Below are positions 1-63,938 of a stretch of 63,938 bases of DNA, one piece after another. Source of the stretch: Alphaproteobacteria bacterium (GTDB lineage Bacteria; Pseudomonadota; Alphaproteobacteria; RF32; CAG-239); NCBI GenBank assembly GCA_017444525.1, contig JAFSWL010000019.1, positions 1-63,938 on the forward strand, given 5' to 3'. How positions within the stretch are numbered: position 1 is the first letter of the stretch; each line of letters begins with the position of its first letter. Under the pieces are notes generated by a model. That model was given only the letters and a program-made list of their open reading frames with translations, was not told the DNA's origin and did no database searches. The position numbers and the translations under genes are program-made.

Positions 1-103
1 CTGATAAAAAGTTTGGGGAGAAACCTCCAATTCTCCCCAATCCATTCGGAATCGATGAATTATTCTCGCTACATTATCCTAGCTTTATAACTGATTCCGA
101 ATA

Positions 104-142
104 CAAAAAAGAAGGAACAAATTTATGTTCCTTCTTTTTTTT
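104..142. terminator. Probable bidirectional rho-independent terminator
   Basis: AAAAAAGAAGGAACA-aattta-TGTTCCTTCTTTTTT inverted repeat with A/T tails. Confidence 0.7.
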
Positions 143-189
143 GTGACATTTAATTCGCATAAAAAACATCGACATTAAAAAACACGTAT

Positions 190-468
190 AAAAAGCCGTA
201 TAATGAGTCAGATACGACGGAAGTCTGTTTATGCCGTGTACAAAAGAGGTACATAAACAGCGGTGCAGAACATATAAAAATCTGTAGAATGAGGTAAATA
301 CGAAGGGGGATTTTGACGACGTGTACAAAAGAGGTACATAAACAGCGGTGCAGAATATATAAAAATCCGGATAATGAGGTAAATACGCAGTAAGCGGATT
401 GGTGCGGTGTACAATAAGAGGTACATAAGCCAATCCGCTTACAAGTAGTTACCCATTATACGGATTTT
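190..468 (-). repeat. Stop-codon-anchored palindromic element (full copy 361-468) plus two ~85-bp tandem half-copies
   Basis: AAAATCCG..ATAATG..TAC-[stem]-GTGTAC..GTACATAA-[stem]-AAGTAG..CATTATACGGATTTT; abuts TAA of the cyclophilin gene; related copies at four other loci. Confidence 0.9.
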
Positions 469-1074
469 TTAGATGTCGGATATGACGGAAAGGGCAATAA
501 TCTCATCCGGATTTTCAACCATTCCATTGGGTTCGCCGCCTTTTTTAAGCATATCGACATATTCCATACCGGAGGTTACTTCGCCCCAAACCGTGTATTG
601 ACCGTCGAGCCATGGACAATCAGCATAACAGATAAAAAATTGGCTGTCAGCCGAATCCGGCATCATGGCACGCGCCATCGACACGGTACCGCGCTTGTGC
701 GGAGTGCGGTTAAATTCTGCCTTGAGCTTTTTGCCGCTACCGCCGGTGCCATCGCCGCGCGGACATCCTGCCTGCGCCATAAAGCCTTCAATGACTCGAT
801 GAAATTTCAGGCCGTTATAAAAACCCTGTCGCACCAATTCTTTTATTCGAGCCACATGATTAGGAGCAACATCCGGCAGCATTTCTATTATCACATCACC
901 GTATTTTGTTTGCAGTAACAATGCATTTTCCGCATCTTTTACTTTATATGAATGCTTGATTTTTTTGGCTCTGCTTTCGCTCATTGCCAGTTTTTTGGTA
1001 TCTTTATTTTCTAAATTTTTAGTATTAGGTTTAGTTAAATTTTTAGTTTTCAAATTTTCCAATAAATCAGTCAT
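469..1074 (-). CDS. Cyclophilin-type peptidyl-prolyl cis-trans isomerase
   Basis: FYNGLKFHRVIEGFMAQ, SMARA, SADSQFFI, WLDGQYTVWG motifs. Confidence 0.95.
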   Translation of the reverse strand: MTDLLENLKTKNLTKPNTKNLENKDTKKLAMSESRAKKIKHSYKVKDAENALLLQTKYGDVIIEMLPDVAPNHVARIKELVRQGFYNGLKFHRVIEGFMAQAGCPRGDGTGGSGKKLKAEFNRTPHKRGTVSMARAMMPDSADSQFFICYADCPWLDGQYTVWGEVTSGMEYVDMLKKGGEPNGMVENPDEIIALSVISDI

Positions 1075-1115
1075 TTCTACTTCCTTTCTTTTATCTATTA
1101 ATTGTATTTAGGAAG

Positions 1116-2072
1116 TTACATTGCGTTATTCAAGACATAATCCACTCTTTCTTCTGCTGAAAGATTTTGCGGATAATATTTATCTACATTTTTAATAACT
1201 TCTTTTAAACCGCGACCGTTGGCTATTTGAATCGCCAACCCCGGACGAGCATTCAATTCCAGCATCATCGGTCCGCGGAATTTATCCAGCACGATATCTG
1301 CCCCCAAATAGCCGAGGCCGGTCATTTCATAAGCAAGTGCACCAATCATCAGATGTTCGCGCCACATCGGAACTTGCAAAGTCATCAAATCGGCCTCGGT
1401 ATCAGGATGTATGGCAATCGGCAGATTATGCGATACTGCATTAATGGCCTGTCCGGTACGCATATCAAGTCCTACTCCGACCGCCCCTTGGTGCAAATTA
1501 GCGCGCCCATCAGATTCTTTGGTAGCAAGGCGCATCATTGACATAATCGGATAACCCTTATAAACAATCACACGCACATCAGGAATCCCTTGATAACTAA
1601 AATTTTGAAAAGCATCGCTGAAGTGCACCAATTCTTCTATCAAAGCCGTATCATATTGTCCGCCCAAACTGTACAAACCGCTCAAAATGTTGGAAACGTG
1701 CTGATACACTTCGTTAAACCCGAGTTTTTTACCGCTGGCCGTAACAAACTCTTCCCCGCTGAATTGTTTAATTACCAAAACGCCTTTACCTTGACTGCCA
1801 TGTGCCGGCTTAATTACAAACTCGGAGTGTCCTGACACAATTTTAAGCAAATCTTTTACCTCATATTGATGTTCAATCACCCCGATTTTATGCGGAGTAT
1901 TGATATTGATGCGATCCGCCAGCGTTTTGGTCTGCACTTTATCATCCACCAACGGATAGAGCGAACGTTTGTTGTTGCGACCGATGATAAAATAATTTCG
2001 GGCATTCATACCTAAAACACCGTGCTCACGCAACTTCTTCGGATTAGAAAAAATTTTAAAATAATCCCACAT
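1116..2072 (-). CDS. Alpha-L-glutamate ligase-like ATP-grasp protein (RimK-related)
   Basis: GMNARN, LVDDK, FVIKPAHGSQGKG, GRANLHQG, LELNARPGLAIQIAN. Confidence 0.9.
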   Translation of the reverse strand: MWDYFKIFSNPKKLREHGVLGMNARNYFIIGRNNKRSLYPLVDDKVQTKTLADRININTPHKIGVIEHQYEVKDLLKIVSGHSEFVIKPAHGSQGKGVLVIKQFSGEEFVTASGKKLGFNEVYQHVSNILSGLYSLGGQYDTALIEELVHFSDAFQNFSYQGIPDVRVIVYKGYPIMSMMRLATKESDGRANLHQGAVGVGLDMRTGQAINAVSHNLPIAIHPDTEADLMTLQVPMWREHLMIGALAYEMTGLGYLGADIVLDKFRGPMMLELNARPGLAIQIANGRGLKEVIKNVDKYYPQNLSAEERVDYVLNNAM

Positions 2073-3611
2073 TTATTTTTCCTTAATCAGCGGTGCAAAA
2101 CGTTTCAGCTCAACCAGACGATATCCAGTATAAGTACCGAGCTGCATTACCACAATCAAAATAACCAGATTCCATTCATTAAATGCAAACATAACATGGC
2201 GAATATATGTACTGCTTATCACAAAATAAGTCAAAATCGCCACCAATGATGTATTAATGATTTGTTTTGAAGCATTACGCGCACCTTCTTCTTCCCATGT
2301 AATTGAAGCGCGTTCAATAATCCATGCGGTAATAATAATCGGAAAGAATACGGCGGAAGCAGCAATTTTGAAATTATACTGATAGCCTAATATGGTCAGC
2401 AATTGCATAATCAAAATCACAAAAATCACTACTGCGGAAATCCGCGGCACCAAAAGTAGGTTAAGGCGCGTCAACAAAGTGCGAACCAAAAGTCCGAGTA
2501 CAATAATCAGCAAATAACAAATCAACCCAGACCAAAAACCGGTGCGTACCAATGACATAGCCACCAGCATCGGTGTAAAAGTTCCCATAGTCGGAATACC
2601 GACGACGTTTCGCAGCAATACCACCAACAGAATGCCCAGCGGGAAAATCATCAGCCATTTAAGAGTATTCTGTTCCAAAGTAGGCAGATTATAAATTGTA
2701 AAATCAAACATTCTGCTTTGTTCGTATTTTGCGCGACGACCAGCCATCTTAAACGACGAAACCGCCGATTTTATAACAGAAAATCTGATTTCGGAATTAC
2801 GCCCGCCGACAACATCATAAAGCGAAACTCCGCCGCGCTGGAATACTACAAAATTTTTAGGCAAACCGGATGCGCCGTTTTCAATATTATATACCATCCA
2901 TTTACCGTTTTCATAAACTTCAAGCATTAAATCCGCCGGCGTTTCGCGTCTTTTTTCCAATATTTTGATACCGCGGACAATCCGCGCTGCGATTCCCTTA
3001 AAAGAAAGCAGATAAATCATCTTTTCAGCCATAATTCGCTGCGATTTTTTAACCGGCAAAAAAGCGTCTACCTCCGGTTCCAAAACCTCATCATTAAGCA
3101 GTTCGATTATGCGTGTTGCTGACGAACCTTCTTTTTTTTCTTCAGCCAATTTCCAAATTTCTTCAACCATAGCTTTTTGCTGCTCGTTTTCAAATGTAGG
3201 CTTTGTAACTTTTGGTTTATTGCGGTCACGCACCTTACCCACAACATCTTCATTGTCATACAGCATAATACGATAATATATATCTTGTCGATGTTTCTTC
3301 GGTGCCGATTTCATAATCATACGATGGCTTTTTTCATCTTTTTCAACCTTATAACCATTTGCCACCACGTCTTCGCTCAAAATCTTATATTCAGCTCCTA
3401 AACGCGGCGTAGACAGAGATACTTCAATCGGTTCACCGGTCGGCACAAAAGAGATATGCGCGTCAACCGTCCAAATTTCCGTACCCTCGCGCGGGCTGAA
3501 ACTAAATCCCCAATGCTTAATTTTGTAATATGTAGCATAGCTCGCAAAAGCAATTGCAAAAAACAAACAAATTGCTAAAACACCACGAACAGAACAAATT
3601 TTCTTTTTCAT
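2073..3611 (-). CDS. Inactive transglutaminase family membrane protein with 7TM C-terminal domain
   Basis: LRNVVGIPTMGTFTPML, LLLVPRISAV, FFPIIITAWIIER, GTYTGYRLVELKRF; operon context with ATP-grasp ligase. Confidence 0.88.
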   Translation of the reverse strand: MKKKICSVRGVLAICLFFAIAFASYATYYKIKHWGFSFSPREGTEIWTVDAHISFVPTGEPIEVSLSTPRLGAEYKILSEDVVANGYKVEKDEKSHRMIMKSAPKKHRQDIYYRIMLYDNEDVVGKVRDRNKPKVTKPTFENEQQKAMVEEIWKLAEEKKEGSSATRIIELLNDEVLEPEVDAFLPVKKSQRIMAEKMIYLLSFKGIAARIVRGIKILEKRRETPADLMLEVYENGKWMVYNIENGASGLPKNFVVFQRGGVSLYDVVGGRNSEIRFSVIKSAVSSFKMAGRRAKYEQSRMFDFTIYNLPTLEQNTLKWLMIFPLGILLVVLLRNVVGIPTMGTFTPMLVAMSLVRTGFWSGLICYLLIIVLGLLVRTLLTRLNLLLVPRISAVVIFVILIMQLLTILGYQYNFKIAASAVFFPIIITAWIIERASITWEEEGARNASKQIINTSLVAILTYFVISSTYIRHVMFAFNEWNLVILIVVMQLGTYTGYRLVELKRFAPLIKEK

Positions 3612-3633
3612 CTCAAAGTCCTTATGTTTGATT

Positions 3634-4167
3634 TTATTTCAGCGTGTTTGAAATAGAAACATCAACAATGGCGCGTCCACTCAGAATATTGCGTCCGATT
3701 AATCCCTGATATTCAAAATCATGACGTTCATTCAATGTAAATTCGGCAACAAACATTTCCTTACCCATTTTTACATCCATGCTTACGGTTACGCGATGTT
3801 CTTCCTCGCCTGTACGTTTAATCTTAACTCGCCGCACCAACGGCTTTTCAAAATCCAATTTTTCGTTAGTATCGCGATTAACCAGCGTAAACGACACCCA
3901 TTTTTGACCATCTCGTTCAAAACGCTTAATATTGTCGGCATCAACGGAAGAAGTTGTCGCTCCTGTATCAATACGAGCCAAAAAAGGCGACTTCATCGGC
4001 GGAAAATATATCCGCTCCACCGCACCAATTACATTATCCGGTCTCACGGTTATAATTTTTGCCGGCTGAGCCGTACTTGGTACAATCCCCGGCACCACTT
4101 TTTCTTCTTTAGTCGCGCACGCTGCCAATAAAAGTACGCATAAACAAGCTGAAATTTTTTGCATAGT
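3634..4167 (-). CDS. RimK-associated aspartyl-type protease (so-called ATP-dependent Zn protease family), lipoprotein
   Basis: ARIDTGATTSS, FTLNER, LIGRNIL; lipobox LLAAC; start set at MQKIS. Confidence 0.85.
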   Translation of the reverse strand, partial: TMQKISACLCVLLLAACATKEEKVVPGIVPSTAQPAKIITVRPDNVIGAVERIYFPPMKSPFLARIDTGATTSSVDADNIKRFERDGQKWVSFTLVNRDTNEKLDFEKPLVRRVKIKRTGEEEHRVTVSMDVKMGKEMFVAEFTLNERHDFEYQGLIGRNILSGRAIVDVSISNTLK

Positions 4168-4274
4168 TTCTACCATCCTGTTCTTAAACAAATATATTTA
4201 TGTATCTATCACAAACCCAAAAAAAAGAGCAAAAAAAAACGACTTATGCACATAAGCCGCTTTTATAGCATCAG

Positions 4275-5417
4275 CTAAAAATATACATTAAATCGTAGGG
4301 ACACCACTGTTGCATAATCCGACTTATAATTCAGTGCCGGATTAACATATAGCTGAATATCCGGAGTAAGCGCGGCCCATTTAGATATTCCCCAAGTCCA
4401 ATACGCCTCCCATACCTGTTCTCCGGTTTCAGCCAAAGGGGTCCCCACCGCTGTTTCGTTTATATTGTTATATGCATACGCAGCTCCGATTTGATCAAGC
4501 GAATTGCGTTCAAACGGGTTGTTATAAACGACTCCTGCCGTATATGAATTTTTGATTGTGGCAACATTGCCGTTGACACCGTTGATTCTCCCAAATACCG
4601 CCCACTTTTGCCCGATATTCTGCTGCATATTAAATGACCAACCGGTTGTTGATTGCGGCTGTTCCGACACATACGGCTGATTATATACCAATATTGAATA
4701 TTGTCCAACGCCCAAACCTTTTATTGTCGGATTGTACCCCACTTGACCAAATGTGGTATAATGCCCATCATGCAAATGATTCAAACGGACACTTACCGCC
4801 GAAATATTAGTTGCGTCTTGTAAACCAGCAACAAATTGCCAATTATTTGGCATAGCCTGAACATAAGCTCCGACACCGGCATCAGTGTAGGTCGCACTAC
4901 CGTTTTGCGATAAAGCATAGTTGATAAAATTGCCTTGTGGATTGTTATTATAATCAGTTCCATCAAAATTATATATTGTATATTGTCCTAAACCGAGCGT
5001 CATCCAATTATACTGTTGTGGTAATTGATAGGTATAATATAATGTTGAAAATTCTTGCTCTTCATCGTCCGCATCATTAATCGGCGTAACAACATTTATA
5101 CGATTTTCGATATCTGCAGCATCATGATTTGCATAAAAAACACTGGAGTAAGAAGCATTAAGTATGCCGGTTCCGTAATGATTATCAAAAGTTGTCCATG
5201 CAATGCTGGGATTAAGATAAGATTGCACCGAGTTATAGCGTCCGTTCGGCGAACCATGTTGAGCCAATACCGAATAATCGATATCATAATCAAATCCGTA
5301 ATTTTTACTCAATTTATTCTTAAAAGCGGTATAATCGCCTCCCAATGTTGCCGCCTGAACTACCGACAACGTACTTAACAAACATGCCAAAGTTCCGAAA
5401 AATAAACTTTTTTGCAT
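4275..5417 (-). CDS. Carbohydrate-selective porin, OprB-like
   Basis: Signal peptide; EQVWEAYW, LTPDIQLYVNPA; C-terminal Phe. Confidence 0.75.
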   Translation of the reverse strand: MQKSLFFGTLACLLSTLSVVQAATLGGDYTAFKNKLSKNYGFDYDIDYSVLAQHGSPNGRYNSVQSYLNPSIAWTTFDNHYGTGILNASYSSVFYANHDAADIENRINVVTPINDADDEEQEFSTLYYTYQLPQQYNWMTLGLGQYTIYNFDGTDYNNNPQGNFINYALSQNGSATYTDAGVGAYVQAMPNNWQFVAGLQDATNISAVSVRLNHLHDGHYTTFGQVGYNPTIKGLGVGQYSILVYNQPYVSEQPQSTTGWSFNMQQNIGQKWAVFGRINGVNGNVATIKNSYTAGVVYNNPFERNSLDQIGAAYAYNNINETAVGTPLAETGEQVWEAYWTWGISKWAALTPDIQLYVNPALNYKSDYATVVSLRFNVYF

Positions 5418-5497
5418 AACTCATCTCCCGAATGTTATAAACACACGGTTGATATATATCCTGTTTATCGAAAAAAAAGAGGTAAGTTCTTATAAAT

Positions 5498-5926
5498 TTA
5501 TCTGCGCAAAGCTTTTACGTATGCCTGAACGGAATGCTCATCACAATAAGTTTGCCCGCTACGCACTTTTTTGCCGCAAAAACAAAAATCATCATCACGC
5601 GGATCTCCAATCGGCCAACGACAGGTATGACTATCTAAATCAACCAACTTGATATTGGAGTTTTCGTTTTTATCCGCTGTTTTGGACTTTTCATCTGCAC
5701 TCTCGACAACATCAACCTCTGAGGCCGATAACGGTAATTTCGGCGCAGTTTGAACAGCAGATTCTTTAGGTTTAATCGGCGAAGGGCGAGCTGTCAGACA
5801 CAACCGATGCACCTTACCGACAATAGCATTTTTAGTTACCCCTAATTTCTTGGCAATTTCGTTTGCCGTCAATCCTTGTGCCCATAATTCCCGCAGTTTA
5901 TTCACGCTTTCATCTGTCCAACCCAT
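5498..5926 (-). CDS. gcrA: Cell-cycle regulator GcrA
   Basis: WTDE..L.ELWAQG, KNAIVGKVHRL, CRWPIGDP, YCDEH. Confidence 0.92.
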   Translation of the reverse strand: MGWTDESVNKLRELWAQGLTANEIAKKLGVTKNAIVGKVHRLCLTARPSPIKPKESAVQTAPKLPLSASEVDVVESADEKSKTADKNENSNIKLVDLDSHTCRWPIGDPRDDDFCFCGKKVRSGQTYCDEHSVQAYVKALRR

Positions 5927-6047
5927 AGTAAACCTCCAGTAAATTTATTATGTTATAGCGGATTATTTTGCCTCTGTCCAGACTAAATTTTATTCTTTAT
6001 TAATTTTTTTAGACTACAATTATCTAGTCTGTTTTGAGGAGAATACA

Positions 6048-7292
6048 ATGAAATTTTTTTATCTTGTTTTGACTCTGCTTATCAGTTTACCGGTACAAGC
6101 ACAGCTAAACCAATATAACAAGCTTCACACTGTTGACTTGGATGAAGAAATTCCGCCTTTACAACCTTTGCAACGAGAATACGATAAAGCTACCTCCCGC
6201 TACCGATGGAACTATGATTTCCGCTGGAATATGCCGAGTTTATTCAATTCAGAATTTAAAAAACAGATTACCGACTTCGGTATCATAGAAAAGCGTATTG
6301 CCAACGCCGATGAAGAATGGCTGTTACGAGAATTAAAAAAATTGCCTAAACAGATGTATCAGTATATTGGACCTCTTCTGCATACCAAACGCGGACTTTC
6401 CGGCAAAATTCTTGATTTACCTGGAATTAAAGAAACCAAACATAAATTTCCGACACAAGTCGCTTCTCCTTTTCGCAATATGCCTAATCTCGAATTTGCT
6501 TCTCCGGCAATGTATTTATATTTAAATCCGCTTATATGGGGAGAAGATATGGCTTCTCTGGAAATTCCGCAAGAAGTTGAAAATCCTAAAAAAAAACGAC
6601 CGCGTATGCGTATAAATCCGAATTTTTTGCATAAAATCAAAAGCCGAATAAAAGCAACAGATTATGCTTCAACCCCAAGCACTAAGCCTGTTGAATTGGA
6701 TTTGCGACACTTCAATCCGACCGTATCAACTCCGCTATCCAAAGCCGATGTCAGAGCTTTTATACGAACATTTGGCGCACTTGATAAGTTCCGCCGTCAT
6801 AATAATAATGAAATCCGGCTGATTATGATTGATTCATTGATAAATTATTGGGATACTAAAAATGGCATACCGGAAAATATTTTATTGTTTCGCCAAATCG
6901 TTAATCCGTGTCAACACTATGTCCGGAAAATTCGTTGGCTCAATTTACAAAACGAATTTCAAACAGCTATCGGCACACAAGGATTCGGAATAAAAGATTG
7001 GGCCTATACCTGCGATAAAATAATCAAGGCGCATCGCGTACATAATGCACCGTCCGGTATGATTTGGGGAGCACGTCAACAAAAAAGAAATGCCCTCTAT
7101 CCGGCAATGGAACCGTTTTTAATCTCAGCTGAAGAAAAACAGCAAATGCACTTTTTGTTGGACTCCTACGCTCGTATGTATTCTACCCGTTTGCGAGATA
7201 TAGAAGCCATTAAACCATACAACAACACCTTGCGCCACAAATTTCTGAATTTTGGAAAACATATAGGCGGAATCCCACTGGTATTCCCATAG
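6048..7292 (+). CDS. Hypothetical secreted protein
   Basis: 414-aa ORF, GAGGAG RBS, signal peptide ending VQA; no family recognised. Confidence 0.7.
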   Translation: MKFFYLVLTLLISLPVQAQLNQYNKLHTVDLDEEIPPLQPLQREYDKATSRYRWNYDFRWNMPSLFNSEFKKQITDFGIIEKRIANADEEWLLRELKKLPKQMYQYIGPLLHTKRGLSGKILDLPGIKETKHKFPTQVASPFRNMPNLEFASPAMYLYLNPLIWGEDMASLEIPQEVENPKKKRPRMRINPNFLHKIKSRIKATDYASTPSTKPVELDLRHFNPTVSTPLSKADVRAFIRTFGALDKFRRHNNNEIRLIMIDSLINYWDTKNGIPENILLFRQIVNPCQHYVRKIRWLNLQNEFQTAIGTQGFGIKDWAYTCDKIIKAHRVHNAPSGMIWGARQQKRNALYPAMEPFLISAEEKQQMHFLLDSYARMYSTRLRDIEAIKPYNNTLRHKFLNFGKHIGGIPLVFP

Positions 7293-7328
7293 ACCACTAA
7301 GATGCAGAAGAAAGATAATCTGCCGGCT

Positions 7329-7678
7329 AAAAATCCGGATAATGCGGTAAATACGAAGGGGTTTTTCGACGACGTGTACAACAAAAGGTACATAAACCAA
7401 CAGGCACGAACTTGCTAAAAATCCGGATAATGCGGTAAATACGAAGGGATTTTTTTCGACGTGTACACAAACAGTACACGAGAAAATGCTCTTATAGCGG
7501 CTAAAAATTTAGAGAATAAGTCAGATACAAAGAAGGATTTTTTCGCCGTGTACAATAAATTATACGGCAAATAAAAACTCGAAGAATTAGGTTAATACGA
7601 AGGGGATTTTTTTCGACGTGTACACAAACAGTACACGAGAAAAAAATCCCCAAGTAGTAACCAATTATACGAGTTTTT
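7329..7678 (-). repeat. Stop-codon-anchored palindromic element (full copy 7573-7678) plus three tandem half-copies
   Basis: Inner stem GGGGATTTTTTTC/GAAAAAAATCCCC; overlaps the fabG TAA. Confidence 0.9.
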
Positions 7679-8414
7679 AAATCATGGCCATCCCGCCGTT
7701 AACGTGAATAGTCTGTCCCGTAATGTATTGCGCTTCATCGGATGCTAAAAATGCAACAGCGTTGGCAATATCTTGAGCCTCTCCAAGCTTGCCTTCTGGG
7801 ATTTTAGCCAAAAGAGCAGCTTTAACGTCATCAGGAAGAACATCTGTCATCGGCGTACGAATAAAGCCCGGAGCGATTGAATTAACGGTAACACCGCGAG
7901 AGCCTACTTCTTGAGCCAAGCATTTATTCATGGCAATCATGCCGGCTTTGGAAGCAGAATAGTTGGCCTGCCCTGCATTCCCCATTACACCAACAACGGA
8001 AGCCATACCGATAATACGTCCGTAGCGGCGCTTCATCATACCGCGAACCACGGCACGAGCCAATTTGAAACCTGCGGTAAGATTAACATCTAAAACAAAC
8101 TGCCATTTTTCATCACTCATACGCATAAACAAATCATCTCGCGTAACACCGGCATTATTAACCAAAATATCGATTTTGCCAAATTTTTCTTCAACGGCTT
8201 CCACCAAGGATTTTATAGCCTCTGTATCGCCCAAATTAGCCACAAAATATTCGACGTGATCACCGAGCTCGTCCTTAAGAGCCTTCAGGCCCTCTTCATT
8301 CATATCGGTCAGAGCCAAATAAGCCCCTTGTTCATGCAAAGTATGAGCGATTCTACGACCGATACCGCCGGCGGCACCGGTAATCAAAGCAACTTTTTCA
8401 TCTAATTTAAACAT
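7677..8414 (-). CDS. fabG: 3-oxoacyl-ACP reductase
   Basis: TGAAGGIG, NNAGVTRD, NYSASKAG, APGFIRTPMT. Confidence 0.96.
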   Translation of the reverse strand: MFKLDEKVALITGAAGGIGRRIAHTLHEQGAYLALTDMNEEGLKALKDELGDHVEYFVANLGDTEAIKSLVEAVEEKFGKIDILVNNAGVTRDDLFMRMSDEKWQFVLDVNLTAGFKLARAVVRGMMKRRYGRIIGMASVVGVMGNAGQANYSASKAGMIAMNKCLAQEVGSRGVTVNSIAPGFIRTPMTDVLPDDVKAALLAKIPEGKLGEAQDIANAVAFLASDEAQYITGQTIHVNGGMAMI

Positions 8415-8437
8415 ATTATTTTCCTTTCATTTTAAGG

Positions 8438-9382
8438 TTATAAATTGTTTGCCAGCTCCTCAATCTCTGCGATAGAGCCGACTGATATCGAGTTCATTTC
8501 TTTATTGGCGCGTTTGGCTATACCGGAAAGCACCTTACCTGCCCCCAATTCGATCAAATCGGTAACATTATTTTCTTTAAAGAACAGCATTGTTTCGCGC
8601 CATCTTACCGTACCGGTAACCTGCTCAATTAAATGCTTGATAATTTCCTTATGATCAGTAATCGGTTGTGCCAAAACATTGGCAACCAACGGAATCTGCG
8701 CATTATTGGCAACAACATTCATAAACGCACGAGCCATAACATCAGCGGCCGGTCCCATAAACGGGCTATGAAACGGCGCACTCACTGCTAATTTCACACA
8801 TTTGCGAGCACCAAATTCTGGGGCTATTTCCACGGCTCTTTCAATTGCCGTCATTGAACCGGAAAGTACAACCTGCCCATCGGAATTATCGTTGGCAGCC
8901 ACACAAATATCCTTATCTGAGGAACAAGCTTCAATCAACGCTCCCACATCATGATAAGACAATCCCAAAACCGCAGCCATACCACCAACTCCAAAAGGCA
9001 CCGCACTTTGCATAGCCTCTCCGCGCAAGCGCAATAATTTTGCCGTATCGCTCAAAGAAAACACACCGGCGGCACATGCGGCGGAATATTCGCCCAAAGA
9101 GTGTCCGGCCACATACGTAGCCTTATCTTTTAGGTTAATTCCGAATTCTTTTTTCAAAACATTGACTATTGCCATAGAAAAAGCCATCAATGCCGGTTGA
9201 GTATTTACCGTCATAGTCAATTCGGCATCGGGACCTTCCGTCATAATCTTAAATAAATCTTGCGAAAGAGATTCATTTACTTCATTAAACACATCTCGAG
9301 CCGAAACAAAATTTTCGGCTAACTCTTTCCCCATTCCCACAAATTGGGATCCTTGTCCCGGAAATACAAAAGCGTACTTCAT
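8438..9382 (-). CDS. fabD: Malonyl-CoA:ACP transacylase
   Basis: FPGQGSQ, TQPAL, AGHSLGEY, VSAPFHS. Confidence 0.96.
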   Translation of the reverse strand: MKYAFVFPGQGSQFVGMGKELAENFVSARDVFNEVNESLSQDLFKIMTEGPDAELTMTVNTQPALMAFSMAIVNVLKKEFGINLKDKATYVAGHSLGEYSAACAAGVFSLSDTAKLLRLRGEAMQSAVPFGVGGMAAVLGLSYHDVGALIEACSSDKDICVAANDNSDGQVVLSGSMTAIERAVEIAPEFGARKCVKLAVSAPFHSPFMGPAADVMARAFMNVVANNAQIPLVANVLAQPITDHKEIIKHLIEQVTGTVRWRETMLFFKENNVTDLIELGAGKVLSGIAKRANKEMNSISVGSIAEIEELANNL

Positions 9383-9558
9383 TAAATTCCTTTCATCTGT
9401 TCTCTAGGGATTGTATAAATATCGTTCTTCAGAATGTCAAGAAAAACGCCGTTTATGTTCACAATAACTTTTATATATTTTATCGTTTTTTAATCTTTTA
9501 TTGAGGATTTACGGCTATAATCCTAACAATTAAGATTTGCGTAAACTTGAGGAAAAAA

Positions 9559-12312
9559 ATGAAATCGGATATAAAAGCAGATAAAATGCCGGAACACTGG
9601 CTGAAAGGTATATTTTGCAAATTAACCGGAGCAATATTAATTGTTGTTCCATTGCTGATGTTGGCATCGGTTTTTGACTATCACACCACAGACAGATCTC
9701 TGAATCAAGTATCATCTGAAGCTACGGAAATTCAAAATTTTTTAGGTGTTTTTGGTTCTTACAGTGCCGATTTCATTCTCAGTTCTTTCGGTTTAGCGCT
9801 TATGATGTTTCTCTTGGTTCCGATTTTCTGGGGAATTAACTTATTACGCCGACATGAATTTCTTGAGTGGAAAATGCGAATTTTTGCTTGGCTTGTCGGT
9901 ATTATCAGCTTTGCTTGCTTTATAGATTTGACCTTTAGGAGTTATTTAGGCAAATTCAATCTTCCGCATAACTTAGCCGGAGATTGGACTACCCATTTCA
10001 GCAGTGCCCTCAACAGCTATGCCAATTATTTAACCATGCTCAAACCGCCGTACAACAAACTTATTTTGCTTATATTGTTGTTGTTTCTTAGCCTGATGGC
10101 TTTCAATTTTGCCGCCGGCATAACTTTCCGTTTTTGGTTGAGTTTACTGCAAAAAGTCCAAAACATTGGAAATAAATTCTTACATTTCTGCATCAAAATA
10201 TTCAAAAAAGCCGCACATATCCGCAGCTTTAATGAATTTAAAGAAATAAACCCGAGTTATATGCGGACTAAAATGCAAAATAAGCTAAACAATCTATATC
10301 CGCGACGCGAACCTGAATTTGAACGCAAAGAACCAATCATAAACAACCAAACTCTCAACGCTACGACTTCTCTGACCACACAGTTGCAGGAAACTCTACC
10401 AACTACCTCTACAGCATCAGGACCTAAAATCGTTATACCAAACCGGTCGGAATCGTTATCAACACCGATTGCAGCAACCGACAAAGAAACAAAGTCGACA
10501 GCCGATAATACCAAAAAATCGGTTAATCCGACCTTTGATTTTATTAATGAGCCTCAGGTTATGCAAAAAAAGCCTATCTTAAAAATTTCACCGCAAGACA
10601 TTTACCAGACAGAAGGCGTAAAAACAACAGCAATGCGTACCACTGCTAAACCTAATGCTGTCCAAGAAGAATTGTTGAATATTCCAACCTCAGCTCCGGC
10701 TCAGAAAACGTCGTTGCTGACTCCGATGGAACAGCGCACAAAAACCGTTGCCAAAGCGGCTGTACCTCAGGCTAAAAGCGATTTACCGCCGCAACCACTA
10801 ACCGATGTCTACACTTTGCCAAGTATTGATTTACTCTCGATTCCTAAGGATACAGGTACGATAGAGGTCGATGAAAATGCGCTAAAGGAACGTGCCGCCC
10901 GCTTGGAACAAGTACTCAATGACTTTAATATTCACGGACAAATCGTGGCCGTTCGCCCCGGACCGGTGGTTACACTTTATGAACTTGAGCCGAAAGCCGG
11001 TACCCGCACCGCGCGCGTCATCGGGCTATCGGATGATATTGCTCGTTCCATGGCCGTATCTTCGGTGCGTATGGCGGTTGTTGCCGGCCACAGTACCATC
11101 GGTATCGAATTACCGAACGAAAAACGACAAACCGTATGGATACGCGAATTGTTTGAAGATAACGAATTTATGACTAGCAAAAATATTTTGAATGTTGCTC
11201 TCGGCAAAGATATTGGTGGCCAGCATGTTTACGCCGATTTATCAAAAATGCCGCATCTGTTGGTTGCCGGCACTACCGGTTCTGGTAAATCAGTTGGTGT
11301 TAATACAATGATTCTGTCATTATTATATCGAATGACACCGAAACAATGCCGTTTTATTATGATTGACCCAAAGCAACTTGAATTCTCAATGTACAACGGC
11401 ATTCCGCACCTTTTAACACCGGTAATTACCGATCCGGCCAAGGCAGTTGTCGGGCTCAAATGGGCAGTTCAGGAAATGGAAAACCGCTATCGCCAAATGG
11501 CACTTTTGAACGTTCGCAACATTGCCGGCTACAATAAAAAAATCGAAGAAATGCAAAAAACCGGCAAAGGATTAAAAAAGACCATTCAAACCGGCTTTGA
11601 TAAAGAAACCGGACAGCCGATTTACGAGGAACAAATCATCGATACTTCGCCGATGCCGTATATTGTAATTGTGGTGGATGAGATGGCTGATTTAATGTTG
11701 GTTGCCGGCAAGGAAGTCGAAGCCGCGATTCAACGTTTGGCACAAATGGCACGCGCCGCCGGCATTCACTTAATCATGTCCACACAACGCCCGTCCGTTG
11801 ATGTAATTACCGGCGTAATTAAATCCAATTTCCCGAGCCGTATCAGTTTCCACGTAACCACCAAAATCGACAGCGGAACCATCTTGGGCGAAAATGGTGC
11901 CGAACAGCTCCTTGGCATGGGTGATATGCTGTTTATGTCGTCCGGCACTCGTCCGGTACGTGTTCACGGCTGTTTTGTGGCCGATGAAGAAGTTGAGCGC
12001 GTAGTAGAATTCATCAAATCACAAGGTGAACCGCAATATGTATCGGAAGTCACAGCCGGCGAACTCAACACCAAAGACACCGGTCCGGTATTTGACAAAG
12101 GAGATTTCGGCGGCGGCACTGATGAGGAAGATTTGTATCGTCAAGCGGTTGAAATTGTTTGTACCGATAAAAAGGCCTCTACCAGCTACGTTCAACGCAA
12201 ACTGCGTATCGGCTATAACCGCGCCGCTAATTTGATTGAGCGTATGGAACAGGAAGGTATTGTCAGTAAACAAGACCACGTCGGCCGTCGCGAAGTTTTG
12301 GGAGTGGATTGA
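9559..12312 (+). CDS. ftsK: DNA translocase FtsK
   Basis: N-terminal TM domain, long linker, [31 protein letters not shown], gamma domain IGYNRAA. Confidence 0.96.
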
Positions 12313-12358
12313 TACTCCGATTTCTATAATGCACACACCATTCAAAAAAACGCCATTC

Positions 12359-12385
12359 TTAAATTGTACCCCAAACGTTGGACTG
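12359..12385 (+). mobile_element. Possible isolated IS3-family terminal inverted repeat remnant
   Basis: TTAAATTGTACCCCAAACGTTGGAC resembles IS3-type ends; no transposase follows. Confidence 0.3.
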
Positions 12386-12502
12386 CAAAAAGGTGTTTTT
12401 GGCTTTTGCAAAGCTATTAAAGATAAATCAGGTAATTATACTCTTGTTTTTTAATTTGTTCTGAAATAATATACACACATATTTGACAGACAGGAGAAAA
12501 AT

Positions 12503-13072
12503 ATGTCATCATTAATACAATTTATAAAAATGCTTATATCCGGAAATACATTAAAAGGGATTAAGTTTAGAACCGATCTATCCACCATCTTAACATTTTC
12601 TGTTCTGATTATAGAAATCGCAATCTACTATATATATTGGGATTCTATTCCGAATATGATAAAATATGATTACGATTTTTCCGGCACCCCAAATAACATT
12701 TGTGAGAAACAATGGATATGGGCGAATATTTTATTGCAAATGTTTATTTGCGCTCTTGTATTTATCGTAAAACATTTATCATATAAAACAAAACGTATTC
12801 GCAACATTGTTTATGATAAGAACAATAACTTAATCCCAATTATAGATAAACGATTTTCCATGTTTGCATGGGAAACGGCCATGCTTTTTGTAACAACAGA
12901 ACAAGGCTATATTTTTGCGCTTACTGATATTATCGAAAGCCGTATGTGTGATGATATTGTAACCCTCATATTTCTATTTTGGCAGATTGTACTCATTATT
13001 GAATTTCGCTACGATTTAAAAGTACTAAGAGCTGAAAACATAAATATTAAAGAAGACGAAAAAAGAACATAA
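12503..13072 (+). CDS. Membrane protein with DUF1648-like motif
   Basis: YWDSIPNMIKYDYDFSGTPN after first TM helix; several TM segments; AGGAG RBS. Confidence 0.6.
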   Translation: MSSLIQFIKMLISGNTLKGIKFRTDLSTILTFSVLIIEIAIYYIYWDSIPNMIKYDYDFSGTPNNICEKQWIWANILLQMFICALVFIVKHLSYKTKRIRNIVYDKNNNLIPIIDKRFSMFAWETAMLFVTTEQGYIFALTDIIESRMCDDIVTLIFLFWQIVLIIEFRYDLKVLRAENINIKEDEKRT

Positions 13073-13113
13073 CAATATTAATATTGCTATGCTCTTAGAT
13101 AAACATTCAATAA

Positions 13114-13413
13114 TTAATTACAATAAATCGAATAGCTTTCCGGTGCGTAAATTCCCATAGTCAAACCACCCATCAAAGAATCATAAAATGTCCAATGGTT
13201 TTCTATGGCATTAATTCCGCTTGTCGGACATGCATTGATCAAATTATAATCTTTTTTCTGCCACATTCCCCAAAGGAAAAAATGACTTCTTCCTTCATAA
13301 GACGGAGATTTTTCTGCATTTTGCTGTGGATTAAGATTAAAACGGATAACGTGATCACTGCCGCAGGCCGAAAGTGTTAAGGCAAGCCCGATACAAATTA
13401 AGAGTTTTTTCAT
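13114..13413 (-). CDS. Bor/Iss-family lipoprotein
   Basis: Lipobox LSAC; SHFFLWG; C-terminal TMGIYAPESYSIYC. Confidence 0.8.
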   Translation of the reverse strand: MKKLLICIGLALTLSACGSDHVIRFNLNPQQNAEKSPSYEGRSHFFLWGMWQKKDYNLINACPTSGINAIENHWTFYDSLMGGLTMGIYAPESYSIYCN

Positions 13414-13772
13414 GTACAGTCCTTTTACAAAATATTGAGTCAAATATCTGATTATTAACATTATTAACTCTATATAAAGAATCCTCCGATGTCAAACTTT
13501 AAATAAATTCTTAACAAATATTTTATTTCAATTGGTTATATTAAATAATTTTGTTGAAAAACACCAAAGTCATAGCTTTTATGGTACATTACATAATACC
13601 AGAATCATCCCCTTTTTGCGTCCGTAAAAATCAGGGGACTTTCCAATTCTTATTTTAATTTGAAGATGCCCTAACGTTTCCTGACATAATCGAGGTATTG
13701 TTAGTTAAAAATATGTTATAAAAGATGTGATAAAGAAGAAAAAGGACGGACAAACGACGAGGGATATAACAC

Positions 13773-14102
13773 TTGGGCAAGAAAGTTGCCTTTATATTGC
13801 TAGGATTATTACCGGAATTGGGATACTTGAATAGACGGGAAATTGCTGCTCTTTGCGGTGTTGCACCTTTTGCTAAAGACAGCGGAATAATAAACGGTTA
13901 CAGACGAACTCAGAACGGAAGAATTGAGGTTAAGAAAGCATTGTTTATAGCAGCATTGGCGGCTGTTAAATTTGATTCTAAATATAAACCTGTTTATGAA
14001 AGTTTGCTTGAACGTGCCAAACCTAAAATGGTTGCTATTACTGCTATTATGCGTAAGTTAATCATTTACCTGAATGTTAAATCTAAAACTCTTTGTGAAT
14101 AA
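13773..14102 (+). pseudogene. IS110-family transposase C-terminal fragment
   Basis: LPELGYLNRREIAALCGVAPFAKDSG, GRIEVKKALF, KPKMVAITAIMRKL; N-terminal RuvC-like DEDD domain absent. Confidence 0.85.
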
Positions 14103-14229
14103 TTTTTTTAACTGGATTGATGACTTAAGGTTGTGTGCTACGTACAAAAACATCTAATATAGCCGCTCAACAAGATATTCAGCTCTTTTATAATAACAAA
14201 ATCAGCAGCTCATTTTAATTCAGTTGTTT

Positions 14230-15171
14230 TTACTTATAATTCCAAATCAGAGTGCACGGAGCATTTTCCGTACAGCTTTGACAATCTCTGCCGTCTTCGA
14301 TTTTGAAACTTTCAAAATCCGGATGTTCTGCCCAGTTATAATTACTAAAATCATGACATAAAGATGATGGCACCTCAGAATGTGTTATAATAAACATATT
14401 GCCTACACGACTGGCCTTAATTTCCCCACCTTCCGGACTGACTCTGAAAATTCCGACCGACTGCGGGTTCAGATAAGATGATTTTATGTCAGCTATTGGT
14501 GTACCGGTTTTATAGCCTTTGGCCTCAGCCAATACATCATATATTACCGAGACAACATTCTGTATTCTATATTTACTGTGCACTCGGGAATAACCGCTCA
14601 AAACTCCGGTAAATATCGCTACAATTATCGGAACCAGAACCATAAAAACAGGCATTGCCAAACCTTTCCACCGCTGCTCAGAATCTTCTGCCACTGCCTG
14701 TCCGTATTTATTATCTTTTTCCGAACCGCGAAAACACAGCACAATAGATAACGCAATTACATACATCAAAATGGCAAAAGAAACCCATACAACAAAAATC
14801 TTCGTTTTCAACAAAATACCGATTACAAACAAAATCACAGTACCTATCAGAGGTAATACCAAAAGCCATTTGAGCGCGCTTCTTCCGGTATCATGCAACC
14901 GGCGAACCATTGCCGCAAACCACGGAATAAGTATCAAAATACTATAAATGGATAAACTTACATTAACTCCTTCAACCGCTTCTGTAGATATCCGAACCGC
15001 CAATATCCCCAACAAACTAAACAACAGATGAACACCAAAGTTTATAAAACTGAAACCCCAATAATCATAACGCGAAGTCCGCCCTTTAAAATTAAAACAA
15101 TTTACCAAAACTTTAAAAAAGGCCTCAAAAATATTCTTACTTGACTCAACTTCCGAAAATTCTGTTTTCAT
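14230..15171 (-). CDS. DUF805 membrane protein with C-terminal pilin-like extension
   Basis: FNFKGRTSRYDYW, VRRLHDTGRS, NKYG; further TM followed by a Cys-containing domain. Confidence 0.75.
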   Translation of the reverse strand: MKTEFSEVESSKNIFEAFFKVLVNCFNFKGRTSRYDYWGFSFINFGVHLLFSLLGILAVRISTEAVEGVNVSLSIYSILILIPWFAAMVRRLHDTGRSALKWLLVLPLIGTVILFVIGILLKTKIFVVWVSFAILMYVIALSIVLCFRGSEKDNKYGQAVAEDSEQRWKGLAMPVFMVLVPIIVAIFTGVLSGYSRVHSKYRIQNVVSVIYDVLAEAKGYKTGTPIADIKSSYLNPQSVGIFRVSPEGGEIKASRVGNMFIITHSEVPSSLCHDFSNYNWAEHPDFESFKIEDGRDCQSCTENAPCTLIWNYK

Positions 15172-15235
15172 GGCATACTTCTCCGTTTTGACAATATAGC
15201 ACTTTTTTGTTGAATAACATAAATCAGCGAACAAG

Positions 15236-15490
15236 TCAAAGATTTTCAATAATGATCTTGCAGAACGTGATATATACACCGAAGGCTTCTCTGCGATATT
15301 TGGGTGCGAATACGATATGGTATTTACAACTCCACGTCGTGTGTGCTAATGTGTATGTGGTCATTTTAAAACCTCCTTTATATTATTTTGTTACTCAGTG
15401 GTCAGACTGTCTAACTCATTATATAAAGGAGGTTTTATGATGTAAAGCTATAAGCTTTCCGGAACCCCCAGACTATCTGGGGGTTTTCTT
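15236..15490 (-). mobile_element. tnpA: IS200 left-end remnant with truncated tnpA (ORF 15364-15236)
   Basis: Terminal hairpin AACCCCCAGA-TAG-TCTGGGGGTT, anti-SD/SD inverted repeat, ORF MTTYTLAHTTWSCKYHIVFAPKYRREAF (IS200 TnpA N-terminus). Confidence 0.85.
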
Positions 15491-15504
15491 TTTACAAAAA
15501 AAAC

Positions 15505-15533
15505 TTGACAAAAGCACATACATCAGGTATGAT
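15505..15533 (+). promoter_or_regulatory. Sigma70-like promoter
   Basis: TTGACA-17 nt-TATGAT. Confidence 0.65.
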
Positions 15534-15567
15534 AAGGCAAATAACCAATAGCAGGAGAAATAGAGAT

Positions 15568-16029
15568 ATGACATTCAGTATAAAGGGAACCATAGCAAAA
15601 ATTAAAGAAAAATCCGCAGACATTGAAAAAGAGAAAATTCTCGCTCACAACAAGGAATGTTTTAAACTACATTTTGACGACGGTTGCGGAGAAGTATTTG
15701 TTTACCCGCATGAGTGTCGCGGCAAAACCTCAAAGGGCAAAAATATCGGGTACATTTACGAAGGACTGTATCAAGGTCCGGATCTTCTTGGTGTTCGAGT
15801 TTATGAAAGTAGCAATGTTGAAGTAAATGAATTTAAAAATCTGCATCCCATAAAAAATAAATCAGGGAAAGAATTATTTTCGCTGGATGAATTAACAGAG
15901 TTTGACTATGAGCATACAAATAAAATTTGGAAAGAAGAAACGTTTAAATCTTCGCCTCAAGCTAATAACCTCAAGGCAGCAAGAGGTGTTATTAAAGAAA
16001 TGATAAACACTAAGCGAGTTAACGGCTGA
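15568..16029 (+). CDS. Hypothetical protein (orphan, basic C-terminus)
   Basis: Own promoter, AGGAG RBS and downstream terminator. Confidence 0.7.
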   Translation: MTFSIKGTIAKIKEKSADIEKEKILAHNKECFKLHFDDGCGEVFVYPHECRGKTSKGKNIGYIYEGLYQGPDLLGVRVYESSNVEVNEFKNLHPIKNKSGKELFSLDELTEFDYEHTNKIWKEETFKSSPQANNLKAARGVIKEMINTKRVNG

Positions 16030-16080
16030 CACTATCATCACCGTGACGGGCTGATTGCAAAGCAATGCCCACCATCATTA

Positions 16081-16108
16081 ATAACCGCCTCACAAGAGGC
16101 GGTTATTT
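16081..16108 (+). terminator. Rho-independent terminator
   Basis: ATAACCGCCTC-acaa-GAGGCGGTTAT followed by T residues. Confidence 0.65.
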
Positions 16109-16116
16109 GCTTTGCA

Positions 16117-16414
16117 AAAAAATAGAATTAGGCTAATAGAAAAAGGGTTTTTCCCGCAGTGTACAACCAATCAGCAATGATTTCGCAGAACGTGATATAT
16201 ACGCCGAAGGCTTCTCTGCGCTGTGCAAATTGCACAGTCCCAAAAAACTCTTTTAATGAGGTTAATACGAAGAAAGTTTCCTCGCGCGGTGTACAACACC
16301 ACCCCACAAAAAAACTCATAGAATTAGGCTAATAGAAAAAGGTTTTCTCCCGCGGTGTACAAAGTAGTACATAAGGGAAAAAACCTTTGATAGTAGCCAA
16401 TTATATGAGTTTTT
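16117..16414 (-). repeat. Stop-codon-anchored palindromic element (full copy ~16310-16414) plus two degenerate half-copies
   Basis: Inner stem AAAGGTTTTCTCCC/GGGAAAAAACCTTT; directly follows the rpsD TAG-TAA. Confidence 0.85.
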
Positions 16415-16415
16415 A

Positions 16416-17030
16416 CTATCTGGAGTAGTATTCGATAACCAAATTCGGCTCCATAACCGCCGCGTACGGAACATCTTCAAACTTCGGCACAAAAGTATAA
16501 GTAGCCTTTAACTTTTTGGTATCAACTTCCAAATAAGTCGGGCATTCGCGAGTTTGTGATTCGATTGCATTCAAAACAATGTTCAAACTCTTGGATTTTT
16601 CGCGAACTTCGATAACATCACCGACCTTAACCATATAAGACGGAATGTTTACCTTTTTGCCGTTAACGGTAACATGCCCATGGTTTACAAACTGACGAGC
16701 CGCAAATACGGTCGGAACAAATTTAGCTTTATAAACCAAATTATCCAAACGAGATTCCAACAAACCGATTAAGTTTTCGGCGGCATCACCCGAACGACGA
16801 ATAGCTTCGGCATAATATTTTCCGAATTGCTTTTCAGAAATATTACCGTAATAAACTTTCATCTTTTGCTTAGCAATCAATTGTTGACCATAGTCGGTAA
16901 CTTTTGCTTTTCTCTGACCATGTTGTCCAGGGCGATAGCTTCTTTTGTTAAACGGGCTGTTATTATCACCCCAAAGATTGTCGCCATAGCTACGGCTGAG
17001 TTTTTTCTTTGCAGAAACGATACTTTTCAT
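16416..17030 (-). CDS. rpsD: 30S ribosomal protein S4
   Basis: [32 protein letters not shown]. Confidence 0.97.
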
Positions 17031-17247
17031 TAAATTTATCCTTTTTTTGTTTGTTTACATTATTGTCCCGATAGTTGCAAACCTGAATTTACAACGAGAT
17101 TCTCCGCATTTGGACAATCTGCCTTCTCGGAAGTGAATGCAACGTACACTATTTTTACTTAACTTTCAAGCAAAAAAATGCAAATACTGAAAATAAAACA
17201 CTTTCGACAACAATTTTGCCGCAGAAATTTTAATAATCACCCCAAAG

Positions 17248-17820
17248 TCAGAAATTTTGTTTTTTATTCAAAACATATTTTTTCTTAATATTTGCAGAGA
17301 GTTCCTTACCTTTTTTCGGCGTAACGGTTTCAATGATTGTTCCGTTTTGTATGCCTTCGGCAATTCTGTCGGCGACAACTGTACCGGAAACAACACCTTT
17401 TCTTGTTTTATTTTTAAGTTTTGTTTTTACTTCCTCAATATGCGGCTTCATATCCGAAACGTATATTCTTCCATCACCCTCTATTGCCGCGACCATAGCA
17501 GCATCATGCCGCGATTTGGCGCTTTCCAATGCCATTTTCTTAGATTATTTATCAGCTCCGGCCTCAATTAAAAGCCGAGCAATTTTCGGTGTACCGGCAT
17601 AAAACAAAGAAGTATAACCGGCATCGTCTTTTATATTGACATCTGCACCTTCTTTAATTAGAAACTTAACAAATTTTTCTGAAACATCTTCTGCCACAAT
17701 AAGAGATAAAAAGGTGTTTCCGTGCTCATCTTGAGCATTTATATCGGCACCGACAGCCAATGCCTTTTTCACGTCATCCGGTGTTTCGGCATTAAACAAC
17801 ATCATTTCCGCTTGGTTCAT
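17248..17820 (-). pseudogene. Ankyrin-repeat protein split by an in-frame TAA (ORFs 17545-17820 and 17248-17535)
   Basis: GADINAQDEHGNT, GADVNIKDDAGYTSL; reads GADK*SKKMALES in one frame. Confidence 0.65.
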
Positions 17821-17832
17821 TATTCAAACTCC

Positions 17833-18618
17833 TTACTCGCGCACTTTATCATAAATATTGCAAATAATTTTGCTGACTTTTTTCTCTGCCTTTTTGACAG
17901 GTTGTGGCAATTTCACATTTTCCAATCCCAATTTTTGGGCCAATTTATTTCTTTTATTTGCCAAAAAAGACGTCTTTCGCGCTTTCTCATACATCAACGA
18001 TAACTCTGTTTCCTGCTTTGTTTTCTCTTCATCCAACGCTGCCAAAATATCTTTATTATCGACCTGAAAGTCCGAAACTATTTTATACAGATGTTTTAAA
18101 TTATCCAACGAGGCACCGGCAGAAACCAACATTTTAAATTGTTCTCCGTTATTATTCATTACAGCATAAACCAAAGCCGTGTTGCCGTTTTCATCAAACT
18201 CATTTACATCGGCACCGGCCTTTAGCAATAATTCTGTCTGCTTTGCCTCTCGTGCCAACATCAGCGCAGTTTGTCCGGTAATGATATGACCGCCCTTAAT
18301 ATCTTTTTGCTTGTTTTTAAAATCAACCTTCGCTCCGGCATCGATTAGCATTTCTGTTTCTTTTGCATTTGCAGCGAGCATCAAAGGAGAAAATCCGTGT
18401 TCATTTAAGATGTTTGGATTTGCACCGGCTTTTAATGCTTGTTCCATTATTTCCGTTCGATTGCCGCTGATGGCGACAATTTTGCCGTCTTTCGTTTCCA
18501 TATATTCATTATTCAACTTTGTGTATGCATCCATTTTAAGCGCATGTAACAGATATTCATCGGCCGAATCAAAAACATCCGCCGGCTCATCATTAGTAAA
18601 ATCGTGTTTATCACTCAT
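17833..18618 (-). CDS. Ankyrin-repeat protein
   Basis: GANPN..GFSPLM, GQTALMLA, GADVNEFDENGNTALVYA. Confidence 0.88.
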   Translation of the reverse strand: MSDKHDFTNDEPADVFDSADEYLLHALKMDAYTKLNNEYMETKDGKIVAISGNRTEIMEQALKAGANPNILNEHGFSPLMLAANAKETEMLIDAGAKVDFKNKQKDIKGGHIITGQTALMLAREAKQTELLLKAGADVNEFDENGNTALVYAVMNNNGEQFKMLVSAGASLDNLKHLYKIVSDFQVDNKDILAALDEEKTKQETELSLMYEKARKTSFLANKRNKLAQKLGLENVKLPQPVKKAEKKVSKIICNIYDKVRE

Positions 18619-18752
18619 CTTTCCACTCCTTTATTTAAGCAAATTATCTACGCTTTCAGTTTACCCCCCCCCGATTTTTGTCAAGTCTTTTTTACAAAAT
18701 TAAGGTGGATTTTCTAAAAAAAATGCCATAAATTAGCTTTAAGGAGAAAAAA

Positions 18753-18778
18753 TGTCATACCAGTTAATGTTTCAAAAA
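18753..18778 (+). repeat. 26-bp direct repeat of the TPR gene 5' end (other copy 19858-19883)
   Basis: TGTCATACCAGTTAATGTTTCAAAAA identical at both sites. Confidence 0.9.
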
Positions 18779-18858
18779 ACAGTATTTCGGAAAGATATTG
18801 ACTGAATCTGTAAAATATGATATAAACATACCCAAACAATAGATTTAAGGAGCATATA

Positions 18859-19842
18859 ATGAAACAGATTGATTTAAAAGAGCTTAGAACACTTTATGAT
18901 GAAAATAAAAAAAATCCGGAAATGGCATTAACAAAGGCCAAAGTTGCTATTTCGGCGGCCCATCCCATTGAACGTAAAAATAATCCGAATATTCCGATGA
19001 CCGATGCCGAGTGTATGGCTTATGCGCAAGCCATTTATATTACCGAACAGTTGCGGGATGATGCAGAACGGGCCGAAAAAAATTTTTTAAGAAATTACGC
19101 AGATGAATATTGTGAGAAATTCGGTACCTATGATATGGAAGAAGAAAAACTTCAAACTATGCCAAAATATCGGGATATTGCTCAGCAAACGGAGAATTGC
19201 AAAAAGAACAGTGCTGCCTTATTCAAACAAGCGCTTCTTTGCAATCCGGACGATGAACAATTGCGTTTACTTTGTGCCGGATGTTTATACAGAAACGAAA
19301 ATATGAAAGAAGCCACTTGTTTTAGAATGTTAGAAGATTCTGATATTGCTAAAGACTTAGCGTTATCGACCAGAGTTATTGATGCGGCGATTCAATGGAG
19401 AAAGGCGTTTGATAATTCCTCTCTCGGACAATACGATGATTTCAAAGTAATGGCAGCTTATGTCGGCAAAAATATGACACCTGCCGTGATGCTCGCCGGA
19501 GCCCCAAAAGACATTGAGGCAAGCAAACATCCGAGTTACGAACGCGGAATTCATTTATTAGGTAAACTTGAGCAAAGAATCCAAGGCAGTACATCACACC
19601 ACAAAGCCGTGGCTGACGAAACCATAGGGTGCGTAGGCACAATAGACTCTGAAGTTCTGCGTTCCGCTTTTGAAAACAGTCCGCGCTTTGCAAAAGCCTA
19701 TGGCAATCTTGAGAAAGCCTATAGAGAAGCCTATATCCGAGAAGCGGAAGATATGTTGGGTTTCTCCAATTCGCATGAGGTATATAATTTGGTAACAGCT
19801 AGAAAAGCACCGACAAATACCTCATCTCATGAGGGCAGATAA
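18859..19842 (+). CDS. Hypothetical protein (orphan)
   Basis: 327 aa, AAGGAG RBS, TTGACT-17-TATAAA upstream. Confidence 0.75.
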   Translation: MKQIDLKELRTLYDENKKNPEMALTKAKVAISAAHPIERKNNPNIPMTDAECMAYAQAIYITEQLRDDAERAEKNFLRNYADEYCEKFGTYDMEEEKLQTMPKYRDIAQQTENCKKNSAALFKQALLCNPDDEQLRLLCAGCLYRNENMKEATCFRMLEDSDIAKDLALSTRVIDAAIQWRKAFDNSSLGQYDDFKVMAAYVGKNMTPAVMLAGAPKDIEASKHPSYERGIHLLGKLEQRIQGSTSHHKAVADETIGCVGTIDSEVLRSAFENSPRFAKAYGNLEKAYREAYIREAEDMLGFSNSHEVYNLVTARKAPTNTSSHEGR

Positions 19843-19856
19843 CACAGGGGAAACCG

Positions 19857-21584
19857 GTGTCATACCAGTTAATGTTTCAAAAAGCGGTTGAACTGCAGCA
19901 AAACGGTGCCTTAAACGAGGCGGAACAAATATACCGGCAGATTCTTGAAACCGCGCCGAACAATGCCGATGTGCTGAACTTGCTCGGGCTGATTGCGCAA
20001 ACTCGCGGCATTCACAATGAAGCCGTCGGTTATTTTTATAAAGCGATTGAAAATGCACCTCAGCACTGGCCGATATTTTTTAATCTAGCCGTTTCTCTCG
20101 GCGCTTTGGGCAAGTTCTTGGAGGCAACAGAGGCTTATCAAAAGGTGTTGTCACTTAAACCGGATTGCAAAGAGGCGCACTTTGGCTTAGGCAATCTCTA
20201 TTGGGCGCAGAATAATCTTGAGGCCGCCAAAGAACAATTTTCCGCCGCACTCAAAATCGATTCTGATTACACGGCAGCGGCGACAAATCTGGCAGAAGTC
20301 AGTGATGATACGGATTCGCTCGAAAAATTGTCTGTTGGCAACCCGCAGGCGCTATATTATCTCGGCCGCCGCTCTTTCAACGCTCGAAATTTTGCCGCTG
20401 CCGCCACATATTTAAGCAAAGCCGACGCACTTTCTGACGATGATGAAATCAAAGCAATGCTCGGCGAATCCGAATTGGCGCTGGAGCATAAAGAAACCGC
20501 ACAAAAACTGTTTTATCAAGCACTCAATCTTAATCCCTATAATCTGACTGCACTGATGAATTTGGCTGATATGGAGGCAGATTCACGCAATTTCAGCGAG
20601 GCGGAAAAATTATATAAACGCGGCATTGAACTCGCGCCGGACAACTTGCGTCTGCACACCAATTATGCCGAAATGCTCTGCCGTAATAAACGTACGCTTG
20701 AAGGCTTGGAAGAATATCGGCAAGCCGTGATTTTGTCGCCGCAAACACCGGAACTCAGCTATAATTTATCCTTGATTTTGAAAAGTCTGGAAGAATATGA
20801 ACAAGCGCTTGACTTAATGTTCCACGCTTTTTATCTGGCGCCGGAACACACCGATTGGAGTCTTAATATTGCCGAAACACTTGTATTGTTTAATGAGCAG
20901 GCTCCGGAAAAAGCGCGTAAAATCTGCGAAAACTGGTATCAGAAAATGCCGGAAAACATTATTGTTCAACATTTATGGTCGGCTATAAATCATCAAATCG
21001 CCGCCAATGAAAGGGAATATAATGAGCTGCTTTTCGACAACTTTGCCGCTACTTATGAACAAACGCTGAAAAATATTAAATATTCGGTGACGGATAAAAT
21101 TGCCGAACTGTATGCGCCGCTAAAAGGGAAGATTCTCGACTTAGGTTGCGGCACCGGTTTGGTTGCGCAAAAACTCAAAACTGTGGATAATGAATTTACC
21201 GGCGTGGATATATCGGCAAAAATGTTGGATTTGGCACGGCAGAAAAATATCTATACCGAGCTTCATCATGCAGATATTTTGGAATATCTGCGCGATTCGC
21301 AGCAAAAATTCGACACCGTCATCTCCGCAGACGTTTTTTGTTACTTTGGTGATTTACGTCCGATTATTGCTGCTGTGTCCCCTACTCGTCTGATTTTCTC
21401 AATAGAAACGGATTCGGCGGCGGAAAAATTTACCATACAAGCCAATGGTCGCTATAAGCATAATCCGCAATATATCGAATTACTGCTGCGCAATTCCGGA
21501 TATACCGAGGTTACGCAAACGGAGCTTGTTTTGCGCCGTGAAAACGGTAAAGATGTAATTGGCTGTATTTTTAACGCCGCATAA
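19857..21584 (+). CDS. TPR-repeat protein with C-terminal SAM-dependent methyltransferase
   Basis: Multiple TPRs; LFDNFAATYE, ILDLGCGTG, ADVFCYFGDL. Confidence 0.9.
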   Translation: MSYQLMFQKAVELQQNGALNEAEQIYRQILETAPNNADVLNLLGLIAQTRGIHNEAVGYFYKAIENAPQHWPIFFNLAVSLGALGKFLEATEAYQKVLSLKPDCKEAHFGLGNLYWAQNNLEAAKEQFSAALKIDSDYTAAATNLAEVSDDTDSLEKLSVGNPQALYYLGRRSFNARNFAAAATYLSKADALSDDDEIKAMLGESELALEHKETAQKLFYQALNLNPYNLTALMNLADMEADSRNFSEAEKLYKRGIELAPDNLRLHTNYAEMLCRNKRTLEGLEEYRQAVILSPQTPELSYNLSLILKSLEEYEQALDLMFHAFYLAPEHTDWSLNIAETLVLFNEQAPEKARKICENWYQKMPENIIVQHLWSAINHQIAANEREYNELLFDNFAATYEQTLKNIKYSVTDKIAELYAPLKGKILDLGCGTGLVAQKLKTVDNEFTGVDISAKMLDLARQKNIYTELHHADILEYLRDSQQKFDTVISADVFCYFGDLRPIIAAVSPTRLIFSIETDSAAEKFTIQANGRYKHNPQYIELLLRNSGYTEVTQTELVLRRENGKDVIGCIFNAA

Positions 21585-21598
21585 TTTCGCCAAGCTAC

Positions 21599-21629
21599 AA
21601 AAAAAGCACTTCCGAAGAAGTGCTTTTTT
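21599..21629. terminator. Bidirectional terminator
   Basis: AAAAAAGCACTT-ccgaag-AAGTGCTTTTTT between convergent genes. Confidence 0.75.
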
Positions 21630-21650
21630 AATTATTTTATGAACTCTGAA

Positions 21651-24293
21651 TTATACCATACCATTACTCTTCATATTTTTCATAATGGCGGCATTCAGAG
21701 CCTGTTCACCGTTACCGGTAGCAGCAGAAGAAGTCTTCTCGGCACCGGCCTCGACAGCAGACCCCGGAATGATTGAACGCTTGCCTTCTTTGATATACTG
21801 GATAGATTTCCCATTAATTTCATTGGATCCGGCATCACTGCTGGTACTGTACCCCTGATCAACGGTAGAGATAACCGCGCCGTCATTAGCATATCCATCT
21901 GGTTTCGCAGCCGGCGGCTCCTCAACTCCCTGATAAATTTCCGTAGGTTCTTCTGCCGGAGGTTCAGGAGCCGGTTCAGGAGCTGGCTTAACAACATTTT
22001 TAACAGCCATTTTAATACGCTCCCAATAACTTACGTGTGCGCAGTTAACATCACCCGGCTGATGTTCCAAATCAGCAGTACCGACATATCGGTTATAGGT
22101 CAAATGATCCAAACTCTTATCTAAGTCATCACCGTGTTCGGTAATGCGATTCAAAACATTACCGATAGATGCTGCTGACACTTCCGGCTTTTCTTCACAG
22201 AAAATAATGTGGTTCAAAGCCTTAATTTCATCAGCATTTGTCCAATAATCAGGTTCACCGTTAACCATGACCGATTGAATCAATTTATCGGATACAAACT
22301 CACCTTTTTCACGCCATGCAATAATGTGCAAATACTTATAAAGACCTTCTCCTACCGGAATATCGCTCGGTAATACACCGTTTTCAACACCCTTTTGCCA
22401 ATTGTCAGCCATTTTCTGAATAACTGCCTCATTATCATCAGGATTGACATTCCAACCAAACATTTTGGCATAGCCCGCAGCCTTCTCTTGTACATGTTCT
22501 AAGACGTAATCAATATGATTTTGCGACATACCGGCTTTCCAGTCAACATGCGTAACTTCAACCGGCTCAACAACCTCATTATCGTTATTTTCAACCGGAG
22601 ATTGGGTTGTTTCCTGCGTATTCTCATTATCCAACGAAGCGAAATGTTCCGGATTATGATCAACACCCATAGCATTATCAGCCGCATGCAAATCATAAAT
22701 ATTATGAGCCATCATATACTCAGCCGCACCAGACATCAAGGCTGTAAGCACCAAAGACGTACCGGCAACTTGCATACCTTTCTTGCTCTCAATGGTTTGA
22801 TCTTCCTTATATTGCTGTCTGGCATCCTTATATTGAATACCGCCGTTAGTTAATGCACCGGCCACACGAATGGTGGAAGCAACACCTCTCGCTGCAGTAG
22901 CAGTTGCTAATGCGCCGACAGCAAACGGAGCTGCAATAGTAACTGCCAAAGCACTACCCCAACCGGCAACCATATTAACTTTTCTTTGTTTTTCAAATCT
23001 CTCTTTTTCTTTTTGATTCGCCATAATTGCCTTATAAGCATTACGAATACCGTTCCAACCCTTCCAGTTAGCGATTTCCTGCTGATTGCCGCTAGCCTTG
23101 GCCGCTTTATAATTAGCATGTTTCTTTTCATAAATTGTCCATTTAGACGGAGCCAACGATTGATAAACACCGTATGCAGCGGCTGCCCCCAAAGCGGCAG
23201 GAACCGAAACTACGGATGCACCGATTAATCCGAGTGTAGCTACACCATTAGTGATACCACGCGCGGTAGAAAAGTATCCGATCAAATCTTTACCGTACTC
23301 AGCCGGAGTTTTACCGCAATGATCCGCAACAAAATTGCTAAACGATTGCAATTTACGCGACAGCCAGTTACCGGATTTTTCTTTGCCGCTTTCTTTTAAC
23401 TTTTCAGCTTTAACCTCCATACGGTCTTTGGTACATTTAACGCTGTTATGGAAGATATTCGCCTTAATCTTAACATCTTTACCATCCATAAAATCTCTCT
23501 GTGCTTTCTCTGCATTTTCCCGATCAGCTGAAGCACCTGTCATCTGCCATAAATCAAGATTAAAGTTTGTTATAACATCTTCTTTTAGCAGTTCCTTTTG
23601 TTCATTTTCGTTTTGGGCGGCAAACTCGGCATCATCCATACGAACCATCGAAACATCGTTCAATACGGCACGCATTTTAGTCAGCCAGATCTCATCTTCA
23701 TTTTCAACCGTAAATCCCTCATCATCAACGATGGCTACCTGTCTGCCGGCATTATTAATTGCATTGGCACACATATTTCTGAATTCATCACTGTTCAGAA
23801 TATTATCAACCTTTTCCGCGTTGGCAACAATCTCATCATCGCTCATACTCGGAGTCTGATGACGTACTTCTTCCTGTTTTTCCTGAATATGATTCAAACG
23901 ATCTGTATCATTTTGCATTGCTTGAATTGCTTCAATCTGTTCCGGATTCTCTCTCATTTCCGGAAGTTCGCTAAAGATTTTCATTGCTTCTGCTTGCAAT
24001 TCCTGACGGTTACCATATCCTTTATAATCATTCAAAAACTCGGCAATCTTTTGTAATTCAGCCGTGTCATTATTAGCGCGCGCTTCATCGGCGCGATATA
24101 ATGCGTTCAATACTTTCAGCATCGGACGATTATCTTCAAAATCCTTAATGGTTGCCAATACGGCGTTATCCGAATCATGACGCTTTAAATATCTTATCGC
24201 TTGATCCAATTCGGCACCATAGGCATACGACTGAATAATTTTTTCTGCGTTTTTGATTTTCTCTTCAACCGCAGTATTTCTTGTGTTTGCCAT
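21651..24293 (-). CDS. Large hypothetical protein with charged helical N-terminus, central hydrophobic segments and Pro/Glu-rich region
   Basis: 880-aa ORF, AAGGAG RBS before MANTRN; no signal peptide. Confidence 0.8.
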   Translation of the reverse strand: MANTRNTAVEEKIKNAEKIIQSYAYGAELDQAIRYLKRHDSDNAVLATIKDFEDNRPMLKVLNALYRADEARANNDTAELQKIAEFLNDYKGYGNRQELQAEAMKIFSELPEMRENPEQIEAIQAMQNDTDRLNHIQEKQEEVRHQTPSMSDDEIVANAEKVDNILNSDEFRNMCANAINNAGRQVAIVDDEGFTVENEDEIWLTKMRAVLNDVSMVRMDDAEFAAQNENEQKELLKEDVITNFNLDLWQMTGASADRENAEKAQRDFMDGKDVKIKANIFHNSVKCTKDRMEVKAEKLKESGKEKSGNWLSRKLQSFSNFVADHCGKTPAEYGKDLIGYFSTARGITNGVATLGLIGASVVSVPAALGAAAAYGVYQSLAPSKWTIYEKKHANYKAAKASGNQQEIANWKGWNGIRNAYKAIMANQKEKERFEKQRKVNMVAGWGSALAVTIAAPFAVGALATATAARGVASTIRVAGALTNGGIQYKDARQQYKEDQTIESKKGMQVAGTSLVLTALMSGAAEYMMAHNIYDLHAADNAMGVDHNPEHFASLDNENTQETTQSPVENNDNEVVEPVEVTHVDWKAGMSQNHIDYVLEHVQEKAAGYAKMFGWNVNPDDNEAVIQKMADNWQKGVENGVLPSDIPVGEGLYKYLHIIAWREKGEFVSDKLIQSVMVNGEPDYWTNADEIKALNHIIFCEEKPEVSAASIGNVLNRITEHGDDLDKSLDHLTYNRYVGTADLEHQPGDVNCAHVSYWERIKMAVKNVVKPAPEPAPEPPAEEPTEIYQGVEEPPAAKPDGYANDGAVISTVDQGYSTSSDAGSNEINGKSIQYIKEGKRSIIPGSAVEAGAEKTSSAATGNGEQALNAAIMKNMKSNGMV

Positions 24294-24550
24294 TTTTTTA
24301 AACTCCTTTAAGTGCATTTTTCGTCATTATTTCTGCGTTGACTATACACCCATTTTTACTATTTTGCAACACTTTTTTGTCGAAAAATGCATTTTTTTTT
24401 GATTTTTTTTTCAAATATCTCGCAACAGCCTTATTTTTAGGCATTTTGACAAATTGAAAAAAATCATTTTTATACTCTAAAATAAAAAAATCTTGCTTTA
24501 TCTGCGCGAACATAATATAACTGCGACAATATATTATATAGGAAAAAGTA

Positions 24551-25633
24551 ATGAAAGTGGATTTATTTGATTTTGACTTGGATAAAGAACTGATTGCCAA
24601 ACAGCCGGCGAATCCGCGTGATTCGTCGCGGCTCTTGGACTTGTCGGAAGAAAACATCATTACCGACCGCCATTTTTATGATTTGCCGAAGATTCTTAAG
24701 TCAGGTGACGTGATGGTATTTAATGACACCAAAGTCATTCCGGCTCGGCTTTACGGTAAACGCGGCGAAGCTATGGTTGAAGTTACGTTATATCATCCTG
24801 ATGACGGCATTCGTTGGTGGTCATTTATCAAAAATTCCAAACGTTTGCATGAAGGAGACACGATTCGTTTTTACACTTCAGATACGCGTGCCGAAGAGTC
24901 CGATTTTTCCGCCGACATTTTGCAAAAAGACTCTGAAGACGGGGTGCTTATAAAATTTAATTGTGATCCGGATAAATTGGGCGCGATGCTGGAAAAATAC
25001 GGTTCAATGCCGTTGCCTCCGTACATCAAACGTGACAAACCTTTAGCAGGTTTATGGAATCCGTATAACGACAAAGAAAACTACCAAACCGTTTATGCCA
25101 AATACGAAGGCGCGGTTGCCGCTCCTACCGCCGGCCTGCACTTTACGGACCGTCTTTTGAAAGAAATCGACGATATGGGTGTTAAGCGCGTATTTTTAAC
25201 TCTGCACGTCGGCGCAGGTACTTTTCTGCCGGTCAAAACCGAAGACACCGAAAATCATAAAATGCATGCTGAATACGGTATTATCTCTCAAGAAACTGTG
25301 GACATCATCAATCAGGCCAAAAAAGAAGGACGGCGCATAATTGCCGTGGGTACGACTTCGGTGCGTCTTTTGGAAAGCGCTGCCGATGATAAAGGAATCC
25401 TGCATCCGTTCTGCGGTGAAACCGATATTTTCATTACTCCGGGCTATAAATTTAAGATTCTTGATATGATAATAACCAATTTTCACTTGCCTAAATCAAC
25501 TTTATTCATGCTGATTTGCGCCATTGCCGGTACCGAAAGAATGAAAGCGGCCTATGCTCATGCCATTGCCGAGCGCTATCGTTTTTATTCTTACGGCGAC
25601 AGTTCAATTTTAAAATGTATAAATAAAATTTAA
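24551..25633 (+). CDS. queA: S-adenosylmethionine:tRNA ribosyltransferase-isomerase
   Basis: FNDTKVIPARL, PLPPYI, AAPTAGLHF, LHVGAGTF, TNFHLPKSTL, YRFYSYGD. Confidence 0.97.
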   Translation: MKVDLFDFDLDKELIAKQPANPRDSSRLLDLSEENIITDRHFYDLPKILKSGDVMVFNDTKVIPARLYGKRGEAMVEVTLYHPDDGIRWWSFIKNSKRLHEGDTIRFYTSDTRAEESDFSADILQKDSEDGVLIKFNCDPDKLGAMLEKYGSMPLPPYIKRDKPLAGLWNPYNDKENYQTVYAKYEGAVAAPTAGLHFTDRLLKEIDDMGVKRVFLTLHVGAGTFLPVKTEDTENHKMHAEYGIISQETVDIINQAKKEGRRIIAVGTTSVRLLESAADDKGILHPFCGETDIFITPGYKFKILDMIITNFHLPKSTLFMLICAIAGTERMKAAYAHAIAERYRFYSYGDSSILKCINKI

Positions 25634-25675
25634 ACTCTTTTATGCTACACTCCTCATACAAAGGAGAAGCCTAAA

Positions 25676-26848
25676 GTGTTCATAAAGTCGGCATCAAACA
25701 TCAAATACATCTTTTCAACCATTAAAAGCTCATTTTTACCGGCTTTTCTGCTACTGGCCGGACTAATTTCTTTTTATATGCAGAATCCATATACCGACGG
25801 CTGGAACCTCACTTTGCACTATATGTTTTTTACGGCAACGGCCATCAATTTGATACTGCTGTTTGTTTCTAACCGTTCCAAACCCATGTTCAGTATGTTA
25901 CTTGGAGTCGTCTGCTATATTATCATCAACAATCTTAAAATACGATACGGTGATAATTACGCCGCAACATCGGAGTTCTGCTGTCTGTGCTTTATTTTGC
26001 CGATAAACTTTGTATTCTTATATTTTCTGCCGCAATCACAATTACACACAAAACGCAATTGTTTTTTATTACTTGGTTTATTGTTTCAAGCCACGATATT
26101 ATCACACATACACCCTTTCTTCAGCATGTTACCGCATATCGATATAGCACTTGAAGCCATACCGTTATGGGCTTGTATGTTCTGGATTATTTTATTGACT
26201 CCGCTCGCCATCAACATCAGTTTCAAAAACACCATAATCAACACCGGTTTATTTTATGCCGATGCCAGTTTGTTTATGGGACTTATATATTCGGCATATC
26301 CGTCAGGATTGACAACTTTCTTTCTCGGGTTCGCTCTCATACTTTTATGCGTTACCATTTTGGATATTTACCGCAGTTTACACTATGATTACTTGGAAAA
26401 TGTCGGTAGTAAAGCAGCCTACATACATCATGCCAATTCCAAATTTCCGTTCAAATACACTATTGCATTATTCAGTATTGATAATCGTGATAAACTGATT
26501 GCCGCCATCGGGGCTTCACAATGCCGAATCCTTGATCAAATGGTGGTTAACCGCATTTTGGAAATGCCATACAAATTCAGCATCTATCGCTATAACGAAT
26601 CCGAACTGATTATGGTGTTCAAAAATGAAGATGCCCGACACGTCAAAGAATTTGCCGACAACATTCGCCGCAGTATTGCGGCATCGGAATTTATATTTGC
26701 CTCACGTAAAAGTGTAAAAATTACTATTTCCGTCTGTGTATCCGAAAAAACGCGCAAAGATTTGGACGCAGCAGAAGTTACCGAACGTACCCATAACGCA
26801 TTACACAAAAATTACCGCTTTAATTGCAATATCATCTCCGTTGTTTAA
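25676..26848 (+). CDS. Membrane protein with degenerate GGDEF domain
   Basis: Multiple TMs then GGDEF-like fold; RYNESEL in place of RYGGEEF. Confidence 0.65.
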   Translation: MFIKSASNIKYIFSTIKSSFLPAFLLLAGLISFYMQNPYTDGWNLTLHYMFFTATAINLILLFVSNRSKPMFSMLLGVVCYIIINNLKIRYGDNYAATSEFCCLCFILPINFVFLYFLPQSQLHTKRNCFLLLGLLFQATILSHIHPFFSMLPHIDIALEAIPLWACMFWIILLTPLAINISFKNTIINTGLFYADASLFMGLIYSAYPSGLTTFFLGFALILLCVTILDIYRSLHYDYLENVGSKAAYIHHANSKFPFKYTIALFSIDNRDKLIAAIGASQCRILDQMVVNRILEMPYKFSIYRYNESELIMVFKNEDARHVKEFADNIRRSIAASEFIFASRKSVKITISVCVSEKTRKDLDAAEVTERTHNALHKNYRFNCNIISVV

Positions 26849-27650
26849 CTACTTTTATTAATAGCTGAACAATATGCCGCCCGCATAACCACATTCCCAA
26901 AAGTGTAATCGGAATGGATAGCCACTGTCCCATAGTTAAACCCAACCACAAAAATCCCAACTGTGCATCAGGTTCTCGATATTGTTCAACAACTAAACGA
27001 CAAAGCGCATATCCAAGCAAAAACATCCCAGATATAAAACCGGTATGTTCACGGCACCACTTGTTGCGCCACATAAAATTCAGCACCGCAAACAAACATA
27101 TCCCCTCAAGACATGCCTCATAAATCTGCGACGGATGCCGCGGCAAATATCCTCCGCGCGGAAAACGTACTGCCCATGCCACATCAGTTACACGTCCCCA
27201 AAGCTCATCATTAATAAAATTAGCCAATCTGCCTAAGAATATACCTACCGGAACTACAGGTGACACCAAATCAGTTAATTTCAAAAACGGGTATTTTATC
27301 ATTTTTGCAAAAATAAACAGGGCGACGATTACTCCGATTATGCCGCCGTGAAAAGACATCCCGCCATGCCAAATCGCCAGCATCTCCCACGGATTCTGCA
27401 AATATTGTGCTCCGTTATAAAACAGGATATAGCCGATTCGACCGCCGAGAATAATTCCAAGTGTGACAGCAAATGCCGCATCTTCACAATTTTGTTTTGT
27501 CAGCCCGAGATTATATTTTTTAATTCTGACGGAGGCTAGCCACCACCCGAACAAAATACCTAACAAATAAGCCATGGAATACCACCTGACCGCTATCGGC
27601 CCGATTGAAAAGAATATCGGTGATATTTCCGGATATGCCAAACCAACCAT
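26832..27650 (-). CDS. lgt: Prolipoprotein diacylglyceryl transferase
   Basis: GGRIGY, GGMSFHGG, GRLANFIN.EL.GR, HPSQIYE, REPD. Confidence 0.96.
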   Translation of the reverse strand: MVGLAYPEISPIFFSIGPIAVRWYSMAYLLGILFGWWLASVRIKKYNLGLTKQNCEDAAFAVTLGIILGGRIGYILFYNGAQYLQNPWEMLAIWHGGMSFHGGIIGVIVALFIFAKMIKYPFLKLTDLVSPVVPVGIFLGRLANFINDELWGRVTDVAWAVRFPRGGYLPRHPSQIYEACLEGICLFAVLNFMWRNKWCREHTGFISGMFLLGYALCRLVVEQYREPDAQLGFLWLGLTMGQWLSIPITLLGMWLCGRHIVQLLIKVVKQRR

Positions 27651-27885
27651 TTTGTCCCCCTTACAACGAATTGCTTAAAAGTATATTAAGAAAAAACAGA
27701 TAATCCACATATAAAAAATTATTATAAACACCTTTATTTTTAACCATCTGAAAAAACACATTTTTTTCTGATGAATTTAAAAAAAATTTTTTTTATGTGC
27801 AAAAAAAGGAAAAGTTAACGTTAAAAATTGAATTTTATCGAAAAATTATATCATCATTAATTTAATCAATGACAGGAAAAAGTAA

Positions 27886-28362
27886 ATGCTGGCAGAAAAT
27901 TTATATAACTTCAATCCCATTGACGATATTGAGTATCTGTTTGCCGAACGGCAGCATTCCACCGAACGCCGTAACAATCATGAAGTTGTGGTAGAAATAT
28001 CCGGAAAGTGGGATAATATGCTGTTTTTCTTTGCTTGGGAAGAAGATATGCATTGTCTGCATATTTCTTGCCTTATCAATCTTGAGCCGGAAAATATTTA
28101 TACACCGAGCATTTTTGAGTTATTAGCACTGCTGAATGAAGATTTGTGGGTGGGATATTTTTCTTATTGGGAAGAAATGCAAATGCCCGTATTCAAGCAT
28201 TCCGTCATTATTGATGAGAAAGACACAAACATTCTGCCTAAACTGCAGCAAATTCTCGATATTGCCATTACCGAATGTGAACGAGCCTATCCGATTTTTC
28301 ATGCTGTATTCAAACAAAACATCAGTCCGCGCAAAGCTCTGATGCCGACGGTTCTGATGTAA
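27886..28362 (+). CDS. YbjN/DUF1790-like protein
   Basis: NPIDDIE, LLALLNEDLWVGYF, ECERAYP pattern of the alphaproteobacterial family. Confidence 0.75.
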   Translation: MLAENLYNFNPIDDIEYLFAERQHSTERRNNHEVVVEISGKWDNMLFFFAWEEDMHCLHISCLINLEPENIYTPSIFELLALLNEDLWVGYFSYWEEMQMPVFKHSVIIDEKDTNILPKLQQILDIAITECERAYPIFHAVFKQNISPRKALMPTVLM

Positions 28363-29101
28363 TTTCACGCCATTTTATCAGACATTTGGCTAATTCATCC
28401 CCGCTTTTTTCATCGCGGATAATATGCATACTCTCTGCCTGGTTTTGTTTTGTTTCCACACGGATTTTCTCACCGAAAAGCGCTTCTTTTTTAAAGTTCA
28501 GCTCAATCTCGGTTGGCAAGTGCGACATACGATATTTACTGTCCGTACTTTCACTAGCCCAAACCGGATACACTGCATTGTTGACATGATTATTGACATC
28601 AATATCATCAAAACGCACCGCAAATTCTTTTATAAAGTCCGGATTCTCAATTTCAGGCAGTTTATGAAAATCTTCATTCATAACCCTCTCGTCCAAAAAA
28701 TGATATTCCGGAAAATATTTACTTAAAGCTACCGGACGACGCCGTTCATAATCTATTAGTACCCATTGACTCGAGGCACACGCAATAACATTACCTTCTT
28801 TATCTTTTATATTAAAATTACGCACTGCACCCCATAATTTGCCTGCTGCCGGCCAGGTTTCTATAATAAAATGTTCATCGATTTGCGGCAATCTTTTAAT
28901 TTTTATTAAATAGTTAGAGCCGACCCATGTCAGGTTATGTTTATGGCACTCGACGAAGCCAAACCCCAAAGCATCGGCATTTTCACAAGCGATATCTTGC
29001 AAAATATTCATCAATGTCAGAATACGCAAAAAGCCATGACAATCCGCCTCATAGCTTTTTACATTATATTCTTTAGCATATTTAGTAACTTCAATCGACA
29101 T
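28322..29101 (-). CDS. Acyl-ACP thioesterase
   Basis: VKSYEAD, VRFDDIDVNNHVNNAVY. Confidence 0.9.
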   Translation of the reverse strand: MSIEVTKYAKEYNVKSYEADCHGFLRILTLMNILQDIACENADALGFGFVECHKHNLTWVGSNYLIKIKRLPQIDEHFIIETWPAAGKLWGAVRNFNIKDKEGNVIACASSQWVLIDYERRRPVALSKYFPEYHFLDERVMNEDFHKLPEIENPDFIKEFAVRFDDIDVNNHVNNAVYPVWASESTDSKYRMSHLPTEIELNFKKEALFGEKIRVETKQNQAESMHIIRDEKSGDELAKCLIKWREITSEPSASELCAD

Positions 29102-29104
29102 TAT

Positions 29105-29713
29105 CTAAAACAATGTATTACCAATCGATAATCCCGCGACCTTATAAGTCTCAAAACGTTTCTCCAAACGGCTGGCATAAATAGCCCCCTCGGCCGAATT
29201 GCCAGAATGATAACTTTCAGCGGCACGCTTCCAGTTGTTACCATTACGCGAATAAAGCGTACGTAAAAACTTCGCACTGTAACGTACATTGTTTTGCGGA
29301 TCCATTGCATCTTCGAGCGAAGAAAATTCCTTACCGTGAAATTTCATATTCACTTGCATACAACCGACATCAATGCTCGTTACTCCGCTGCCAATAAACT
29401 TCTTTGCCGCAGCAATGGCCTCTTCTTTGGTTTTGAAATAATATCCGCGTCCTTTGGCATTAACCGTCCACGGCCAAGCCACATAGGCATTATGAAACTC
29501 ATTCCATACGCCACTTTCCACCGCTGCTATTGTCTGAAGTAAATCAAAACTCACACCGTAGTCGGCACCTGCTTGCTTAGCTGCCGCCAAACAAAGAGAG
29601 CTGTCAGAAACTCGCTCTTTAACCGATGGCATATCAGCATCTTCGTTAGCATAAATAGCACCGCTCAACAATACGCAGACACTAAACAATATAATTGCAA
29701 ACTTATTTAACAC
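29105..29713 (-). CDS. Lytic transglycosylase (SLT domain)
   Basis: IAAVESG, WPWTVN, SIDVGCMQVN, YHS. Confidence 0.9.
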   Translation of the reverse strand: MLNKFAIILFSVCVLLSGAIYANEDADMPSVKERVSDSSLCLAAAKQAGADYGVSFDLLQTIAAVESGVWNEFHNAYVAWPWTVNAKGRGYYFKTKEEAIAAAKKFIGSGVTSIDVGCMQVNMKFHGKEFSSLEDAMDPQNNVRYSAKFLRTLYSRNGNNWKRAAESYHSGNSAEGAIYASRLEKRFETYKVAGLSIGNTLF

Positions 29714-29825
29714 GATGACGTGTAACCTCTTACTGCTGCCGCGATGTCAACAATCTTCCCTTCTTTTAGGAATTTCGGATTGTTTTGCAACCTGATGCCG
29801 ACAACATCGACAGTATTAACCGCTT

Positions 29826-29861
29826 TTAACCACTTATTAAAATACATTAACAAATCGTTAA
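29826..29861. promoter_or_regulatory. Two candidate CtrA boxes
   Basis: TTAA-N7-TTAA at 29826-29840 and 29847-29861, upstream of the SLT gene. Confidence 0.45.
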
Positions 29862-30064
29862 ACACGAGTCATATAGCATGCCTTTTTTTAAAAATCCAGT
29901 AAAAAACGTATTTTATGCTTAAATTAATCATTAAAATAATGATAACATATTGTTTTTACGAAAATTAATTACACATAAAAATTAATTAAAATGCAGTCTA
30001 TTCATAAAATATTTTATGTAAAAATTCCATCTTGATATTTTTAAAAGAAGCTTTATATTAATAA

Positions 30065-30361
30065 GCGTCAGGAAACTGACTGTGACACCAGAGACCTTAT
30101 GAAATAGATGCGTCGGACCCGAGGGCAGTACTCGGCACCTCCACCATTTATGGGGGTGAAACAGGATTGACGGTGTATAGTAAAGATATGTGTTGTGTCC
30201 GGTGAGATACCACCGTTATCGGTTCAAATTAAATAAACGCAAATGATAATTTTGCACCTGTTGCCATCGCTGCGTAATGCGGCAAACGCAACAAACTTCA
30301 ATTCTTTAAGCTTTGGTTAGCATAAAGTGGGGCTGAGCCACCTAGCAACAGAACGGCTCGC
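30065..30361 (+). ncRNA. ssrA: Two-piece (permuted) tmRNA; tag ANDNFAPVAIAA
   Basis: Acceptor piece ends CACCTCCACCA at 30146; GGGGGTG restarts at 30152 (G3-U pair); GGCAGTA T-loop; tag ORF 30239-30277; outer ends approximate. Confidence 0.93.
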
Positions 30362-30383
30362 TTGTTTTTGGGTAGAGGAAAAA

Positions 30384-30848
30384 ATGGTCGATTTTATTAC
30401 TGAATTTAACTATGATGAGTTGGTAGAAAAATCTTTACGTAACGTAATTTACTATGCACTTAAAGTGGTAGAAGAACAGGGCTTACCTGGAGAAAACCAC
30501 TTTTATATTACTTTTCACACGCATTTTCGCGGAGTCATCCTTTCCAAAAATCTCAAAATCCAATATCCAGACACCATGACTATTGTCTTGCAAAACCAAT
30601 TTGATAACTTAACAGTACGCCACAATAGCTTTTCCGTTGATTTAAGTTTCGGCGGGGTTCCGCAAACCATAACCATACCGTACGAGGCAATCACATATTT
30701 TGCAGATCCGTATGCTAAATTTGGTCTGAGTTTTGAACATGAAGATCTCGATGCTTTATCCGCATCTTCCGCCGAAATTAATGATTCACCGCGTCAAGCC
30801 GGAAACGCTGAGGTAATCTCCATTGATAATTGGCGCAAAAAATCATGA
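30384..30848 (+). CDS. sspB: ClpXP adaptor SspB (alphaproteobacterial type)
   Basis: GLPGENHFYITF, YPDTMTIVLQNQF, LSFGG, F.DPYAKFGL, VISIDNWRKK; follows ssrA. Confidence 0.92.
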   Translation: MVDFITEFNYDELVEKSLRNVIYYALKVVEEQGLPGENHFYITFHTHFRGVILSKNLKIQYPDTMTIVLQNQFDNLTVRHNSFSVDLSFGGVPQTITIPYEAITYFADPYAKFGLSFEHEDLDALSASSAEINDSPRQAGNAEVISIDNWRKKS

Positions 30849-31066
30849 TTAAAATATCGGTTTTAATTGCCGGCAGACACGCAACCAGCATAAGTTTAGA
30901 AGAAGAATTTTATGAAGAACTGCTGACTATTGCCGCTACAATGAAAATGAGTCGCAATCAACTCATTACTCTCATTGATCGTACCCGCAATTCCGACAAT
31001 CTTTCAAGTGCTGTCCGCCTGTTTGTTCTGCAATACTATAAAAACAAGTCAGCTCCGCCAAAATGA
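30845..31066 (+). CDS. Ribbon-helix-helix domain protein
   Basis: SVLIAGRHATSISLEEEF, NLSSAVRLFVL. Confidence 0.85.
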   Translation: MIKISVLIAGRHATSISLEEEFYEELLTIAATMKMSRNQLITLIDRTRNSDNLSSAVRLFVLQYYKNKSAPPK

Positions 31067-32485
31067 TTTGGTGCAAATCACCAAAATAGTAATAATTTCC
31101 AAACGTCCCAATAGCATGGCAAAGCATAAAATCGACTTTACAGAATCCGAGAAAAAGGCATAATTTCCGTTTGGTCCGATAATATCAATCGCGCCCACCC
31201 CAACATTTGTAATACAAGCCGTAACCGCAGCCAATGATGTACGCAAATTCAAACCGCTGGCACTAACCAAAACCGTTAAACCGAGCAGAGAAATCATAAA
31301 AGCAAAAACATACACAAAAACAGACATTGTTACTTTTTCCGGCATATTAATCGAACCTATTTTCAACAAAGTAACCCGATTCGGTTCGACTGCGGAAATT
31401 GTATATTTCCGCAAAAAAGCATATATCACCTGCCAGCGAAAAATTTTAACTGAACCGGTGGTAGACCCAGTGCAGCCTCCGGATAAAGACAGCAACAAAA
31501 TCACTGCCGGAACCCACTGTCCCCACGCGGTATAATCACATGCCGACAATCCGGTCGTGGTTACAACAGCTATGACCGTAAAAAAGCAATAGCGCAACGC
31601 ATACCACAATGAGTAATCAGAAGTAAAATACATATATCCGCTTAAGCTCAATCCCAAAACCAATACAGATTTCAAAAACACACTGACCTGATAATTGCGA
31701 TCGGGATGCATCCGCCGATAGAGTAAAATATAAAACGTCATCGGTAATGCACCAGTCAGCATAAAAAACATAACTGCAAATTCAATCGCCACACTGTCAA
31801 AGGCGGCGATTGAAGTGTTCTTAGTGGAAAATCCACCGGTTCCGATGGCCGACATAGCATGATTTACTGCATCGAAGACATTCATTCCGCATAAATATAG
31901 AACACCGGTGGCAATCACCGTCAATACTAAATACACAATCACAATTCGTTTAGCGATATAGCTAAATTTAGGCATAAATTTATCGTTTGAATCCGAATTT
32001 TCGTGTTGGAAAATCTGCATACCTCCTATGCCTAAAAACGGTAATAAAGCAACGGCAAAAATAACGATTCCCAAACCGCCTATATAATTGAGCAAAGAGC
32101 GCCATAAAAGCACTGATTTAGGCAATACCTCAACATCGTTCATTATGGTTGCACCTGTTCCGGTAATCCCTGAAGTTGCTTCAAAAATTGCGTCGACTGC
32201 GTTGTCCGCTCCTTCATGCAACAAAAACGGTATGGCAGAAAACAAACACACGGAAATCCAACATACTGCCGTAATCAAATAGCCTTGTTTTAATGTAATT
32301 CTTTCAATTTTTGCGTAATTTGCCAAGAAAAGTGAAAAACCGAAAAACACCGAGATCAAAGCCGCACTCAAAAACGGTGACCAATCGGTGGCTGTTTCAG
32401 CTATATCCAAACCGGCTGGAATCAACATCACCAAACCCAGAACACCCAAAACATATCCGCTTATCATTAAAACCGGCTGCCACAT
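31049..32485 (-). CDS. trkH: TrkH-family potassium uptake protein
   Basis: FEATSGITGTGAT, GGLGIVIF, TGGFST, GRLEI. Confidence 0.92.
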   Translation of the reverse strand: MWQPVLMISGYVLGVLGLVMLIPAGLDIAETATDWSPFLSAALISVFFGFSLFLANYAKIERITLKQGYLITAVCWISVCLFSAIPFLLHEGADNAVDAIFEATSGITGTGATIMNDVEVLPKSVLLWRSLLNYIGGLGIVIFAVALLPFLGIGGMQIFQHENSDSNDKFMPKFSYIAKRIVIVYLVLTVIATGVLYLCGMNVFDAVNHAMSAIGTGGFSTKNTSIAAFDSVAIEFAVMFFMLTGALPMTFYILLYRRMHPDRNYQVSVFLKSVLVLGLSLSGYMYFTSDYSLWYALRYCFFTVIAVVTTTGLSACDYTAWGQWVPAVILLLSLSGGCTGSTTGSVKIFRWQVIYAFLRKYTISAVEPNRVTLLKIGSINMPEKVTMSVFVYVFAFMISLLGLTVLVSASGLNLRTSLAAVTACITNVGVGAIDIIGPNGNYAFFSDSVKSILCFAMLLGRLEIITILVICTKSFWRS

Positions 32486-32497
32486 TTCTTTTTTGCC

Positions 32498-33484
32498 TTA
32501 TTTGAGTGCCACATTATTAGCAAAACCATGCTGCACCATTTCCCTATTTACAAAAGCACCTTTGATAAAGCAAAGAGCTGTTGCCGCCTCTGTTTGCGCA
32601 GTATAGGCCACAATCTCGCAGCGTAAATTTTTCTTTTCGGTAATTTGCTCTAAATATTTCTTTGCCGAGCGCACATCAAAATCCGTTGCATCGGTATAAA
32701 TTCCATACAAAAACATAAACACATCGCCCACGTACAAACTGTTCGGTCCCAAGATTTTTGCAGGTCCGAACAACACCTCCGGCGTTTCCAAATAAATCAA
32801 TCCTCTGTTTTCGGTAATCTCATAATAGTCCGTAATTTTGCCGCTGTAAAAATCTTCCTTTTGCGGAGCCCTGATTTTCTTTAATATTCGCGGACGCTCG
32901 ATTAAGGGCTTTACAGCGGAGCCTTTGTGTAATTCCGGAACCTTTACGGCTGTTTCCTCTTTCATGGATACAGCTTGTGTATCAATATGGGGTTCTTCCT
33001 TTGTCGAAACTGCCTCATTCTGTTTTTGCCATTTCGACCGGAAACCATTCCCAAACTTAAGCGATTTAGACAATGGTTTATATTTAATTTTTTTAAACTC
33101 CGGCACATTCCATGCCACAAATCTTTTCTTAATACATACCTCGTCTTCTTGTTGCTCGGAATCGGTATTTTCAGCATTCACCATTTCCGACACATTGCTT
33201 TTAATCTGCTCCAACCGCTCATAAATTTCAGCTGCGGCATCATCGGTTTTTTGAGAAATTTCCTTTATCGGAACCAATTTATTGTACCAATAAGAGATAT
33301 GATCAAAGCCTATACCATAATAGAAATGCGCAATTACCAAAAGCGCCAAAACGGCTACAATTACTGCTGCAATCTGCCAAAACTTACGTATCGGAAATGT
33401 AATAAACATAATTACACGATGCATCCAAGCTAAAAACCCACTCAAATGCAAATCGCTGTAACCGCCAATATTTCTTCGCGCCAT
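32498..33484 (-). CDS. Membrane-anchored protein with degenerate thermonuclease (SNase-like) C-terminal domain
   Basis: N-terminal TM; LYGIY, LRCEI, ALCF, VNREMVQHGFA. Confidence 0.55.
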   Translation of the reverse strand: MARRNIGGYSDLHLSGFLAWMHRVIMFITFPIRKFWQIAAVIVAVLALLVIAHFYYGIGFDHISYWYNKLVPIKEISQKTDDAAAEIYERLEQIKSNVSEMVNAENTDSEQQEDEVCIKKRFVAWNVPEFKKIKYKPLSKSLKFGNGFRSKWQKQNEAVSTKEEPHIDTQAVSMKEETAVKVPELHKGSAVKPLIERPRILKKIRAPQKEDFYSGKITDYYEITENRGLIYLETPEVLFGPAKILGPNSLYVGDVFMFLYGIYTDATDFDVRSAKKYLEQITEKKNLRCEIVAYTAQTEAATALCFIKGAFVNREMVQHGFANNVALK

Positions 33485-35179
33485 TTATTTTCCTCCGTAT
33501 TTTTCCTGCAGCTCTGCGGCTTTTTCCGGCGTAATCCGCTCAAACAGAGCTTCTCCTGTTTCAAACGGAGTTCCTGCTTTCAGTGCCGTCATTTGCTCGG
33601 CAACGTTAAAGTTTTTCAGTGTTGGCATATCTTCAGGTTTCAAATTGAATTTAGCCAGCATTTTAGCTGAAGTTTCCGGCATCAGCGGTGCACTCAAAAT
33701 TGCATAAATTCGTACCAAATTCAGGCACAAACGCAAAATTGTCGCCGCCCGTTTCTCATCTTCCTTAATCACTTGCCACGGCTCGGTTTTGGTAATGTAG
33801 TTATTGCCCTCAACCCAAATTGCGCGCAATTCCGCCACCGCTTTTCTGAACTCCAACGCGTCCATATATTTGAAATAATCATTGACACGCGCCTGCACGG
33901 CCGCAATCATTTCTTCATCTTCAGCCAACAATTCGCCGCCTTCCGGCACAAAGCTGCCGAGTTTGGAGGCCGTCATCTTCATCACGCGTTGTGCAAAATT
34001 GCCCAAAACTCCGTTCAGGTCCTTATTGATGGTACCGACAAAGCTCTCAAACGTAAATGAAGAATCCGATGCTTCTGGTGCATTTGCCATCAACCAATAG
34101 CGCCAATAATCGGCCGGAAACTCCGCCACCGCATCTTCGGCAAATACTCCTCGATGTTCCGATTTTGAAAACTTACCGCCCTCGAATGTCAGATAACTGA
34201 AGCCTTTAAGATAGTCCACCTTAGTCCAATTTTCACCGGTACCCAACAATGTTGCCGGAAACGTAATTGAATGATACGGCACATTATCTTTACCCATAAA
34301 CTCAACATAGCGCACATCTTTGGCATCAAGCCACCATTCTTTCCAATCGCGTTCGGTCGGTTTTTCATCTGCCCATTGCTTGGTAATGCCGATATAGCCG
34401 ATAGGCGCGTCAAACCACACATAAAACACCTTATTTTCAAAACCGGCTTTGTTTACCGGAAATCCCCATTTCAAATCGCGGGTAATACAGCGCGGCTGCA
34501 AACCTTCTTTCACCCATTTTTTAGCGATAGAATAAGCAACATCAGGCCAAAACGCTTCTTTTGTTTTCAGCCACTCTACCAGTTTTTCCTCAATCTTCGG
34601 CAGGTTTAAAAACAGATGCTTGGTTTCGCGCACTTCCAAGTTTGTACTTCCGGAAACGGTACTGCGCGGATTGATTAAATCAGTAGGTTCCAGAACTTTA
34701 GTACAATTTTCGCACTGATCGCCGCGCGCTTTTTCATAGCCGCAATGCGGACAAGTGCCGGTAATATATCTATCAGCCAAAAACATATTGTCATCAACCG
34801 AAAACACCTGTTTCATTGTTTTTTCGGCGATAAATCCGTTTTTATCGAGCTGTTCGAAAATGTGATAGGTCATCTCTTTATTCTGCTCGCTCGACGAGCG
34901 CCCGAAATAATCAAACGACAGATTAAAATCGGCATAAGTTTTGGCGTGGCGGGCATGATATTTATCGCAATATTCCTGCACCGGCATATTTTCTTTGAGT
35001 GCGCCGACTTCAGAAGCAGTACCATGCTCATCGTTGCCGCAAATGTATAAAACCTCGTTACCCATCATTCGCATATAGCGCGCATAAACATCGGACGGCA
35101 GCAAACAGCCGACCATGTGTCCCAAATGCGGAACGCCGTTAATATACGGTAATGCAGAGGTAATCAGAACTTTAGACAT
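33485..35179 (-). CDS. metG: Methionyl-tRNA synthetase
   Basis: ITSALPYINGVPHLGH, CPHC..CENC knuckle, YVWFDAPIGY, KFSKS. Confidence 0.97.
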   Translation of the reverse strand: MSKVLITSALPYINGVPHLGHMVGCLLPSDVYARYMRMMGNEVLYICGNDEHGTASEVGALKENMPVQEYCDKYHARHAKTYADFNLSFDYFGRSSSEQNKEMTYHIFEQLDKNGFIAEKTMKQVFSVDDNMFLADRYITGTCPHCGYEKARGDQCENCTKVLEPTDLINPRSTVSGSTNLEVRETKHLFLNLPKIEEKLVEWLKTKEAFWPDVAYSIAKKWVKEGLQPRCITRDLKWGFPVNKAGFENKVFYVWFDAPIGYIGITKQWADEKPTERDWKEWWLDAKDVRYVEFMGKDNVPYHSITFPATLLGTGENWTKVDYLKGFSYLTFEGGKFSKSEHRGVFAEDAVAEFPADYWRYWLMANAPEASDSSFTFESFVGTINKDLNGVLGNFAQRVMKMTASKLGSFVPEGGELLAEDEEMIAAVQARVNDYFKYMDALEFRKAVAELRAIWVEGNNYITKTEPWQVIKEDEKRAATILRLCLNLVRIYAILSAPLMPETSAKMLAKFNLKPEDMPTLKNFNVAEQMTALKAGTPFETGEALFERITPEKAAELQEKYGGK

Positions 35180-35301
35180 TTGCTTATAAACTCCCTTAAA
35201 ATTAATCCATACGCGGAGTTTACTTATATTTTCCCAAAATCGCAAGCAAAAAAAGCACTTATCGCGCGGGTTTTTATCGGTTTATTGTCGCGGTAACAAC
35301 A

Positions 35302-35336
35302 AAAAAAACGGCAGATTTTACTTCCGCCGTTTTTTA
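35302..35336 (-). terminator. Probable terminator
   Basis: AAAAAAACGGC...GCCGTTTTTTT inverted repeat downstream of the LRR gene. Confidence 0.55.
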
Positions 35337-35354
35337 CCGATAATATTTTACAAA

Positions 35355-36023
35355 TTAAAGATCTCTGCCCCCGACGATTTTTCCGAGGTCAAGTTTCTGT
35401 GAAGAATTCTTACGTTCAAGAGCCGAATTTTGTGCTTTGAAACGCGCGCTTTTTTTCACTTCGGCAAAAGAAAGCATACAGAGATCATTGTCGTCGCGAT
35501 CGGCATATTTACCGTCCTCAAAATATTGTTTGGCAACAGAGGCTTTACAAAAGACGGTATCCGCTTTAGATATACCGGCAAGAGACGTAACTCCCGTTTC
35601 TTCACAGAGGATTGCATATCCTACTTCAGGAATATGCTCCAAGGAGGTTAATTGCGGATTACGATCCAAATTCAGACTGTTCCCTACCTTGCGAAGACTA
35701 CCCTCAAGCGAAGTAAGTTTGTTGCGGGATAAATTGCAATTTCCGCCGACTTCCTCAGTCATACCTTCCAAAGAAGTCACTTCATTGCCAAAACCATTAA
35801 AATCACCGGTAACCTTTTTCGGCGCCCCGACAAACGATTTGAGATGACATCCCCGACAATCAAAATCTCCCTCAACAATAACTTTTGATAAGTCAGGAAG
35901 TTTCATATACATATTTCTCCCTAAATCCAAACCGCCTTTAATTACAAAACCTTCAGGCAAATTATATAAATCATATTCAATACCTTCCTGACTGATGGTT
36001 CTGCGATTGATTAACTCTGCCAT
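35355..36023 (-). CDS. Leucine-rich-repeat-like protein
   Basis: ~22-aa repeats TSLEG..VGG/VGN..N.L; start set at MAELINRR. Confidence 0.75.
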   Translation of the reverse strand: MAELINRRTISQEGIEYDLYNLPEGFVIKGGLDLGRNMYMKLPDLSKVIVEGDFDCRGCHLKSFVGAPKKVTGDFNGFGNEVTSLEGMTEEVGGNCNLSRNKLTSLEGSLRKVGNSLNLDRNPQLTSLEHIPEVGYAILCEETGVTSLAGISKADTVFCKASVAKQYFEDGKYADRDDNDLCMLSFAEVKKSARFKAQNSALERKNSSQKLDLGKIVGGRDL

Positions 36024-36105
36024 TGTTACTCCCCTTTCTTTATTATATGATAAACCCGATTGTAGCACAATTTCAGATTTTGTAAATTATATTTTTATAT
36101 CGTAA

Positions 36106-36777
36106 TCAAATACTTCTGATTGCCGCTTTAACTTCCGGCATAGTGGCGCATACCGCGGCGACTCCTGCCTCGAGGCATTTTTGCCGATATTCCGGCGTAT
36201 CGTTTCCTTCCGCACCGACAAAAGCAATACTTTTCATGCCGGCGGCCTTGGCGGCGGCAAAATCATTCAAACTGTCACCGATAACAATACAATCTTGCGG
36301 CACGAAACCTTTACTTTTTGCCGCCAATAAAAATAAATCCGGCGCCGGCTTGCCCTGCTTAACCATATCCACCGTAAAATAATCGCGCGGCGACATATAT
36401 TTTTCAACCCACTTAAACTGCGTCATTTTCCACGCGTGCTGTTCTTTAGTGGCTCCGGTGGCGATACAATGCGTAAATCTTTTGTCCACCATCACTGCCT
36501 CCACTCCAGCAATCGGTTGCATAAAATGTATTCCCTTATACACCTCGCCGGCGCTGATTTTTCGCATAAAATCGGCATCCAAAACCAAACCGGGAAAATA
36601 TCTTTCCAGTCGTTCTTTTCTTGATTTATCGGCAATCCCCACCAACAAGTTCAGCTTTTCATCGGTATTCAAAATAATGTTCTTTTCTTGTTGCAACGTT
36701 TCAACCCACACCGCAACCCATAATTTTTCGCTGTCGGCAATTACTCCGTCAAAATCCCATATCAGCAGTTTCTTCAT
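36106..36777 (-). CDS. HAD-family phosphatase
   Basis: WDFDGVIADSE, GKPAPDLF, IGDSLND. Confidence 0.92.
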   Translation of the reverse strand: MKKLLIWDFDGVIADSEKLWVAVWVETLQQEKNIILNTDEKLNLLVGIADKSRKERLERYFPGLVLDADFMRKISAGEVYKGIHFMQPIAGVEAVMVDKRFTHCIATGATKEQHAWKMTQFKWVEKYMSPRDYFTVDMVKQGKPAPDLFLLAAKSKGFVPQDCIVIGDSLNDFAAAKAAGMKSIAFVGAEGNDTPEYRQKCLEAGVAAVCATMPEVKAAIRSI

Positions 36778-36792
36778 CTTAATATCTCTATA

Positions 36793-37671
36793 TCAGCGCA
36801 CCAAGCTTTGCGCCAAATTGATAACCGCCTCGCTCACGTCGTCTGCCATATTGGCGAAATGCTCATTTGGCTGTAATTTATCTTCATCTGCATACAGTGC
36901 GCGGTTGATTTCCAGTTGCAGTGTGTAGATTTTTTTGCGTGGCTGACAATAATTAAAGGTAATAAACGCGCCGGAATACGGGCAATTAAATTCTACATTA
37001 TAATTCTTATTCCAAAACTGTCCGGCAAAAAAGTCGCTCATTTCCTGCGGACAACTTTGGCTGAACAACGTGCCGAGGCAAATATCTATTCCCGAACGGT
37101 CATCAATAATCGAACAGATTTTTGACGGCATCGAGTGACAATCCAACAACAGACAAAACCCGAATCTTTTCACACATTTGGCAATCATTTTTTGCAGCTG
37201 ATTATGATAAACGTCATACACATTTTTGAGGCGCTTTTCCACTTCATGATAGTCAAGCAATCCTTTATATAAAGGATTTCGCAAATAATCAATGCGATGC
37301 ACCACGCCCAAACCGACGCGACAATGTTTATCAAACATCACATTTTTTTCTTCCGGATAATTATAAAACATCGCCGGATCAAGCTCTAGACGGTCGCGAT
37401 TAAGGTCGATAAACACGCGCGTAACCAACATTTTTATAGCGGGAATCCCTGCATCAATTGCTCCTTGCAACAGCTTATCCACCAACAAATCTTCATTACG
37501 GCGCATAATCTCGACGCTGTCGTTAACCTGTTCCAAAAACTCCGGCGGGAAAAAGGTACCGCTATGGGGAATTGATAAAATCAGCGGAAAATCTACTTTT
37601 TCCGAATTGTAACATTCGTAGATTCTCATTTTGGAATAATCAACTTTGAAGTCGCACTTTTTATTTTCCAT
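36793..37671 (-). CDS. N-formylglutamate amidohydrolase family protein
   Basis: SIPHSG, IDLNR, LDCHSMPS, PYSGAFIT, LQLEINRALY. Confidence 0.9.
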   Translation of the reverse strand: MENKKCDFKVDYSKMRIYECYNSEKVDFPLILSIPHSGTFFPPEFLEQVNDSVEIMRRNEDLLVDKLLQGAIDAGIPAIKMLVTRVFIDLNRDRLELDPAMFYNYPEEKNVMFDKHCRVGLGVVHRIDYLRNPLYKGLLDYHEVEKRLKNVYDVYHNQLQKMIAKCVKRFGFCLLLDCHSMPSKICSIIDDRSGIDICLGTLFSQSCPQEMSDFFAGQFWNKNYNVEFNCPYSGAFITFNYCQPRKKIYTLQLEINRALYADEDKLQPNEHFANMADDVSEAVINLAQSLVR

Positions 37672-38296
37672 GCCGACCTTCCTTATTTTTATTGTTCGGC
37701 TGAGTATTTTGCCGTGCCGCACGTTTCCGTTTGGTGGATTTTTTCTCCACCGACCAGCCGAATTTACCGATTTTGCGTCCTATTCCGTAATAGAATCCAT
37801 GAGCATACGCCAACAATCCGGCCTTTTGCAAATCAAGTGCTTGCTTGCCGTTGATATAATTTTCATCAACATCGACCGCCATCACTTCAGCCAAAAACAT
37901 ATCGTGTGTTCCGAAAGAAGTAATTTCTTTAACCCTGCATTCCAGTGAAATCGGGGCTTCTGCCACTTGCGGCGCACTTATTTTTTTGCAAGGTGCGGCG
38001 GTAATCCTCGCCAGCTTAAACTTATCAATGCCGCGTCCGCTTTTAACTCCGCATAAATCGACCGCCTTTGCCAACTTGGTTGTCGGAATGTTTATGGCAA
38101 ATTCTCCGGTTTGGCGGATTAACTCATTACTGTATCGCGACGGGCGTATCGACACATATACAAGTGTCGGCTCGGTACATATAATCCCCGTCCAAGCTGC
38201 CGTCATTACATTCGGCTTCTCCATTGTTCCGCAAGAAATCAGTGCTGGCGGAACCGGTGCCAGCATTGTTCCAGGTTTCCAACAAACTTTTGTCAT
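37661..38296 (-). CDS. Flavin reductase family protein
   Basis: PVPPALISCG, NVMTAAWTG, CGVKSGR..DKF, GTHDMF. Confidence 0.9.
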   Translation of the reverse strand: MTKVCWKPGTMLAPVPPALISCGTMEKPNVMTAAWTGIICTEPTLVYVSIRPSRYSNELIRQTGEFAINIPTTKLAKAVDLCGVKSGRGIDKFKLARITAAPCKKISAPQVAEAPISLECRVKEITSFGTHDMFLAEVMAVDVDENYINGKQALDLQKAGLLAYAHGFYYGIGRKIGKFGWSVEKKSTKRKRAARQNTQPNNKNKEGRHGK

Positions 38297-38545
38297 ATAA
38301 AATCCAGTCCGACATATTACAACACTAAAGTAATATATAACTAAAATTTCAATTCGTCAAGCTCCGTTGGTAAATGCCGCCGGAGCTGACTTTTCAGGAA
38401 CAAAAATTATGAATGAAATTTTACAGACATTTATGATATAATCGTCATCTCAAAATAAAAAACCGCGATAATAGTTTAATAAATAACAAAATACTGTTGT
38501 CAAATCAGCCGTAAGTATCTATGATTAGCTCTAAGGGAGAAAAAA

Positions 38546-38791
38546 ATGAAACAAATTGATTTCTGTAAAATATCTTTTGAAGAAGCTCTGACGCAACTTG
38601 AAAACATTGTGCGCGAGCTTGAGGCCGGTAAAATCAAACTTGATGATGCCGTTGAGGCATATGAAACCGCCACCGCGCTCAAAAAATTCTGCGAAGAAAA
38701 GCTTAAAGCTGCCCAGCTCAAAATAGAAAAAATCAACATAACTCCGGACGGCATTGTTCAATCGGAACCTCTGGATAAAATAGAAGAATAA
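38546..38791 (+). CDS. xseB: Exodeoxyribonuclease VII small subunit
   Basis: SFEEALTQLENIVRELE; precedes ispA. Confidence 0.93.
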   Translation: MKQIDFCKISFEEALTQLENIVRELEAGKIKLDDAVEAYETATALKKFCEEKLKAAQLKIEKINITPDGIVQSEPLDKIEE

Positions 38792-38793
38792 AT

Positions 38794-39690
38794 ATGACTG
38801 ACATTATCGCAATTCTGAAATCGTTCTCGGCAAAGTTTAATATTGACTTAGAAAAATGCTTTCCACCGATTGACGGTGCCGAAAATCGCGTTATTGAGGC
38901 AATGCGTTATTCGGTTATGAACGGTGGCAAGCGTCTGCGCCCGTATTTGTTGTGCGAATGTGCGGCTTTGTTCCATGTTCCGTACGAAATTGCGTTTAAG
39001 GCCGCTGCTTCACTCGAAATGCTTCATTCTTATTCTTTGGTACACGATGATTTACCGGCAATGGATAATGATGATCTGCGTCGCGGTAAACCTACCTGTC
39101 ATAAACAATTTGACGAAGCTACCGCTATTTTGGCCGGCGACGGACTTTTGACCTATGCTTTTGAATATTTATCAAATGCATTAGAGATTCGTCCGGAAAT
39201 TCGTCTGACTCTACTGCAGCTTTTGTCATCTGCCGCCGGAGCATTCGGTGGTATGGTAAGCGGACAAACACTTGATATTTATGCCACTCCGAGTACCGAT
39301 AGTACACACGATAAGGCGATTATCTCGCGTTTGGAAGAGATGAAAACCGGACGATTGCTGCGCTATGCTTGCGAGGCCGGTGCGATTTTGGGACAAGCTC
39401 CGCTGCCGCTGCGTCAAATTTTGATATCATATTCCCGCAAAATCGGACAAGCATTTCAAATCGCCGATGATATTCTCGATCGCGAAGGTGACCAACAACT
39501 TGTCGGCAAAACCCTGCACAAAGATGATAAACAAAACAAATTCACGTTTGTATCCTATTACGGTATAGAACCGGCCCGACAAAAAGCCAAAGAACTTATA
39601 ACTGAGGCCATTCAAGAAATTGCCGTTTTCGGTGCAAAAGCTCATAATCTGAAAGCATTGGCACAATATATAATTGAGCGAAAATATTGA
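38794..39690 (+). CDS. ispA: Farnesyl diphosphate synthase
   Basis: GGKRLRP, HDDLPAMDNDDLRRGKPT, FQIADDILD. Confidence 0.93.
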   Translation: MTDIIAILKSFSAKFNIDLEKCFPPIDGAENRVIEAMRYSVMNGGKRLRPYLLCECAALFHVPYEIAFKAAASLEMLHSYSLVHDDLPAMDNDDLRRGKPTCHKQFDEATAILAGDGLLTYAFEYLSNALEIRPEIRLTLLQLLSSAAGAFGGMVSGQTLDIYATPSTDSTHDKAIISRLEEMKTGRLLRYACEAGAILGQAPLPLRQILISYSRKIGQAFQIADDILDREGDQQLVGKTLHKDDKQNKFTFVSYYGIEPARQKAKELITEAIQEIAVFGAKAHNLKALAQYIIERKY

Positions 39691-39701
39691 TACAAAATCT
39701 G

Positions 39702-39730
39702 TTGCAAGTCGCCTGAAAATATGGTATACT
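39702..39730 (+). promoter_or_regulatory. Sigma70-like promoter
   Basis: TTGCAA-17 nt-TATACT. Confidence 0.55.
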
Positions 39731-39761
39731 TATGATATACAGTATAATTATGGAGGTTGCG

Positions 39762-40196
39762 ATGACAGAAAAGAAAGATTCAGAAGGATTGAAATTCTTA
39801 TTCCGACTTGATCTGGCTGGTGCGGATCAGGATAAACTTTTGGAGCTTGCTCGCGCTTCAATTGAAGAATCGAAAACTCATCGTACTTTCAGTGAGCGTA
39901 AAGAACTTATTACCAATCCTGACAGTTTGAAGGTTAATGCCGCGCGCGCCCACATAAAAGCCATGGTCAGTACTGATTTATCAACTAACAATAAACTTTA
40001 TATGATCATGGAACGCTATGTCGAGATTGATGAAAAAAAGCATCCGACAACACCGCGTCACAAAGCTCTCGATAAGTTTTTCAATGATTTTGCAAAAAAA
40101 TATCCCACCGAATATGGTGCTGCTAAAGTTGAACACAAAAACACCAATCAACCGATTGGTTTGGCGCTTCACGCACGCGGCAACAGTATTATATAA
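39762..40196 (+). CDS. Hypothetical protein (orphan)
   Basis: GGAGG RBS before MTEKK; own promoter; hairpin CGCCATTG/CAATGGCG downstream. Confidence 0.7.
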   Translation: MTEKKDSEGLKFLFRLDLAGADQDKLLELARASIEESKTHRTFSERKELITNPDSLKVNAARAHIKAMVSTDLSTNNKLYMIMERYVEIDEKKHPTTPRHKALDKFFNDFAKKYPTEYGAAKVEHKNTNQPIGLALHARGNSII

Positions 40197-40336
40197 AAAC
40201 AAAATTTTCAGACTTTTCTCCTTGCGCCATTGTTTTTTACAATGGCGTTTTTGTTTGCGGCAAAAAATAAAAATTGCTTGCTATTTGTATAAAATACGGT
40301 ATTGTAATTCGCGTAATCATAAAAACGGAGAATAAC

Positions 40337-40915
40337 ATGACAACATTTGTTTTAGCTTTGATTTTAGTTACTTTATATACACTTCCGGCGAATGCCAATC
40401 CGGCTTGTGCCGTATGCACTGTGGCGGTTGCCGCCGGTCTGGAAATTGCCCGCAAATTGGGAGTTGACGACGGAGTTATCGCCATTTGGGCCGGTGCTTT
40501 GCTGACTTTAATCGGTTATTGGACGATTCTCTGGTTTGATAAAAAAGGTTGGAATTTCAAATTTCGCAACGCGATTTTGATGTTGTTGTCTTTCTCAATG
40601 ATTTTTGCAGTATATATTAAAGATTTGACCTATACCCCGAAACCGATTCTGATTTTCTATATGGATCCGTTCCTGTTTTGTGGCATTTTGGGCGGCTTGA
40701 TTTTGATTTACAGCTCGGTGTTCTATCAATGGATGAAGAGAAAAAACGGCGGTCATGCACATTTCCCGTTTGAAAAAGTTGTATTACCGGTTGTAGCATT
40801 AGCCATTGCCGGATATGCCGTAAATTATCTGCACATATGCGAATCAGCAGCAAGCGAGGCTGCTACAGCGGCTATCCCTGCCGACGGCTCAGATATTTAC
40901 GATTTTGACGAATAA
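40337..40915 (+). CDS. Uncharacterised membrane protein with N-terminal CxxC
   Basis: Signal-like segment then NPACAVCTVAV..GVDD; GGHAHFPFEKV; several TMs. Confidence 0.75.
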   Translation: MTTFVLALILVTLYTLPANANPACAVCTVAVAAGLEIARKLGVDDGVIAIWAGALLTLIGYWTILWFDKKGWNFKFRNAILMLLSFSMIFAVYIKDLTYTPKPILIFYMDPFLFCGILGGLILIYSSVFYQWMKRKNGGHAHFPFEKVVLPVVALAIAGYAVNYLHICESAASEAATAAIPADGSDIYDFDE

Positions 40916-40942
40916 ACGAATATAAACCTGTATATTTTTTAT

Positions 40943-41048
40943 AAAATGCGATTAATGAGTCAAATACGCAGTTACCCTTTTTGCGCGGTGCACAAAAGAG
41001 GTACATAAGCAAAAAGGGCAACAAGTAGATGACCATTATACGGATTTT
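40943..41048 (-). repeat. Stop-codon-anchored palindromic element (single copy)
   Basis: Inner stem GTTACCCTTTTTGC/GCAAAAAGGGCAAC; overlaps the ileS TAA. Confidence 0.88.
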
Positions 41049-44000
41049 AAGCACATTTCTGAGCGTCATAAAGGACAGATATTCCTTCAATTTCTCCCTC
41101 AGTGCCGCCGGCGCAATCGGAAACAACCTTAATCGCCAAAACCTGATCGGCAATATAAGACTGATTTTCCTGCAAAGCCTTAGCCAATTCCGCATCAGCA
41201 GTGGAATAGTTGAGTTCGATACGGTCAGAAATATTGAAATCCTTATCCTTACGCAAAGTCTGTACCAAGCGCACGAAATCGCGAGCCATACCCTCACGTT
41301 TAAGTTCGTCGGTAACATTTGTATCAAGTGTCAAAACCGCTTTATTGTCGGCGAAAGATTGTCCGGCTACACCGTCTTTCATATCAAGGCGAACTTCAAA
41401 CAAATTGCTGGCCAGAACTTTGCCGCCGATAGACAATGTGCCATCGCTGTTCAATACCCAATTACCCTGCTTATAGGCAGCCATAACCGCGCCCATATCT
41501 TTACCCAATGTTTTACCCAAAAGCGGAGTATATAGATATACGCTCTTGGTTGCATAATTGCTCAAGTTATCATCAAAACGAACTTCTTTGACATTCAGCT
41601 CGTCTTTAACAATTTCCTGATACTCCGAAGAAAGCGATGCTCCGATAACCGTCATACTGGCAAGCGGCAGACGATTGCGCAGATTTTTTTCTTCACGGAT
41701 AAATTTGCCGGTTGAACACAAATCTTGAACAAAGTCCATTTCCGACATCAATTTTTCATCCGATTTAATAGCGTTTAAAGTCGGGTAATCGCATAGGTGT
41801 ACGGATTCTCCGCCGGTCAGATTCTTATATATGTATTCTGCAATAAATGGCATAACCGGCGCCGTCAGCTTTGCAACATTGACGAGCACGGTGTAAAGCG
41901 TATCAAAAGCCTGTGCATCACCGCGCCAAAAGCGCTCGCGAGTACGACGGATGTACCAGTTATTCAAAATTTCCATAAATGCGGCTGTTTCACTGCAAAC
42001 TTCGGCAATATCATACGTTTCAAAGCCGTGTTTTAATTTTTCACCAAGTGTTTTAAGTTTGGATAAAATATAATTATCCATCGCCTCGCTTGAAGCGGAA
42101 ATTTCCTTCGCTTTATAATCTTCTGCATTGGCATAAAGAGTAAAGAAGTAAAAAGCATTCCACAGCGGAATCATTGCCAAACGCGAAGCCTTGGCTATTT
42201 CCTTACCTTCTTTGTCAACAGCAACATTACCACCCTTCAACACCGGCGAAGAAACCAAGAACCAACGCAATGCCTCCGAACCGACGGTTTCCAGAATTTC
42301 ATTCGGATCCGGATAGTTTTTCAGGCGTTTGGAAAGTTTTTGCCCACCCTCAGCCATCAGCAAACCGGTGCAAATACAGTTTTTGAATGCCGGACGATTA
42401 TGCAAAGCAGTAGATAATACTGTCAAAGTATAGAACCAACCGCGGGTTTGGTCGATTGCTTCCACAATAAAATCCGCCGGAAAATGGTTTTCAAACCATT
42501 CTTTATTCTCAAACGGATAGTGCACTTGTGCATACGGCATCGAGCCGGATTCAAACCAACAATCAAAAACATCGCTGACCCGACGCATCATAGTTTTACC
42601 GGACGGATCATCCGGATTCGGATATACAACATCGTCAATATACGGCTTATGCAAATTTTCCACCGTTACGCCGGTTGCCGCCTTAATTTCATCCAGTGAA
42701 CCAAACACGTCAATACGCGGAAACTTCGGATTATCAGACTTCCAAACCGGAATCGGCGTACCCCAGAAACGATTGCGTGAAATCGACCAATCGCGTGCAC
42801 CCTCCAGCCATTTACCGAAACGACCGTCCTTTATATGCCCCGGAATCCAGTTGATTTGCTGATTATTAGCAACCATTTCGTCACGAAAATCGGTAACTTT
42901 AACAAACCATGAACTCATCGCCTTATAAATCAGCGGTGTATCGGTGCGCCAGCAATATGGATATGTGTGTGTATATTGCTCCTTTTTTACTAACAATCCG
43001 TTTGCCTTGAGCCATTGCATAATCGGCTCATTGGTGTCAAATACCTGTTGTCCGGCATAATCGGCAACTTCACTCGTAAATTTACCGGCTTCATCCACCG
43101 GACATACCACTGGAAAATTCTCATCATAAGCGCGGCAAGCCTCAAAGTCATCCTGACCGAAGCCAGGAGCAATATGCACCACGCCGGTACCGTCTTCGGT
43201 TGATACAAACTCACCGGAAAGTATTTTGAACGCGCCTTGTTCTTTCAGGTGCTTAAAATACGGGAACATCGGCTCATAACTCAAACCGAGCAAATCAGCT
43301 CCTTTAATGGTTTTAACCTGTGTTGCGTGTTCCAGTTGTTTTTTATAACTACCCAAACGCGCCACGGCGATAATATACTGTTGTCCATCTTCTTCCATTA
43401 CTGCATAGTCAATATCTTTGCCCACCGCTAACATTAAGTTGGAAGGTAACGTCCACGGCGTAGTGGTCCATACCAAAATTTTCTGCCCCGTTTCAAGTTT
43501 AAACATCACCGTTATGGCATTATCAGTCTTATCACGATAACCAAGATTCACCTCAAAGTTGGAAAGCGGAGTTTCCGCCGCCCACGAATACGGCAAAACG
43601 CGATAATCTTCATAAACCAAACCCTTGTCATACAGCGCCTTAAAGTTATGAATAACCGATTCCATAAACGACAGGTTCATTGTCTTATAATCGTGATTAA
43701 AGTCCACCCAACGCCCGATGCGTTTGAACATATCTACCCAAATACCGGAATATTTCAACACGTCTTTGCGGCAAAAATCATTAAACTTTTCTACACCGTA
43801 GGCTTCAATTTGTTTGCGCCCCGAAACTCCGAGTTGCTTTTCGGCAGACATTTCCGCCGGCAAACCATGACAATCCCAACCTAACCGGCGTTCCACTTTT
43901 TTGCCGTTCATAGTCTGAAAACGCGCCACAACATCTTTGACATAGCTTACCATAATGTGTCCGTAGTGCGGCGTTCCGTTGGCAAACGGCGGTCCGTCAT

Positions 44001-44139
44001 AAAACACAAACTCAGCGGCACCGTCACGATTGTGTACGGATTTTTCAAATGTATTATCTTCGTCCCAGAACTTTAAGACTTCTTTTTCCAGTTCGACAAA
44101 GTCCGGCTTTGCCTTTACTTCAGCATAGTATTTCGTCAT
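41047..44139 (-). CDS. ileS: Isoleucyl-tRNA synthetase, type 2
   Basis: DGPPFANGTPHYGH, GWDCHGLP, WTTTPWTLPSN, DQTRGWFY, KLSKR; type-2 C-terminus without Zn finger. Confidence 0.97.
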   Translation of the reverse strand: MTKYYAEVKAKPDFVELEKEVLKFWDEDNTFEKSVHNRDGAAEFVFYDGPPFANGTPHYGHIMVSYVKDVVARFQTMNGKKVERRLGWDCHGLPAEMSAEKQLGVSGRKQIEAYGVEKFNDFCRKDVLKYSGIWVDMFKRIGRWVDFNHDYKTMNLSFMESVIHNFKALYDKGLVYEDYRVLPYSWAAETPLSNFEVNLGYRDKTDNAITVMFKLETGQKILVWTTTPWTLPSNLMLAVGKDIDYAVMEEDGQQYIIAVARLGSYKKQLEHATQVKTIKGADLLGLSYEPMFPYFKHLKEQGAFKILSGEFVSTEDGTGVVHIAPGFGQDDFEACRAYDENFPVVCPVDEAGKFTSEVADYAGQQVFDTNEPIMQWLKANGLLVKKEQYTHTYPYCWRTDTPLIYKAMSSWFVKVTDFRDEMVANNQQINWIPGHIKDGRFGKWLEGARDWSISRNRFWGTPIPVWKSDNPKFPRIDVFGSLDEIKAATGVTVENLHKPYIDDVVYPNPDDPSGKTMMRRVSDVFDCWFESGSMPYAQVHYPFENKEWFENHFPADFIVEAIDQTRGWFYTLTVLSTALHNRPAFKNCICTGLLMAEGGQKLSKRLKNYPDPNEILETVGSEALRWFLVSSPVLKGGNVAVDKEGKEIAKASRLAMIPLWNAFYFFTLYANAEDYKAKEISASSEAMDNYILSKLKTLGEKLKHGFETYDIAEVCSETAAFMEILNNWYIRRTRERFWRGDAQAFDTLYTVLVNVAKLTAPVMPFIAEYIYKNLTGGESVHLCDYPTLNAIKSDEKLMSEMDFVQDLCSTGKFIREEKNLRNRLPLASMTVIGASLSSEYQEIVKDELNVKEVRFDDNLSNYATKSVYLYTPLLGKTLGKDMGAVMAAYKQGNWVLNSDGTLSIGGKVLASNLFEVRLDMKDGVAGQSFADNKAVLTLDTNVTDELKREGMARDFVRLVQTLRKDKDFNISDRIELNYSTADAELAKALQENQSYIADQVLAIKVVSDCAGGTEGEIEGISVLYDAQKCA

Positions 44140-44219
44140 ATTTAATACCTTAAATTTAATAGAAAATTGTTATAACAGATTTTTTTAAAAAGATTTTATG
44201 TAAAAGATGCCCTAATCCC

Positions 44220-44264
44220 CTAAGGGATAATATTGATAATGCGTGATATGTAAAACAGGCTCAT
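44220..44264 (-). CDS. Putative Ile-rich leader peptide MSLFYISRIINIIP
   Basis: AGAGGA RBS; 5 Ile codons in 14; ends 80 nt upstream of ileS. Confidence 0.7.
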   Translation of the reverse strand: MSLFYISRIINIIP

Positions 44265-44369
44265 CTTTTCCTCTTTATAATTAAACTGAAAGCAATGTAT
44301 ATCAACTTTTAACAAAGGTCAAGAGACTTTGCACCGATACATACAGCAAAATGCAAAATAGCAGAAACA

Positions 44370-44586
44370 ACAGCGGTGCATAACGTATAAAAAACCGTAG
44401 AATGCGGTAAATACGACGGAAGTCTGTTTATGCCGTGTACAAAAGAGGTACATAAAAAGCAGTGCTGCAGAACATATAAAAATCCGGATAATGAGTCAGA
44501 TACGAAGTTGCCCTTTTTGCGCGGTGTACAACAAAGGTACATAAGCAAAAAGGGCAACAAGTAGATGACCATTATACGGATTTTTT
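44370..44586 (-). repeat. Stop-codon-anchored palindromic element (full copy ~44478-44586) plus one half-copy
   Basis: Inner stem GTTGCCCTTTTTGC/GCAAAAAGGGCAAC; overlaps the nusG TAA; half-copy shares 46 identical bp with 212-257. Confidence 0.9.
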
Positions 44587-45127
44587 AAGATTTTTCGACT
44601 TGAGAAAATTCCAACTCCACCGGCGTATCGCGACCGAAAATAGATACCGATACTTTTAAACGCATTTTTTCGGTATCAACTTCTTCAACCACACCAACAA
44701 ATGATTCAAATGGACCGTCGGTTACTCTGATTTGTTCACCAATATCATAAGTTGCACCGGAAACAGGACGCTCTGCGCTTTCTTCAACCTGCTTGCGGAT
44801 TTTTTCGACTTCTGCCTCACTAATCGGTTGCGGTTTATTACGACTGCCCAAAAAGCCACTGACACGCGGAGTATTTTTCACAACCAACCAAGTTTCGTCG
44901 GAAAGTTCCATTTTTACCAGAATATAACCAGGGAAAAACTTATGAGCGACATCCTTACGCTTTTTACCCTCAGCATCTTTTCTTTCTTTAGGTTCTTGTT
45001 CCATCGGTACCCAAACTTCCTGAATACGATCTTCCATATTTTTAAGTTTAGCCTGTTCAGTCAGAGACTCAGCCACTTTTTTCTCCGAACCGGAATATAC
45101 ATTAATAACATACCAACGAGCTGCCAT
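44585..45127 (-). CDS. nusG: Transcription termination/antitermination factor NusG
   Basis: WYVINVYSGSE, FFPGYILV, DGPFESF, IFGRDTPVEL. Confidence 0.97.
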   Translation of the reverse strand: MAARWYVINVYSGSEKKVAESLTEQAKLKNMEDRIQEVWVPMEQEPKERKDAEGKKRKDVAHKFFPGYILVKMELSDETWLVVKNTPRVSGFLGSRNKPQPISEAEVEKIRKQVEESAERPVSGATYDIGEQIRVTDGPFESFVGVVEEVDTEKMRLKVSVSIFGRDTPVELEFSQVEKS

Positions 45128-45138
45128 AATACTTTCTC

Positions 45139-45330
45139 CTAACCCAATTGCAAAATTTTATCTACGCCCCAGCTCAACACGATATCCACCGTAAAGAAGA
45201 ATGCCGTGGCGATTGCAACCAAAATAACAACCATTGTACACGTAGGAATAACTTCCTTTTTTGTCGGCCAAGTAACTTTTTTCATTTCCTGCTTTACCTG
45301 ACGTAAGAACTGTAACGGACTAATACTCAT
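45139..45330 (-). CDS. secE: Preprotein translocase subunit SecE
   Basis: EMKKVTWPT; single TM; upstream of nusG. Confidence 0.93.
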   Translation of the reverse strand: MSISPLQFLRQVKQEMKKVTWPTKKEVIPTCTMVVILVAIATAFFFTVDIVLSWGVDKILQLG

Positions 45331-45562
45331 TTAAAACCTTTTATTATCATGTGTTAACAAACAGCCCACAACGAATCATATTCGCCGCAAACACAATTAT
45401 TTTGATGATATATAAAGGTTTTTATCTCTTATTGTCAAGAAAATCTTTGAATTTATCGCATATTTTTTATTTTACTGGCTTTACTGATGAGCATTAACCG
45501 ACTTTTAATAAAAAACTCATATACCACAAATTATTCTCTAACAAATAGATGAAAGCTAATTT

Positions 45563-46393
45563 ATGAACAGAATAAATGATCTGATAACATTTAAGCAGTA
45601 TTATTCAACTGCCGCCGAAAAAATTCCGGCAGATTCTTTTTTTCATGAAACGCTCAATCATAAATTCAGGCATTCGATAGAGGTGTTGCATTGGGGACAA
45701 TATATTTTAGAGCACACGCCGGAACTCCGCGACAAAGATAATTTTTTTCGTGATTTAGCGCAAAAAGCATTATTATTTCACGACGTTGGACGCTTTGAAG
45801 AAGCAGTACGCCGATACGAAACCGTTCAAAATGGTGTAAATTTAACTGACACATTACAGCTTTGCGATCATGGTCGCATTGGTTTTGAATTGTTGCAAAA
45901 TCGTCCTTCATACAATGATATGAGAATTTTATTTTCCCTGCTCTGGCACGGTAAAATGATGGAAGATGTTGTTAACTCGGTAATGTTTGATGAGCTGAAA
46001 GATACTCCATATTTTAAGGAAACAATGCTGATTCTTCGTTTGGTTCGAGATGCCGATAAACTGGCCAATCTCCGTGTCAATAAAGAGCTGGATCACTTGC
46101 GACAAGATATTTTTTACAAACAGCTTTCTGCTGAAATATTAAACGCACCGATTTCTACTGATGTTATGAACAGATTTTTATCGCATCAAGTAATTATATC
46201 ATCTTCTTTACGCTCCTTTGCCGACCGCATTATAATGGTTATATCTTGGTTTTTCGATCTTAACTACAAAATCTCGAAAAAAATATTTAAGCAGCAACAT
46301 TATGCCGATTTTTTCTTGGAAATGCTGTCGCAATACCATAAAAATCCTCGAGACATTACTCAAATCAAAGATTGCATAAATCACGAATTATGA
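45563..46393 (+). CDS. HD-domain metal-dependent phosphohydrolase
   Basis: KFRHS, LFHDVGRF, DHG, VRDADKL. Confidence 0.85.
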   Translation: MNRINDLITFKQYYSTAAEKIPADSFFHETLNHKFRHSIEVLHWGQYILEHTPELRDKDNFFRDLAQKALLFHDVGRFEEAVRRYETVQNGVNLTDTLQLCDHGRIGFELLQNRPSYNDMRILFSLLWHGKMMEDVVNSVMFDELKDTPYFKETMLILRLVRDADKLANLRVNKELDHLRQDIFYKQLSAEILNAPISTDVMNRFLSHQVIISSSLRSFADRIIMVISWFFDLNYKISKKIFKQQHYADFFLEMLSQYHKNPRDITQIKDCINHEL

Positions 46394-47082
46394 TTTCGCT
46401 GTTTGTTTGTTTTTCTTTGTGTAAACTCGTGGCTTTCCTCAAGATATTGCATAATTACATCATCTTGTAACGTATCATCAAGTGATATGGTTATCCAATA
46501 TTTTTTATTCATATGATACGCCGGATAAAAGCCTTTTTGCTTAATCAACAAAGGAATTTTATCTTCGTTTAATTTAATGTTCAGCACTTCTATTTTGCCA
46601 GTATCCGTCGGAATGATTTTACTTTTATCAATTGTCATTATTAAAGCGTACCATTTTGCGTTATCCGGATTGCGAAAGACCCCGTAATCATCATATTTTC
46701 CCCAAGGAAAATCCGGATCATCGCCGTATTTTTGCTTTATGTCCGCAGCAATGCGATTAGCTTGAACTCCGACAAAGTAATTTTCACGACAACACTTTTC
46801 CCGAATATTCTGCAGGATTTCTATATATGCAGCTCGCACTTCTCCGACATAACCAGCTGTCATTTCTTCAACCCGCAACGGCAAATACACATCTCCGCTG
46901 ACCTCGTCATAAACTTCACCTCTGATTTTACCGCTTCTGTCAATCTTTATCACGGCAATAAAATCACCGTTCATAAACGATTTTTCATAAACCATTGCAT
47001 CTCCTGATACCGAAAACCCATATTTTTTCAGTTTGGTAAAATCTACCTCTGCTCGCTTAAATATATTTTCTTCAATTGTCAT
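46381..47082 (-). CDS. MmcQ/YjbR-family DNA-binding protein
   Basis: VFR...KWYALI, PAYHMNKKYWITI. Confidence 0.88.
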   Translation of the reverse strand: MTIEENIFKRAEVDFTKLKKYGFSVSGDAMVYEKSFMNGDFIAVIKIDRSGKIRGEVYDEVSGDVYLPLRVEEMTAGYVGEVRAAYIEILQNIREKCCRENYFVGVQANRIAADIKQKYGDDPDFPWGKYDDYGVFRNPDNAKWYALIMTIDKSKIIPTDTGKIEVLNIKLNEDKIPLLIKQKGFYPAYHMNKKYWITISLDDTLQDDVIMQYLEESHEFTQRKTNKQRNHNS

Positions 47083-47091
47083 CTTATTCCT

Positions 47092-47919
47092 TCAGCAATT
47101 ACCGCTATGCACAAATTTCAAATATTTTTGCGCCGTATCTCGCAGCCGATAAATTGTTTCTAGCGGAGTTGCCGGAATATCGCTTTTATAACGCGGAAAA
47201 TAACGACTTATATGCAGAGGTATTTCTGCCGAAAGTGAAGCCAACCACTTCGCCTCTTCTTCCATTTCTTTCTCTCTGTCATTTTTAGTCGGCACAACCA
47301 GTGTTGTAACTTCAACATGGCATTTTTTATATGCCGTTGCAATAGTCTGTTTAACACAATCCAAACTTCCGCCTACATAGTCATAATATTCTTGTGTAAA
47401 CCCTTTCAAATCAATATTCATTGCATCAATCATAGGCAACAATTCTGCCAGCGGTTCCGGATTAATATGTCCGTTGCTGACCAGCACGGTTTTTAAGCCG
47501 ACCTGATGCAACAAAACACTACAATCACGCACAAATTCATAACTGATGAACGGCTCGTTATAAGTAAATGCCACTCCCAAATTTCCAGCCGGTTCTCTCG
47601 CCAATTTTAACGCCAACGCCGTCAATTCTTCAGGTGTTATCTGCTGTTGCGGCACATCATTTATTCCGGCCATAGATATCTGATAATTCTGACAAAACGG
47701 GCACCTCAAATTGCATCCAAAACTACCCAAAGACAAAATCATATTTTGCGGATAAAAATGGTGCAAAGGTTTTTTCTCTACCGGATCCAACGCTAAAGAG
47801 GTAAATCGCCCGTAATTTATCGGCTCGATACGACCATTTATGCATGCCCTTCCACGGCAGAAACCTTGCTGTCCCTCATTTAAGTTACACTTACGTGGAC
47901 ATATTGAGCATATCGACAT
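47092..47919 (-). CDS. AmmeMemoRadiSam-system radical SAM enzyme
   Basis: CSICPRKC, DPVEKKPL, GCNLRCPFCQN, FTYNEP, HISRYFP. Confidence 0.88.
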   Translation of the reverse strand: MSICSICPRKCNLNEGQQGFCRGRACINGRIEPINYGRFTSLALDPVEKKPLHHFYPQNMILSLGSFGCNLRCPFCQNYQISMAGINDVPQQQITPEELTALALKLAREPAGNLGVAFTYNEPFISYEFVRDCSVLLHQVGLKTVLVSNGHINPEPLAELLPMIDAMNIDLKGFTQEYYDYVGGSLDCVKQTIATAYKKCHVEVTTLVVPTKNDREKEMEEEAKWLASLSAEIPLHISRYFPRYKSDIPATPLETIYRLRDTAQKYLKFVHSGNC

Positions 47920-48000
47920 TAATATTCTCCTTATTATGGATAATTTTATGATTTTTAAATTACATGTCAATAACGATTTAACGTTTTAAATAACACAAAA

Positions 48001-48089
48001 AGGGGCGGATAAATCCACCGCCCTCTCTGTTTTATCTTATCGCTGTAAAAAAATAAAGGGCGGATAAATCCACCGCCCTCTCTGTTTTA
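48001..48089 (-). terminator. Tandemly duplicated terminator hairpin
   Basis: GGGCGGATAAATCCACCGCCCTCTCTGTTTTA at ~48003-48034 and ~48058-48089. Confidence 0.75.
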
Positions 48090-51000
48090 CTATCTTACTG
48101 CAGATACTGTGCCCATACTGCCGCCAGGAGTTATTACTTTGCCGGCTCTCCCTAAAGCAGAAGCCTTACTATTACCTGAGCTGCTTGTATCAGTGTCTGT
48201 AGCCTGATTAGCGCAAGCCGTTCCTGTACACTGTATAGCACTGCCGCCGGAGCTGCTGGAGCTTGAGCTGCTGGAGGTTGAGACCGAACCGCCGGAGCTG
48301 CTGGAGCTTGAGCTGCTCGAACTGCTGGAGCTGCTGGAGCTTGAGCTGCTGGAGGTTGAGACCGAACCGCCGGAGCTGCTGGAGCTTGAGCTGCTGGAGG
48401 TTGAGACCGAACCGCCGGAGCTGCTGGAGCTTGAGCTGCTCGAACTGCTGGAGCTACTGGAGCTTGAGCTGCTCGAACTGCTGGAGTTACTCTTATCTAC
48501 GCACGTACAAGTATCCGTTTTCAAATATTGTCCTTCTCCACAAGCACGAGCACAATGTTTCAAACTGCCAGTTTTTTTACTATTACCTGAGAGTTGTGTT
48601 AAACTTTCCAATGCACTCTTCTGAGCCGAGCCGTCATCAGTTGCAGAACTACTGCTACCCGAATCGCTGGAGCTTGTATCAGAAGTTCTGGTACCGCCGC
48701 CGGAGCTGCTTGTACCGCCGCCTGAGCTGCTTGTACCGCCGCCGGAGCTGCTTGTACCGCCGCCGGAGCTGCTTGTACCGCCGCCGGAGCTGCTTGTATC
48801 GCTGGCTTTATCTCCCCAAAGAGGTGTAGAGCTCGTCTTATAGCATTCGCCGACACGACATTCACCACGGGTACAGTAATCGCTCTTGCCGTTGGCACTC
48901 TTAGCGCCGCTTTCACAGAAACTCTGACAGTCGCTTACACTACCGCATTCGGTGCATTGACCGTTATAGCAGTGCAGCTTAAACTCAGAAGAACTACCAC
49001 AGTCCGCATCAGTGCAGCATTGTGCATAGAATTTACCATTGCCGGTGGTTACACAACCCGTAGGACGTGGGGTTGGAGGGGTTGGATCAACCGGATCATT
49101 ACAATAGTAACACTGTGTACCGGCCTCGGTTTTGTCCGCAGGAACAATTACACTGCCTACAGGACAAGACTTTCTGGTACCATTCTGACAAGTATCATCA
49201 ATTTGTTTGTCTTTGCATGTATAGCATTCAACACCATTGCTAAGTTGCTTACGATCTGTTATTTGCTGATTGTTACCGCACTTGGTTACCCAGCCTTTAT
49301 CACACTGAGGATCCTTACAGGTGTAGCACGGAGTACCAGCATCGGTCGTACCTGCTTTCTCTGCAGTTGATCCGGCACCGCACTTTTTAACCGTACCGGT
49401 CGGACACGTATCATCCGGCTCCGGATCCGAACATATGTAGCAAGTATGACCGAAATTGGATTGACCGGCCGTAGATGCAATTTGTTTTTCACCGCACTCT
49501 AAATACGTACCTGCTGGACATACCTCTGTCGCGCACTTATAACAAATGCTGTCGGCATCAGTACGTGATATCAATTGACCTTGTCCATTTGCACATTTCT
49601 CATACAGTCTGCTACTTCCGTCTCTTTCAGACTGCTTGTATGTACCTGCCGGACATGTATCATCCAAACAACGACATGTATTATGGTCTACAACACCGCT
49701 CGGACACATACTTTCAGCATTTGCCGGACATTTGCAACGATAGTTCCATACCGTATCACCAAGTTTAATCTTTTCGCAATGCGGAATACATGTACCTAAT
49801 CCAGGCTCGCAGTCCGGAATACGGCAAACTTCGCCGGATGGACATGTCTTTTGAACACATTTGTTACAATTCTTGCTACCGGATTTGCCTTTAGTTTCAA
49901 TCTGGTAACCATCCGGACAAGAAGTCGTTTCCGTGCTGTAACCATCGGTACAACGTGCGTCCACACATTTACACTCGGCAGCATTCAATTCCTGCCCATC
50001 AGGACAATTCTGCAGGGTGCACTTACAATCGTAGCATTTATCGTCATAACCTAATCTTACTTGTTGACAAGCAATGTTCTGATTGGTCGGACAATCCACA
50101 CAGTCCTTGCCTGCAGGACAAGCTATTTGTTCACACTTGCCGCAGACCTTATCACCGGATTTACCTTGTGTTGTCAGGGTAAAGCCTGGTTCGCATTGTG
50201 TTGTGGCCGTGTCATACCCTGTCGGGCATTCTTTATCTTGACAAGCGCAGCGATTTTCATCAAATTCTCTGCCTTCACCGCACTTACTCGCATCAAGATC
50301 GCACGTACAGTTACAATATGCCGTATTTGAACCGTATTTTCTCTTTTCGCATTTAATGTGCTGGTTTGGAGCACAGTTTGTGCCATCTTTACAAGCTTGC
50401 CACAAAGAGCATTCCGACGGAATTTGTTCATCAACGCACTTATTGCAGTCAAGGTTGCCTGATTTACCTTTAGTTTCAAGCTTATAACCTTCCTCACAAC
50501 TGGTTGTGCGCTCATCGTAACCGTCAGGACATCTGTTCGGCTCACATTCGCAGCTTTCCGGATTGTATGTAAAGTTATCACTACAGGTCTTTGTTTCTTC
50601 ATTGCATACGCAGTCAAAGTAAACTGTTTGATCACCTACTTTCAAAGCAGTACATTCACAATCCTTACCGCATTTCTTTTCCGGTTCCGAACGGCATGTC
50701 TTACCTACCGGACATACGTTTGATTCGCACTTACCGCATACCGAACCTTGGCTCAACGTTTCTGTTTCAAGGTGATAACCGATTTCGCAGCTCGTTACCT
50801 CTTTGGCATACCCGTTAGAACAATCTTCTTCAGCCGTTCTCATATGGCAATCCTTACCGGATTCTGTCTTCATTGAAGCATATCCTTCGGATTGCGGCGC
50901 AACACCTTCAGTATATCCTTCCGGACACTTATTGTTCTTGCAATCATAGCAAGCTTGACCAGCATCAGAACTCATACCGTTTTCCATTGCAATGCAAGTG

Positions 51001-52130
51001 CTGTCAGTGCAAACATTCGTCAACTGACCTTGAGCGCACTTATCACCGGCAATTTTAATCGTAATCTTAATCTTGTGTTCAATACCGTTCTCTTGTGTTT
51101 GTACAATTTCAAACGCTTCCAGTTTATCTTGCGTACTCGGATTCGTCGGGCAACTTACCTTCAAAGCATTACCATCACGAGCAATCATGCAATCGGTAGC
51201 TTTATCCGGAGACGTAAACTCCCAGACTTCTGTAGTTTCGCCGGTTCTTGTGGATGTTACTGCCACAGTTTTTTCACCGCCTGCTGCAGTAAACTCAATC
51301 TCTTTCGGTGTAGCTGCAAATTCATAGATGTAATCCTTACATTTACAACCGATTTCAGTCTTTTCCAAATATTGATCTACCGGACAAACCATCGGAACTG
51401 GCTTATAGCATTTTTCTCCGTTTTCGGCTTTCTTTTCCTTAAATGTGAAACAACCGTCATCTTTTTCTTCTTTAGCTGCAGCCGTTAAATATTCACTGCC
51501 CATCTGTGTACACTTATAGCAAGCTCTATCATCATCCAGAATCTCTACAAGATTACAGGTGAAACAATAATCATCTCCCTCAGGGGTTGTATCAAGTTGC
51601 GTTCCCTCAGGGCAACCGCGCAACTCACAAACACCGCATTCACCGCGGCCGGATCTTCCGGCTTCAGCAACTTTTGTTACCCATTGTTGACCTTTAGGGC
51701 AATTTGCATCTTTTTTGGTGAAATACCCATCAGGACAACCTTTCGGTGAACATTTCCAGAAATAAGTATTGCCTTGCTTACATGATGTACAAGACCACGC
51801 CTCTTCCGTATAATTCTTCGGCCATTCTGTCTCATCGCTGGTACCTTTCAGCTTATAACCGCTTGCATCACACGTAGATGCCGTACATTCAAATATTCCC
51901 GGGCATCCAGGGATATTTGCTAAAGAACAGTTCATACCGCTTTGTGTTGACGAAAAATATCTGGCATTATCAATATAATCTGAGCATTTTCTTGGCTTTT
52001 CTTCTTTTGCCGTAGCCCCCTGTTCGCAGGACCCTGTCGGCAAAAAGCAAATTTCTGCTCGAGAAGGAATTGCCAGCATCGTACACAAAAAGGTACATAC
52101 TGCTAAACCTTTCCATAAAGTTTTTTTCAT
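48090..52130 (-). CDS. Secreted, very Cys-rich repeat protein with Ig/BACON-like insert and Ser/Gly-rich C-terminal tracts
   Basis: Signal peptide; repeated CPxGY..GKSG..CxKC and DDTCPxGT..CYxC modules; TPKEIEFTAAGGEKTVAVTS segment. Confidence 0.85.
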   Translation of the reverse strand: MKKTLWKGLAVCTFLCTMLAIPSRAEICFLPTGSCEQGATAKEEKPRKCSDYIDNARYFSSTQSGMNCSLANIPGCPGIFECTASTCDASGYKLKGTSDETEWPKNYTEEAWSCTSCKQGNTYFWKCSPKGCPDGYFTKKDANCPKGQQWVTKVAEAGRSGRGECGVCELRGCPEGTQLDTTPEGDDYCFTCNLVEILDDDRACYKCTQMGSEYLTAAAKEEKDDGCFTFKEKKAENGEKCYKPVPMVCPVDQYLEKTEIGCKCKDYIYEFAATPKEIEFTAAGGEKTVAVTSTRTGETTEVWEFTSPDKATDCMIARDGNALKVSCPTNPSTQDKLEAFEIVQTQENGIEHKIKITIKIAGDKCAQGQLTNVCTDSTCIAMENGMSSDAGQACYDCKNNKCPEGYTEGVAPQSEGYASMKTESGKDCHMRTAEEDCSNGYAKEVTSCEIGYHLETETLSQGSVCGKCESNVCPVGKTCRSEPEKKCGKDCECTALKVGDQTVYFDCVCNEETKTCSDNFTYNPESCECEPNRCPDGYDERTTSCEEGYKLETKGKSGNLDCNKCVDEQIPSECSLWQACKDGTNCAPNQHIKCEKRKYGSNTAYCNCTCDLDASKCGEGREFDENRCACQDKECPTGYDTATTQCEPGFTLTTQGKSGDKVCGKCEQIACPAGKDCVDCPTNQNIACQQVRLGYDDKCYDCKCTLQNCPDGQELNAAECKCVDARCTDGYSTETTSCPDGYQIETKGKSGSKNCNKCVQKTCPSGEVCRIPDCEPGLGTCIPHCEKIKLGDTVWNYRCKCPANAESMCPSGVVDHNTCRCLDDTCPAGTYKQSERDGSSRLYEKCANGQGQLISRTDADSICYKCATEVCPAGTYLECGEKQIASTAGQSNFGHTCYICSDPEPDDTCPTGTVKKCGAGSTAEKAGTTDAGTPCYTCKDPQCDKGWVTKCGNNQQITDRKQLSNGVECYTCKDKQIDDTCQNGTRKSCPVGSVIVPADKTEAGTQCYYCNDPVDPTPPTPRPTGCVTTGNGKFYAQCCTDADCGSSSEFKLHCYNGQCTECGSVSDCQSFCESGAKSANGKSDYCTRGECRVGECYKTSSTPLWGDKASDTSSSGGGTSSSGGGTSSSGGGTSSSGGGTSSSGGGTRTSDTSSSDSGSSSSATDDGSAQKSALESLTQLSGNSKKTGSLKHCARACGEGQYLKTDTCTCVDKSNSSSSSSSSSSSSSSSSSSSSSSSGGSVSTSSSSSSSSSGGSVSTSSSSSSSSSSSSSSSSSSSSGGSVSTSSSSSSSSSGGSAIQCTGTACANQATDTDTSSSGNSKASALGRAGKVITPGGSMGTVSAVR
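48245..48486 (-). repeat. Coding low-complexity repeats (poly-Ser / SSSGGSVST)
   Basis: Near-identical GAGCTGCTG-based units. Confidence 0.9.
48691..48795 (-). repeat. Five 21-bp coding tandem repeats (SSSGGGT)
   Basis: GTACCGCCGCCGGAGCTGCTT x5, one with a substitution. Confidence 0.92.
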
Positions 52131-52444
52131 TTATACTTCCTCCCATAATTAGATTCATACAGTGTCATTTTATCACACTATTTTTGCATTTTGTGTTACA
52201 TTTTTGTTACATTTTAAAAACTGTTAATAAAATTTAGCAACCTCCATAATTTTTATGCTGATGCCAGTTTAACATACTTCTTTACTTTTGTCTACAATTT
52301 TTATTATTTTTTGTCATTTTATGCAACTATTTTCACTAATTGTTATATTTCGTAAAATTTTTTGAATTGACTTTTAAATCTATCACTTTTTAATATAATC
52401 GGAAGGTTATCTTTCATGTTTTTAATTTTAAGAGGACAATAATT

Positions 52445-53053
52445 ATGAGAAAAGTTTTATTAATGGCAGGTATAGTATGTTTTGCAGCAGCCAATGCTTC
52501 TGCTTTTGAATTTAATCCATATGTTGCCGCAAAAGCAAAATATGCCTTTGCTCGTAACGAGATAAAGGCCACCGGTGTCAGTGAAGGCAAAAACAAGTAC
52601 AATGATGATGTGTGGGGCGGCTCTCTGTCTATCGGCAACATTTATAATGTTATGAACGGTGATTTTCGCTTGGAATTGGAATACACTAAAAATTCCGATG
52701 CAAAAAAAAATCATATGAAAATTGAAACACAGGGCGCATTGTTTAACGTTTATTATGATTTTAACTTGCGAACAACAATTCCTCTGAAACCCTATGTTGG
52801 CGTCGGATTAGGTTGGGGACGAGCCGAATTTAAAACTGACAGATGGAGTATTAAGGACAACGGAGTTTCAATGCAAATCGGAACCGGTATTAACTATAAA
52901 ATCTGCGATCATACAAGCATTGATTTAGGCTATCGTTACATTACTTATGGTGATTTCGATAAAGAATATCGTATTCCCAATATTTCTTATGAAAAAATCG
53001 AATATAAACCGCGTGCACATGAAATTATGCTCGGCTTGAGATATGAATTTTAA
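52445..53053 (+). CDS. Outer-membrane beta-barrel protein (OmpA-TM/opacity-porin-like)
   Basis: Signal peptide; RLELEY, FNVYYDF, PYVGVGLG, DLGYRY, LGLRYEF. Confidence 0.88.
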   Translation: MRKVLLMAGIVCFAAANASAFEFNPYVAAKAKYAFARNEIKATGVSEGKNKYNDDVWGGSLSIGNIYNVMNGDFRLELEYTKNSDAKKNHMKIETQGALFNVYYDFNLRTTIPLKPYVGVGLGWGRAEFKTDRWSIKDNGVSMQIGTGINYKICDHTSIDLGYRYITYGDFDKEYRIPNISYEKIEYKPRAHEIMLGLRYEF

Positions 53054-53498
53054 TATTTTATAATTATAGATATCCGCCGGCAACCAATAGTATCAACAAA
53101 AGCGGAGTAAAAAATTCCCTTATGAAAGGAAAAACTTTCAAAGGGGATTTTTTTAAATCAGACCGAAAAAAGATAAAATATGGGCACAATAACCATGGCA
53201 GGAAAGAACAAAAACAGTTATCAAATGTTGAAGCTGCTTGCAATCATTGTATCTGCACATTTTCTCGTTCATCAACTCCGGATTCGACGCTAACTGATAG
53301 GCAGAATTTGGGCAGCCGATAAATGGCAGCGAACGAAGGTAGAGGAAACGCGAAGCAAAACAATCTCTTGATTTCACCATTCAAATTCCCGATAAACACC
53401 TATAAAGTCAACACCTCCATTTAAGCGCAACCAAAAAAATTGTGGTGCTTAATATGAGCCGAGATTCATCAATGCCGACAGAACTCTTTGGGGAAAAT

Positions 53499-55178
53499 CT
53501 ATCTCTCCAATTTTTTATAACGGATTCGATGCGGATTACAAGCATCTTCGCCGAGACGCTGTTTTTTATTCTTTTCGTACTCTTCAAAATTACCTTCAAA
53601 CCATTCTACATGCCCGTTATCTTCATAAGCCAAAATGTGCGTAGCCAAACGGTCTAAAAACCAACGGTCGTGAGAAGTTACCAATACACATCCCGGATAT
53701 AAGCTGATCCCCTCTTCCAAGGAGCGCAATGTGTCAACATCCAAATCATTTGTCGGTTCATCGAGCAAAATCACATTTGCCCCTTTTCGCAGCATTTTAG
53801 CTAGGTGTACACGGTTACGTTCACCGCCGGAAAGCTGTCCGACTTTCTTTTGTTGATCGGCTCCTTTGAAATTAAATTGGCCGACGTAAGCACGTGAAGA
53901 CACTTCATTCTTGCCAAGCTGGATCATATCCAAACCATCGGAAATTTCCTCCCATACGTTTTTATCCGGATTAAGTTCGTCACGAGATTGATCAACATAT
54001 CCCAAATCTACGGTTTCACCGATGCGAATCGAGCCGGAATCCGGTTTTTCCTGACCGGTAATCATCTTAAATAAGGTAGTTTTGCCGGCACCGTTAGGAC
54101 CGATAATGCCGACAATCGCTCCCTTCGGAATTTTGAACGACAGATCGTCAATCAGCACTCTGTCCCCAAAACCCTTCCTCAGATGCTCGGCTTCAATAAC
54201 CAAATCACCGAGACGCTCGGTCATCGGAATATTTATATGTGCCGTGGTGATTTTTTCACGGCTTGCCTGTGACAGCAATTCATCATAGGCGTTGATACGG
54301 GCTTTTGATTTAGCTTGACGGGCTTTCGGATTTTTATGAATCCATTCTAATTCGCGGGCTAACGTACGTTGACGGGCTGTTTCTTCGCGTTCTTCCTGTT
54401 CAAGACGTTTTTGTTTTTGTTCAAGCCATGAGGTGTAATTGCCTTCATAAGGGATACCTTGACCGCGGTCAAGTTCAAGAATCCAACCGGTAACATTATC
54501 TAGGAAATAACGATCATGGGTTACCATTACAACTGTACCGTTATAATCTTTCAAATGATGTTCAAGCCATGCAACTGATTCGGCATCTAAATGGTTGGTC
54601 GGTTCATCAAGCAAAAGCATATCCGGTTTTTGCAAAAGCAAACGACATAAAGCTACCCGACGTTTTTCGCCACCGGAAAGTTTTGTAACATCAGCCTCTG
54701 CCGGAGGACAGCGCAGGGCATCCATAGCAATCTGCACTGTGCGCTCAATATCCCAACCGTTGACGGCATCAATTTGTTCCTGCAATTCTGCTTGTTCGGC
54801 AATTAAATTATTCATCTCGTCATCGTTCATTGGTTCGGAAAATTTTGCCGATACCTCTTCAAAACGCTGCAATAGCCGTTTGGTTTCTCCTAATCCGTCC
54901 ATTACGTTTTCCATTACGTTTTTATGAGGATCAAGTTGCGGTTCCTGTTCCAGATAGCCGACTTTAACACCATCTGCCGCCCAAGCTTCACCGTTGAATT
55001 CTTTATCAATACCTGCCATAATTTTCAACAATGTGGATTTACCGGCACCGTTGACACCTAAAACACCGATTTTAGCTCCCGGTAAAAAGGATAAAGTAAT
55101 ATCCTTAAAAAGTTCTCTGCCTCCGGGAAGAACTTTTGTTAAATTTTGCATAACGAAAATATATTGATATGCAGCCAT
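53499..55178 (-). CDS. ettA: Energy-dependent translational throttle ABC-F protein EttA
   Basis: [19 protein letters not shown]; two ABC domains; EWFEGNF; PHRIRYKKL. Confidence 0.95.
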
Positions 55179-55187
55179 TATTCACTC

Positions 55188-55748
55188 CTATTTGCTGAAT
55201 TGTTTTGCATAAGATTCATAGCGCGCATCTTTCAGCGGCACTTTAGGTTCATTTTGCAATGTTTTTTGCGCCTCTGCAACAGAATTCTTGTACATTGTGT
55301 CCAATTTAATGAACGCCTCGCGGTCTTTGACATATAGTTTGGAAGCATCGTAAGGTTGACGCGGTTTAATCATAGTTCCATCCGGTAGTTTCAGCCTGCC
55401 ATCAGAATATAGGACACTCTTAAAAATCGGTTGATTGTCGAATCTTTCCAATATTTCGGCGCAATTTGCAAAACCGGATCGTTCTGCATCCATAAATGCT
55501 TCGGCCTTACCGGCGGCAAAACTTTTCAGCCCATCCTCTTGTACGGCAGCATTTGGGGCTTTACCGACCACTATAGCACGAGCCAACAATTCAAATTGGT
55601 GATATTTTTGTGATTTGCAGGCCAACCCCTGTCCGGATACGGTACCGAGAGAATACATTTCTTCACGATATGTCGGTGCTTTGCCGTAGCTTACGGCAGG
55701 GCAGATAAAACTTAGCAGCAAAGCTGTGTGGAATAATGTTTTTTTCAT
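55188..55748 (-). CDS. Hypothetical secreted protein
   Basis: Signal peptide; GGAG RBS; upstream of ettA. Confidence 0.7.
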   Translation of the reverse strand: MKKTLFHTALLLSFICPAVSYGKAPTYREEMYSLGTVSGQGLACKSQKYHQFELLARAIVVGKAPNAAVQEDGLKSFAAGKAEAFMDAERSGFANCAEILERFDNQPIFKSVLYSDGRLKLPDGTMIKPRQPYDASKLYVKDREAFIKLDTMYKNSVAEAQKTLQNEPKVPLKDARYESYAKQFSK

Positions 55749-55902
55749 AAAATTTCTCCGGAAATTAATTCTGTTATTCCTAATTTATAGGCAATAATAA
55801 TAAAATATATCTTAATTTTTCTCTGTTTTCAAAAAAATTGGTTGACAAGTGAGGATAAATAGCTTATTTTGCGCTCAAAACGTTTATATGAGGAATAAAA
55901 AA

Positions 55903-56028
55903 ATGAAGTGCTATAGTTCTTTGAAATCTAAAAAAATTCGCGATTTAAACTGCAAGATTGTTCGCCGTAAAGGTCGCGTTTATGTTATCAATAAAAAGAA
56001 TCCGAAGCTTAAAGCTCGTCAGGGTTAA
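55903..56028 (+). CDS. rpmJ: 50S ribosomal protein L36, Zn-free type B (absent from the ORF track)
   Basis: [41 protein letters not shown]; GAGG RBS. Confidence 0.95.
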
Positions 56029-56062
56029 ATATAGGTTATAACAATCTCCGTTGTTATAAATT

Positions 56063-56092
56063 ACCTCTCTGTCATGTGCAGAGAGGTTTTTA
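56063..56092 (+). terminator. rpmJ terminator
   Basis: ACCTCTCTG-tcatgtg-CAGAGAGGT followed by T tract. Confidence 0.7.
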
Positions 56093-56196
56093 TATATATG
56101 CGAATCGGTAAATAGAATACAAAAAAGCATCCGGTTTTTTTGCACGAAAGCACCGGATGTCTCTTAAATAAGTCAGAAAAGCTAAATTGCCAAGTC

Positions 56197-56457
56197 TCAG
56201 GCAATGATAACTTTCTGAATGGCACGGACGGCAGGCATCAGTTTGCGGTCGGCGCTGATAATCGAATCACAGGCTGCGACAAAGTCCGCCTTGAACGACT
56301 CCTTTTTCTCGACCTCACGGGCGAGATATTGTTTTTTTAATTCCACCTTATTTGTGGATGTGAGTAAATCACGAATGGCCTGTTGTAAACCATAGGCCTT
56401 AATTTCCTTTCTGTACTTTGAGCAGAAAGCATGATCTAAAACATGTTTTTTTTCCAT
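56197..56457 (-). CDS. Small hypothetical protein
   Basis: 3' part of track ORF 56197-56700 from MEKKH; start uncertain. Confidence 0.4.
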   Translation of the reverse strand: MEKKHVLDHAFCSKYRKEIKAYGLQQAIRDLLTSTNKVELKKQYLAREVEKKESFKADFVAACDSIISADRKLMPAVRAIQKVIIA

Positions 56458-56606
56458 TTTGATAAAAATTCTCTGAATAATAAAATCGACAAAACCTAAT
56501 ATAACAATATCCATTTCAAAATGCAAGCCTTTAATTAAAAAAATTACAAATAGTGATTGACAATGACGCTTTTTTATGCAATTTTCTGTGTTGAAAAAAT
56601 GCTGAT

Positions 56607-56683
56607 GCGCTCTTAGCTCAGCAGGATAGAGCAACAGCCTTCTAAGCTGTGGGTCGGGCGTTCGAATCGCCCAGAGCGCGCCA
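56607..56683 (+). tRNA. tRNA-Arg (anticodon TCT)
   Basis: GCGCTCT/AGAGCGC acceptor stem, ACAGC-CTTCTAA-GCTGT anticodon arm, TTCGAAT T-loop, encoded CCA. Confidence 0.97.
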
Positions 56684-56843
56684 TATAGCAAAAAGACCAC
56701 CCTTGAGGTGGTTTTTTTGCTATATGGTGAGTTCTGGTGAGAAGAGAACGTCCTCGTTCGGAGCCGTGTCGTCCGACCGCATCGGGGGCGGACGGTGTAG
56801 GCTGTCGTGAGCGCAGCGAAGGACTATCGCCCAGAGCGCGCCA
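56684..56843 (+). repeat. tRNA-associated small element ending in an 18-bp duplicate of the tRNA 3' end
   Basis: ATCGCCCAGAGCGCGCCA at 56666-56683 and 56826-56843; long hairpin directly after the tRNA. Confidence 0.8.
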
Positions 56844-57150
56844 ATAAAAATACCCTCTCTGGGCCATATCATAGGAAGTGAAGTTAAAAAATCCCCTTTG
56901 AAAGAAAAGACTTTCAAAGTTTTTTTAATTATACCGCAAAAGAAAGATAAAATATTAAGCGCATTCATCCTGATAGAACGAAACAACTCCATAGGCATTG
57001 CCTGATACTTCACCTGTCGTCTCAATATGGAGTAAAAAACAACACTTTTCTTTAATTGAGCGTAGTTAATAAAACTGCGGTTTTTATTGAACACCGATAA
57101 AATCGGAGTATGATATGGAAACTAACCGACAAATATGAAAGGAATCTAAA

Positions 57151-57984
57151 ATGTCTCGCACTGTGTTTTTGATGATAGCTTTGATGCTTTTGTTTATGTA
57201 CGTCGGCAATCTTATTGACGGACAAAACGGAATGCAAACAGCATTTTTAGCCGCTTGCGGCATGAACTTTTTCAGCTATTTTTTCAGTGATAAACTGGTT
57301 TTGAAACAATATAATGCCCAAGAAGCAACCCCACAATCAGCACCTGAACTGTATAAGATAGTACAGCGCCTTTCGGCAAAATCAGGTTTACCGATGCCTA
57401 AAGTTTATATTATTCCCGAACAGGTTCCCAATGCATTTGCTACCGGACGTAGCCCCAACCACGCAGCTGTTGCCGCCACTCAAGGTCTTCTGAATTTGAT
57501 GACGCCGGAAGAAATCGAAGGAGTTTTAGCCCATGAAATGAGCCATGTTAAACACCGTGATATTCTTATCGGTACCATTGCCGCAACTTTTGCCGGTGCT
57601 ATTGCCATGCTCGCTAATACGGCGCGAATCGGCACTTCGCAATCTAATTCACAAAATCGTAATTCCGGTATTCTGGCTGCAATACTGATGCCAATTGCCG
57701 CCACCATTATTCGCATGACTATTTCTCGCACGCGTGAATATAAAGCAGACGAAGGTGCCGCCTATTTGACCGGACATCCGGAGTGGCTCATGAGTGCTCT
57801 TTCCAAATTAGAAGATTATTCTCGAAATTATCAGATGCAGCGTGCCACTTCGCAAACCGCACACATGTTTATTATGAACCCTTTCAACGGTTTGTCCGGT
57901 AGTTTAACTCAACTGTTTGCTACCCATCCGAGCACTAAAGACCGCTTGAAAGCTTTGGATGGCATTCGCAAAAAAATGCAATAA
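57151..57984 (+). CDS. htpX: Zinc metalloprotease HtpX
   Basis: PNAFATGR, LAHEMSH, ISRTREYKAD, FATHPST. Confidence 0.94.
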   Translation: MSRTVFLMIALMLLFMYVGNLIDGQNGMQTAFLAACGMNFFSYFFSDKLVLKQYNAQEATPQSAPELYKIVQRLSAKSGLPMPKVYIIPEQVPNAFATGRSPNHAAVAATQGLLNLMTPEEIEGVLAHEMSHVKHRDILIGTIAATFAGAIAMLANTARIGTSQSNSQNRNSGILAAILMPIAATIIRMTISRTREYKADEGAAYLTGHPEWLMSALSKLEDYSRNYQMQRATSQTAHMFIMNPFNGLSGSLTQLFATHPSTKDRLKALDGIRKKMQ

Positions 57985-58092
57985 CTTTTTATTGAAGAAA
58001 ACATTCAAGCGGCAAATATAAAGTAAGCATCTAAATTTATATACATAAAAAATCCCCGAACACTTTTCTAATGTGCGGGGATTAAATTTATT

Positions 58093-58449
58093 TTACTTCC
58101 GGCGGCTGATACCGCTTACAGCAAGCATAACTACGCCGACAATCGGCAACGTATATAACCAAAAGCTACCGATATTGGCAAAATCACCTGTTATGCGTGC
58201 CGACAACACAATTACCATCAAACCGATAATCATAAAAAATACGGCAAACCAACACATAAGCGCATTATTCAAACAACGACGCTCTTTTTGACGATAATTT
58301 CTTTCAACCGGAGAGAGAGACATCTTCCTATCATCCTGCCACCACCATGGATTAGTCTTTTTCCAATGCCAATGATAATACATCATCGCCATGGTCAGAA
58401 TAAGTAGCGCCAATAAAAACGGCATACAAATAATTTGCAATTCATTCAT
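58093..58449 (-). CDS. Small hypothetical membrane protein
   Basis: Three hydrophobic segments in 118 aa. Confidence 0.55.
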   Translation of the reverse strand: MNELQIICMPFLLALLILTMAMMYYHWHWKKTNPWWWQDDRKMSLSPVERNYRQKERRCLNNALMCWFAVFFMIIGLMVIVLSARITGDFANIGSFWLYTLPIVGVVMLAVSGISRRK

Positions 58450-58520
58450 AATAGTAATTTTTAAGTTATAATTATTATTTTATGGACTTAATGTAACAGA
58501 TTTGCATTATTTTTCAAGTG

Positions 58521-59531
58521 CTATTTCGGCAAATGTGGAAGTACCCCGGCATGTCCGCCATAACCGCTTCCGATAACACGACCTATGCTCATAATTTTAG
58601 CCCCTATACAAGTTTTGCAATGCAAAGGTGTATCATCAACACATATCTTTCCGGGATATAGCTCATATAACTTGCGGTATTCACCTTCGGTAACATTCGG
58701 CATTACCACATTGGCGCCGCTTTGCAATGCCCAAATACGTCCCATCGGATGCAAACTTTCCATAGCAGTTGTTGCCGGAATATTAATATCCGGCATTAGT
58801 AGACGCATAACCGCCATCGTGCGTCGCGCTAAATCCAATGTACCGCCGAATTCGTCTTTTAGCGGTGTCTGCGGATGCGGAATAAACGGCCCGATACCGG
58901 CCATATCAACTTTGATATCTTTAAGATAGAGTAAGTCTTGTGCTATTGATTCTATGGTTTGCCCCGGAAGTCCAACCATTATTCCCGAACCTAGTTCATA
59001 ACCTATTTCTTTAAGTGAGAGCAAACACTCGTGTCGTTTCTGCCATGTCATATTCGGATCAAGCCGATGATATAAGTCTTTATCGGTTGTTTCTATTCTA
59101 ATTAAATAGCGATCGGCACCGGCATCATACCATGCCTTATAATCTTCATACGAACGTTCTCCTACCGATAACGTAATTGCCACATCAAATTTTTTGATAA
59201 TCTCTACAATTCGGCACATTCTTTCACACGTAAACCACATATCTTCGCCTGATTGCATTACAATGGTTTTAAAACCCATCTCGGCAGCTTTTCGCGCGGT
59301 ATCGATGAGTTCTTCTTCGCTCATCCGATAGCGCACGGCATTTGCATTACCACAGCGAATTCCACAATACATGCAATTGTTGCGACAAATATTTGAAAAC
59401 TCTATTAAGCCACGTAAATGTACTTCATCGCCGACATATTGTTTACGCACTGCATCAGCTTGTTTAAACAAATCGGCTTGATTTTGTTCATCTGCCAACA
59501 GCCTTATTATTTCATTTTTACTAAACTCCAT
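58521..59531 (-). CDS. hydE: [FeFe]-hydrogenase maturase HydE-like radical SAM protein
   Basis: RGLIEFSNICRNNCMYCG, QSGED, GIGPFIPHPQTP, PATTA, GANVVMPN, YELYPGK. Confidence 0.85.
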   Translation of the reverse strand: MEFSKNEIIRLLADEQNQADLFKQADAVRKQYVGDEVHLRGLIEFSNICRNNCMYCGIRCGNANAVRYRMSEEELIDTARKAAEMGFKTIVMQSGEDMWFTCERMCRIVEIIKKFDVAITLSVGERSYEDYKAWYDAGADRYLIRIETTDKDLYHRLDPNMTWQKRHECLLSLKEIGYELGSGIMVGLPGQTIESIAQDLLYLKDIKVDMAGIGPFIPHPQTPLKDEFGGTLDLARRTMAVMRLLMPDINIPATTAMESLHPMGRIWALQSGANVVMPNVTEGEYRKLYELYPGKICVDDTPLHCKTCIGAKIMSIGRVIGSGYGGHAGVLPHLPK

Positions 59532-59580
59532 AGTCGCAATATAAGAAATTTAGCTTATTTGTCAATAAAAAACGATAAAT

Positions 59581-59608
59581 TGAGCTGTCCCCCCCTAAAG
59601 CGGACACA
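59581..59608 (+). mobile_element. Possible isolated IS3-family terminal inverted repeat remnant
   Basis: TGAGCTGTCCCCCCCTAAAGCGGACAC resembles IS3-type ends; at the edge of the AT-rich island. Confidence 0.35.
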
Positions 59609-59754
59609 CCACTTTATAGAGCACAGTTCACAAATGGGAGTTCTTTTGTTTTATTGATGATGCTTACCCCGCAAGTTACAAACTAAATTTATAATAAATT
59701 TTAACCTTTTCATTATAACATTACACAAAATACCAACAATCCTCGAAAGAACTA

Positions 59755-60435
59755 ATGCAAAACGAAAATATTTTATCGCAAATCAAAAAAGCAGAACAAA
59801 AATTTAAGGAAAATAATTATAAAGGGAACTCGTCTTGTTCTTGTTTGGTTGAAAAATATGGTGATTTACCGATTTTGCTTTCTGCACCGCACGCTGTTAA
59901 ACAAATAAGAAACGGCAAAATAAAAGCACATGAATTTTATACCGGTGCAATTGTTGAATGTCTGGCAAAACAAATCGGTTGCGCTTGCATTACAAAACAA
60001 TATTTAATTGAAAATACAACAAATGATGATCCTAATACCGACAATGCGTATTGTTCCTACAAAACGGCCATCAATCAATTTTTGCAAGCACATAAGATTA
60101 CGTTATTTGTTGATATTCACGGACTTTCAAGCAATCGTGACAGCATTATTGATATTTGCATTGATAACGGTAAAAATGTTAACGATATGACTTATATTTC
60201 AGCATTGCAAAATTGTATAGAAAATAAATTCGGCGCAAATAAATCTTCAATAGATAAGTACTTTTCAGCTTTTTCTGAGAATAATATGAGCAAATGGCTT
60301 CATTCAAACTTTGATGTTTCAGCGCTTGAGCTCGAAATCAATGGTGCGTATCGCTGGTTTGAGGGTGAGACTGAAAAACAATCTCTTGACTTGTTTTTAT
60401 GCTTGGAAGAATGGTTGAAAGGTCTTTCCTTTTGA
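59755..60435 (+). CDS. Putative Zn-dependent amidohydrolase (N-formylglutamate amidohydrolase-like fold)
   Basis: LLSAPH, DPN, VDIHG, LELEI. Confidence 0.55.
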   Translation: MQNENILSQIKKAEQKFKENNYKGNSSCSCLVEKYGDLPILLSAPHAVKQIRNGKIKAHEFYTGAIVECLAKQIGCACITKQYLIENTTNDDPNTDNAYCSYKTAINQFLQAHKITLFVDIHGLSSNRDSIIDICIDNGKNVNDMTYISALQNCIENKFGANKSSIDKYFSAFSENNMSKWLHSNFDVSALELEINGAYRWFEGETEKQSLDLFLCLEEWLKGLSF

Positions 60436-60532
60436 CGATGATTCTTTTTGAAAAATAAAATGCAAAAAACGATTGATTTAAACGCTGGGTTATGTTCATA
60501 TATAAAAGTGAGTTTATAAGGTGTTTAAAACT

Positions 60533-61378
60533 ATGAAAATAGCCGTTCATTTACATATTTTTTATCTTGAAATGTGGGATGAAATAAAAGAATATCTTCA
60601 CAATATAGGTCATTATCCTTATCATCTGTTTGTTACCTTAATACAAGAAAATGATGATTTAATTCATAAAATCAAAGAATATCACAAAGACACCTCAATA
60701 TATATAGTTGAAAATCGCGGATATGATGTTGGTGCATTTGTTTATTTTTTACATCAAATAGATTTGAAACAATACGATATTATCATAAAGTTGCATACAA
60801 AAAATAAAGTTGGATATGATACATTAATCAATCATCGATATATCAGCAGAAAAAATTGGGTTAAACTGTTATATACCGGGCTTTTAGGTTCGTATGCACT
60901 ATTTATTAAAAATCTTTATAAATTTAAAGTAAAACAGAATCTGGGAATGATTGGATCTCAATATTTAATAACATCAAATGCTAAGAATACAAAGAATGTC
61001 AAATCAGGTGTTAAAGATTTTATGATTAAACTGGGATATATAAAACCGGAAAAAATAACTTTTGTTGCGGGGACAATGTTCATGATTCGCAGCCATTTAT
61101 TACAACAAATTAAAGATAATTTTACAATAAATGATTTTGAAATATCTGACCCCAAAATAAAAGATGGAACACTTGCACATATTTTAGAAAGGGTTTTTGG
61201 CTGTTTAGTTGTGGCAAATGGCTATACAATTAACGGGTATGATAAAAATTACTATTTTGAATGTGCTTCAATATTAAAAACAATCCGTCATTTTATTTAT
61301 TGCCGCAAGATAACAAATCACAACTACCTACTCATAAAAATATGTAAAATACCTATATATCACCGCAAACAATTATAA
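60533..61378 (+). CDS. Rhamnan synthesis F (RgpF)-family protein
   Basis: AVHLHIFY, ENRGYDVG, KLHTK, FVAGTMF, DGTLAHILER. Confidence 0.85.
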   Translation: MKIAVHLHIFYLEMWDEIKEYLHNIGHYPYHLFVTLIQENDDLIHKIKEYHKDTSIYIVENRGYDVGAFVYFLHQIDLKQYDIIIKLHTKNKVGYDTLINHRYISRKNWVKLLYTGLLGSYALFIKNLYKFKVKQNLGMIGSQYLITSNAKNTKNVKSGVKDFMIKLGYIKPEKITFVAGTMFMIRSHLLQQIKDNFTINDFEISDPKIKDGTLAHILERVFGCLVVANGYTINGYDKNYYFECASILKTIRHFIYCRKITNHNYLLIKICKIPIYHRKQL

Positions 61379-61453
61379 GAGGGCTGAAATGTTTAAATAT
61401 CATATTTTTCAAAGCAAAGAAATGCACCCTTTTCTGAATAAGGACTTATATTA

Positions 61454-63331
61454 ATGCAAAAACTTTTATCGCTGTGTATTGCAACAACAGGTGTTATCGA
61501 ATGGGTAGATAAAGTTGTTGAAAGCATTTATTCTCAAAATGAAGATGATGCTTTGTTTGAAGTTATCATTACAGATAATGGTGATAACGATGACTGTATG
61601 CTTTTCATAACAAAGAAATTTTCTGCACATAAAAATTTATATTACAAGCGAACATCGTCAAAACTCTTCTTAAATCAGATAGATGCTCTTAAGTTAGCAA
61701 GCGGAATACTTATAAAACTAGTTAACACGCGATCTGTTTTTACGTCCGGAAGTATCAGATATTTTTTAGATTTTGTCAGGAAGCATCAAGCAGACAAGGA
61801 AAAGCCTGTTGTGTATTTTTTGAACCATCTGTTGGCAAGAGAGCCTCTGATGTGTAAATCTTTTGATAACTTCGTTACATCGCTGTCAAATATGTCTTCA
61901 TGGTCAGGCGGGCTTTCCTGCTGGAAAGAAGATTTTGACAAACTGCCTCAAAATATGGAATATAATGTACTGTTTCCCCATCTGTCCATTCTTTTCTATT
62001 TTACTGACAAGCAAAATTATATCATAGATTACAGGCATTGGTTTGATGAAATTGAAATCGACTGCTCTCAAAAGAGTAAATATAACGTATATTATGCTTT
62101 TGGGGTGCAATATTTATCGCTCTTGCTGGATTTAGCCAACAGAAATAAAATATCATTTAAAACATTTCTGCAAATCAAAAAAGTCAATGAGGATTTTATC
62201 ACAAATGATTATAGAAAATTTACGTTGCAAAATCAGCCGCATTCTTTTGAATTAGAGAATGCCAAGGAATATTTTAATGTATTTTATGATTTTGAAAAAA
62301 TAAGATTATCGGCAGAAACTCAATTAAAAGCAGAGAAACAAGAAAAACTTTCTAAAAATTATAAAAGAGTTGCTGTTTTTGCCTCATATTTTTCATCAGA
62401 AAATGTTCCGGATTATGTATTTTATTATCTTCGCGGGTTAAAAGCAGTATGTGATAAAATTATATTTATCGCTGACAATTTTGTATCGTCGACAGAAATT
62501 GCAAAACTCAAAAACTACGTTTCTTATGTACAATGTGAGCGACACGGTGAATATGATTTCGGTTCATATAAAAGAGGAATTGCTTATGCTGGAAATAACG
62601 GTTTGCTGGCAGATGTGGATGAGTTGATTTTATGCAACGACAGTTGTTACGGTCCGGTTTTTCCATTTGTCGATATGTTTAGGGAAATGGAAAAGAAAAA
62701 CTGTGACTTTTGGGGAATATGTAAAAATGTAGATATTGAGGAACATCTACAGTCATATTTTTTGGTATTTAGAAAACAAATTTTTTCAGATTCGTCTTTC
62801 CATGAGTTTTTTGCACATGTAACACATCTACCAAGCAGAGAAGACACTATTTTGAATTACGAAACAAAATTAACCCACTACTTTACAAATAAAGGTTATT
62901 CTTTTGCAAACTATATTCCATATCCTAAAGAAAATAATATGTATCCACGTTCGATAAATGTGAATTTAACTTGCTTTCCGACATGGCTGATGCAAAGAAA
63001 ATGTCCTTTGTTAAAAGTGAAAGCGTTTTATGACCCTACAGCTAATTGCGAAGGGATAAAAAATTCCCTACACTACCTTCTGGAGAAGAATGAAAAATTG
63101 CATTCATTGGTAAAAAATGATTCAAAAAAGCGTATGATTAAACTTGAAACACATAAACAAAGCTATAAGTTATTCAATATTATTTCTCTTTTTTCAGTAA
63201 AAAAATGCGGAGGAAAAACAGTTTATAAAATTTTCGGCTTACCGATTTGGAAAGTCAGACACATGGAAAATAATATTACAACAAAGTATTATTTATTTGA
63301 TATTTCTTTTCTGAAAGTAAGCAAAAAATAA
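61454..63331 (+). CDS. Fusion of GT2-like N-terminal domain and RgpF-like rhamnan synthesis domain
   Basis: LSLCIAT..EVIITDN; then EYDFGSYKRG, LCNDSCYGP, DFWG, HLQSYF. Confidence 0.75.
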   Translation: MQKLLSLCIATTGVIEWVDKVVESIYSQNEDDALFEVIITDNGDNDDCMLFITKKFSAHKNLYYKRTSSKLFLNQIDALKLASGILIKLVNTRSVFTSGSIRYFLDFVRKHQADKEKPVVYFLNHLLAREPLMCKSFDNFVTSLSNMSSWSGGLSCWKEDFDKLPQNMEYNVLFPHLSILFYFTDKQNYIIDYRHWFDEIEIDCSQKSKYNVYYAFGVQYLSLLLDLANRNKISFKTFLQIKKVNEDFITNDYRKFTLQNQPHSFELENAKEYFNVFYDFEKIRLSAETQLKAEKQEKLSKNYKRVAVFASYFSSENVPDYVFYYLRGLKAVCDKIIFIADNFVSSTEIAKLKNYVSYVQCERHGEYDFGSYKRGIAYAGNNGLLADVDELILCNDSCYGPVFPFVDMFREMEKKNCDFWGICKNVDIEEHLQSYFLVFRKQIFSDSSFHEFFAHVTHLPSREDTILNYETKLTHYFTNKGYSFANYIPYPKENNMYPRSINVNLTCFPTWLMQRKCPLLKVKAFYDPTANCEGIKNSLHYLLEKNEKLHSLVKNDSKKRMIKLETHKQSYKLFNIISLFSVKKCGGKTVYKIFGLPIWKVRHMENNITTKYYLFDISFLKVSKK

Positions 63332-63938
63332 TATGGATACGCACCTTACTTTAAAGGATAATTACCGCCGGCGATGTGTTTTAGATTAGCCTCAGATTGT
63401 ATGTGTCTAATCAAATATATCATATTATATACTCCAAATAAACTCCTATGACCATCAATTATAAATTAATTTTTAATAAACATCCATTTAACAGAAAAAT
63501 ATATCATCAGACAATGTAAATACAAATCTGTAATCATACCTACCTCAAACACTTTCTTGATTTTATTGCATTGTTGCTACAATCGGTTCGTAAAATTTCC
63601 CTTTGTCGTCATTCCTCGAAGTGCGCTGCGCGTCACTTCGTCAAGGAATCTTATCTTTGCGAAGCGCAATATTTATAATTTGAAGATGCCTTGAATTTTT
63701 CTCCTTTGTCAAAAAATAAGCATAATATTTTTGTTTTATTTAAAAAGAAAAAACGGCGGTTTTTATACCTGCCATTTGTATTGGTGATGCTTTGCTCGCA
63801 ATTTACGAGCTTAGCAATTCCTCACGAATTTGCATCAAAATTTTTCCCATACAATTTTGACCGCTTCCAATTCCAAACCCACATTTATAACAAACCGGAC
63901 AAGATTTTATCAAAACAGCATTTCCTGTTGCTTTTAAC

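Follow-up and report, generated by a model that had tools for sequence, protein, structure and literature searches.

A modular hairpin repeat abutting stop codons, a putative intrinsic terminator at core genes of uncultured Alphaproteobacteria

Behind five genes of the stretch of DNA analysed here (the window, 63,938 nucleotides) stand copies of a dispersed repeat family that follows a strict rule of position and orientation, has a nested hairpin structure with strong covariation and, at nusG, is mutually exclusive with canonical terminators. Between species, a full copy at a fixed site is often swapped for one of another subtype. The explanation that we favour, with moderate confidence, is that this lineage-specific modular interspersed repeat is a putative intrinsic terminator and 3′-end hairpin of the gene in front of it. 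The terminator role would probably be bidirectional; transcription termination by the element is what we infer, and the family would spread and be renewed by recombination or template switching between copies, without a dedicated transposase. The initial annotation had proposed either a 3′-UTR RNA element or a mobile element targeting stop codons. The family rule, the covariation, the terminator slot and the exchange of subtypes support a mixture of both; a partner transposase was not found.

All five full copies reported earlier in the window are present, and a covariance model (CM) gives the bounds of each (Table 1). The hosts named for them are borne out as well: a cyclophilin-type PPIase, FabG, ribosomal protein S4, IleRS and NusG. 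The five copies lie on the minus strand, in each case in the sense orientation of the preceding gene, and in all five the stop codon touches or overlaps the 5′ A-run of the element. The inner stem is TAAGCGGATTGG/CCAATCCGCTTA in the PPIase copy and GGGGATTTTTTTC/GAAAAAAATCCCC in the fabG copy, and the nusG and ileS copies share one inner-stem subtype, with 92% identity (repeat D7). Near the ileS copy, a converging open frame on the plus strand ends at 40915. The notion of a simple unit of about 105 bp stands only in part: the full copies are real, but the unit is a head with a variable number of tail modules, and direct 3′-half units, missed earlier, lie behind four of the five window copies (all but ileS).

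Table 1. Full copies and tail units of the repeat in the window, with the RNA fold of each full copy
Feature	Position	Strand	Fold (kcal/mol; z)	Remarks
Full hairpin copy, PPIase	358..471	-	-49.9; -10.5	CM R1 104.6 bits
PPIase gene	469-1074			Stop TAA 469-471 at full copy
Two tail units, PPIase	189..344 (about 275-344, 189-259)	-		nhmmer model positions 41/42-110/111
Full hairpin copy, fabG	7570..7680	-	-48.4; -10.3	CM 115.4 bits; stop TAA 7677-7679 within A-run
Three tail units, fabG	7328..7558 (about 7502-7558, 7416-7493, 7328-7404)	-		nhmmer model positions 54-110, 31/32-110, 34-110; repeat families D2, D4, D8, D9
Full hairpin copy, rpsD	16307..16416	-	-43.7; -7.9	CM 104.7 bits; adjoins stop TAG 16416-16418, then element's TAAAAA
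Degenerate tail units, rpsD	16123..16297 (16242-16297, 16123-16166)	-		nhmmer model positions 54/56-109/110, 56-100
Solitary full copy, ileS	40939..41051	-	-39.8; -7.5	CM 102.8 bits; stop TAA 41047-41049
Full copy, nusG	44475..44587	-	-49.2; -10.6	CM 113.6 bits; stop TAA 44585-44587
One tail unit, nusG	44388..44457	-		nhmmer model positions 42/43-110/111

Each window copy folds over about 105 nt into a single long, interrupted hairpin with 39-42 pairs, and the fold energies (-39.8 to -49.9 kcal/mol, z -7.5 to -10.6) are equalled by none of 200 shuffles. As noticed from the start, both inner and outer stems vary between the window copies with complementarity kept. In a MAFFT-only alignment of 19 copies, compensatory changes are found in 20 of 28 predicted pairs. 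When the check by covariance model and covariation was extended to 86 distinct copies from many genomes, the covariation proved very strong: 96.7% of cells are paired, as against 36-54% with the partners slid, and double changes occur in 24 of the 28 pairs (527 cells), a level reached by none of 500 shuffles. Asymmetric bulges and internal loops are conserved across subtypes. Among the same 86 copies, a T-run of at least four directly follows the outer stem in 70 and an A-run of at least four opens the element in 63. The strand that folds is less clear. Three G-U pairs on the mRNA strand had been counted in the window, correctly (0, 0, 1, 0 and 2 in the five copies), and taken as weak support for folding as mRNA. 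This argument is ambiguous: G-U outnumber A-C in the consensus pairs (58 vs 22), but the antisense strand gives the more stable fold in 73 of 86 copies, a result that gives no preference to the mRNA strand. Either strand folds well (-40 to -56 kcal/mol).

The rule of position extends beyond the window and far exceeds what chance would give. The 1.58-Mb genome holds 19 full copies by CM search, and 17 of the 18 full copies found by nhmmer start -7 to +5 nt from the stop of a same-strand upstream ORF of at least 190 codons, the 18th lying about 43 nt behind a histidine-kinase gene. Among the 86 distinct copies, an upstream frame of at least 60 codons ends -16 to +13 nt from the element start in 63; in 48 of these it ends at -5 to +2, and in 28 the offset from the stop is 0 or +1. 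In 18 more copies the frames run off short loci, leaving five exceptions, four of which are one orthologous histidine-kinase site. TGA is nearly absent as a stop codon here, being used at one of 63 elements vs 20% genome-wide, and NusG with an element keeps its normal C-terminus and usual last residue. Hosts are mostly highly expressed housekeeping genes (EF-Tu, DnaK, S1, S4, L1, L10, NusG, IleRS, FabG, PGK, PFOR, ThyA, RecR and others). In this genome, all 19 copies have the locally G-rich, leading-strand-like strand as their sense strand, compared with 61.6% of long-ORF bases; the same is true of 42 of 45 copies from relatives. A preference of highly expressed genes for the leading strand confounds this bias.

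A role at the end of transcription is suggested by what occupies the same place when the element is missing. Specifically, 29 nusG loci of the genus were compared: 21 of the 22 element-free loci have a canonical terminator of 10-14 bp that starts 2-34 nt after the stop, whereas a strong one is found in none of the seven element-bearing loci, where two weak 5-bp matches lie inside arrays. In addition, at four of five sites that carry an element in relatives and are empty here, this genome has, as judged by eye, a canonical hairpin followed by a T-run. A canonical intrinsic terminator has a G+C-rich stem of about 5-14 bp and a loop of 3-8 nt. The hairpin of the element is far longer and more interrupted than such stems, and a simple consensus terminator scan of two arrays calls no terminator in the elements, which counts against the terminator reading. 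Canonical terminators also stand downstream of two arrays, about 50 nt away for PPIase and close by for rpsD, so that at these two genes the element need not be the terminator.

Tail modules are a regular part of the family: 65 of 98 distinct full copies carry 1-5 direct 3′-half units behind them, giving arrays of 0-5 tails per head. Their polarity is strict. That is, 124 of 128 partial units (not deduplicated) lie on the same strand as a full copy and downstream of it, with none on the opposite strand, and in the arrays examined no tail unit stands upstream of the head or on the other strand. The PPIase tails consist of the apical mini-hairpin, a right inner arm of another subtype, the right outer arm and the T-run, and are devoid of left arms. 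No conserved structure of their own was found for tail units; the folds of the two PPIase tails (-3.7 and -16 kcal/mol) and of the nusG tail are no better than those of shuffles. Their sequence is kept at every rank, at 0.55-0.61 bits per position. Arm exchange between copies is patchy and yields hybrid units, and in the PPIase and fabG arrays both number and subtype of the modules differ between species. The interval between the rpsD tails contains, at 16171-16220, 50 nt that duplicate the 5′ part of a truncated IS200-type tnpA (D15, 90% identical to 15246-15295).

The model matches all 24 other genomes of the genus and, in an order-level sample, 88 of 121 genomes and 17 of 19 genera. A search of Rfam with the element gave no match, so the comparison proposed by the initial annotation brings up no described family there. 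The host genes are core genes in conserved synteny; 53 of 63 elements of relatives sit at gene ends that bear an element here too, and most sites are common to several species, with a flank identity of 74-97%. The elements themselves turn over: among 45 orthologous pairs, element identity falls short of flank identity by more than 10 points in 21 and equals or exceeds it in 10. At the nusG stop, a close relative has a new full copy, and in that relative the counterpart of this genome's full copy remains only as a 3′ half.

Several known repeat systems resemble the element in part. Rickettsia palindromic elements (RPE), to which its apex had been loosely compared, are alphaproteobacterial, gene-associated and about 100-150 nt long, and they lie in frame inside coding sequences and are translated. 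Compared with this general description, the likeness of a palindromic alphaproteobacterial repeat tied to genes holds, but the hallmark fails, since the present copies begin only at the stop or beyond it, and the host protein that bears an element retains its normal end. Inverted repeats of uptake sequences form terminator stems downstream of many genes in Neisseria and Pasteurellaceae; these are short motif pairs in ordinary terminators, without a nested 110-nt scaffold, stop anchoring or tail arrays. REP, BIME and REPIN sequences are extragenic palindromes often found at the 3′ ends of genes, with compensatory stem variation. REPs may act in termination or mRNA stability, have an orientation linked to replication, and are typically arranged as inverted doublets and accompanied by a RAYT gene. 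They measure 20-40 nt and fall into superfamilies tagged GTAG or CGTC (PMC3733652). The element differs from a REP in its length of about 110 nt, in its direct-repeat tails and in that Y1 genes occur in only 7 of 31 genomes. SPRITE is described as an interspersed repeat of a Firmicute host, with a longer-than-usual duplex (18 bp) and a U-rich tract, enriched near the 3′ ends of coding sequences and proposed to be a co-opted terminator (PMC3049150). Compared by description rather than by sequence, both are dispersed in many copies and share a long duplex, a T-run and the location at the 3′ ends of coding sequences; base-level abutment on the stop, covarying interchangeable inner stems and arrays of tail modules distinguish the element from SPRITE as there described (PMC3049150). 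The streptococcal BOX has the form boxA-boxB(n)-boxC, and its module count varies between strains at a fixed locus (PMC3049150). This likeness, a variable number of modules at one locus, is architectural only: BOX as described ends in two different modules and has no link to stops, whereas the element has one head and n tails in strict 3′ polarity. Known repeat families offer no explanation for the exact abutment on the stop or for the polar arrangement of a head with tails.

The full unit is laid out as a 5′ A-run merged with the stop, a left outer arm, a variable inner arm of 12-14 nt, a conserved apex holding a TGTAC...GTACA mini-hairpin, the complementary inner arm, the right outer arm and the T-run. 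Once transcribed, it would close into a hairpin of about 40 pairs with its base against the U-run, as in an intrinsic terminator. The head is often followed by 1-5 direct tail modules, which keep the apex, the right arms and the T-run but lack left arms; their number and subtype would change by exchange between copies. Besides the unusual hairpin, the more stable antisense fold argues against the terminator reading, and palindrome-templated repair of the DNA, with no selection on RNA, could also produce the covariation. Moreover, this reading leaves two features unexplained: the exact start at the stop codon, as canonical terminators begin 2-34 nt later, and the conservation of the tail modules.

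Some of these features would be accounted for by a selfish element similar to REPs or MITEs, mobilised as single-stranded DNA at replication in the manner of IS200/IS605 or RAYT, with the hairpin as enzyme substrate, the orientation set by the fork and termination incidental. We consider this unlikely. The near-constant G-rich-strand orientation, subtype replacement at fixed sites and the existence of Y1-transposase genes in this genome are in its favour, and the near-absence of TGA stops would fit a sequence-specific TA(A/G) junction. The domain PF01797 (Y1_Tnp, IS200/RAYT-type) occurs in only 7 of the 31 metagenome-assembled genomes (MAGs) of the genus and was not found in genomes with 26-28 element matches, one of them rated 100% complete, and the search for a linked transposase, advised at the outset, returned no partner. 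The window had been said to hold no mobilising enzyme; an IS200-type remnant is in fact present at 15278-15485, but it appears unrelated to the repeat, and the IS200-type copies of this genome, the one type compared, have terminal hairpins that differ from those of the element. The outer arms are complementary, and since the element ends in A/T-runs and the empty sites have diverged, no target duplication is definable. Insertion sequences are often lost from MAGs, and a missing transposase therefore weighs little. With most sites common to species at the flank identities given above, there is no need to invoke recent jumping.

A post-transcriptional or translation-coupled RNA element, which would gate mRNA stability or read-through rather than terminate, is in our estimate distinctly improbable. 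Its attraction is the stop codon: a ribosome on the stop would cover the start of the 5′ arm, so the hairpin could close only after ribosome release, and the 28 of 63 copies at offset 0 or +1 stand against the more distant canonical terminators of relatives. The sense-strand excess of G-U pairs and the sequence kept by tails at all ranks, which may offer alternative 3′ partners, point the same way. Nevertheless, tails are without conserved structure of their own, the antisense folds are more stable, and the inner arms of tails are usually of another subtype than the left arm of the head, so that full alternative pairing is rare. Finally, the element might be a DNA-level site for protein binding or recombination, as proposed for REP/BIME and integron attC, its complementarity being due to palindrome-templated repair and gene conversion and not to RNA selection. 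The good folding of both strands, the patchy arm exchange that yields hybrid units and an array polarity resembling site-proximal addition are consistent with it. We regard it as highly improbable, given that simple snap-back copying would erase the asymmetric bulges and loops kept across subtypes, that the hosts are core genes in conserved synteny and not cassettes, and that mutual exclusion with terminators points to a role in transcription.

A further elaboration of the terminator reading, speculative and with little chance of being right as a whole, is a translation-gated, self-renewing terminator system. The 5′ arm, lying within the footprint of the terminating ribosome, would let the hairpin close only upon ribosome release. 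New heads would be installed at the stop by a strand-specific, replication-linked process acting on a hairpin of the lagging-strand template, without a dedicated transposase, and each installation would turn the older head into a tail module. The arrays would then be polar records of terminator replacement at essential genes.

For annotation, the covariance model can mark gene ends and operon boundaries in these MAGs, and in assemblies the repeats are likely break points. The rule that the family follows is unusually strict, with a start on the stop codon, on the sense strand and on the leading-strand side. If the terminator reading holds, a family of uncultured gut and rumen Alphaproteobacteria would have swapped ordinary terminators for one recyclable structured module at many core genes, including tuf, dnaK, rpsA, rpsD, rplA, rplJ and nusG, and would represent a rare case in which the origin and turnover of terminators can be traced site by site across species.

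All five copies that the initial annotation had placed in the window exist, and its observation is confirmed. They align over ~110 nt with a mean column identity of 75%, and each is on the minus strand, in sense with the gene directly in front of it; these genes encode a cyclophilin-type PPIase, FabG, ribosomal protein S4, IleRS and NusG. Every copy folds as a single long hairpin, interrupted and 39-42 pairs in size (-39.8 to -49.9 kcal/mol, z -7.5 to -10.6). The claimed anchoring on stop codons also holds, as the stop codon touches or overlaps the 5′ A-run of the element in 5/5 window copies, the rpsD junction being formed by TAG and then by the element's own TAAAAA.

Of 18 full copies in this genome, 17 have their start within -7 to +5 nt of a stop codon that closes an upstream frame of 190 codons or more on the same strand, while the 18th lies ~43 nt behind a histidine-kinase gene. 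In a larger set of 90 model-aligned copies (86 distinct, from 82 sources), 63 of the distinct copies follow a frame of at least 60 codons that ends -16 to +13 nt from the element start (48 of them at -5 to +2 and 28 at 0 or +1); in 18 the upstream frame runs off a short locus, and only 5 are exceptions in position, four of these being the histidine-kinase site in relatives. The stop codons of element-bearing genes are TAA in 52 cases, TAG in 10 and TGA in 1, the genome-wide proportions for long frames being 62%, 17% and 20%, respectively. Such a near exclusion of TGA would be predicted by a model in which the stop is formed or followed by TA(A) from the element. NusG has its usual C-terminus with or without the element. 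Host genes are mostly core and highly expressed, and include those for EF-Tu, DnaK, S1, S4, L1, L10, NusG, IleRS and FabG, as well as PGK, PFOR, ThyA, RecR, an OmpA-family protein, a FadL-type porin and others.

Compensatory changes had been claimed for the stems, and two alignments bear this out. With MAFFT only, RNAalifold predicts 28 pairs, and compensatory double changes are seen in 20 of them. In the model-aligned copies, whose fitting to the model biases the alignment toward the structure but with which the MAFFT-only result agrees, double changes are found in 24/28 pairs (527 cells), a level matched by 0/500 shuffles, and standard pairs occupy 96.7% of cells, versus 36-54% with slid partners. 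The only essentially invariant helix is the 5-bp apical TGTAC/GTACA. The inner stem falls into about 6-10 unrelated, self-complementary sequence classes (subtypes) that recur at different loci, and the outer stem varies by single steps (ATCCG, ACCCG, ACTCG), with the 3′ arm matching each time. Folding as mRNA had been argued from three G-U pairs on the mRNA strand, a count that is exact for the window. Among the consensus pairs of the sense strand, G-U exceeds A-C (58 vs 22), which favours sense-strand folding; however, the antisense strand is lower in folding energy in 73/86 copies (means of -47.5 vs -44.1 kcal/mol for the sense strand). A bidirectional role is plausible for copies located between converging genes, as at ileS.

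The initial annotation missed that the majority of full copies (heads) are followed by direct 3′-half units (tails), together forming an array. Tails are made up of a short variable linker, 5-8 nt left over from the left inner arm, the apex, the right inner arm, the right outer arm and the T-run. In a pooled search, 124 of 128 tail units, a count that is not deduplicated, are downstream of a head and share its strand; among these 128 partial units none is upstream, none is on the opposite strand and no 5′-half unit occurs. Deduplicated heads, 98 in number, carry 0, 1, 2, 3, 4 or 5 tails in 33, 34, 17, 10, 3 and 1 cases, respectively. RNAalifold detects no structure of their own in 118 distinct tail units, single tails do not fold better than shuffles, and a scan of the arrays for sigma-70-like promoters gives sites not above shuffles. 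Since the right arm of a tail is often of a different subtype from the left-arm remnant before it, tails are recombinant. A simple reading of the tails as a chronological, decaying record is rejected, as the information content stays level with rank (0.57, 0.61, 0.61 and 0.55 bits per position). This absence of decay argues against a simple trail of dead copies and points to a modular head-plus-n-tails element homogenised by exchange.

An HMM from the five window copies yields 42 matches, grouped into 20 loci, in the assembly (1.58 Mb, 50 contigs, 40% G+C, 86% complete), and a covariance model built on 19 copies finds 19 full-length copies in this genome. The covariance model matches all 24 other genomes of the genus (1-28 matches per genome) and, in an order-level sample, 88 of the 121 genomes, spread over 17 of the 19 genera; in 15 genomes sampled from the class outside this family it has no match. 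When 185,579 species genomes were scanned with a strict pattern, 50 stretches were recovered, all in records titled uncultured (Alpha)proteobacteria or Rhodospirillaceae MAGs and, where the source is named, from the rumen or gut of ruminants. The organism itself is placed in the Alphaproteobacteria by its two-piece tmRNA (see table). In Rfam 15, no family matches the element at gathering scores in the window, nor with E up to 1 at four loci with full and partial copies, where the lone match is a chance preQ1-II located elsewhere than the element. A full-text search of the published literature did not find the family described, which is apparently unpublished in the searchable literature.

Gene ends carrying the element are largely shared with relatives. 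In particular, 53 of 63 elements sampled in relatives lie at a gene end that is also element-bearing in this genome and, among five near relatives, the element is found behind fabG in 5/5 and behind the PPIase gene in 4/5, which indicates that the sites are old. In 45 orthologous pairs, the identity of the element is more than 10 points under that of the flanks in 21 (58-72%, with another subtype) and at or above it in 10. At the PPIase stop, six species display at least three head subtypes and different tails at an identical junction. In a relative whose NusG is 99% identical, a different full copy occupies the nusG stop, and the nusG head of this genome is present only as its 3′ half, collinear from the apex onward. 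Moreover, at three loci in relatives (L022, L028 and L036) the first bases of the element are duplicated over ~14 nt (AAAACCCGTATAAT-like) directly in front of a full copy, as though a new head had gone in just within an older one. Heads are thus replaced in place, the old head becoming a tail at least sometimes. In the look for exact insertion boundaries and target duplications, filled and empty orthologous sites proved too diverged for alignment across the junction.

The initial interpretation, of either a structure-selected 3′-UTR RNA element or a non-autonomous mobile element targeting stop codons, is borne out in part. The data do not support a partner of RAYT or IS200 type: of 31 genomes in the genus, 7 have Y1_Tnp genes, no such gene was detected in several that are rich in the element, and the IS200 copies of this genome have end hairpins that differ from the element. 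IS200-type sequences and remnants are listed in the table; the Rfam family STnc490, matched by one of them, is derived from the IS200 5′ UTR. With respect to orientation, the sense strand of the element is the locally G-rich strand, as judged by GC skew, in 19/19 copies here and in 42/45 copies of relatives, whereas that strand holds 61.6% of the long-ORF bases of this genome. The bias fits a process acting on the lagging-strand template, although a confounding factor is that highly expressed genes themselves favour the leading strand. We infer that exchange among copies, by gene conversion or by template switching within the conserved arms and apex, would account for both their spread and their renewal; repair templated by the palindrome may help the arms to stay complementary. 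The element is not a REP/RAYT system, nor is it a Rickettsia palindromic element, to which a loose resemblance had been noted. SPRITE would be the closest known relative in kind and BOX the closest in architecture (PMC3049150).

Locations of selected features in the window, in other contigs (C) of this genome and in one locus (L) of a relative
Feature	Location	Strand	Remarks
IS200/IS605-type tnpA, intact and broken	C21:17599-17964; C26:35357-36256; C39:6715-6831		Classical end hairpins; C26 tnpA beside a tRNA gene, second left end follows
IS200-type remnant	window 15278-15485	-	STnc490 match (15375-15485) and truncated tnpA start (weak Y1_Tnp match, 15278-15337)
Copy of tnpA 5′ part	window 16171-16220		50 nt, 90% identical, among tail units behind rpsD
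Two-piece (permuted) tmRNA gene	window 30028-30362	+	Alphaproteobacterial type, 218.7 bits
Element at L1 gene end	C25:37527		
Element at L10 gene end	C38:1013		
Element at NusG gene end	window 44475-44587	-	
Adjacent 44-nt copies (two)	window 47991-48089		91% identical; short GC-rich hairpin (GGGCGGATAAATCCACCGCCC) with flanks; resembles a canonical terminator that has been duplicated
Dense tandem repeats	window 48244-48823		Periods 9, 21 and about 45 nt (CTTGTACCGCCGCCGGAGCTG-type units); a low-complexity repeat protein is the probable product
Left-arm duplicate	L022:1487-1501		

The layout of the element (A-run, stem, T-run) is that of canonical terminators, and a role in termination is suggested mainly by the mutually exclusive distribution of the two. 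Specifically, the genus provides 29 usable nusG loci. In 22 the element is absent, and 21 of these have a canonical 10-14-bp hairpin with T-run 2-34 nt past the stop; the 7 loci with the element have no canonical terminator except two weak 5-bp matches inside arrays. Similarly, at five gene ends that carry the element in relatives but not here, a canonical terminator is recognised by eye in this genome in 4/5. A simple terminator finder applied to the 19 arrays of this genome gave a mixed outcome of little weight: it reports none within 800 nt at 6 arrays and a clear canonical terminator just behind both the PPIase and the rpsD array, these two terminators being counter-evidence to the terminator reading. 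The element is best regarded as an interspersed repeat of modular, terminator-like make-up that is anchored on stop codons. An element of its own stands at the end of each of the L1, L10 and NusG genes, and ileS, not rplK, follows nusG in this genome. In this lineage, the usual nusG-rplKAJL cluster seems to be split into separately terminated units.

Follow-up and report, generated by a model that had tools for sequence, protein, structure and literature searches.

A REP/MITE-like, terminator-like family of stop-codon-abutting palindromic repeats with polar arrays of decaying half copies in an uncultured alphaproteobacterial lineage

Palindromic repeats of the MITE type, such as the Neisseria Correia/NEMIS elements, ERIC/IRU, the Rickettsia RPE and the pneumococcal BOX, are imperfect palindromes of 100 to 150 nt that are cotranscribed with their neighbors, form long hairpins and are present or absent at orthologous sites. 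BOX is in addition modular, being built from A-Bn-C modules. In BIMEs, the orientation of the units alternates. According to one report (PMC3733652), one end of the REP palindrome is tagged by the tetranucleotide GTAG (or CGTC), and this report and a second one (PMC12306157) credit REPs with mRNA stabilization or termination, those located at most 15 nt from a stop codon being reported to stall ribosomes.

We analyzed a window of 63,938 nt, i.e., the whole stretch JAFSWL010000019.1:1-63938 of an Alphaproteobacteria bacterium (GCA_017444525.1; 86% complete; here G000). It contains five full imperfect palindromes of ~105 to 110 nt, four of which have one to three left-half units on their gene-distal side (Table 1). 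The original prediction had placed two half units at the cyclophilin locus, three at fabG and one at nusG, as we observed; at the remaining locus, rpsD, we count three degenerate halves instead of two. The fifth, solitary copy is marked as a chimera by its unmatched left and right outermost stems (ATGCG and CGGAT).

Table 1. Repeat units and adjacent genes in the window
Feature	Position	Strand	Details
Left-half unit 1, cyclophilin array	187..272	+	Outer arm, variable arm GACGGAAGTCTGTTTAT (type T1), apex, 8 nt of own right arm, linker CGGTGCAGAACA
Left-half unit 2, cyclophilin array	273..357	+	Arm GGGGGATTTTGAC (type T2); post-apex part and linker as in unit 1
Full imperfect palindrome, cyclophilin locus	358..470	+	Arm type T3, GTAAGCGGATTGG / CCAATCCGCTTAC
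Cyclophilin-type PPIase gene	469..1074	-	TAA stop merges with the element's A/T run
FabG array, three left-half units	7326..7569	+	7326-7413, 7414-7499, 7500-7569; third unit truncated within the apex, retaining a scrap of right outer arm, ATTATACGG
Full palindrome, FabG locus	7570..7677	+	Arm GGGGATTTTTTTCG
FabG-like short-chain dehydrogenase gene	7677..8414	-	Ends at the element
rpsD array, three degenerate left-half units	16111..16306	+	16111-16173, 16174-16239, 16240-16306
Full palindrome, rpsD locus	16307..16415	+	Directly after the rpsD TAG stop
Ribosomal protein S4 gene (rpsD)	16416..17030	-	
Solitary full palindrome after ileS	40939..41048	+	No halves
Isoleucyl-tRNA synthetase gene (ileS)	41047..44139	-	
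Left-half unit (type T1) with linker, nusG array	44386..44474	+	
Full palindrome, nusG locus	44475..44585	+	Type T5, GTTGCCCTTTTTGC / GCAAAAAGGGCAAC
nusG gene	44585..45127	-	

Full units of the family measure 105 to 113 nt and consist of an outermost stem that covaries, an outer arm that is conserved, an inner stem that is both variable and covarying, and the apex. In an alignment of 90 unique full copies (alignment A1), the apex mini-palindrome GTGTAC..GTACA was invariant, the T-run columns were at least 90% conserved, and 27 of the 35 predicted pairs showed compensatory changes. The outer arms pair as terminal inverted repeats with fixed mismatches, their outermost 5 to 8 bp covary, and the element often ends in TAAAAA...TTTTTA. 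The complete stem amounts to ~45 bp with conserved internal loops. Matches to the apex pattern GTGTACA-N4-12-GTACAY occur nine times in the window, all on the + strand, against an expectation of 0.01 from shuffles. The family is present across the genus and sparse in four sister genera of the same family, and the element matched no Rfam family in a gathering scan of the window or in an E-value scan of positions 150 to 520.

Like REP/BIME sequences of enterobacteria and pseudomonads (GTAG tag, RAYT), these repeats are dispersed extragenic palindromes of transcribed 3' regions which form clustered arrays, often near stops. However, they are three times longer than the short REP unit of 20 to 40 bp and combine a modular outer arm, a variable stem and an invariant apex; they show no link to a Y1 or RAYT gene; and, unlike in BIMEs, the units of an array all have the same orientation and are mostly half copies. 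A GTAG is present within CAAGTAG, a heptamer with a conservation of at least 90% that marks the 3' foot of the inner stem. Relative to the element as a whole, this GTAG has an internal position, and on the strand where it reads GTAG it follows the inner palindrome on its 3' side, opposite to the REP convention. With MITE-type repeats, the family shares its size, the imperfect palindrome, the long-hairpin fold, presumed cotranscription with adjacent genes, presence/absence polymorphism and a mosaic composition. It differs from them in lacking a demonstrated target duplication or parent insertion sequence, in that it strictly adjoins stop codons and keeps a strict orientation with respect to both the gene and the G-rich strand, and in that its arrays are one-sided, consisting of halves and, next to the gene, a single full copy. 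A palindrome of ~150 nt with terminal inverted repeats, found in Holosporaceae/Holosporales MAGs, is likewise long and imperfect and has in common the apex GTGTACA-N-GGTACAT and the preceding ATACGGAG, whereas its terminal repeats (TAGACTTCTTTCGAAAC) differ and many of its copies are located at contig ends. Homology to this element was not retained, the profile similarity to G000 units being weak and not significant (best E value, 0.23).

The predicted fold also resembles a Rho-independent terminator, i.e., a strong sense-strand hairpin followed by a U-run directly 3' of the open reading frame (ORF). On the gene-sense strand, the full copy at the cyclophilin locus is predicted to form a hairpin of -49.9 kcal/mol (z score, -9.5) followed by U5AUAU, and an A-run opposite the T-run gives the full copy the shape of a two-way terminator. 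In contrast to an ordinary terminator, the stem is far longer, the element belongs to a mobile/paralogous family, and the U-run is absent in some subfamilies, which represent a minority of copies (e.g., the rpsD copy of G008). Moreover, an ordinary terminator hairpin often remains distal to the array. This was the case at filled cyclophilin, nusG and rpsD sites, and empty orthologous sites have ordinary small terminator hairpins as well; the terminator scan, which is blind to interrupted stems of 45 bp, was uninformative for the element. The element may act as a terminator or stabilizer.

The position of the repeats relative to genes is very precise. Among 84 unique full copies with enough flank, 82 have an ORF on the opposite strand that ends at most 80 nt away, and in 70 of these 82 the ORF end falls within -3 to +5 nt of the element. 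The stop codons are TAA in 65 copies, TAG in 13 and TGA in 4. In at least one relative, an essential gene now ends inside the element, which provides its final codons and its stop. All 19 host genes of G000 are on the G-rich strand, with the left-to-right strand of the repeat being C-rich around all 19 loci, compared to a baseline of 615 of 1,016 ORFs located on the G-rich strand; GC skew partly follows gene orientation and expression level, and this strand evidence is confounded to that extent. Many of the host genes are core housekeeping genes, including those for EF-Tu, DnaK, ribosomal proteins S1, L1, L10 and S4, NusG, IleRS and PFOR. The ORFs ending at G000 arrays and the scanned left neighbors in the window were housekeeping genes or had no Pfam matches, and none was a processing gene.

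The arrays are polar throughout the 120 unique arrays collected, with the full copy always last, i.e., gene proximal, the halves gene distal, and all units of every array in one orientation, which bears out the polarity that had been predicted from the window. We detected no unit that had a full copy upstream of it; at locus L089, two full copies in tandem are recognizable by eye, and the profile scored two halves. Writing F for a full copy and h for a half, the complete arrays comprise F (26), hF (34), hhF (22), hhhF (9), hhhhF (5), hhhhhF (1) and h only (14). The nine arrays cut by the end of a locus, which were counted separately, comprise F (3), hF (1), hhF (1), hhhF (1) and h only (3). 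A right arm without a left arm was encountered in 1 of 110 matches over all loci examined and in 0 of 19 in G000, using a right-arm profile that misses divergent copies. The units decay away from the gene, as shown by left-profile scores that fall from 51.5 bits through 42.0, 42.8, 37.7 and 35.8 to 14.4 bits with distance.

Sharing of sequence between distant loci was confirmed. Positions 212 to 257 and 44411 to 44456 are identical; the identity spans exactly 46 bp and stops at both ends, so that this core sits inside diverged flanks. The arm at 302 to 326 does resemble the arms of the fabG array, with 22 of 25 positions identical to 7355-7379 and 21 of 25 to 7599-7623; it also matches a full copy on contig C41 at 21 of 22 positions. 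The linker CAGCGGTGCA recurs at the cyclophilin and nusG loci, as had been noticed (258, 343 and 44371), and at two unrelated places of the window (2088 and 33683). Since cyclophilin unit 2 has a T2 arm but the post-apex part and linker of unit 1, it is a mosaic. Among 564 interlocus pairs, 21 combine outer arms at least 90% identical with cassettes less than 65% identical, whereas the opposite pattern is seen in 4. At the cyclophilin locus, the outer arms of G000 do not differ from those of G047 but enclose different inner cassettes. The arms form a small set that is reused across loci and species.

Linkers, in turn, equal the left flank of their own array at nusG and fabG and are copies of this flank, since the tandem duplication begins in the left flank and ends shortly after the apex. 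Adjacent units carry the same arm in 21 of 77 pairs, which indicates local duplication. With these pairs and the flank-copy linkers, the counter-explanation named beforehand, simple local slippage of the adjacent copy, holds in part. The other 56 of 77 pairs have different arms. Within the latter, the unit retains the start of its own right arm in 19 of 56 and carries that of the next unit in 11 of 56, with 22 of 56 junctions too short or degenerate to assign. A rule by which the post-apex part of a half always matches the next full copy was discarded, as it holds in a minority of cases only, and unit boundaries vary from array to array. The 11 starts derived from the next unit, the mosaic counts and the 46-bp core point to exchange between copies.

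Comparison of orthologous loci indicates that the arrays change between relatives by the tandem duplication described above, by unequal exchange at the apex, by swaps of cassettes between conserved arms and by turnover of the gene-proximal copy. Units are present at 12 of 30 cyclophilin, 8 of 24 nusG and 9 of 25 rpsD loci, i.e., there is presence/absence polymorphism at all three sites. At the cyclophilin locus, T2 is the type of a half in G000 but, in G017 and G047, that of the full copy next to the gene. Similarly, each of the three half types of the rpsD array corresponds to a full gene-proximal copy at rpsD in relatives (G007/G017/G003, G008 and G005, respectively). At nusG, in the same flank, G000 has [T1h][T5F] and G007 has [T1h][T1h][T5h][T5h][T6F]. 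These correspondences, along with the halves' own right-arm starts, suggest that the rpsD and nusG halves are relics of former full copies. The gene-proximal copy is sometimes replaced along with both outermost stems, an example being T6 in the G007 array. Such replacement of a whole copy cannot be achieved by homologous conversion between paralogues and needs true insertion, allelic transfer between strains or microhomology-dependent copy choice.

We favor, with a probability of about 0.55, the reading that these repeats are family-restricted and genus-enriched imperfect palindromes of ~105 to 110 nt, REP/MITE-like in kind and shaped as an oversized two-way intrinsic terminator, and that the left halves are by-products of repeat instability and not functional units. 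A tandem duplication that begins in the left flank and extends a few bases beyond the apex, with junctions at A-runs or other short homologies, would create the linker. Unequal exchange between the invariant apexes could multiply and reshuffle the units. Short-patch conversion or copy choice between paralogous copies, anchored in the conserved outer arm and the apex, would move variable cassettes between loci and put a new copy in the gene-proximal place, the previous one persisting as a half that decays. The complete hairpin is kept in the gene-proximal copy only. The polarity might result from selection for an intact gene-adjacent hairpin, from strand-specific slippage at a fork passing the hairpin center or from both. 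Recombination alone does not account for the stop-codon precision. Formation of full copies from halves by snap-back synthesis was rejected because, in nearly all copies, one and the same bulge and set of mismatches distinguish the right outer arm from the left-arm complement.

In our assessment, these REP/MITE-like and terminator-like repeats form a new family whose polar decay arrays are unusual, and which adds a clear and well-populated example of modular palindromic repeats from an uncultured gut/rumen alphaproteobacterial lineage. It combines three uncommon regularities, namely base-precise stop abutment, exclusivity for one strand and one-sided half arrays that preserve earlier states of a locus, and offers a natural system for the movement of terminator-like hairpins, for cassette exchange among dispersed repeats and for asymmetric palindrome decay.

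The import of arms from other loci had been ascribed to nested insertion, gene conversion or RNA-templated copying. Whereas arm sharing and cassette exchange between loci are borne out, nested insertion is rejected because the displaced right halves are missing, and the source genome (86% complete) contains no RVT_1 match that would speak for copying from RNA. An active nonautonomous transposon (MITE) that targets the stop-codon end of a gene or the gene-proximal end of a resident copy, displacing the older copy outward where it sheds its right half, is a possible though rather unlikely alternative. The polymorphism at the cyclophilin, nusG and rpsD sites, the very precise position at the stop codon, the frequent TAAAAA...TTTTTA ends, the L089 tandem and the occurrence in the gene-proximal slot of whole copies with their own matched outermost stems would all fit such an element, but no target-site duplication was demonstrated, and at the three loci we found no filled site that could be paired cleanly with an empty one, both flanks being conserved. 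Matches to the G000 left-arm profile at E values of at most 0.03 were array or solitary units only and included no longer element with such ends; neither a cognate transposase nor a parent element with the same ends was found in this genome (86% complete). The scarcity of orphan right arms excludes nested insertion alone, and flank-copy linkers and same-arm neighbors require local duplication in any case. Of 41 genus genomes, 14 contain Y1_Tnp, whereas the element-rich G001, G003, G007, G008, G015 and G017 lack it or have fragments of it, a distribution (PF01797) that ruled out RAYT or IS200 as mobilizer; in G000, the PF01797 copy is IS200-like and has a hairpin of its own that is unrelated to the element. 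A link to the IS110 family was also dismissed, since no copies of the repeat lie beside the fragment at 13773-14102 or the one intact copy on contig C4. Spread without any dedicated enzyme, in which replication stalled at a hairpin switches template at A/T runs and copies a whole terminator hairpin from another locus, seems improbable to us; the copied hairpin would be placed at the stop codon of a highly expressed gene on the leading strand, with reannealing inside the resident copy, and an array would then be a stratified record of the past terminators of its gene, the gene-distal ones being the oldest.

The instability reading has also to be weighed against a function of the half units themselves and against assembly error. 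According to the functional proposal, each unit would yield a small RNA, or an antisense RNA to the 3' end of the neighboring gene, with a variable segment, and the conserved outer arm would provide a -10-like box (GATAAT, GAGAAT or TAGAAT). Conserved and variable segments do alternate regularly, a -10-like hexamer is present in the outer arm of most units of alignment A1, and, in 71 of 90 full copies, the predicted RNA fold of the left-to-right strand is the more stable one. However, promoter-like matches (30) do not exceed those in shuffles (24.4 ± 4.7), G-U counts (93 versus 108) give no strand signal, and the predicted folds of the half-unit stretch include, apart from the 6-bp apex stem, no helix that stays within one unit. 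The decay of units away from the gene and the variable unit boundaries argue in the same direction. The original prediction of processed small RNAs with variable segments is not supported, in that the arms are few and reused, are self-complementary in full copies and match no phage or plasmid, unlike the unique foreign spacers of CRISPR-like arrays. We therefore consider functional arrays most improbable. A reading of the linker as a sigma-54 promoter (GGCAC-N-TTGC) was abandoned, as the GG-to-GC spacing is one base short and the motif varies. It is also very unlikely that the arrays partly result from short-read collapse or from misjoining of dispersed copies. Logan contigs do break within 142-357 and 7355-7614, where the depth is 2 to 3 times that of the neighborhood, and one array is split over the ends of contigs C32 and C33. 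Conversely, the array at 16.1 to 16.4 kb is bridged by single Logan contigs in four samples of one study, independent genomes of other species carry arrays built alike at these loci, with flanks and junctions in common, and 120 unique arrays obey one polarity rule. Relatives carry arrays comparable to those of the window at corresponding loci; for the two window arrays in which the contigs break, the number and order of units rest on the original assembler. In practical terms, arrays of this kind break short-read assemblies.

The units at all places listed in the original prediction belong to one repeat family. On the + strand, a full copy begins with an A-run carrying an outermost stem of 5-8 bp, continues with a conserved outer arm (..GGAKAATGMGGTAAATACG), a variable stem of 13-16 bp and an apex that is a 6-bp mini-hairpin in itself (GTGTAC-loop-GTACAY), and, after the complementary variable arm, closes with a right outer arm that is likewise conserved (CAAGTAGTTACCCATTATACGG) and with a T-run. 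Each half unit consists of the left outer arm, a single variable arm and the apex, and 1-59 nt separate this apex from the next unit. A strict apex pattern was found 9 times in the window, only on the + strand, versus 0.01 expected, and 36 times in the whole genome (G000; 1.58 Mb, 40% G+C, 50 contigs, the window being C46). A left-half profile search of G000 at E 0.03 or better returned 45 units (18 full, 27 half), and contig C17 carries a nineteenth, divergent full copy. The full copies of the window, including a further, fifth one that is solitary, adjoin genes for a cyclophilin, a FabG-like dehydrogenase, rpsD, ileS and nusG. The original prediction had proposed polar arrays importing arms from other loci, and most of its details held: the 46-bp identity between distant stretches is exact and does not extend, the arm likened to fabG-array arms matches such arms at 22/25 and 21/25 positions, and the recurring linker was recovered. 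Degenerate halves are present at the third locus, numbering 3 rather than 2. In one decayed half, the apex is mutated to TGTGCAAATTGCACA and the small palindrome is still perfect.

Positions in the window and array composition at compared loci (h, half unit; F, full copy; T1-T6 and Ta-Tc, variable-arm types; G and L numbers, related genomes and compared loci)
Feature	Location	Strand	Detail
46-bp identity	212-257 and 44411-44456		
Arm like fabG-array arms	302-326		
Linker CAGCGGTGCA	258, 343 and 44371		
Array with the structure predicted for apex exchange	187-357		
Decayed half	16174-16239		
Solitary full copy	40939-41048		
IS110-family transposase fragment	13773-14102	+	Transposase_20, E 3e-9; depth raised ~5-fold
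Rfam STnc490 match	15375-15485	-	66.8 bits
Stretch around STnc490 match	15281-15502		contig depth raised ~7-fold; contig breaks
tmRNA gene	30028-30362	+	218.7 bits
nusG array	G000		T1h-T5F
nusG array	G007		T1h-T1h-T5h-T5h-T6F
nusG array	G017		T3h-T3h-T5F
nusG array	G001		T3h-T6h-T3F
rpsD array	G008		Tah-TcF
rpsD array	G005		Tah-TbF
rpsD array	G000		Tah-Tch-Tbh-TaF
rpsD array	G007		TaF alone, flank as in G000
Small insert	L202, L203, L003, L081		L202, G001 rpsD array; L203, G017 rpsD array
~150-nt palindrome	L069, L077, L100, L107, L114, L121, L066, L090, L044		

The polarity of the arrays was quantified in 120 unique arrays, 9 of which are cut by the end of the locus. Complete arrays comprised F (26), hF (34), hhF (22), hhhF (9), hhhhF (5), hhhhhF (1) and halves only (14); cut arrays comprised F (3), hF, hhF and hhhF (1 each) and halves only (3). 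The profiles detected no full copy upstream of another unit in these 120 arrays, although one locus (L089) shows by eye two full copies in tandem, which the right-arm profile missed. Right arms lacking a left arm were absent in G000 (0/19) and numbered 1/110 overall, versus 142 unique left-only units. The left-profile score drops the farther a unit lies from the gene (51.5, 42.0, 42.8, 37.7, 35.8 and 14.4 bits).

Changes in the arrays were read by comparing corresponding gene ends among relatives. Units were present at 12/30 cyclophilin, 8/24 nusG and 9/25 rpsD loci, and the empty sites carry small terminator hairpins of the ordinary kind. At nusG, G007 shares the left flank of G000, with 99% protein identity, and carries a different array. 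At rpsD, each half type of the G000 array is found as the full gene-proximal copy in some relative. The cyclophilin copy that is full in G000 is a truncated half with an identical apex loop in G001, and the outer arms of G047 and G000 are identical there, around inner cassettes that differ. Mosaicism was also seen within G000: among 564 inter-locus pairs, outer arms were at least 90% and cassettes less than 65% identical in 21, the reverse pattern occurred in 4, and only 4 were alike in both. Within their variable arm, some half units contain a small insert (..GTCCTTCGCT..CTCACGACGC..TTCAGC..), apparently a second repeat family nested in the one studied here.

The linker proved to be a copy of the left flank of its own array (nusG; fabG of G001), indicating that a half arises when the stretch from the flank to a point beyond the apex is duplicated in tandem. 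Units join at A-runs or at other short homologies, and the junctions vary among arrays; the fabG array of G005 has five 98-nt units, each cut within the right outer arm. Adjacent units (77 unique pairs) had the same arm in 21 cases and different arms in 56. The different-arm pairs kept their own right-arm start in 19 cases, which we read as relics of a full copy, and carried that of the next unit in 11, which we read as exchange at the apex; 4 were ties and 22 not assignable. Apex-to-apex unequal exchange in an array Xh-YF is predicted to yield Xh, Yh with the post-apex sequence of X, and YF. Exactly such structures were observed, for instance on contig C13 and in the window.

The right end of the full copy meets the stop codon of an opposite-strand ORF at all 18 G000 loci first examined. 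Among 84 unique full copies having enough flank, such an ORF ends within 80 nt in 82, within 15 nt in 78 and from -3 to +5 nt in 70; the stops are TAA (65), TAG (13) and TGA (4), and in most junctions TAA is fused to the A-run. The element holds stops in all three frames, and a few ORFs terminate within it. Among these, the ileS gene of G007 (L230) has lost its own stop, and its frame enters the element by five codons to a TAA in the right outer arm. The strand reading left arm then right arm is C-rich around 19/19 G000 loci, so that the host gene lies on the G-rich strand; this compares with 615/1016 long ORFs (~7e-5 if loci are independent), and both gene orientation and expression level confound this signal. 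Among the host genes are those for EF-Tu, DnaK, ribosomal proteins S1, L1, L10 and S4, NusG, IleRS, PFOR, an OmpA-family protein and FadL.

On the gene-sense strand a full copy is predicted to fold at -49.9 kcal/mol (z -9.5), followed by U5AUAU. In the half-unit stretch, no predicted helix is confined to a single unit besides the 6-bp apex stem. When 90 unique full copies, drawn from many genomes, were aligned, 35 consensus pairs emerged, 27 with compensatory double changes, and the apex and ATACG/CAAGTAG were invariant or nearly so. Fold energy was better on the left-to-right strand in 71/90 and G-U counts were 93 versus 108 between strands; neither measure indicated an acting RNA strand in these copies. 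The element matches no Rfam family. Left and right outer arms are not perfectly complementary, and nearly all copies share an identical bulge and mismatches, which rules out that full copies are made afresh by copying a half.

Judged from these sequence comparisons, the family is most likely REP/MITE-like and terminator-shaped, with a maintained gene-proximal copy and distal left halves arising through palindrome instability and concerted evolution. The organisation of Correia, ERIC, BOX, RPE and BIME repeats serves as comparison. The element may act as a terminator or stabiliser. Polarity might stem from selection keeping the hairpin intact beside the gene, from strand-specific slippage after synthesis passes the apex, which the strict strand association would fit, or from both. 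Recombination alone explains neither why copies abut stop codons to the base nor how entire copies are replaced along with their outermost stems, and a true insertion mechanism therefore stays alive as a rival. As to enzymes, 14/41 genomes of the genus carry Y1 transposase genes, which the element-rich genomes lack or hold as fragments, the G000 copy being an ordinary IS200-like gene. RVT_1 had no match in G000. No element copies lie beside the IS110-family fragment of the window or beside the one apparently intact copy on contig C4, and no phage or plasmid matched an array. The STnc490 match exceeds the gathering score, and its stretch is probably a multi-copy mobile-element end; STnc490 RNA is presumably linked to IS200.

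A full-text literature search, judged by titles and abstract starts, returned nothing on repeats in this lineage or on one-sided half-palindrome arrays. The relevant part of one article, which covers REP surveys, describes ribosome stalling by REPs at most 15 nt from a stop codon (PMC12306157), and sections of another treat GTAG- and CGTC-tagged REPs and RAYTs, reporting transposase genes and repeat families without correlation (PMC3733652).

A query copy matched 15/18 other genomes of the genus and 0/12 from other families of the class. In an order-wide draw it matched 7/8 genomes of the genus. Four further genera of the family had few matches (1/21, 2/8, 2/4 and 2/2), and all remaining genera and the single genome of another family had none. 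Scanning one genome per species with a pattern yielded, for the most part, uncultured Alphaproteobacteria of gut and rumen. The window also contains an alpha-type, two-piece (permuted) tmRNA gene. Finally, a ~150-nt palindrome with ends TAGACTTCTTTCGAAAC occurs in many copies, often at contig ends, in Holosporaceae/Holosporales MAGs and one other alphaproteobacterial MAG. Compared by profile, it resembles G000 units weakly (E 0.23), and it has in common with the studied element the apex, GTGTACA-N-GGTACAT, together with the ATACGGAG just before it.
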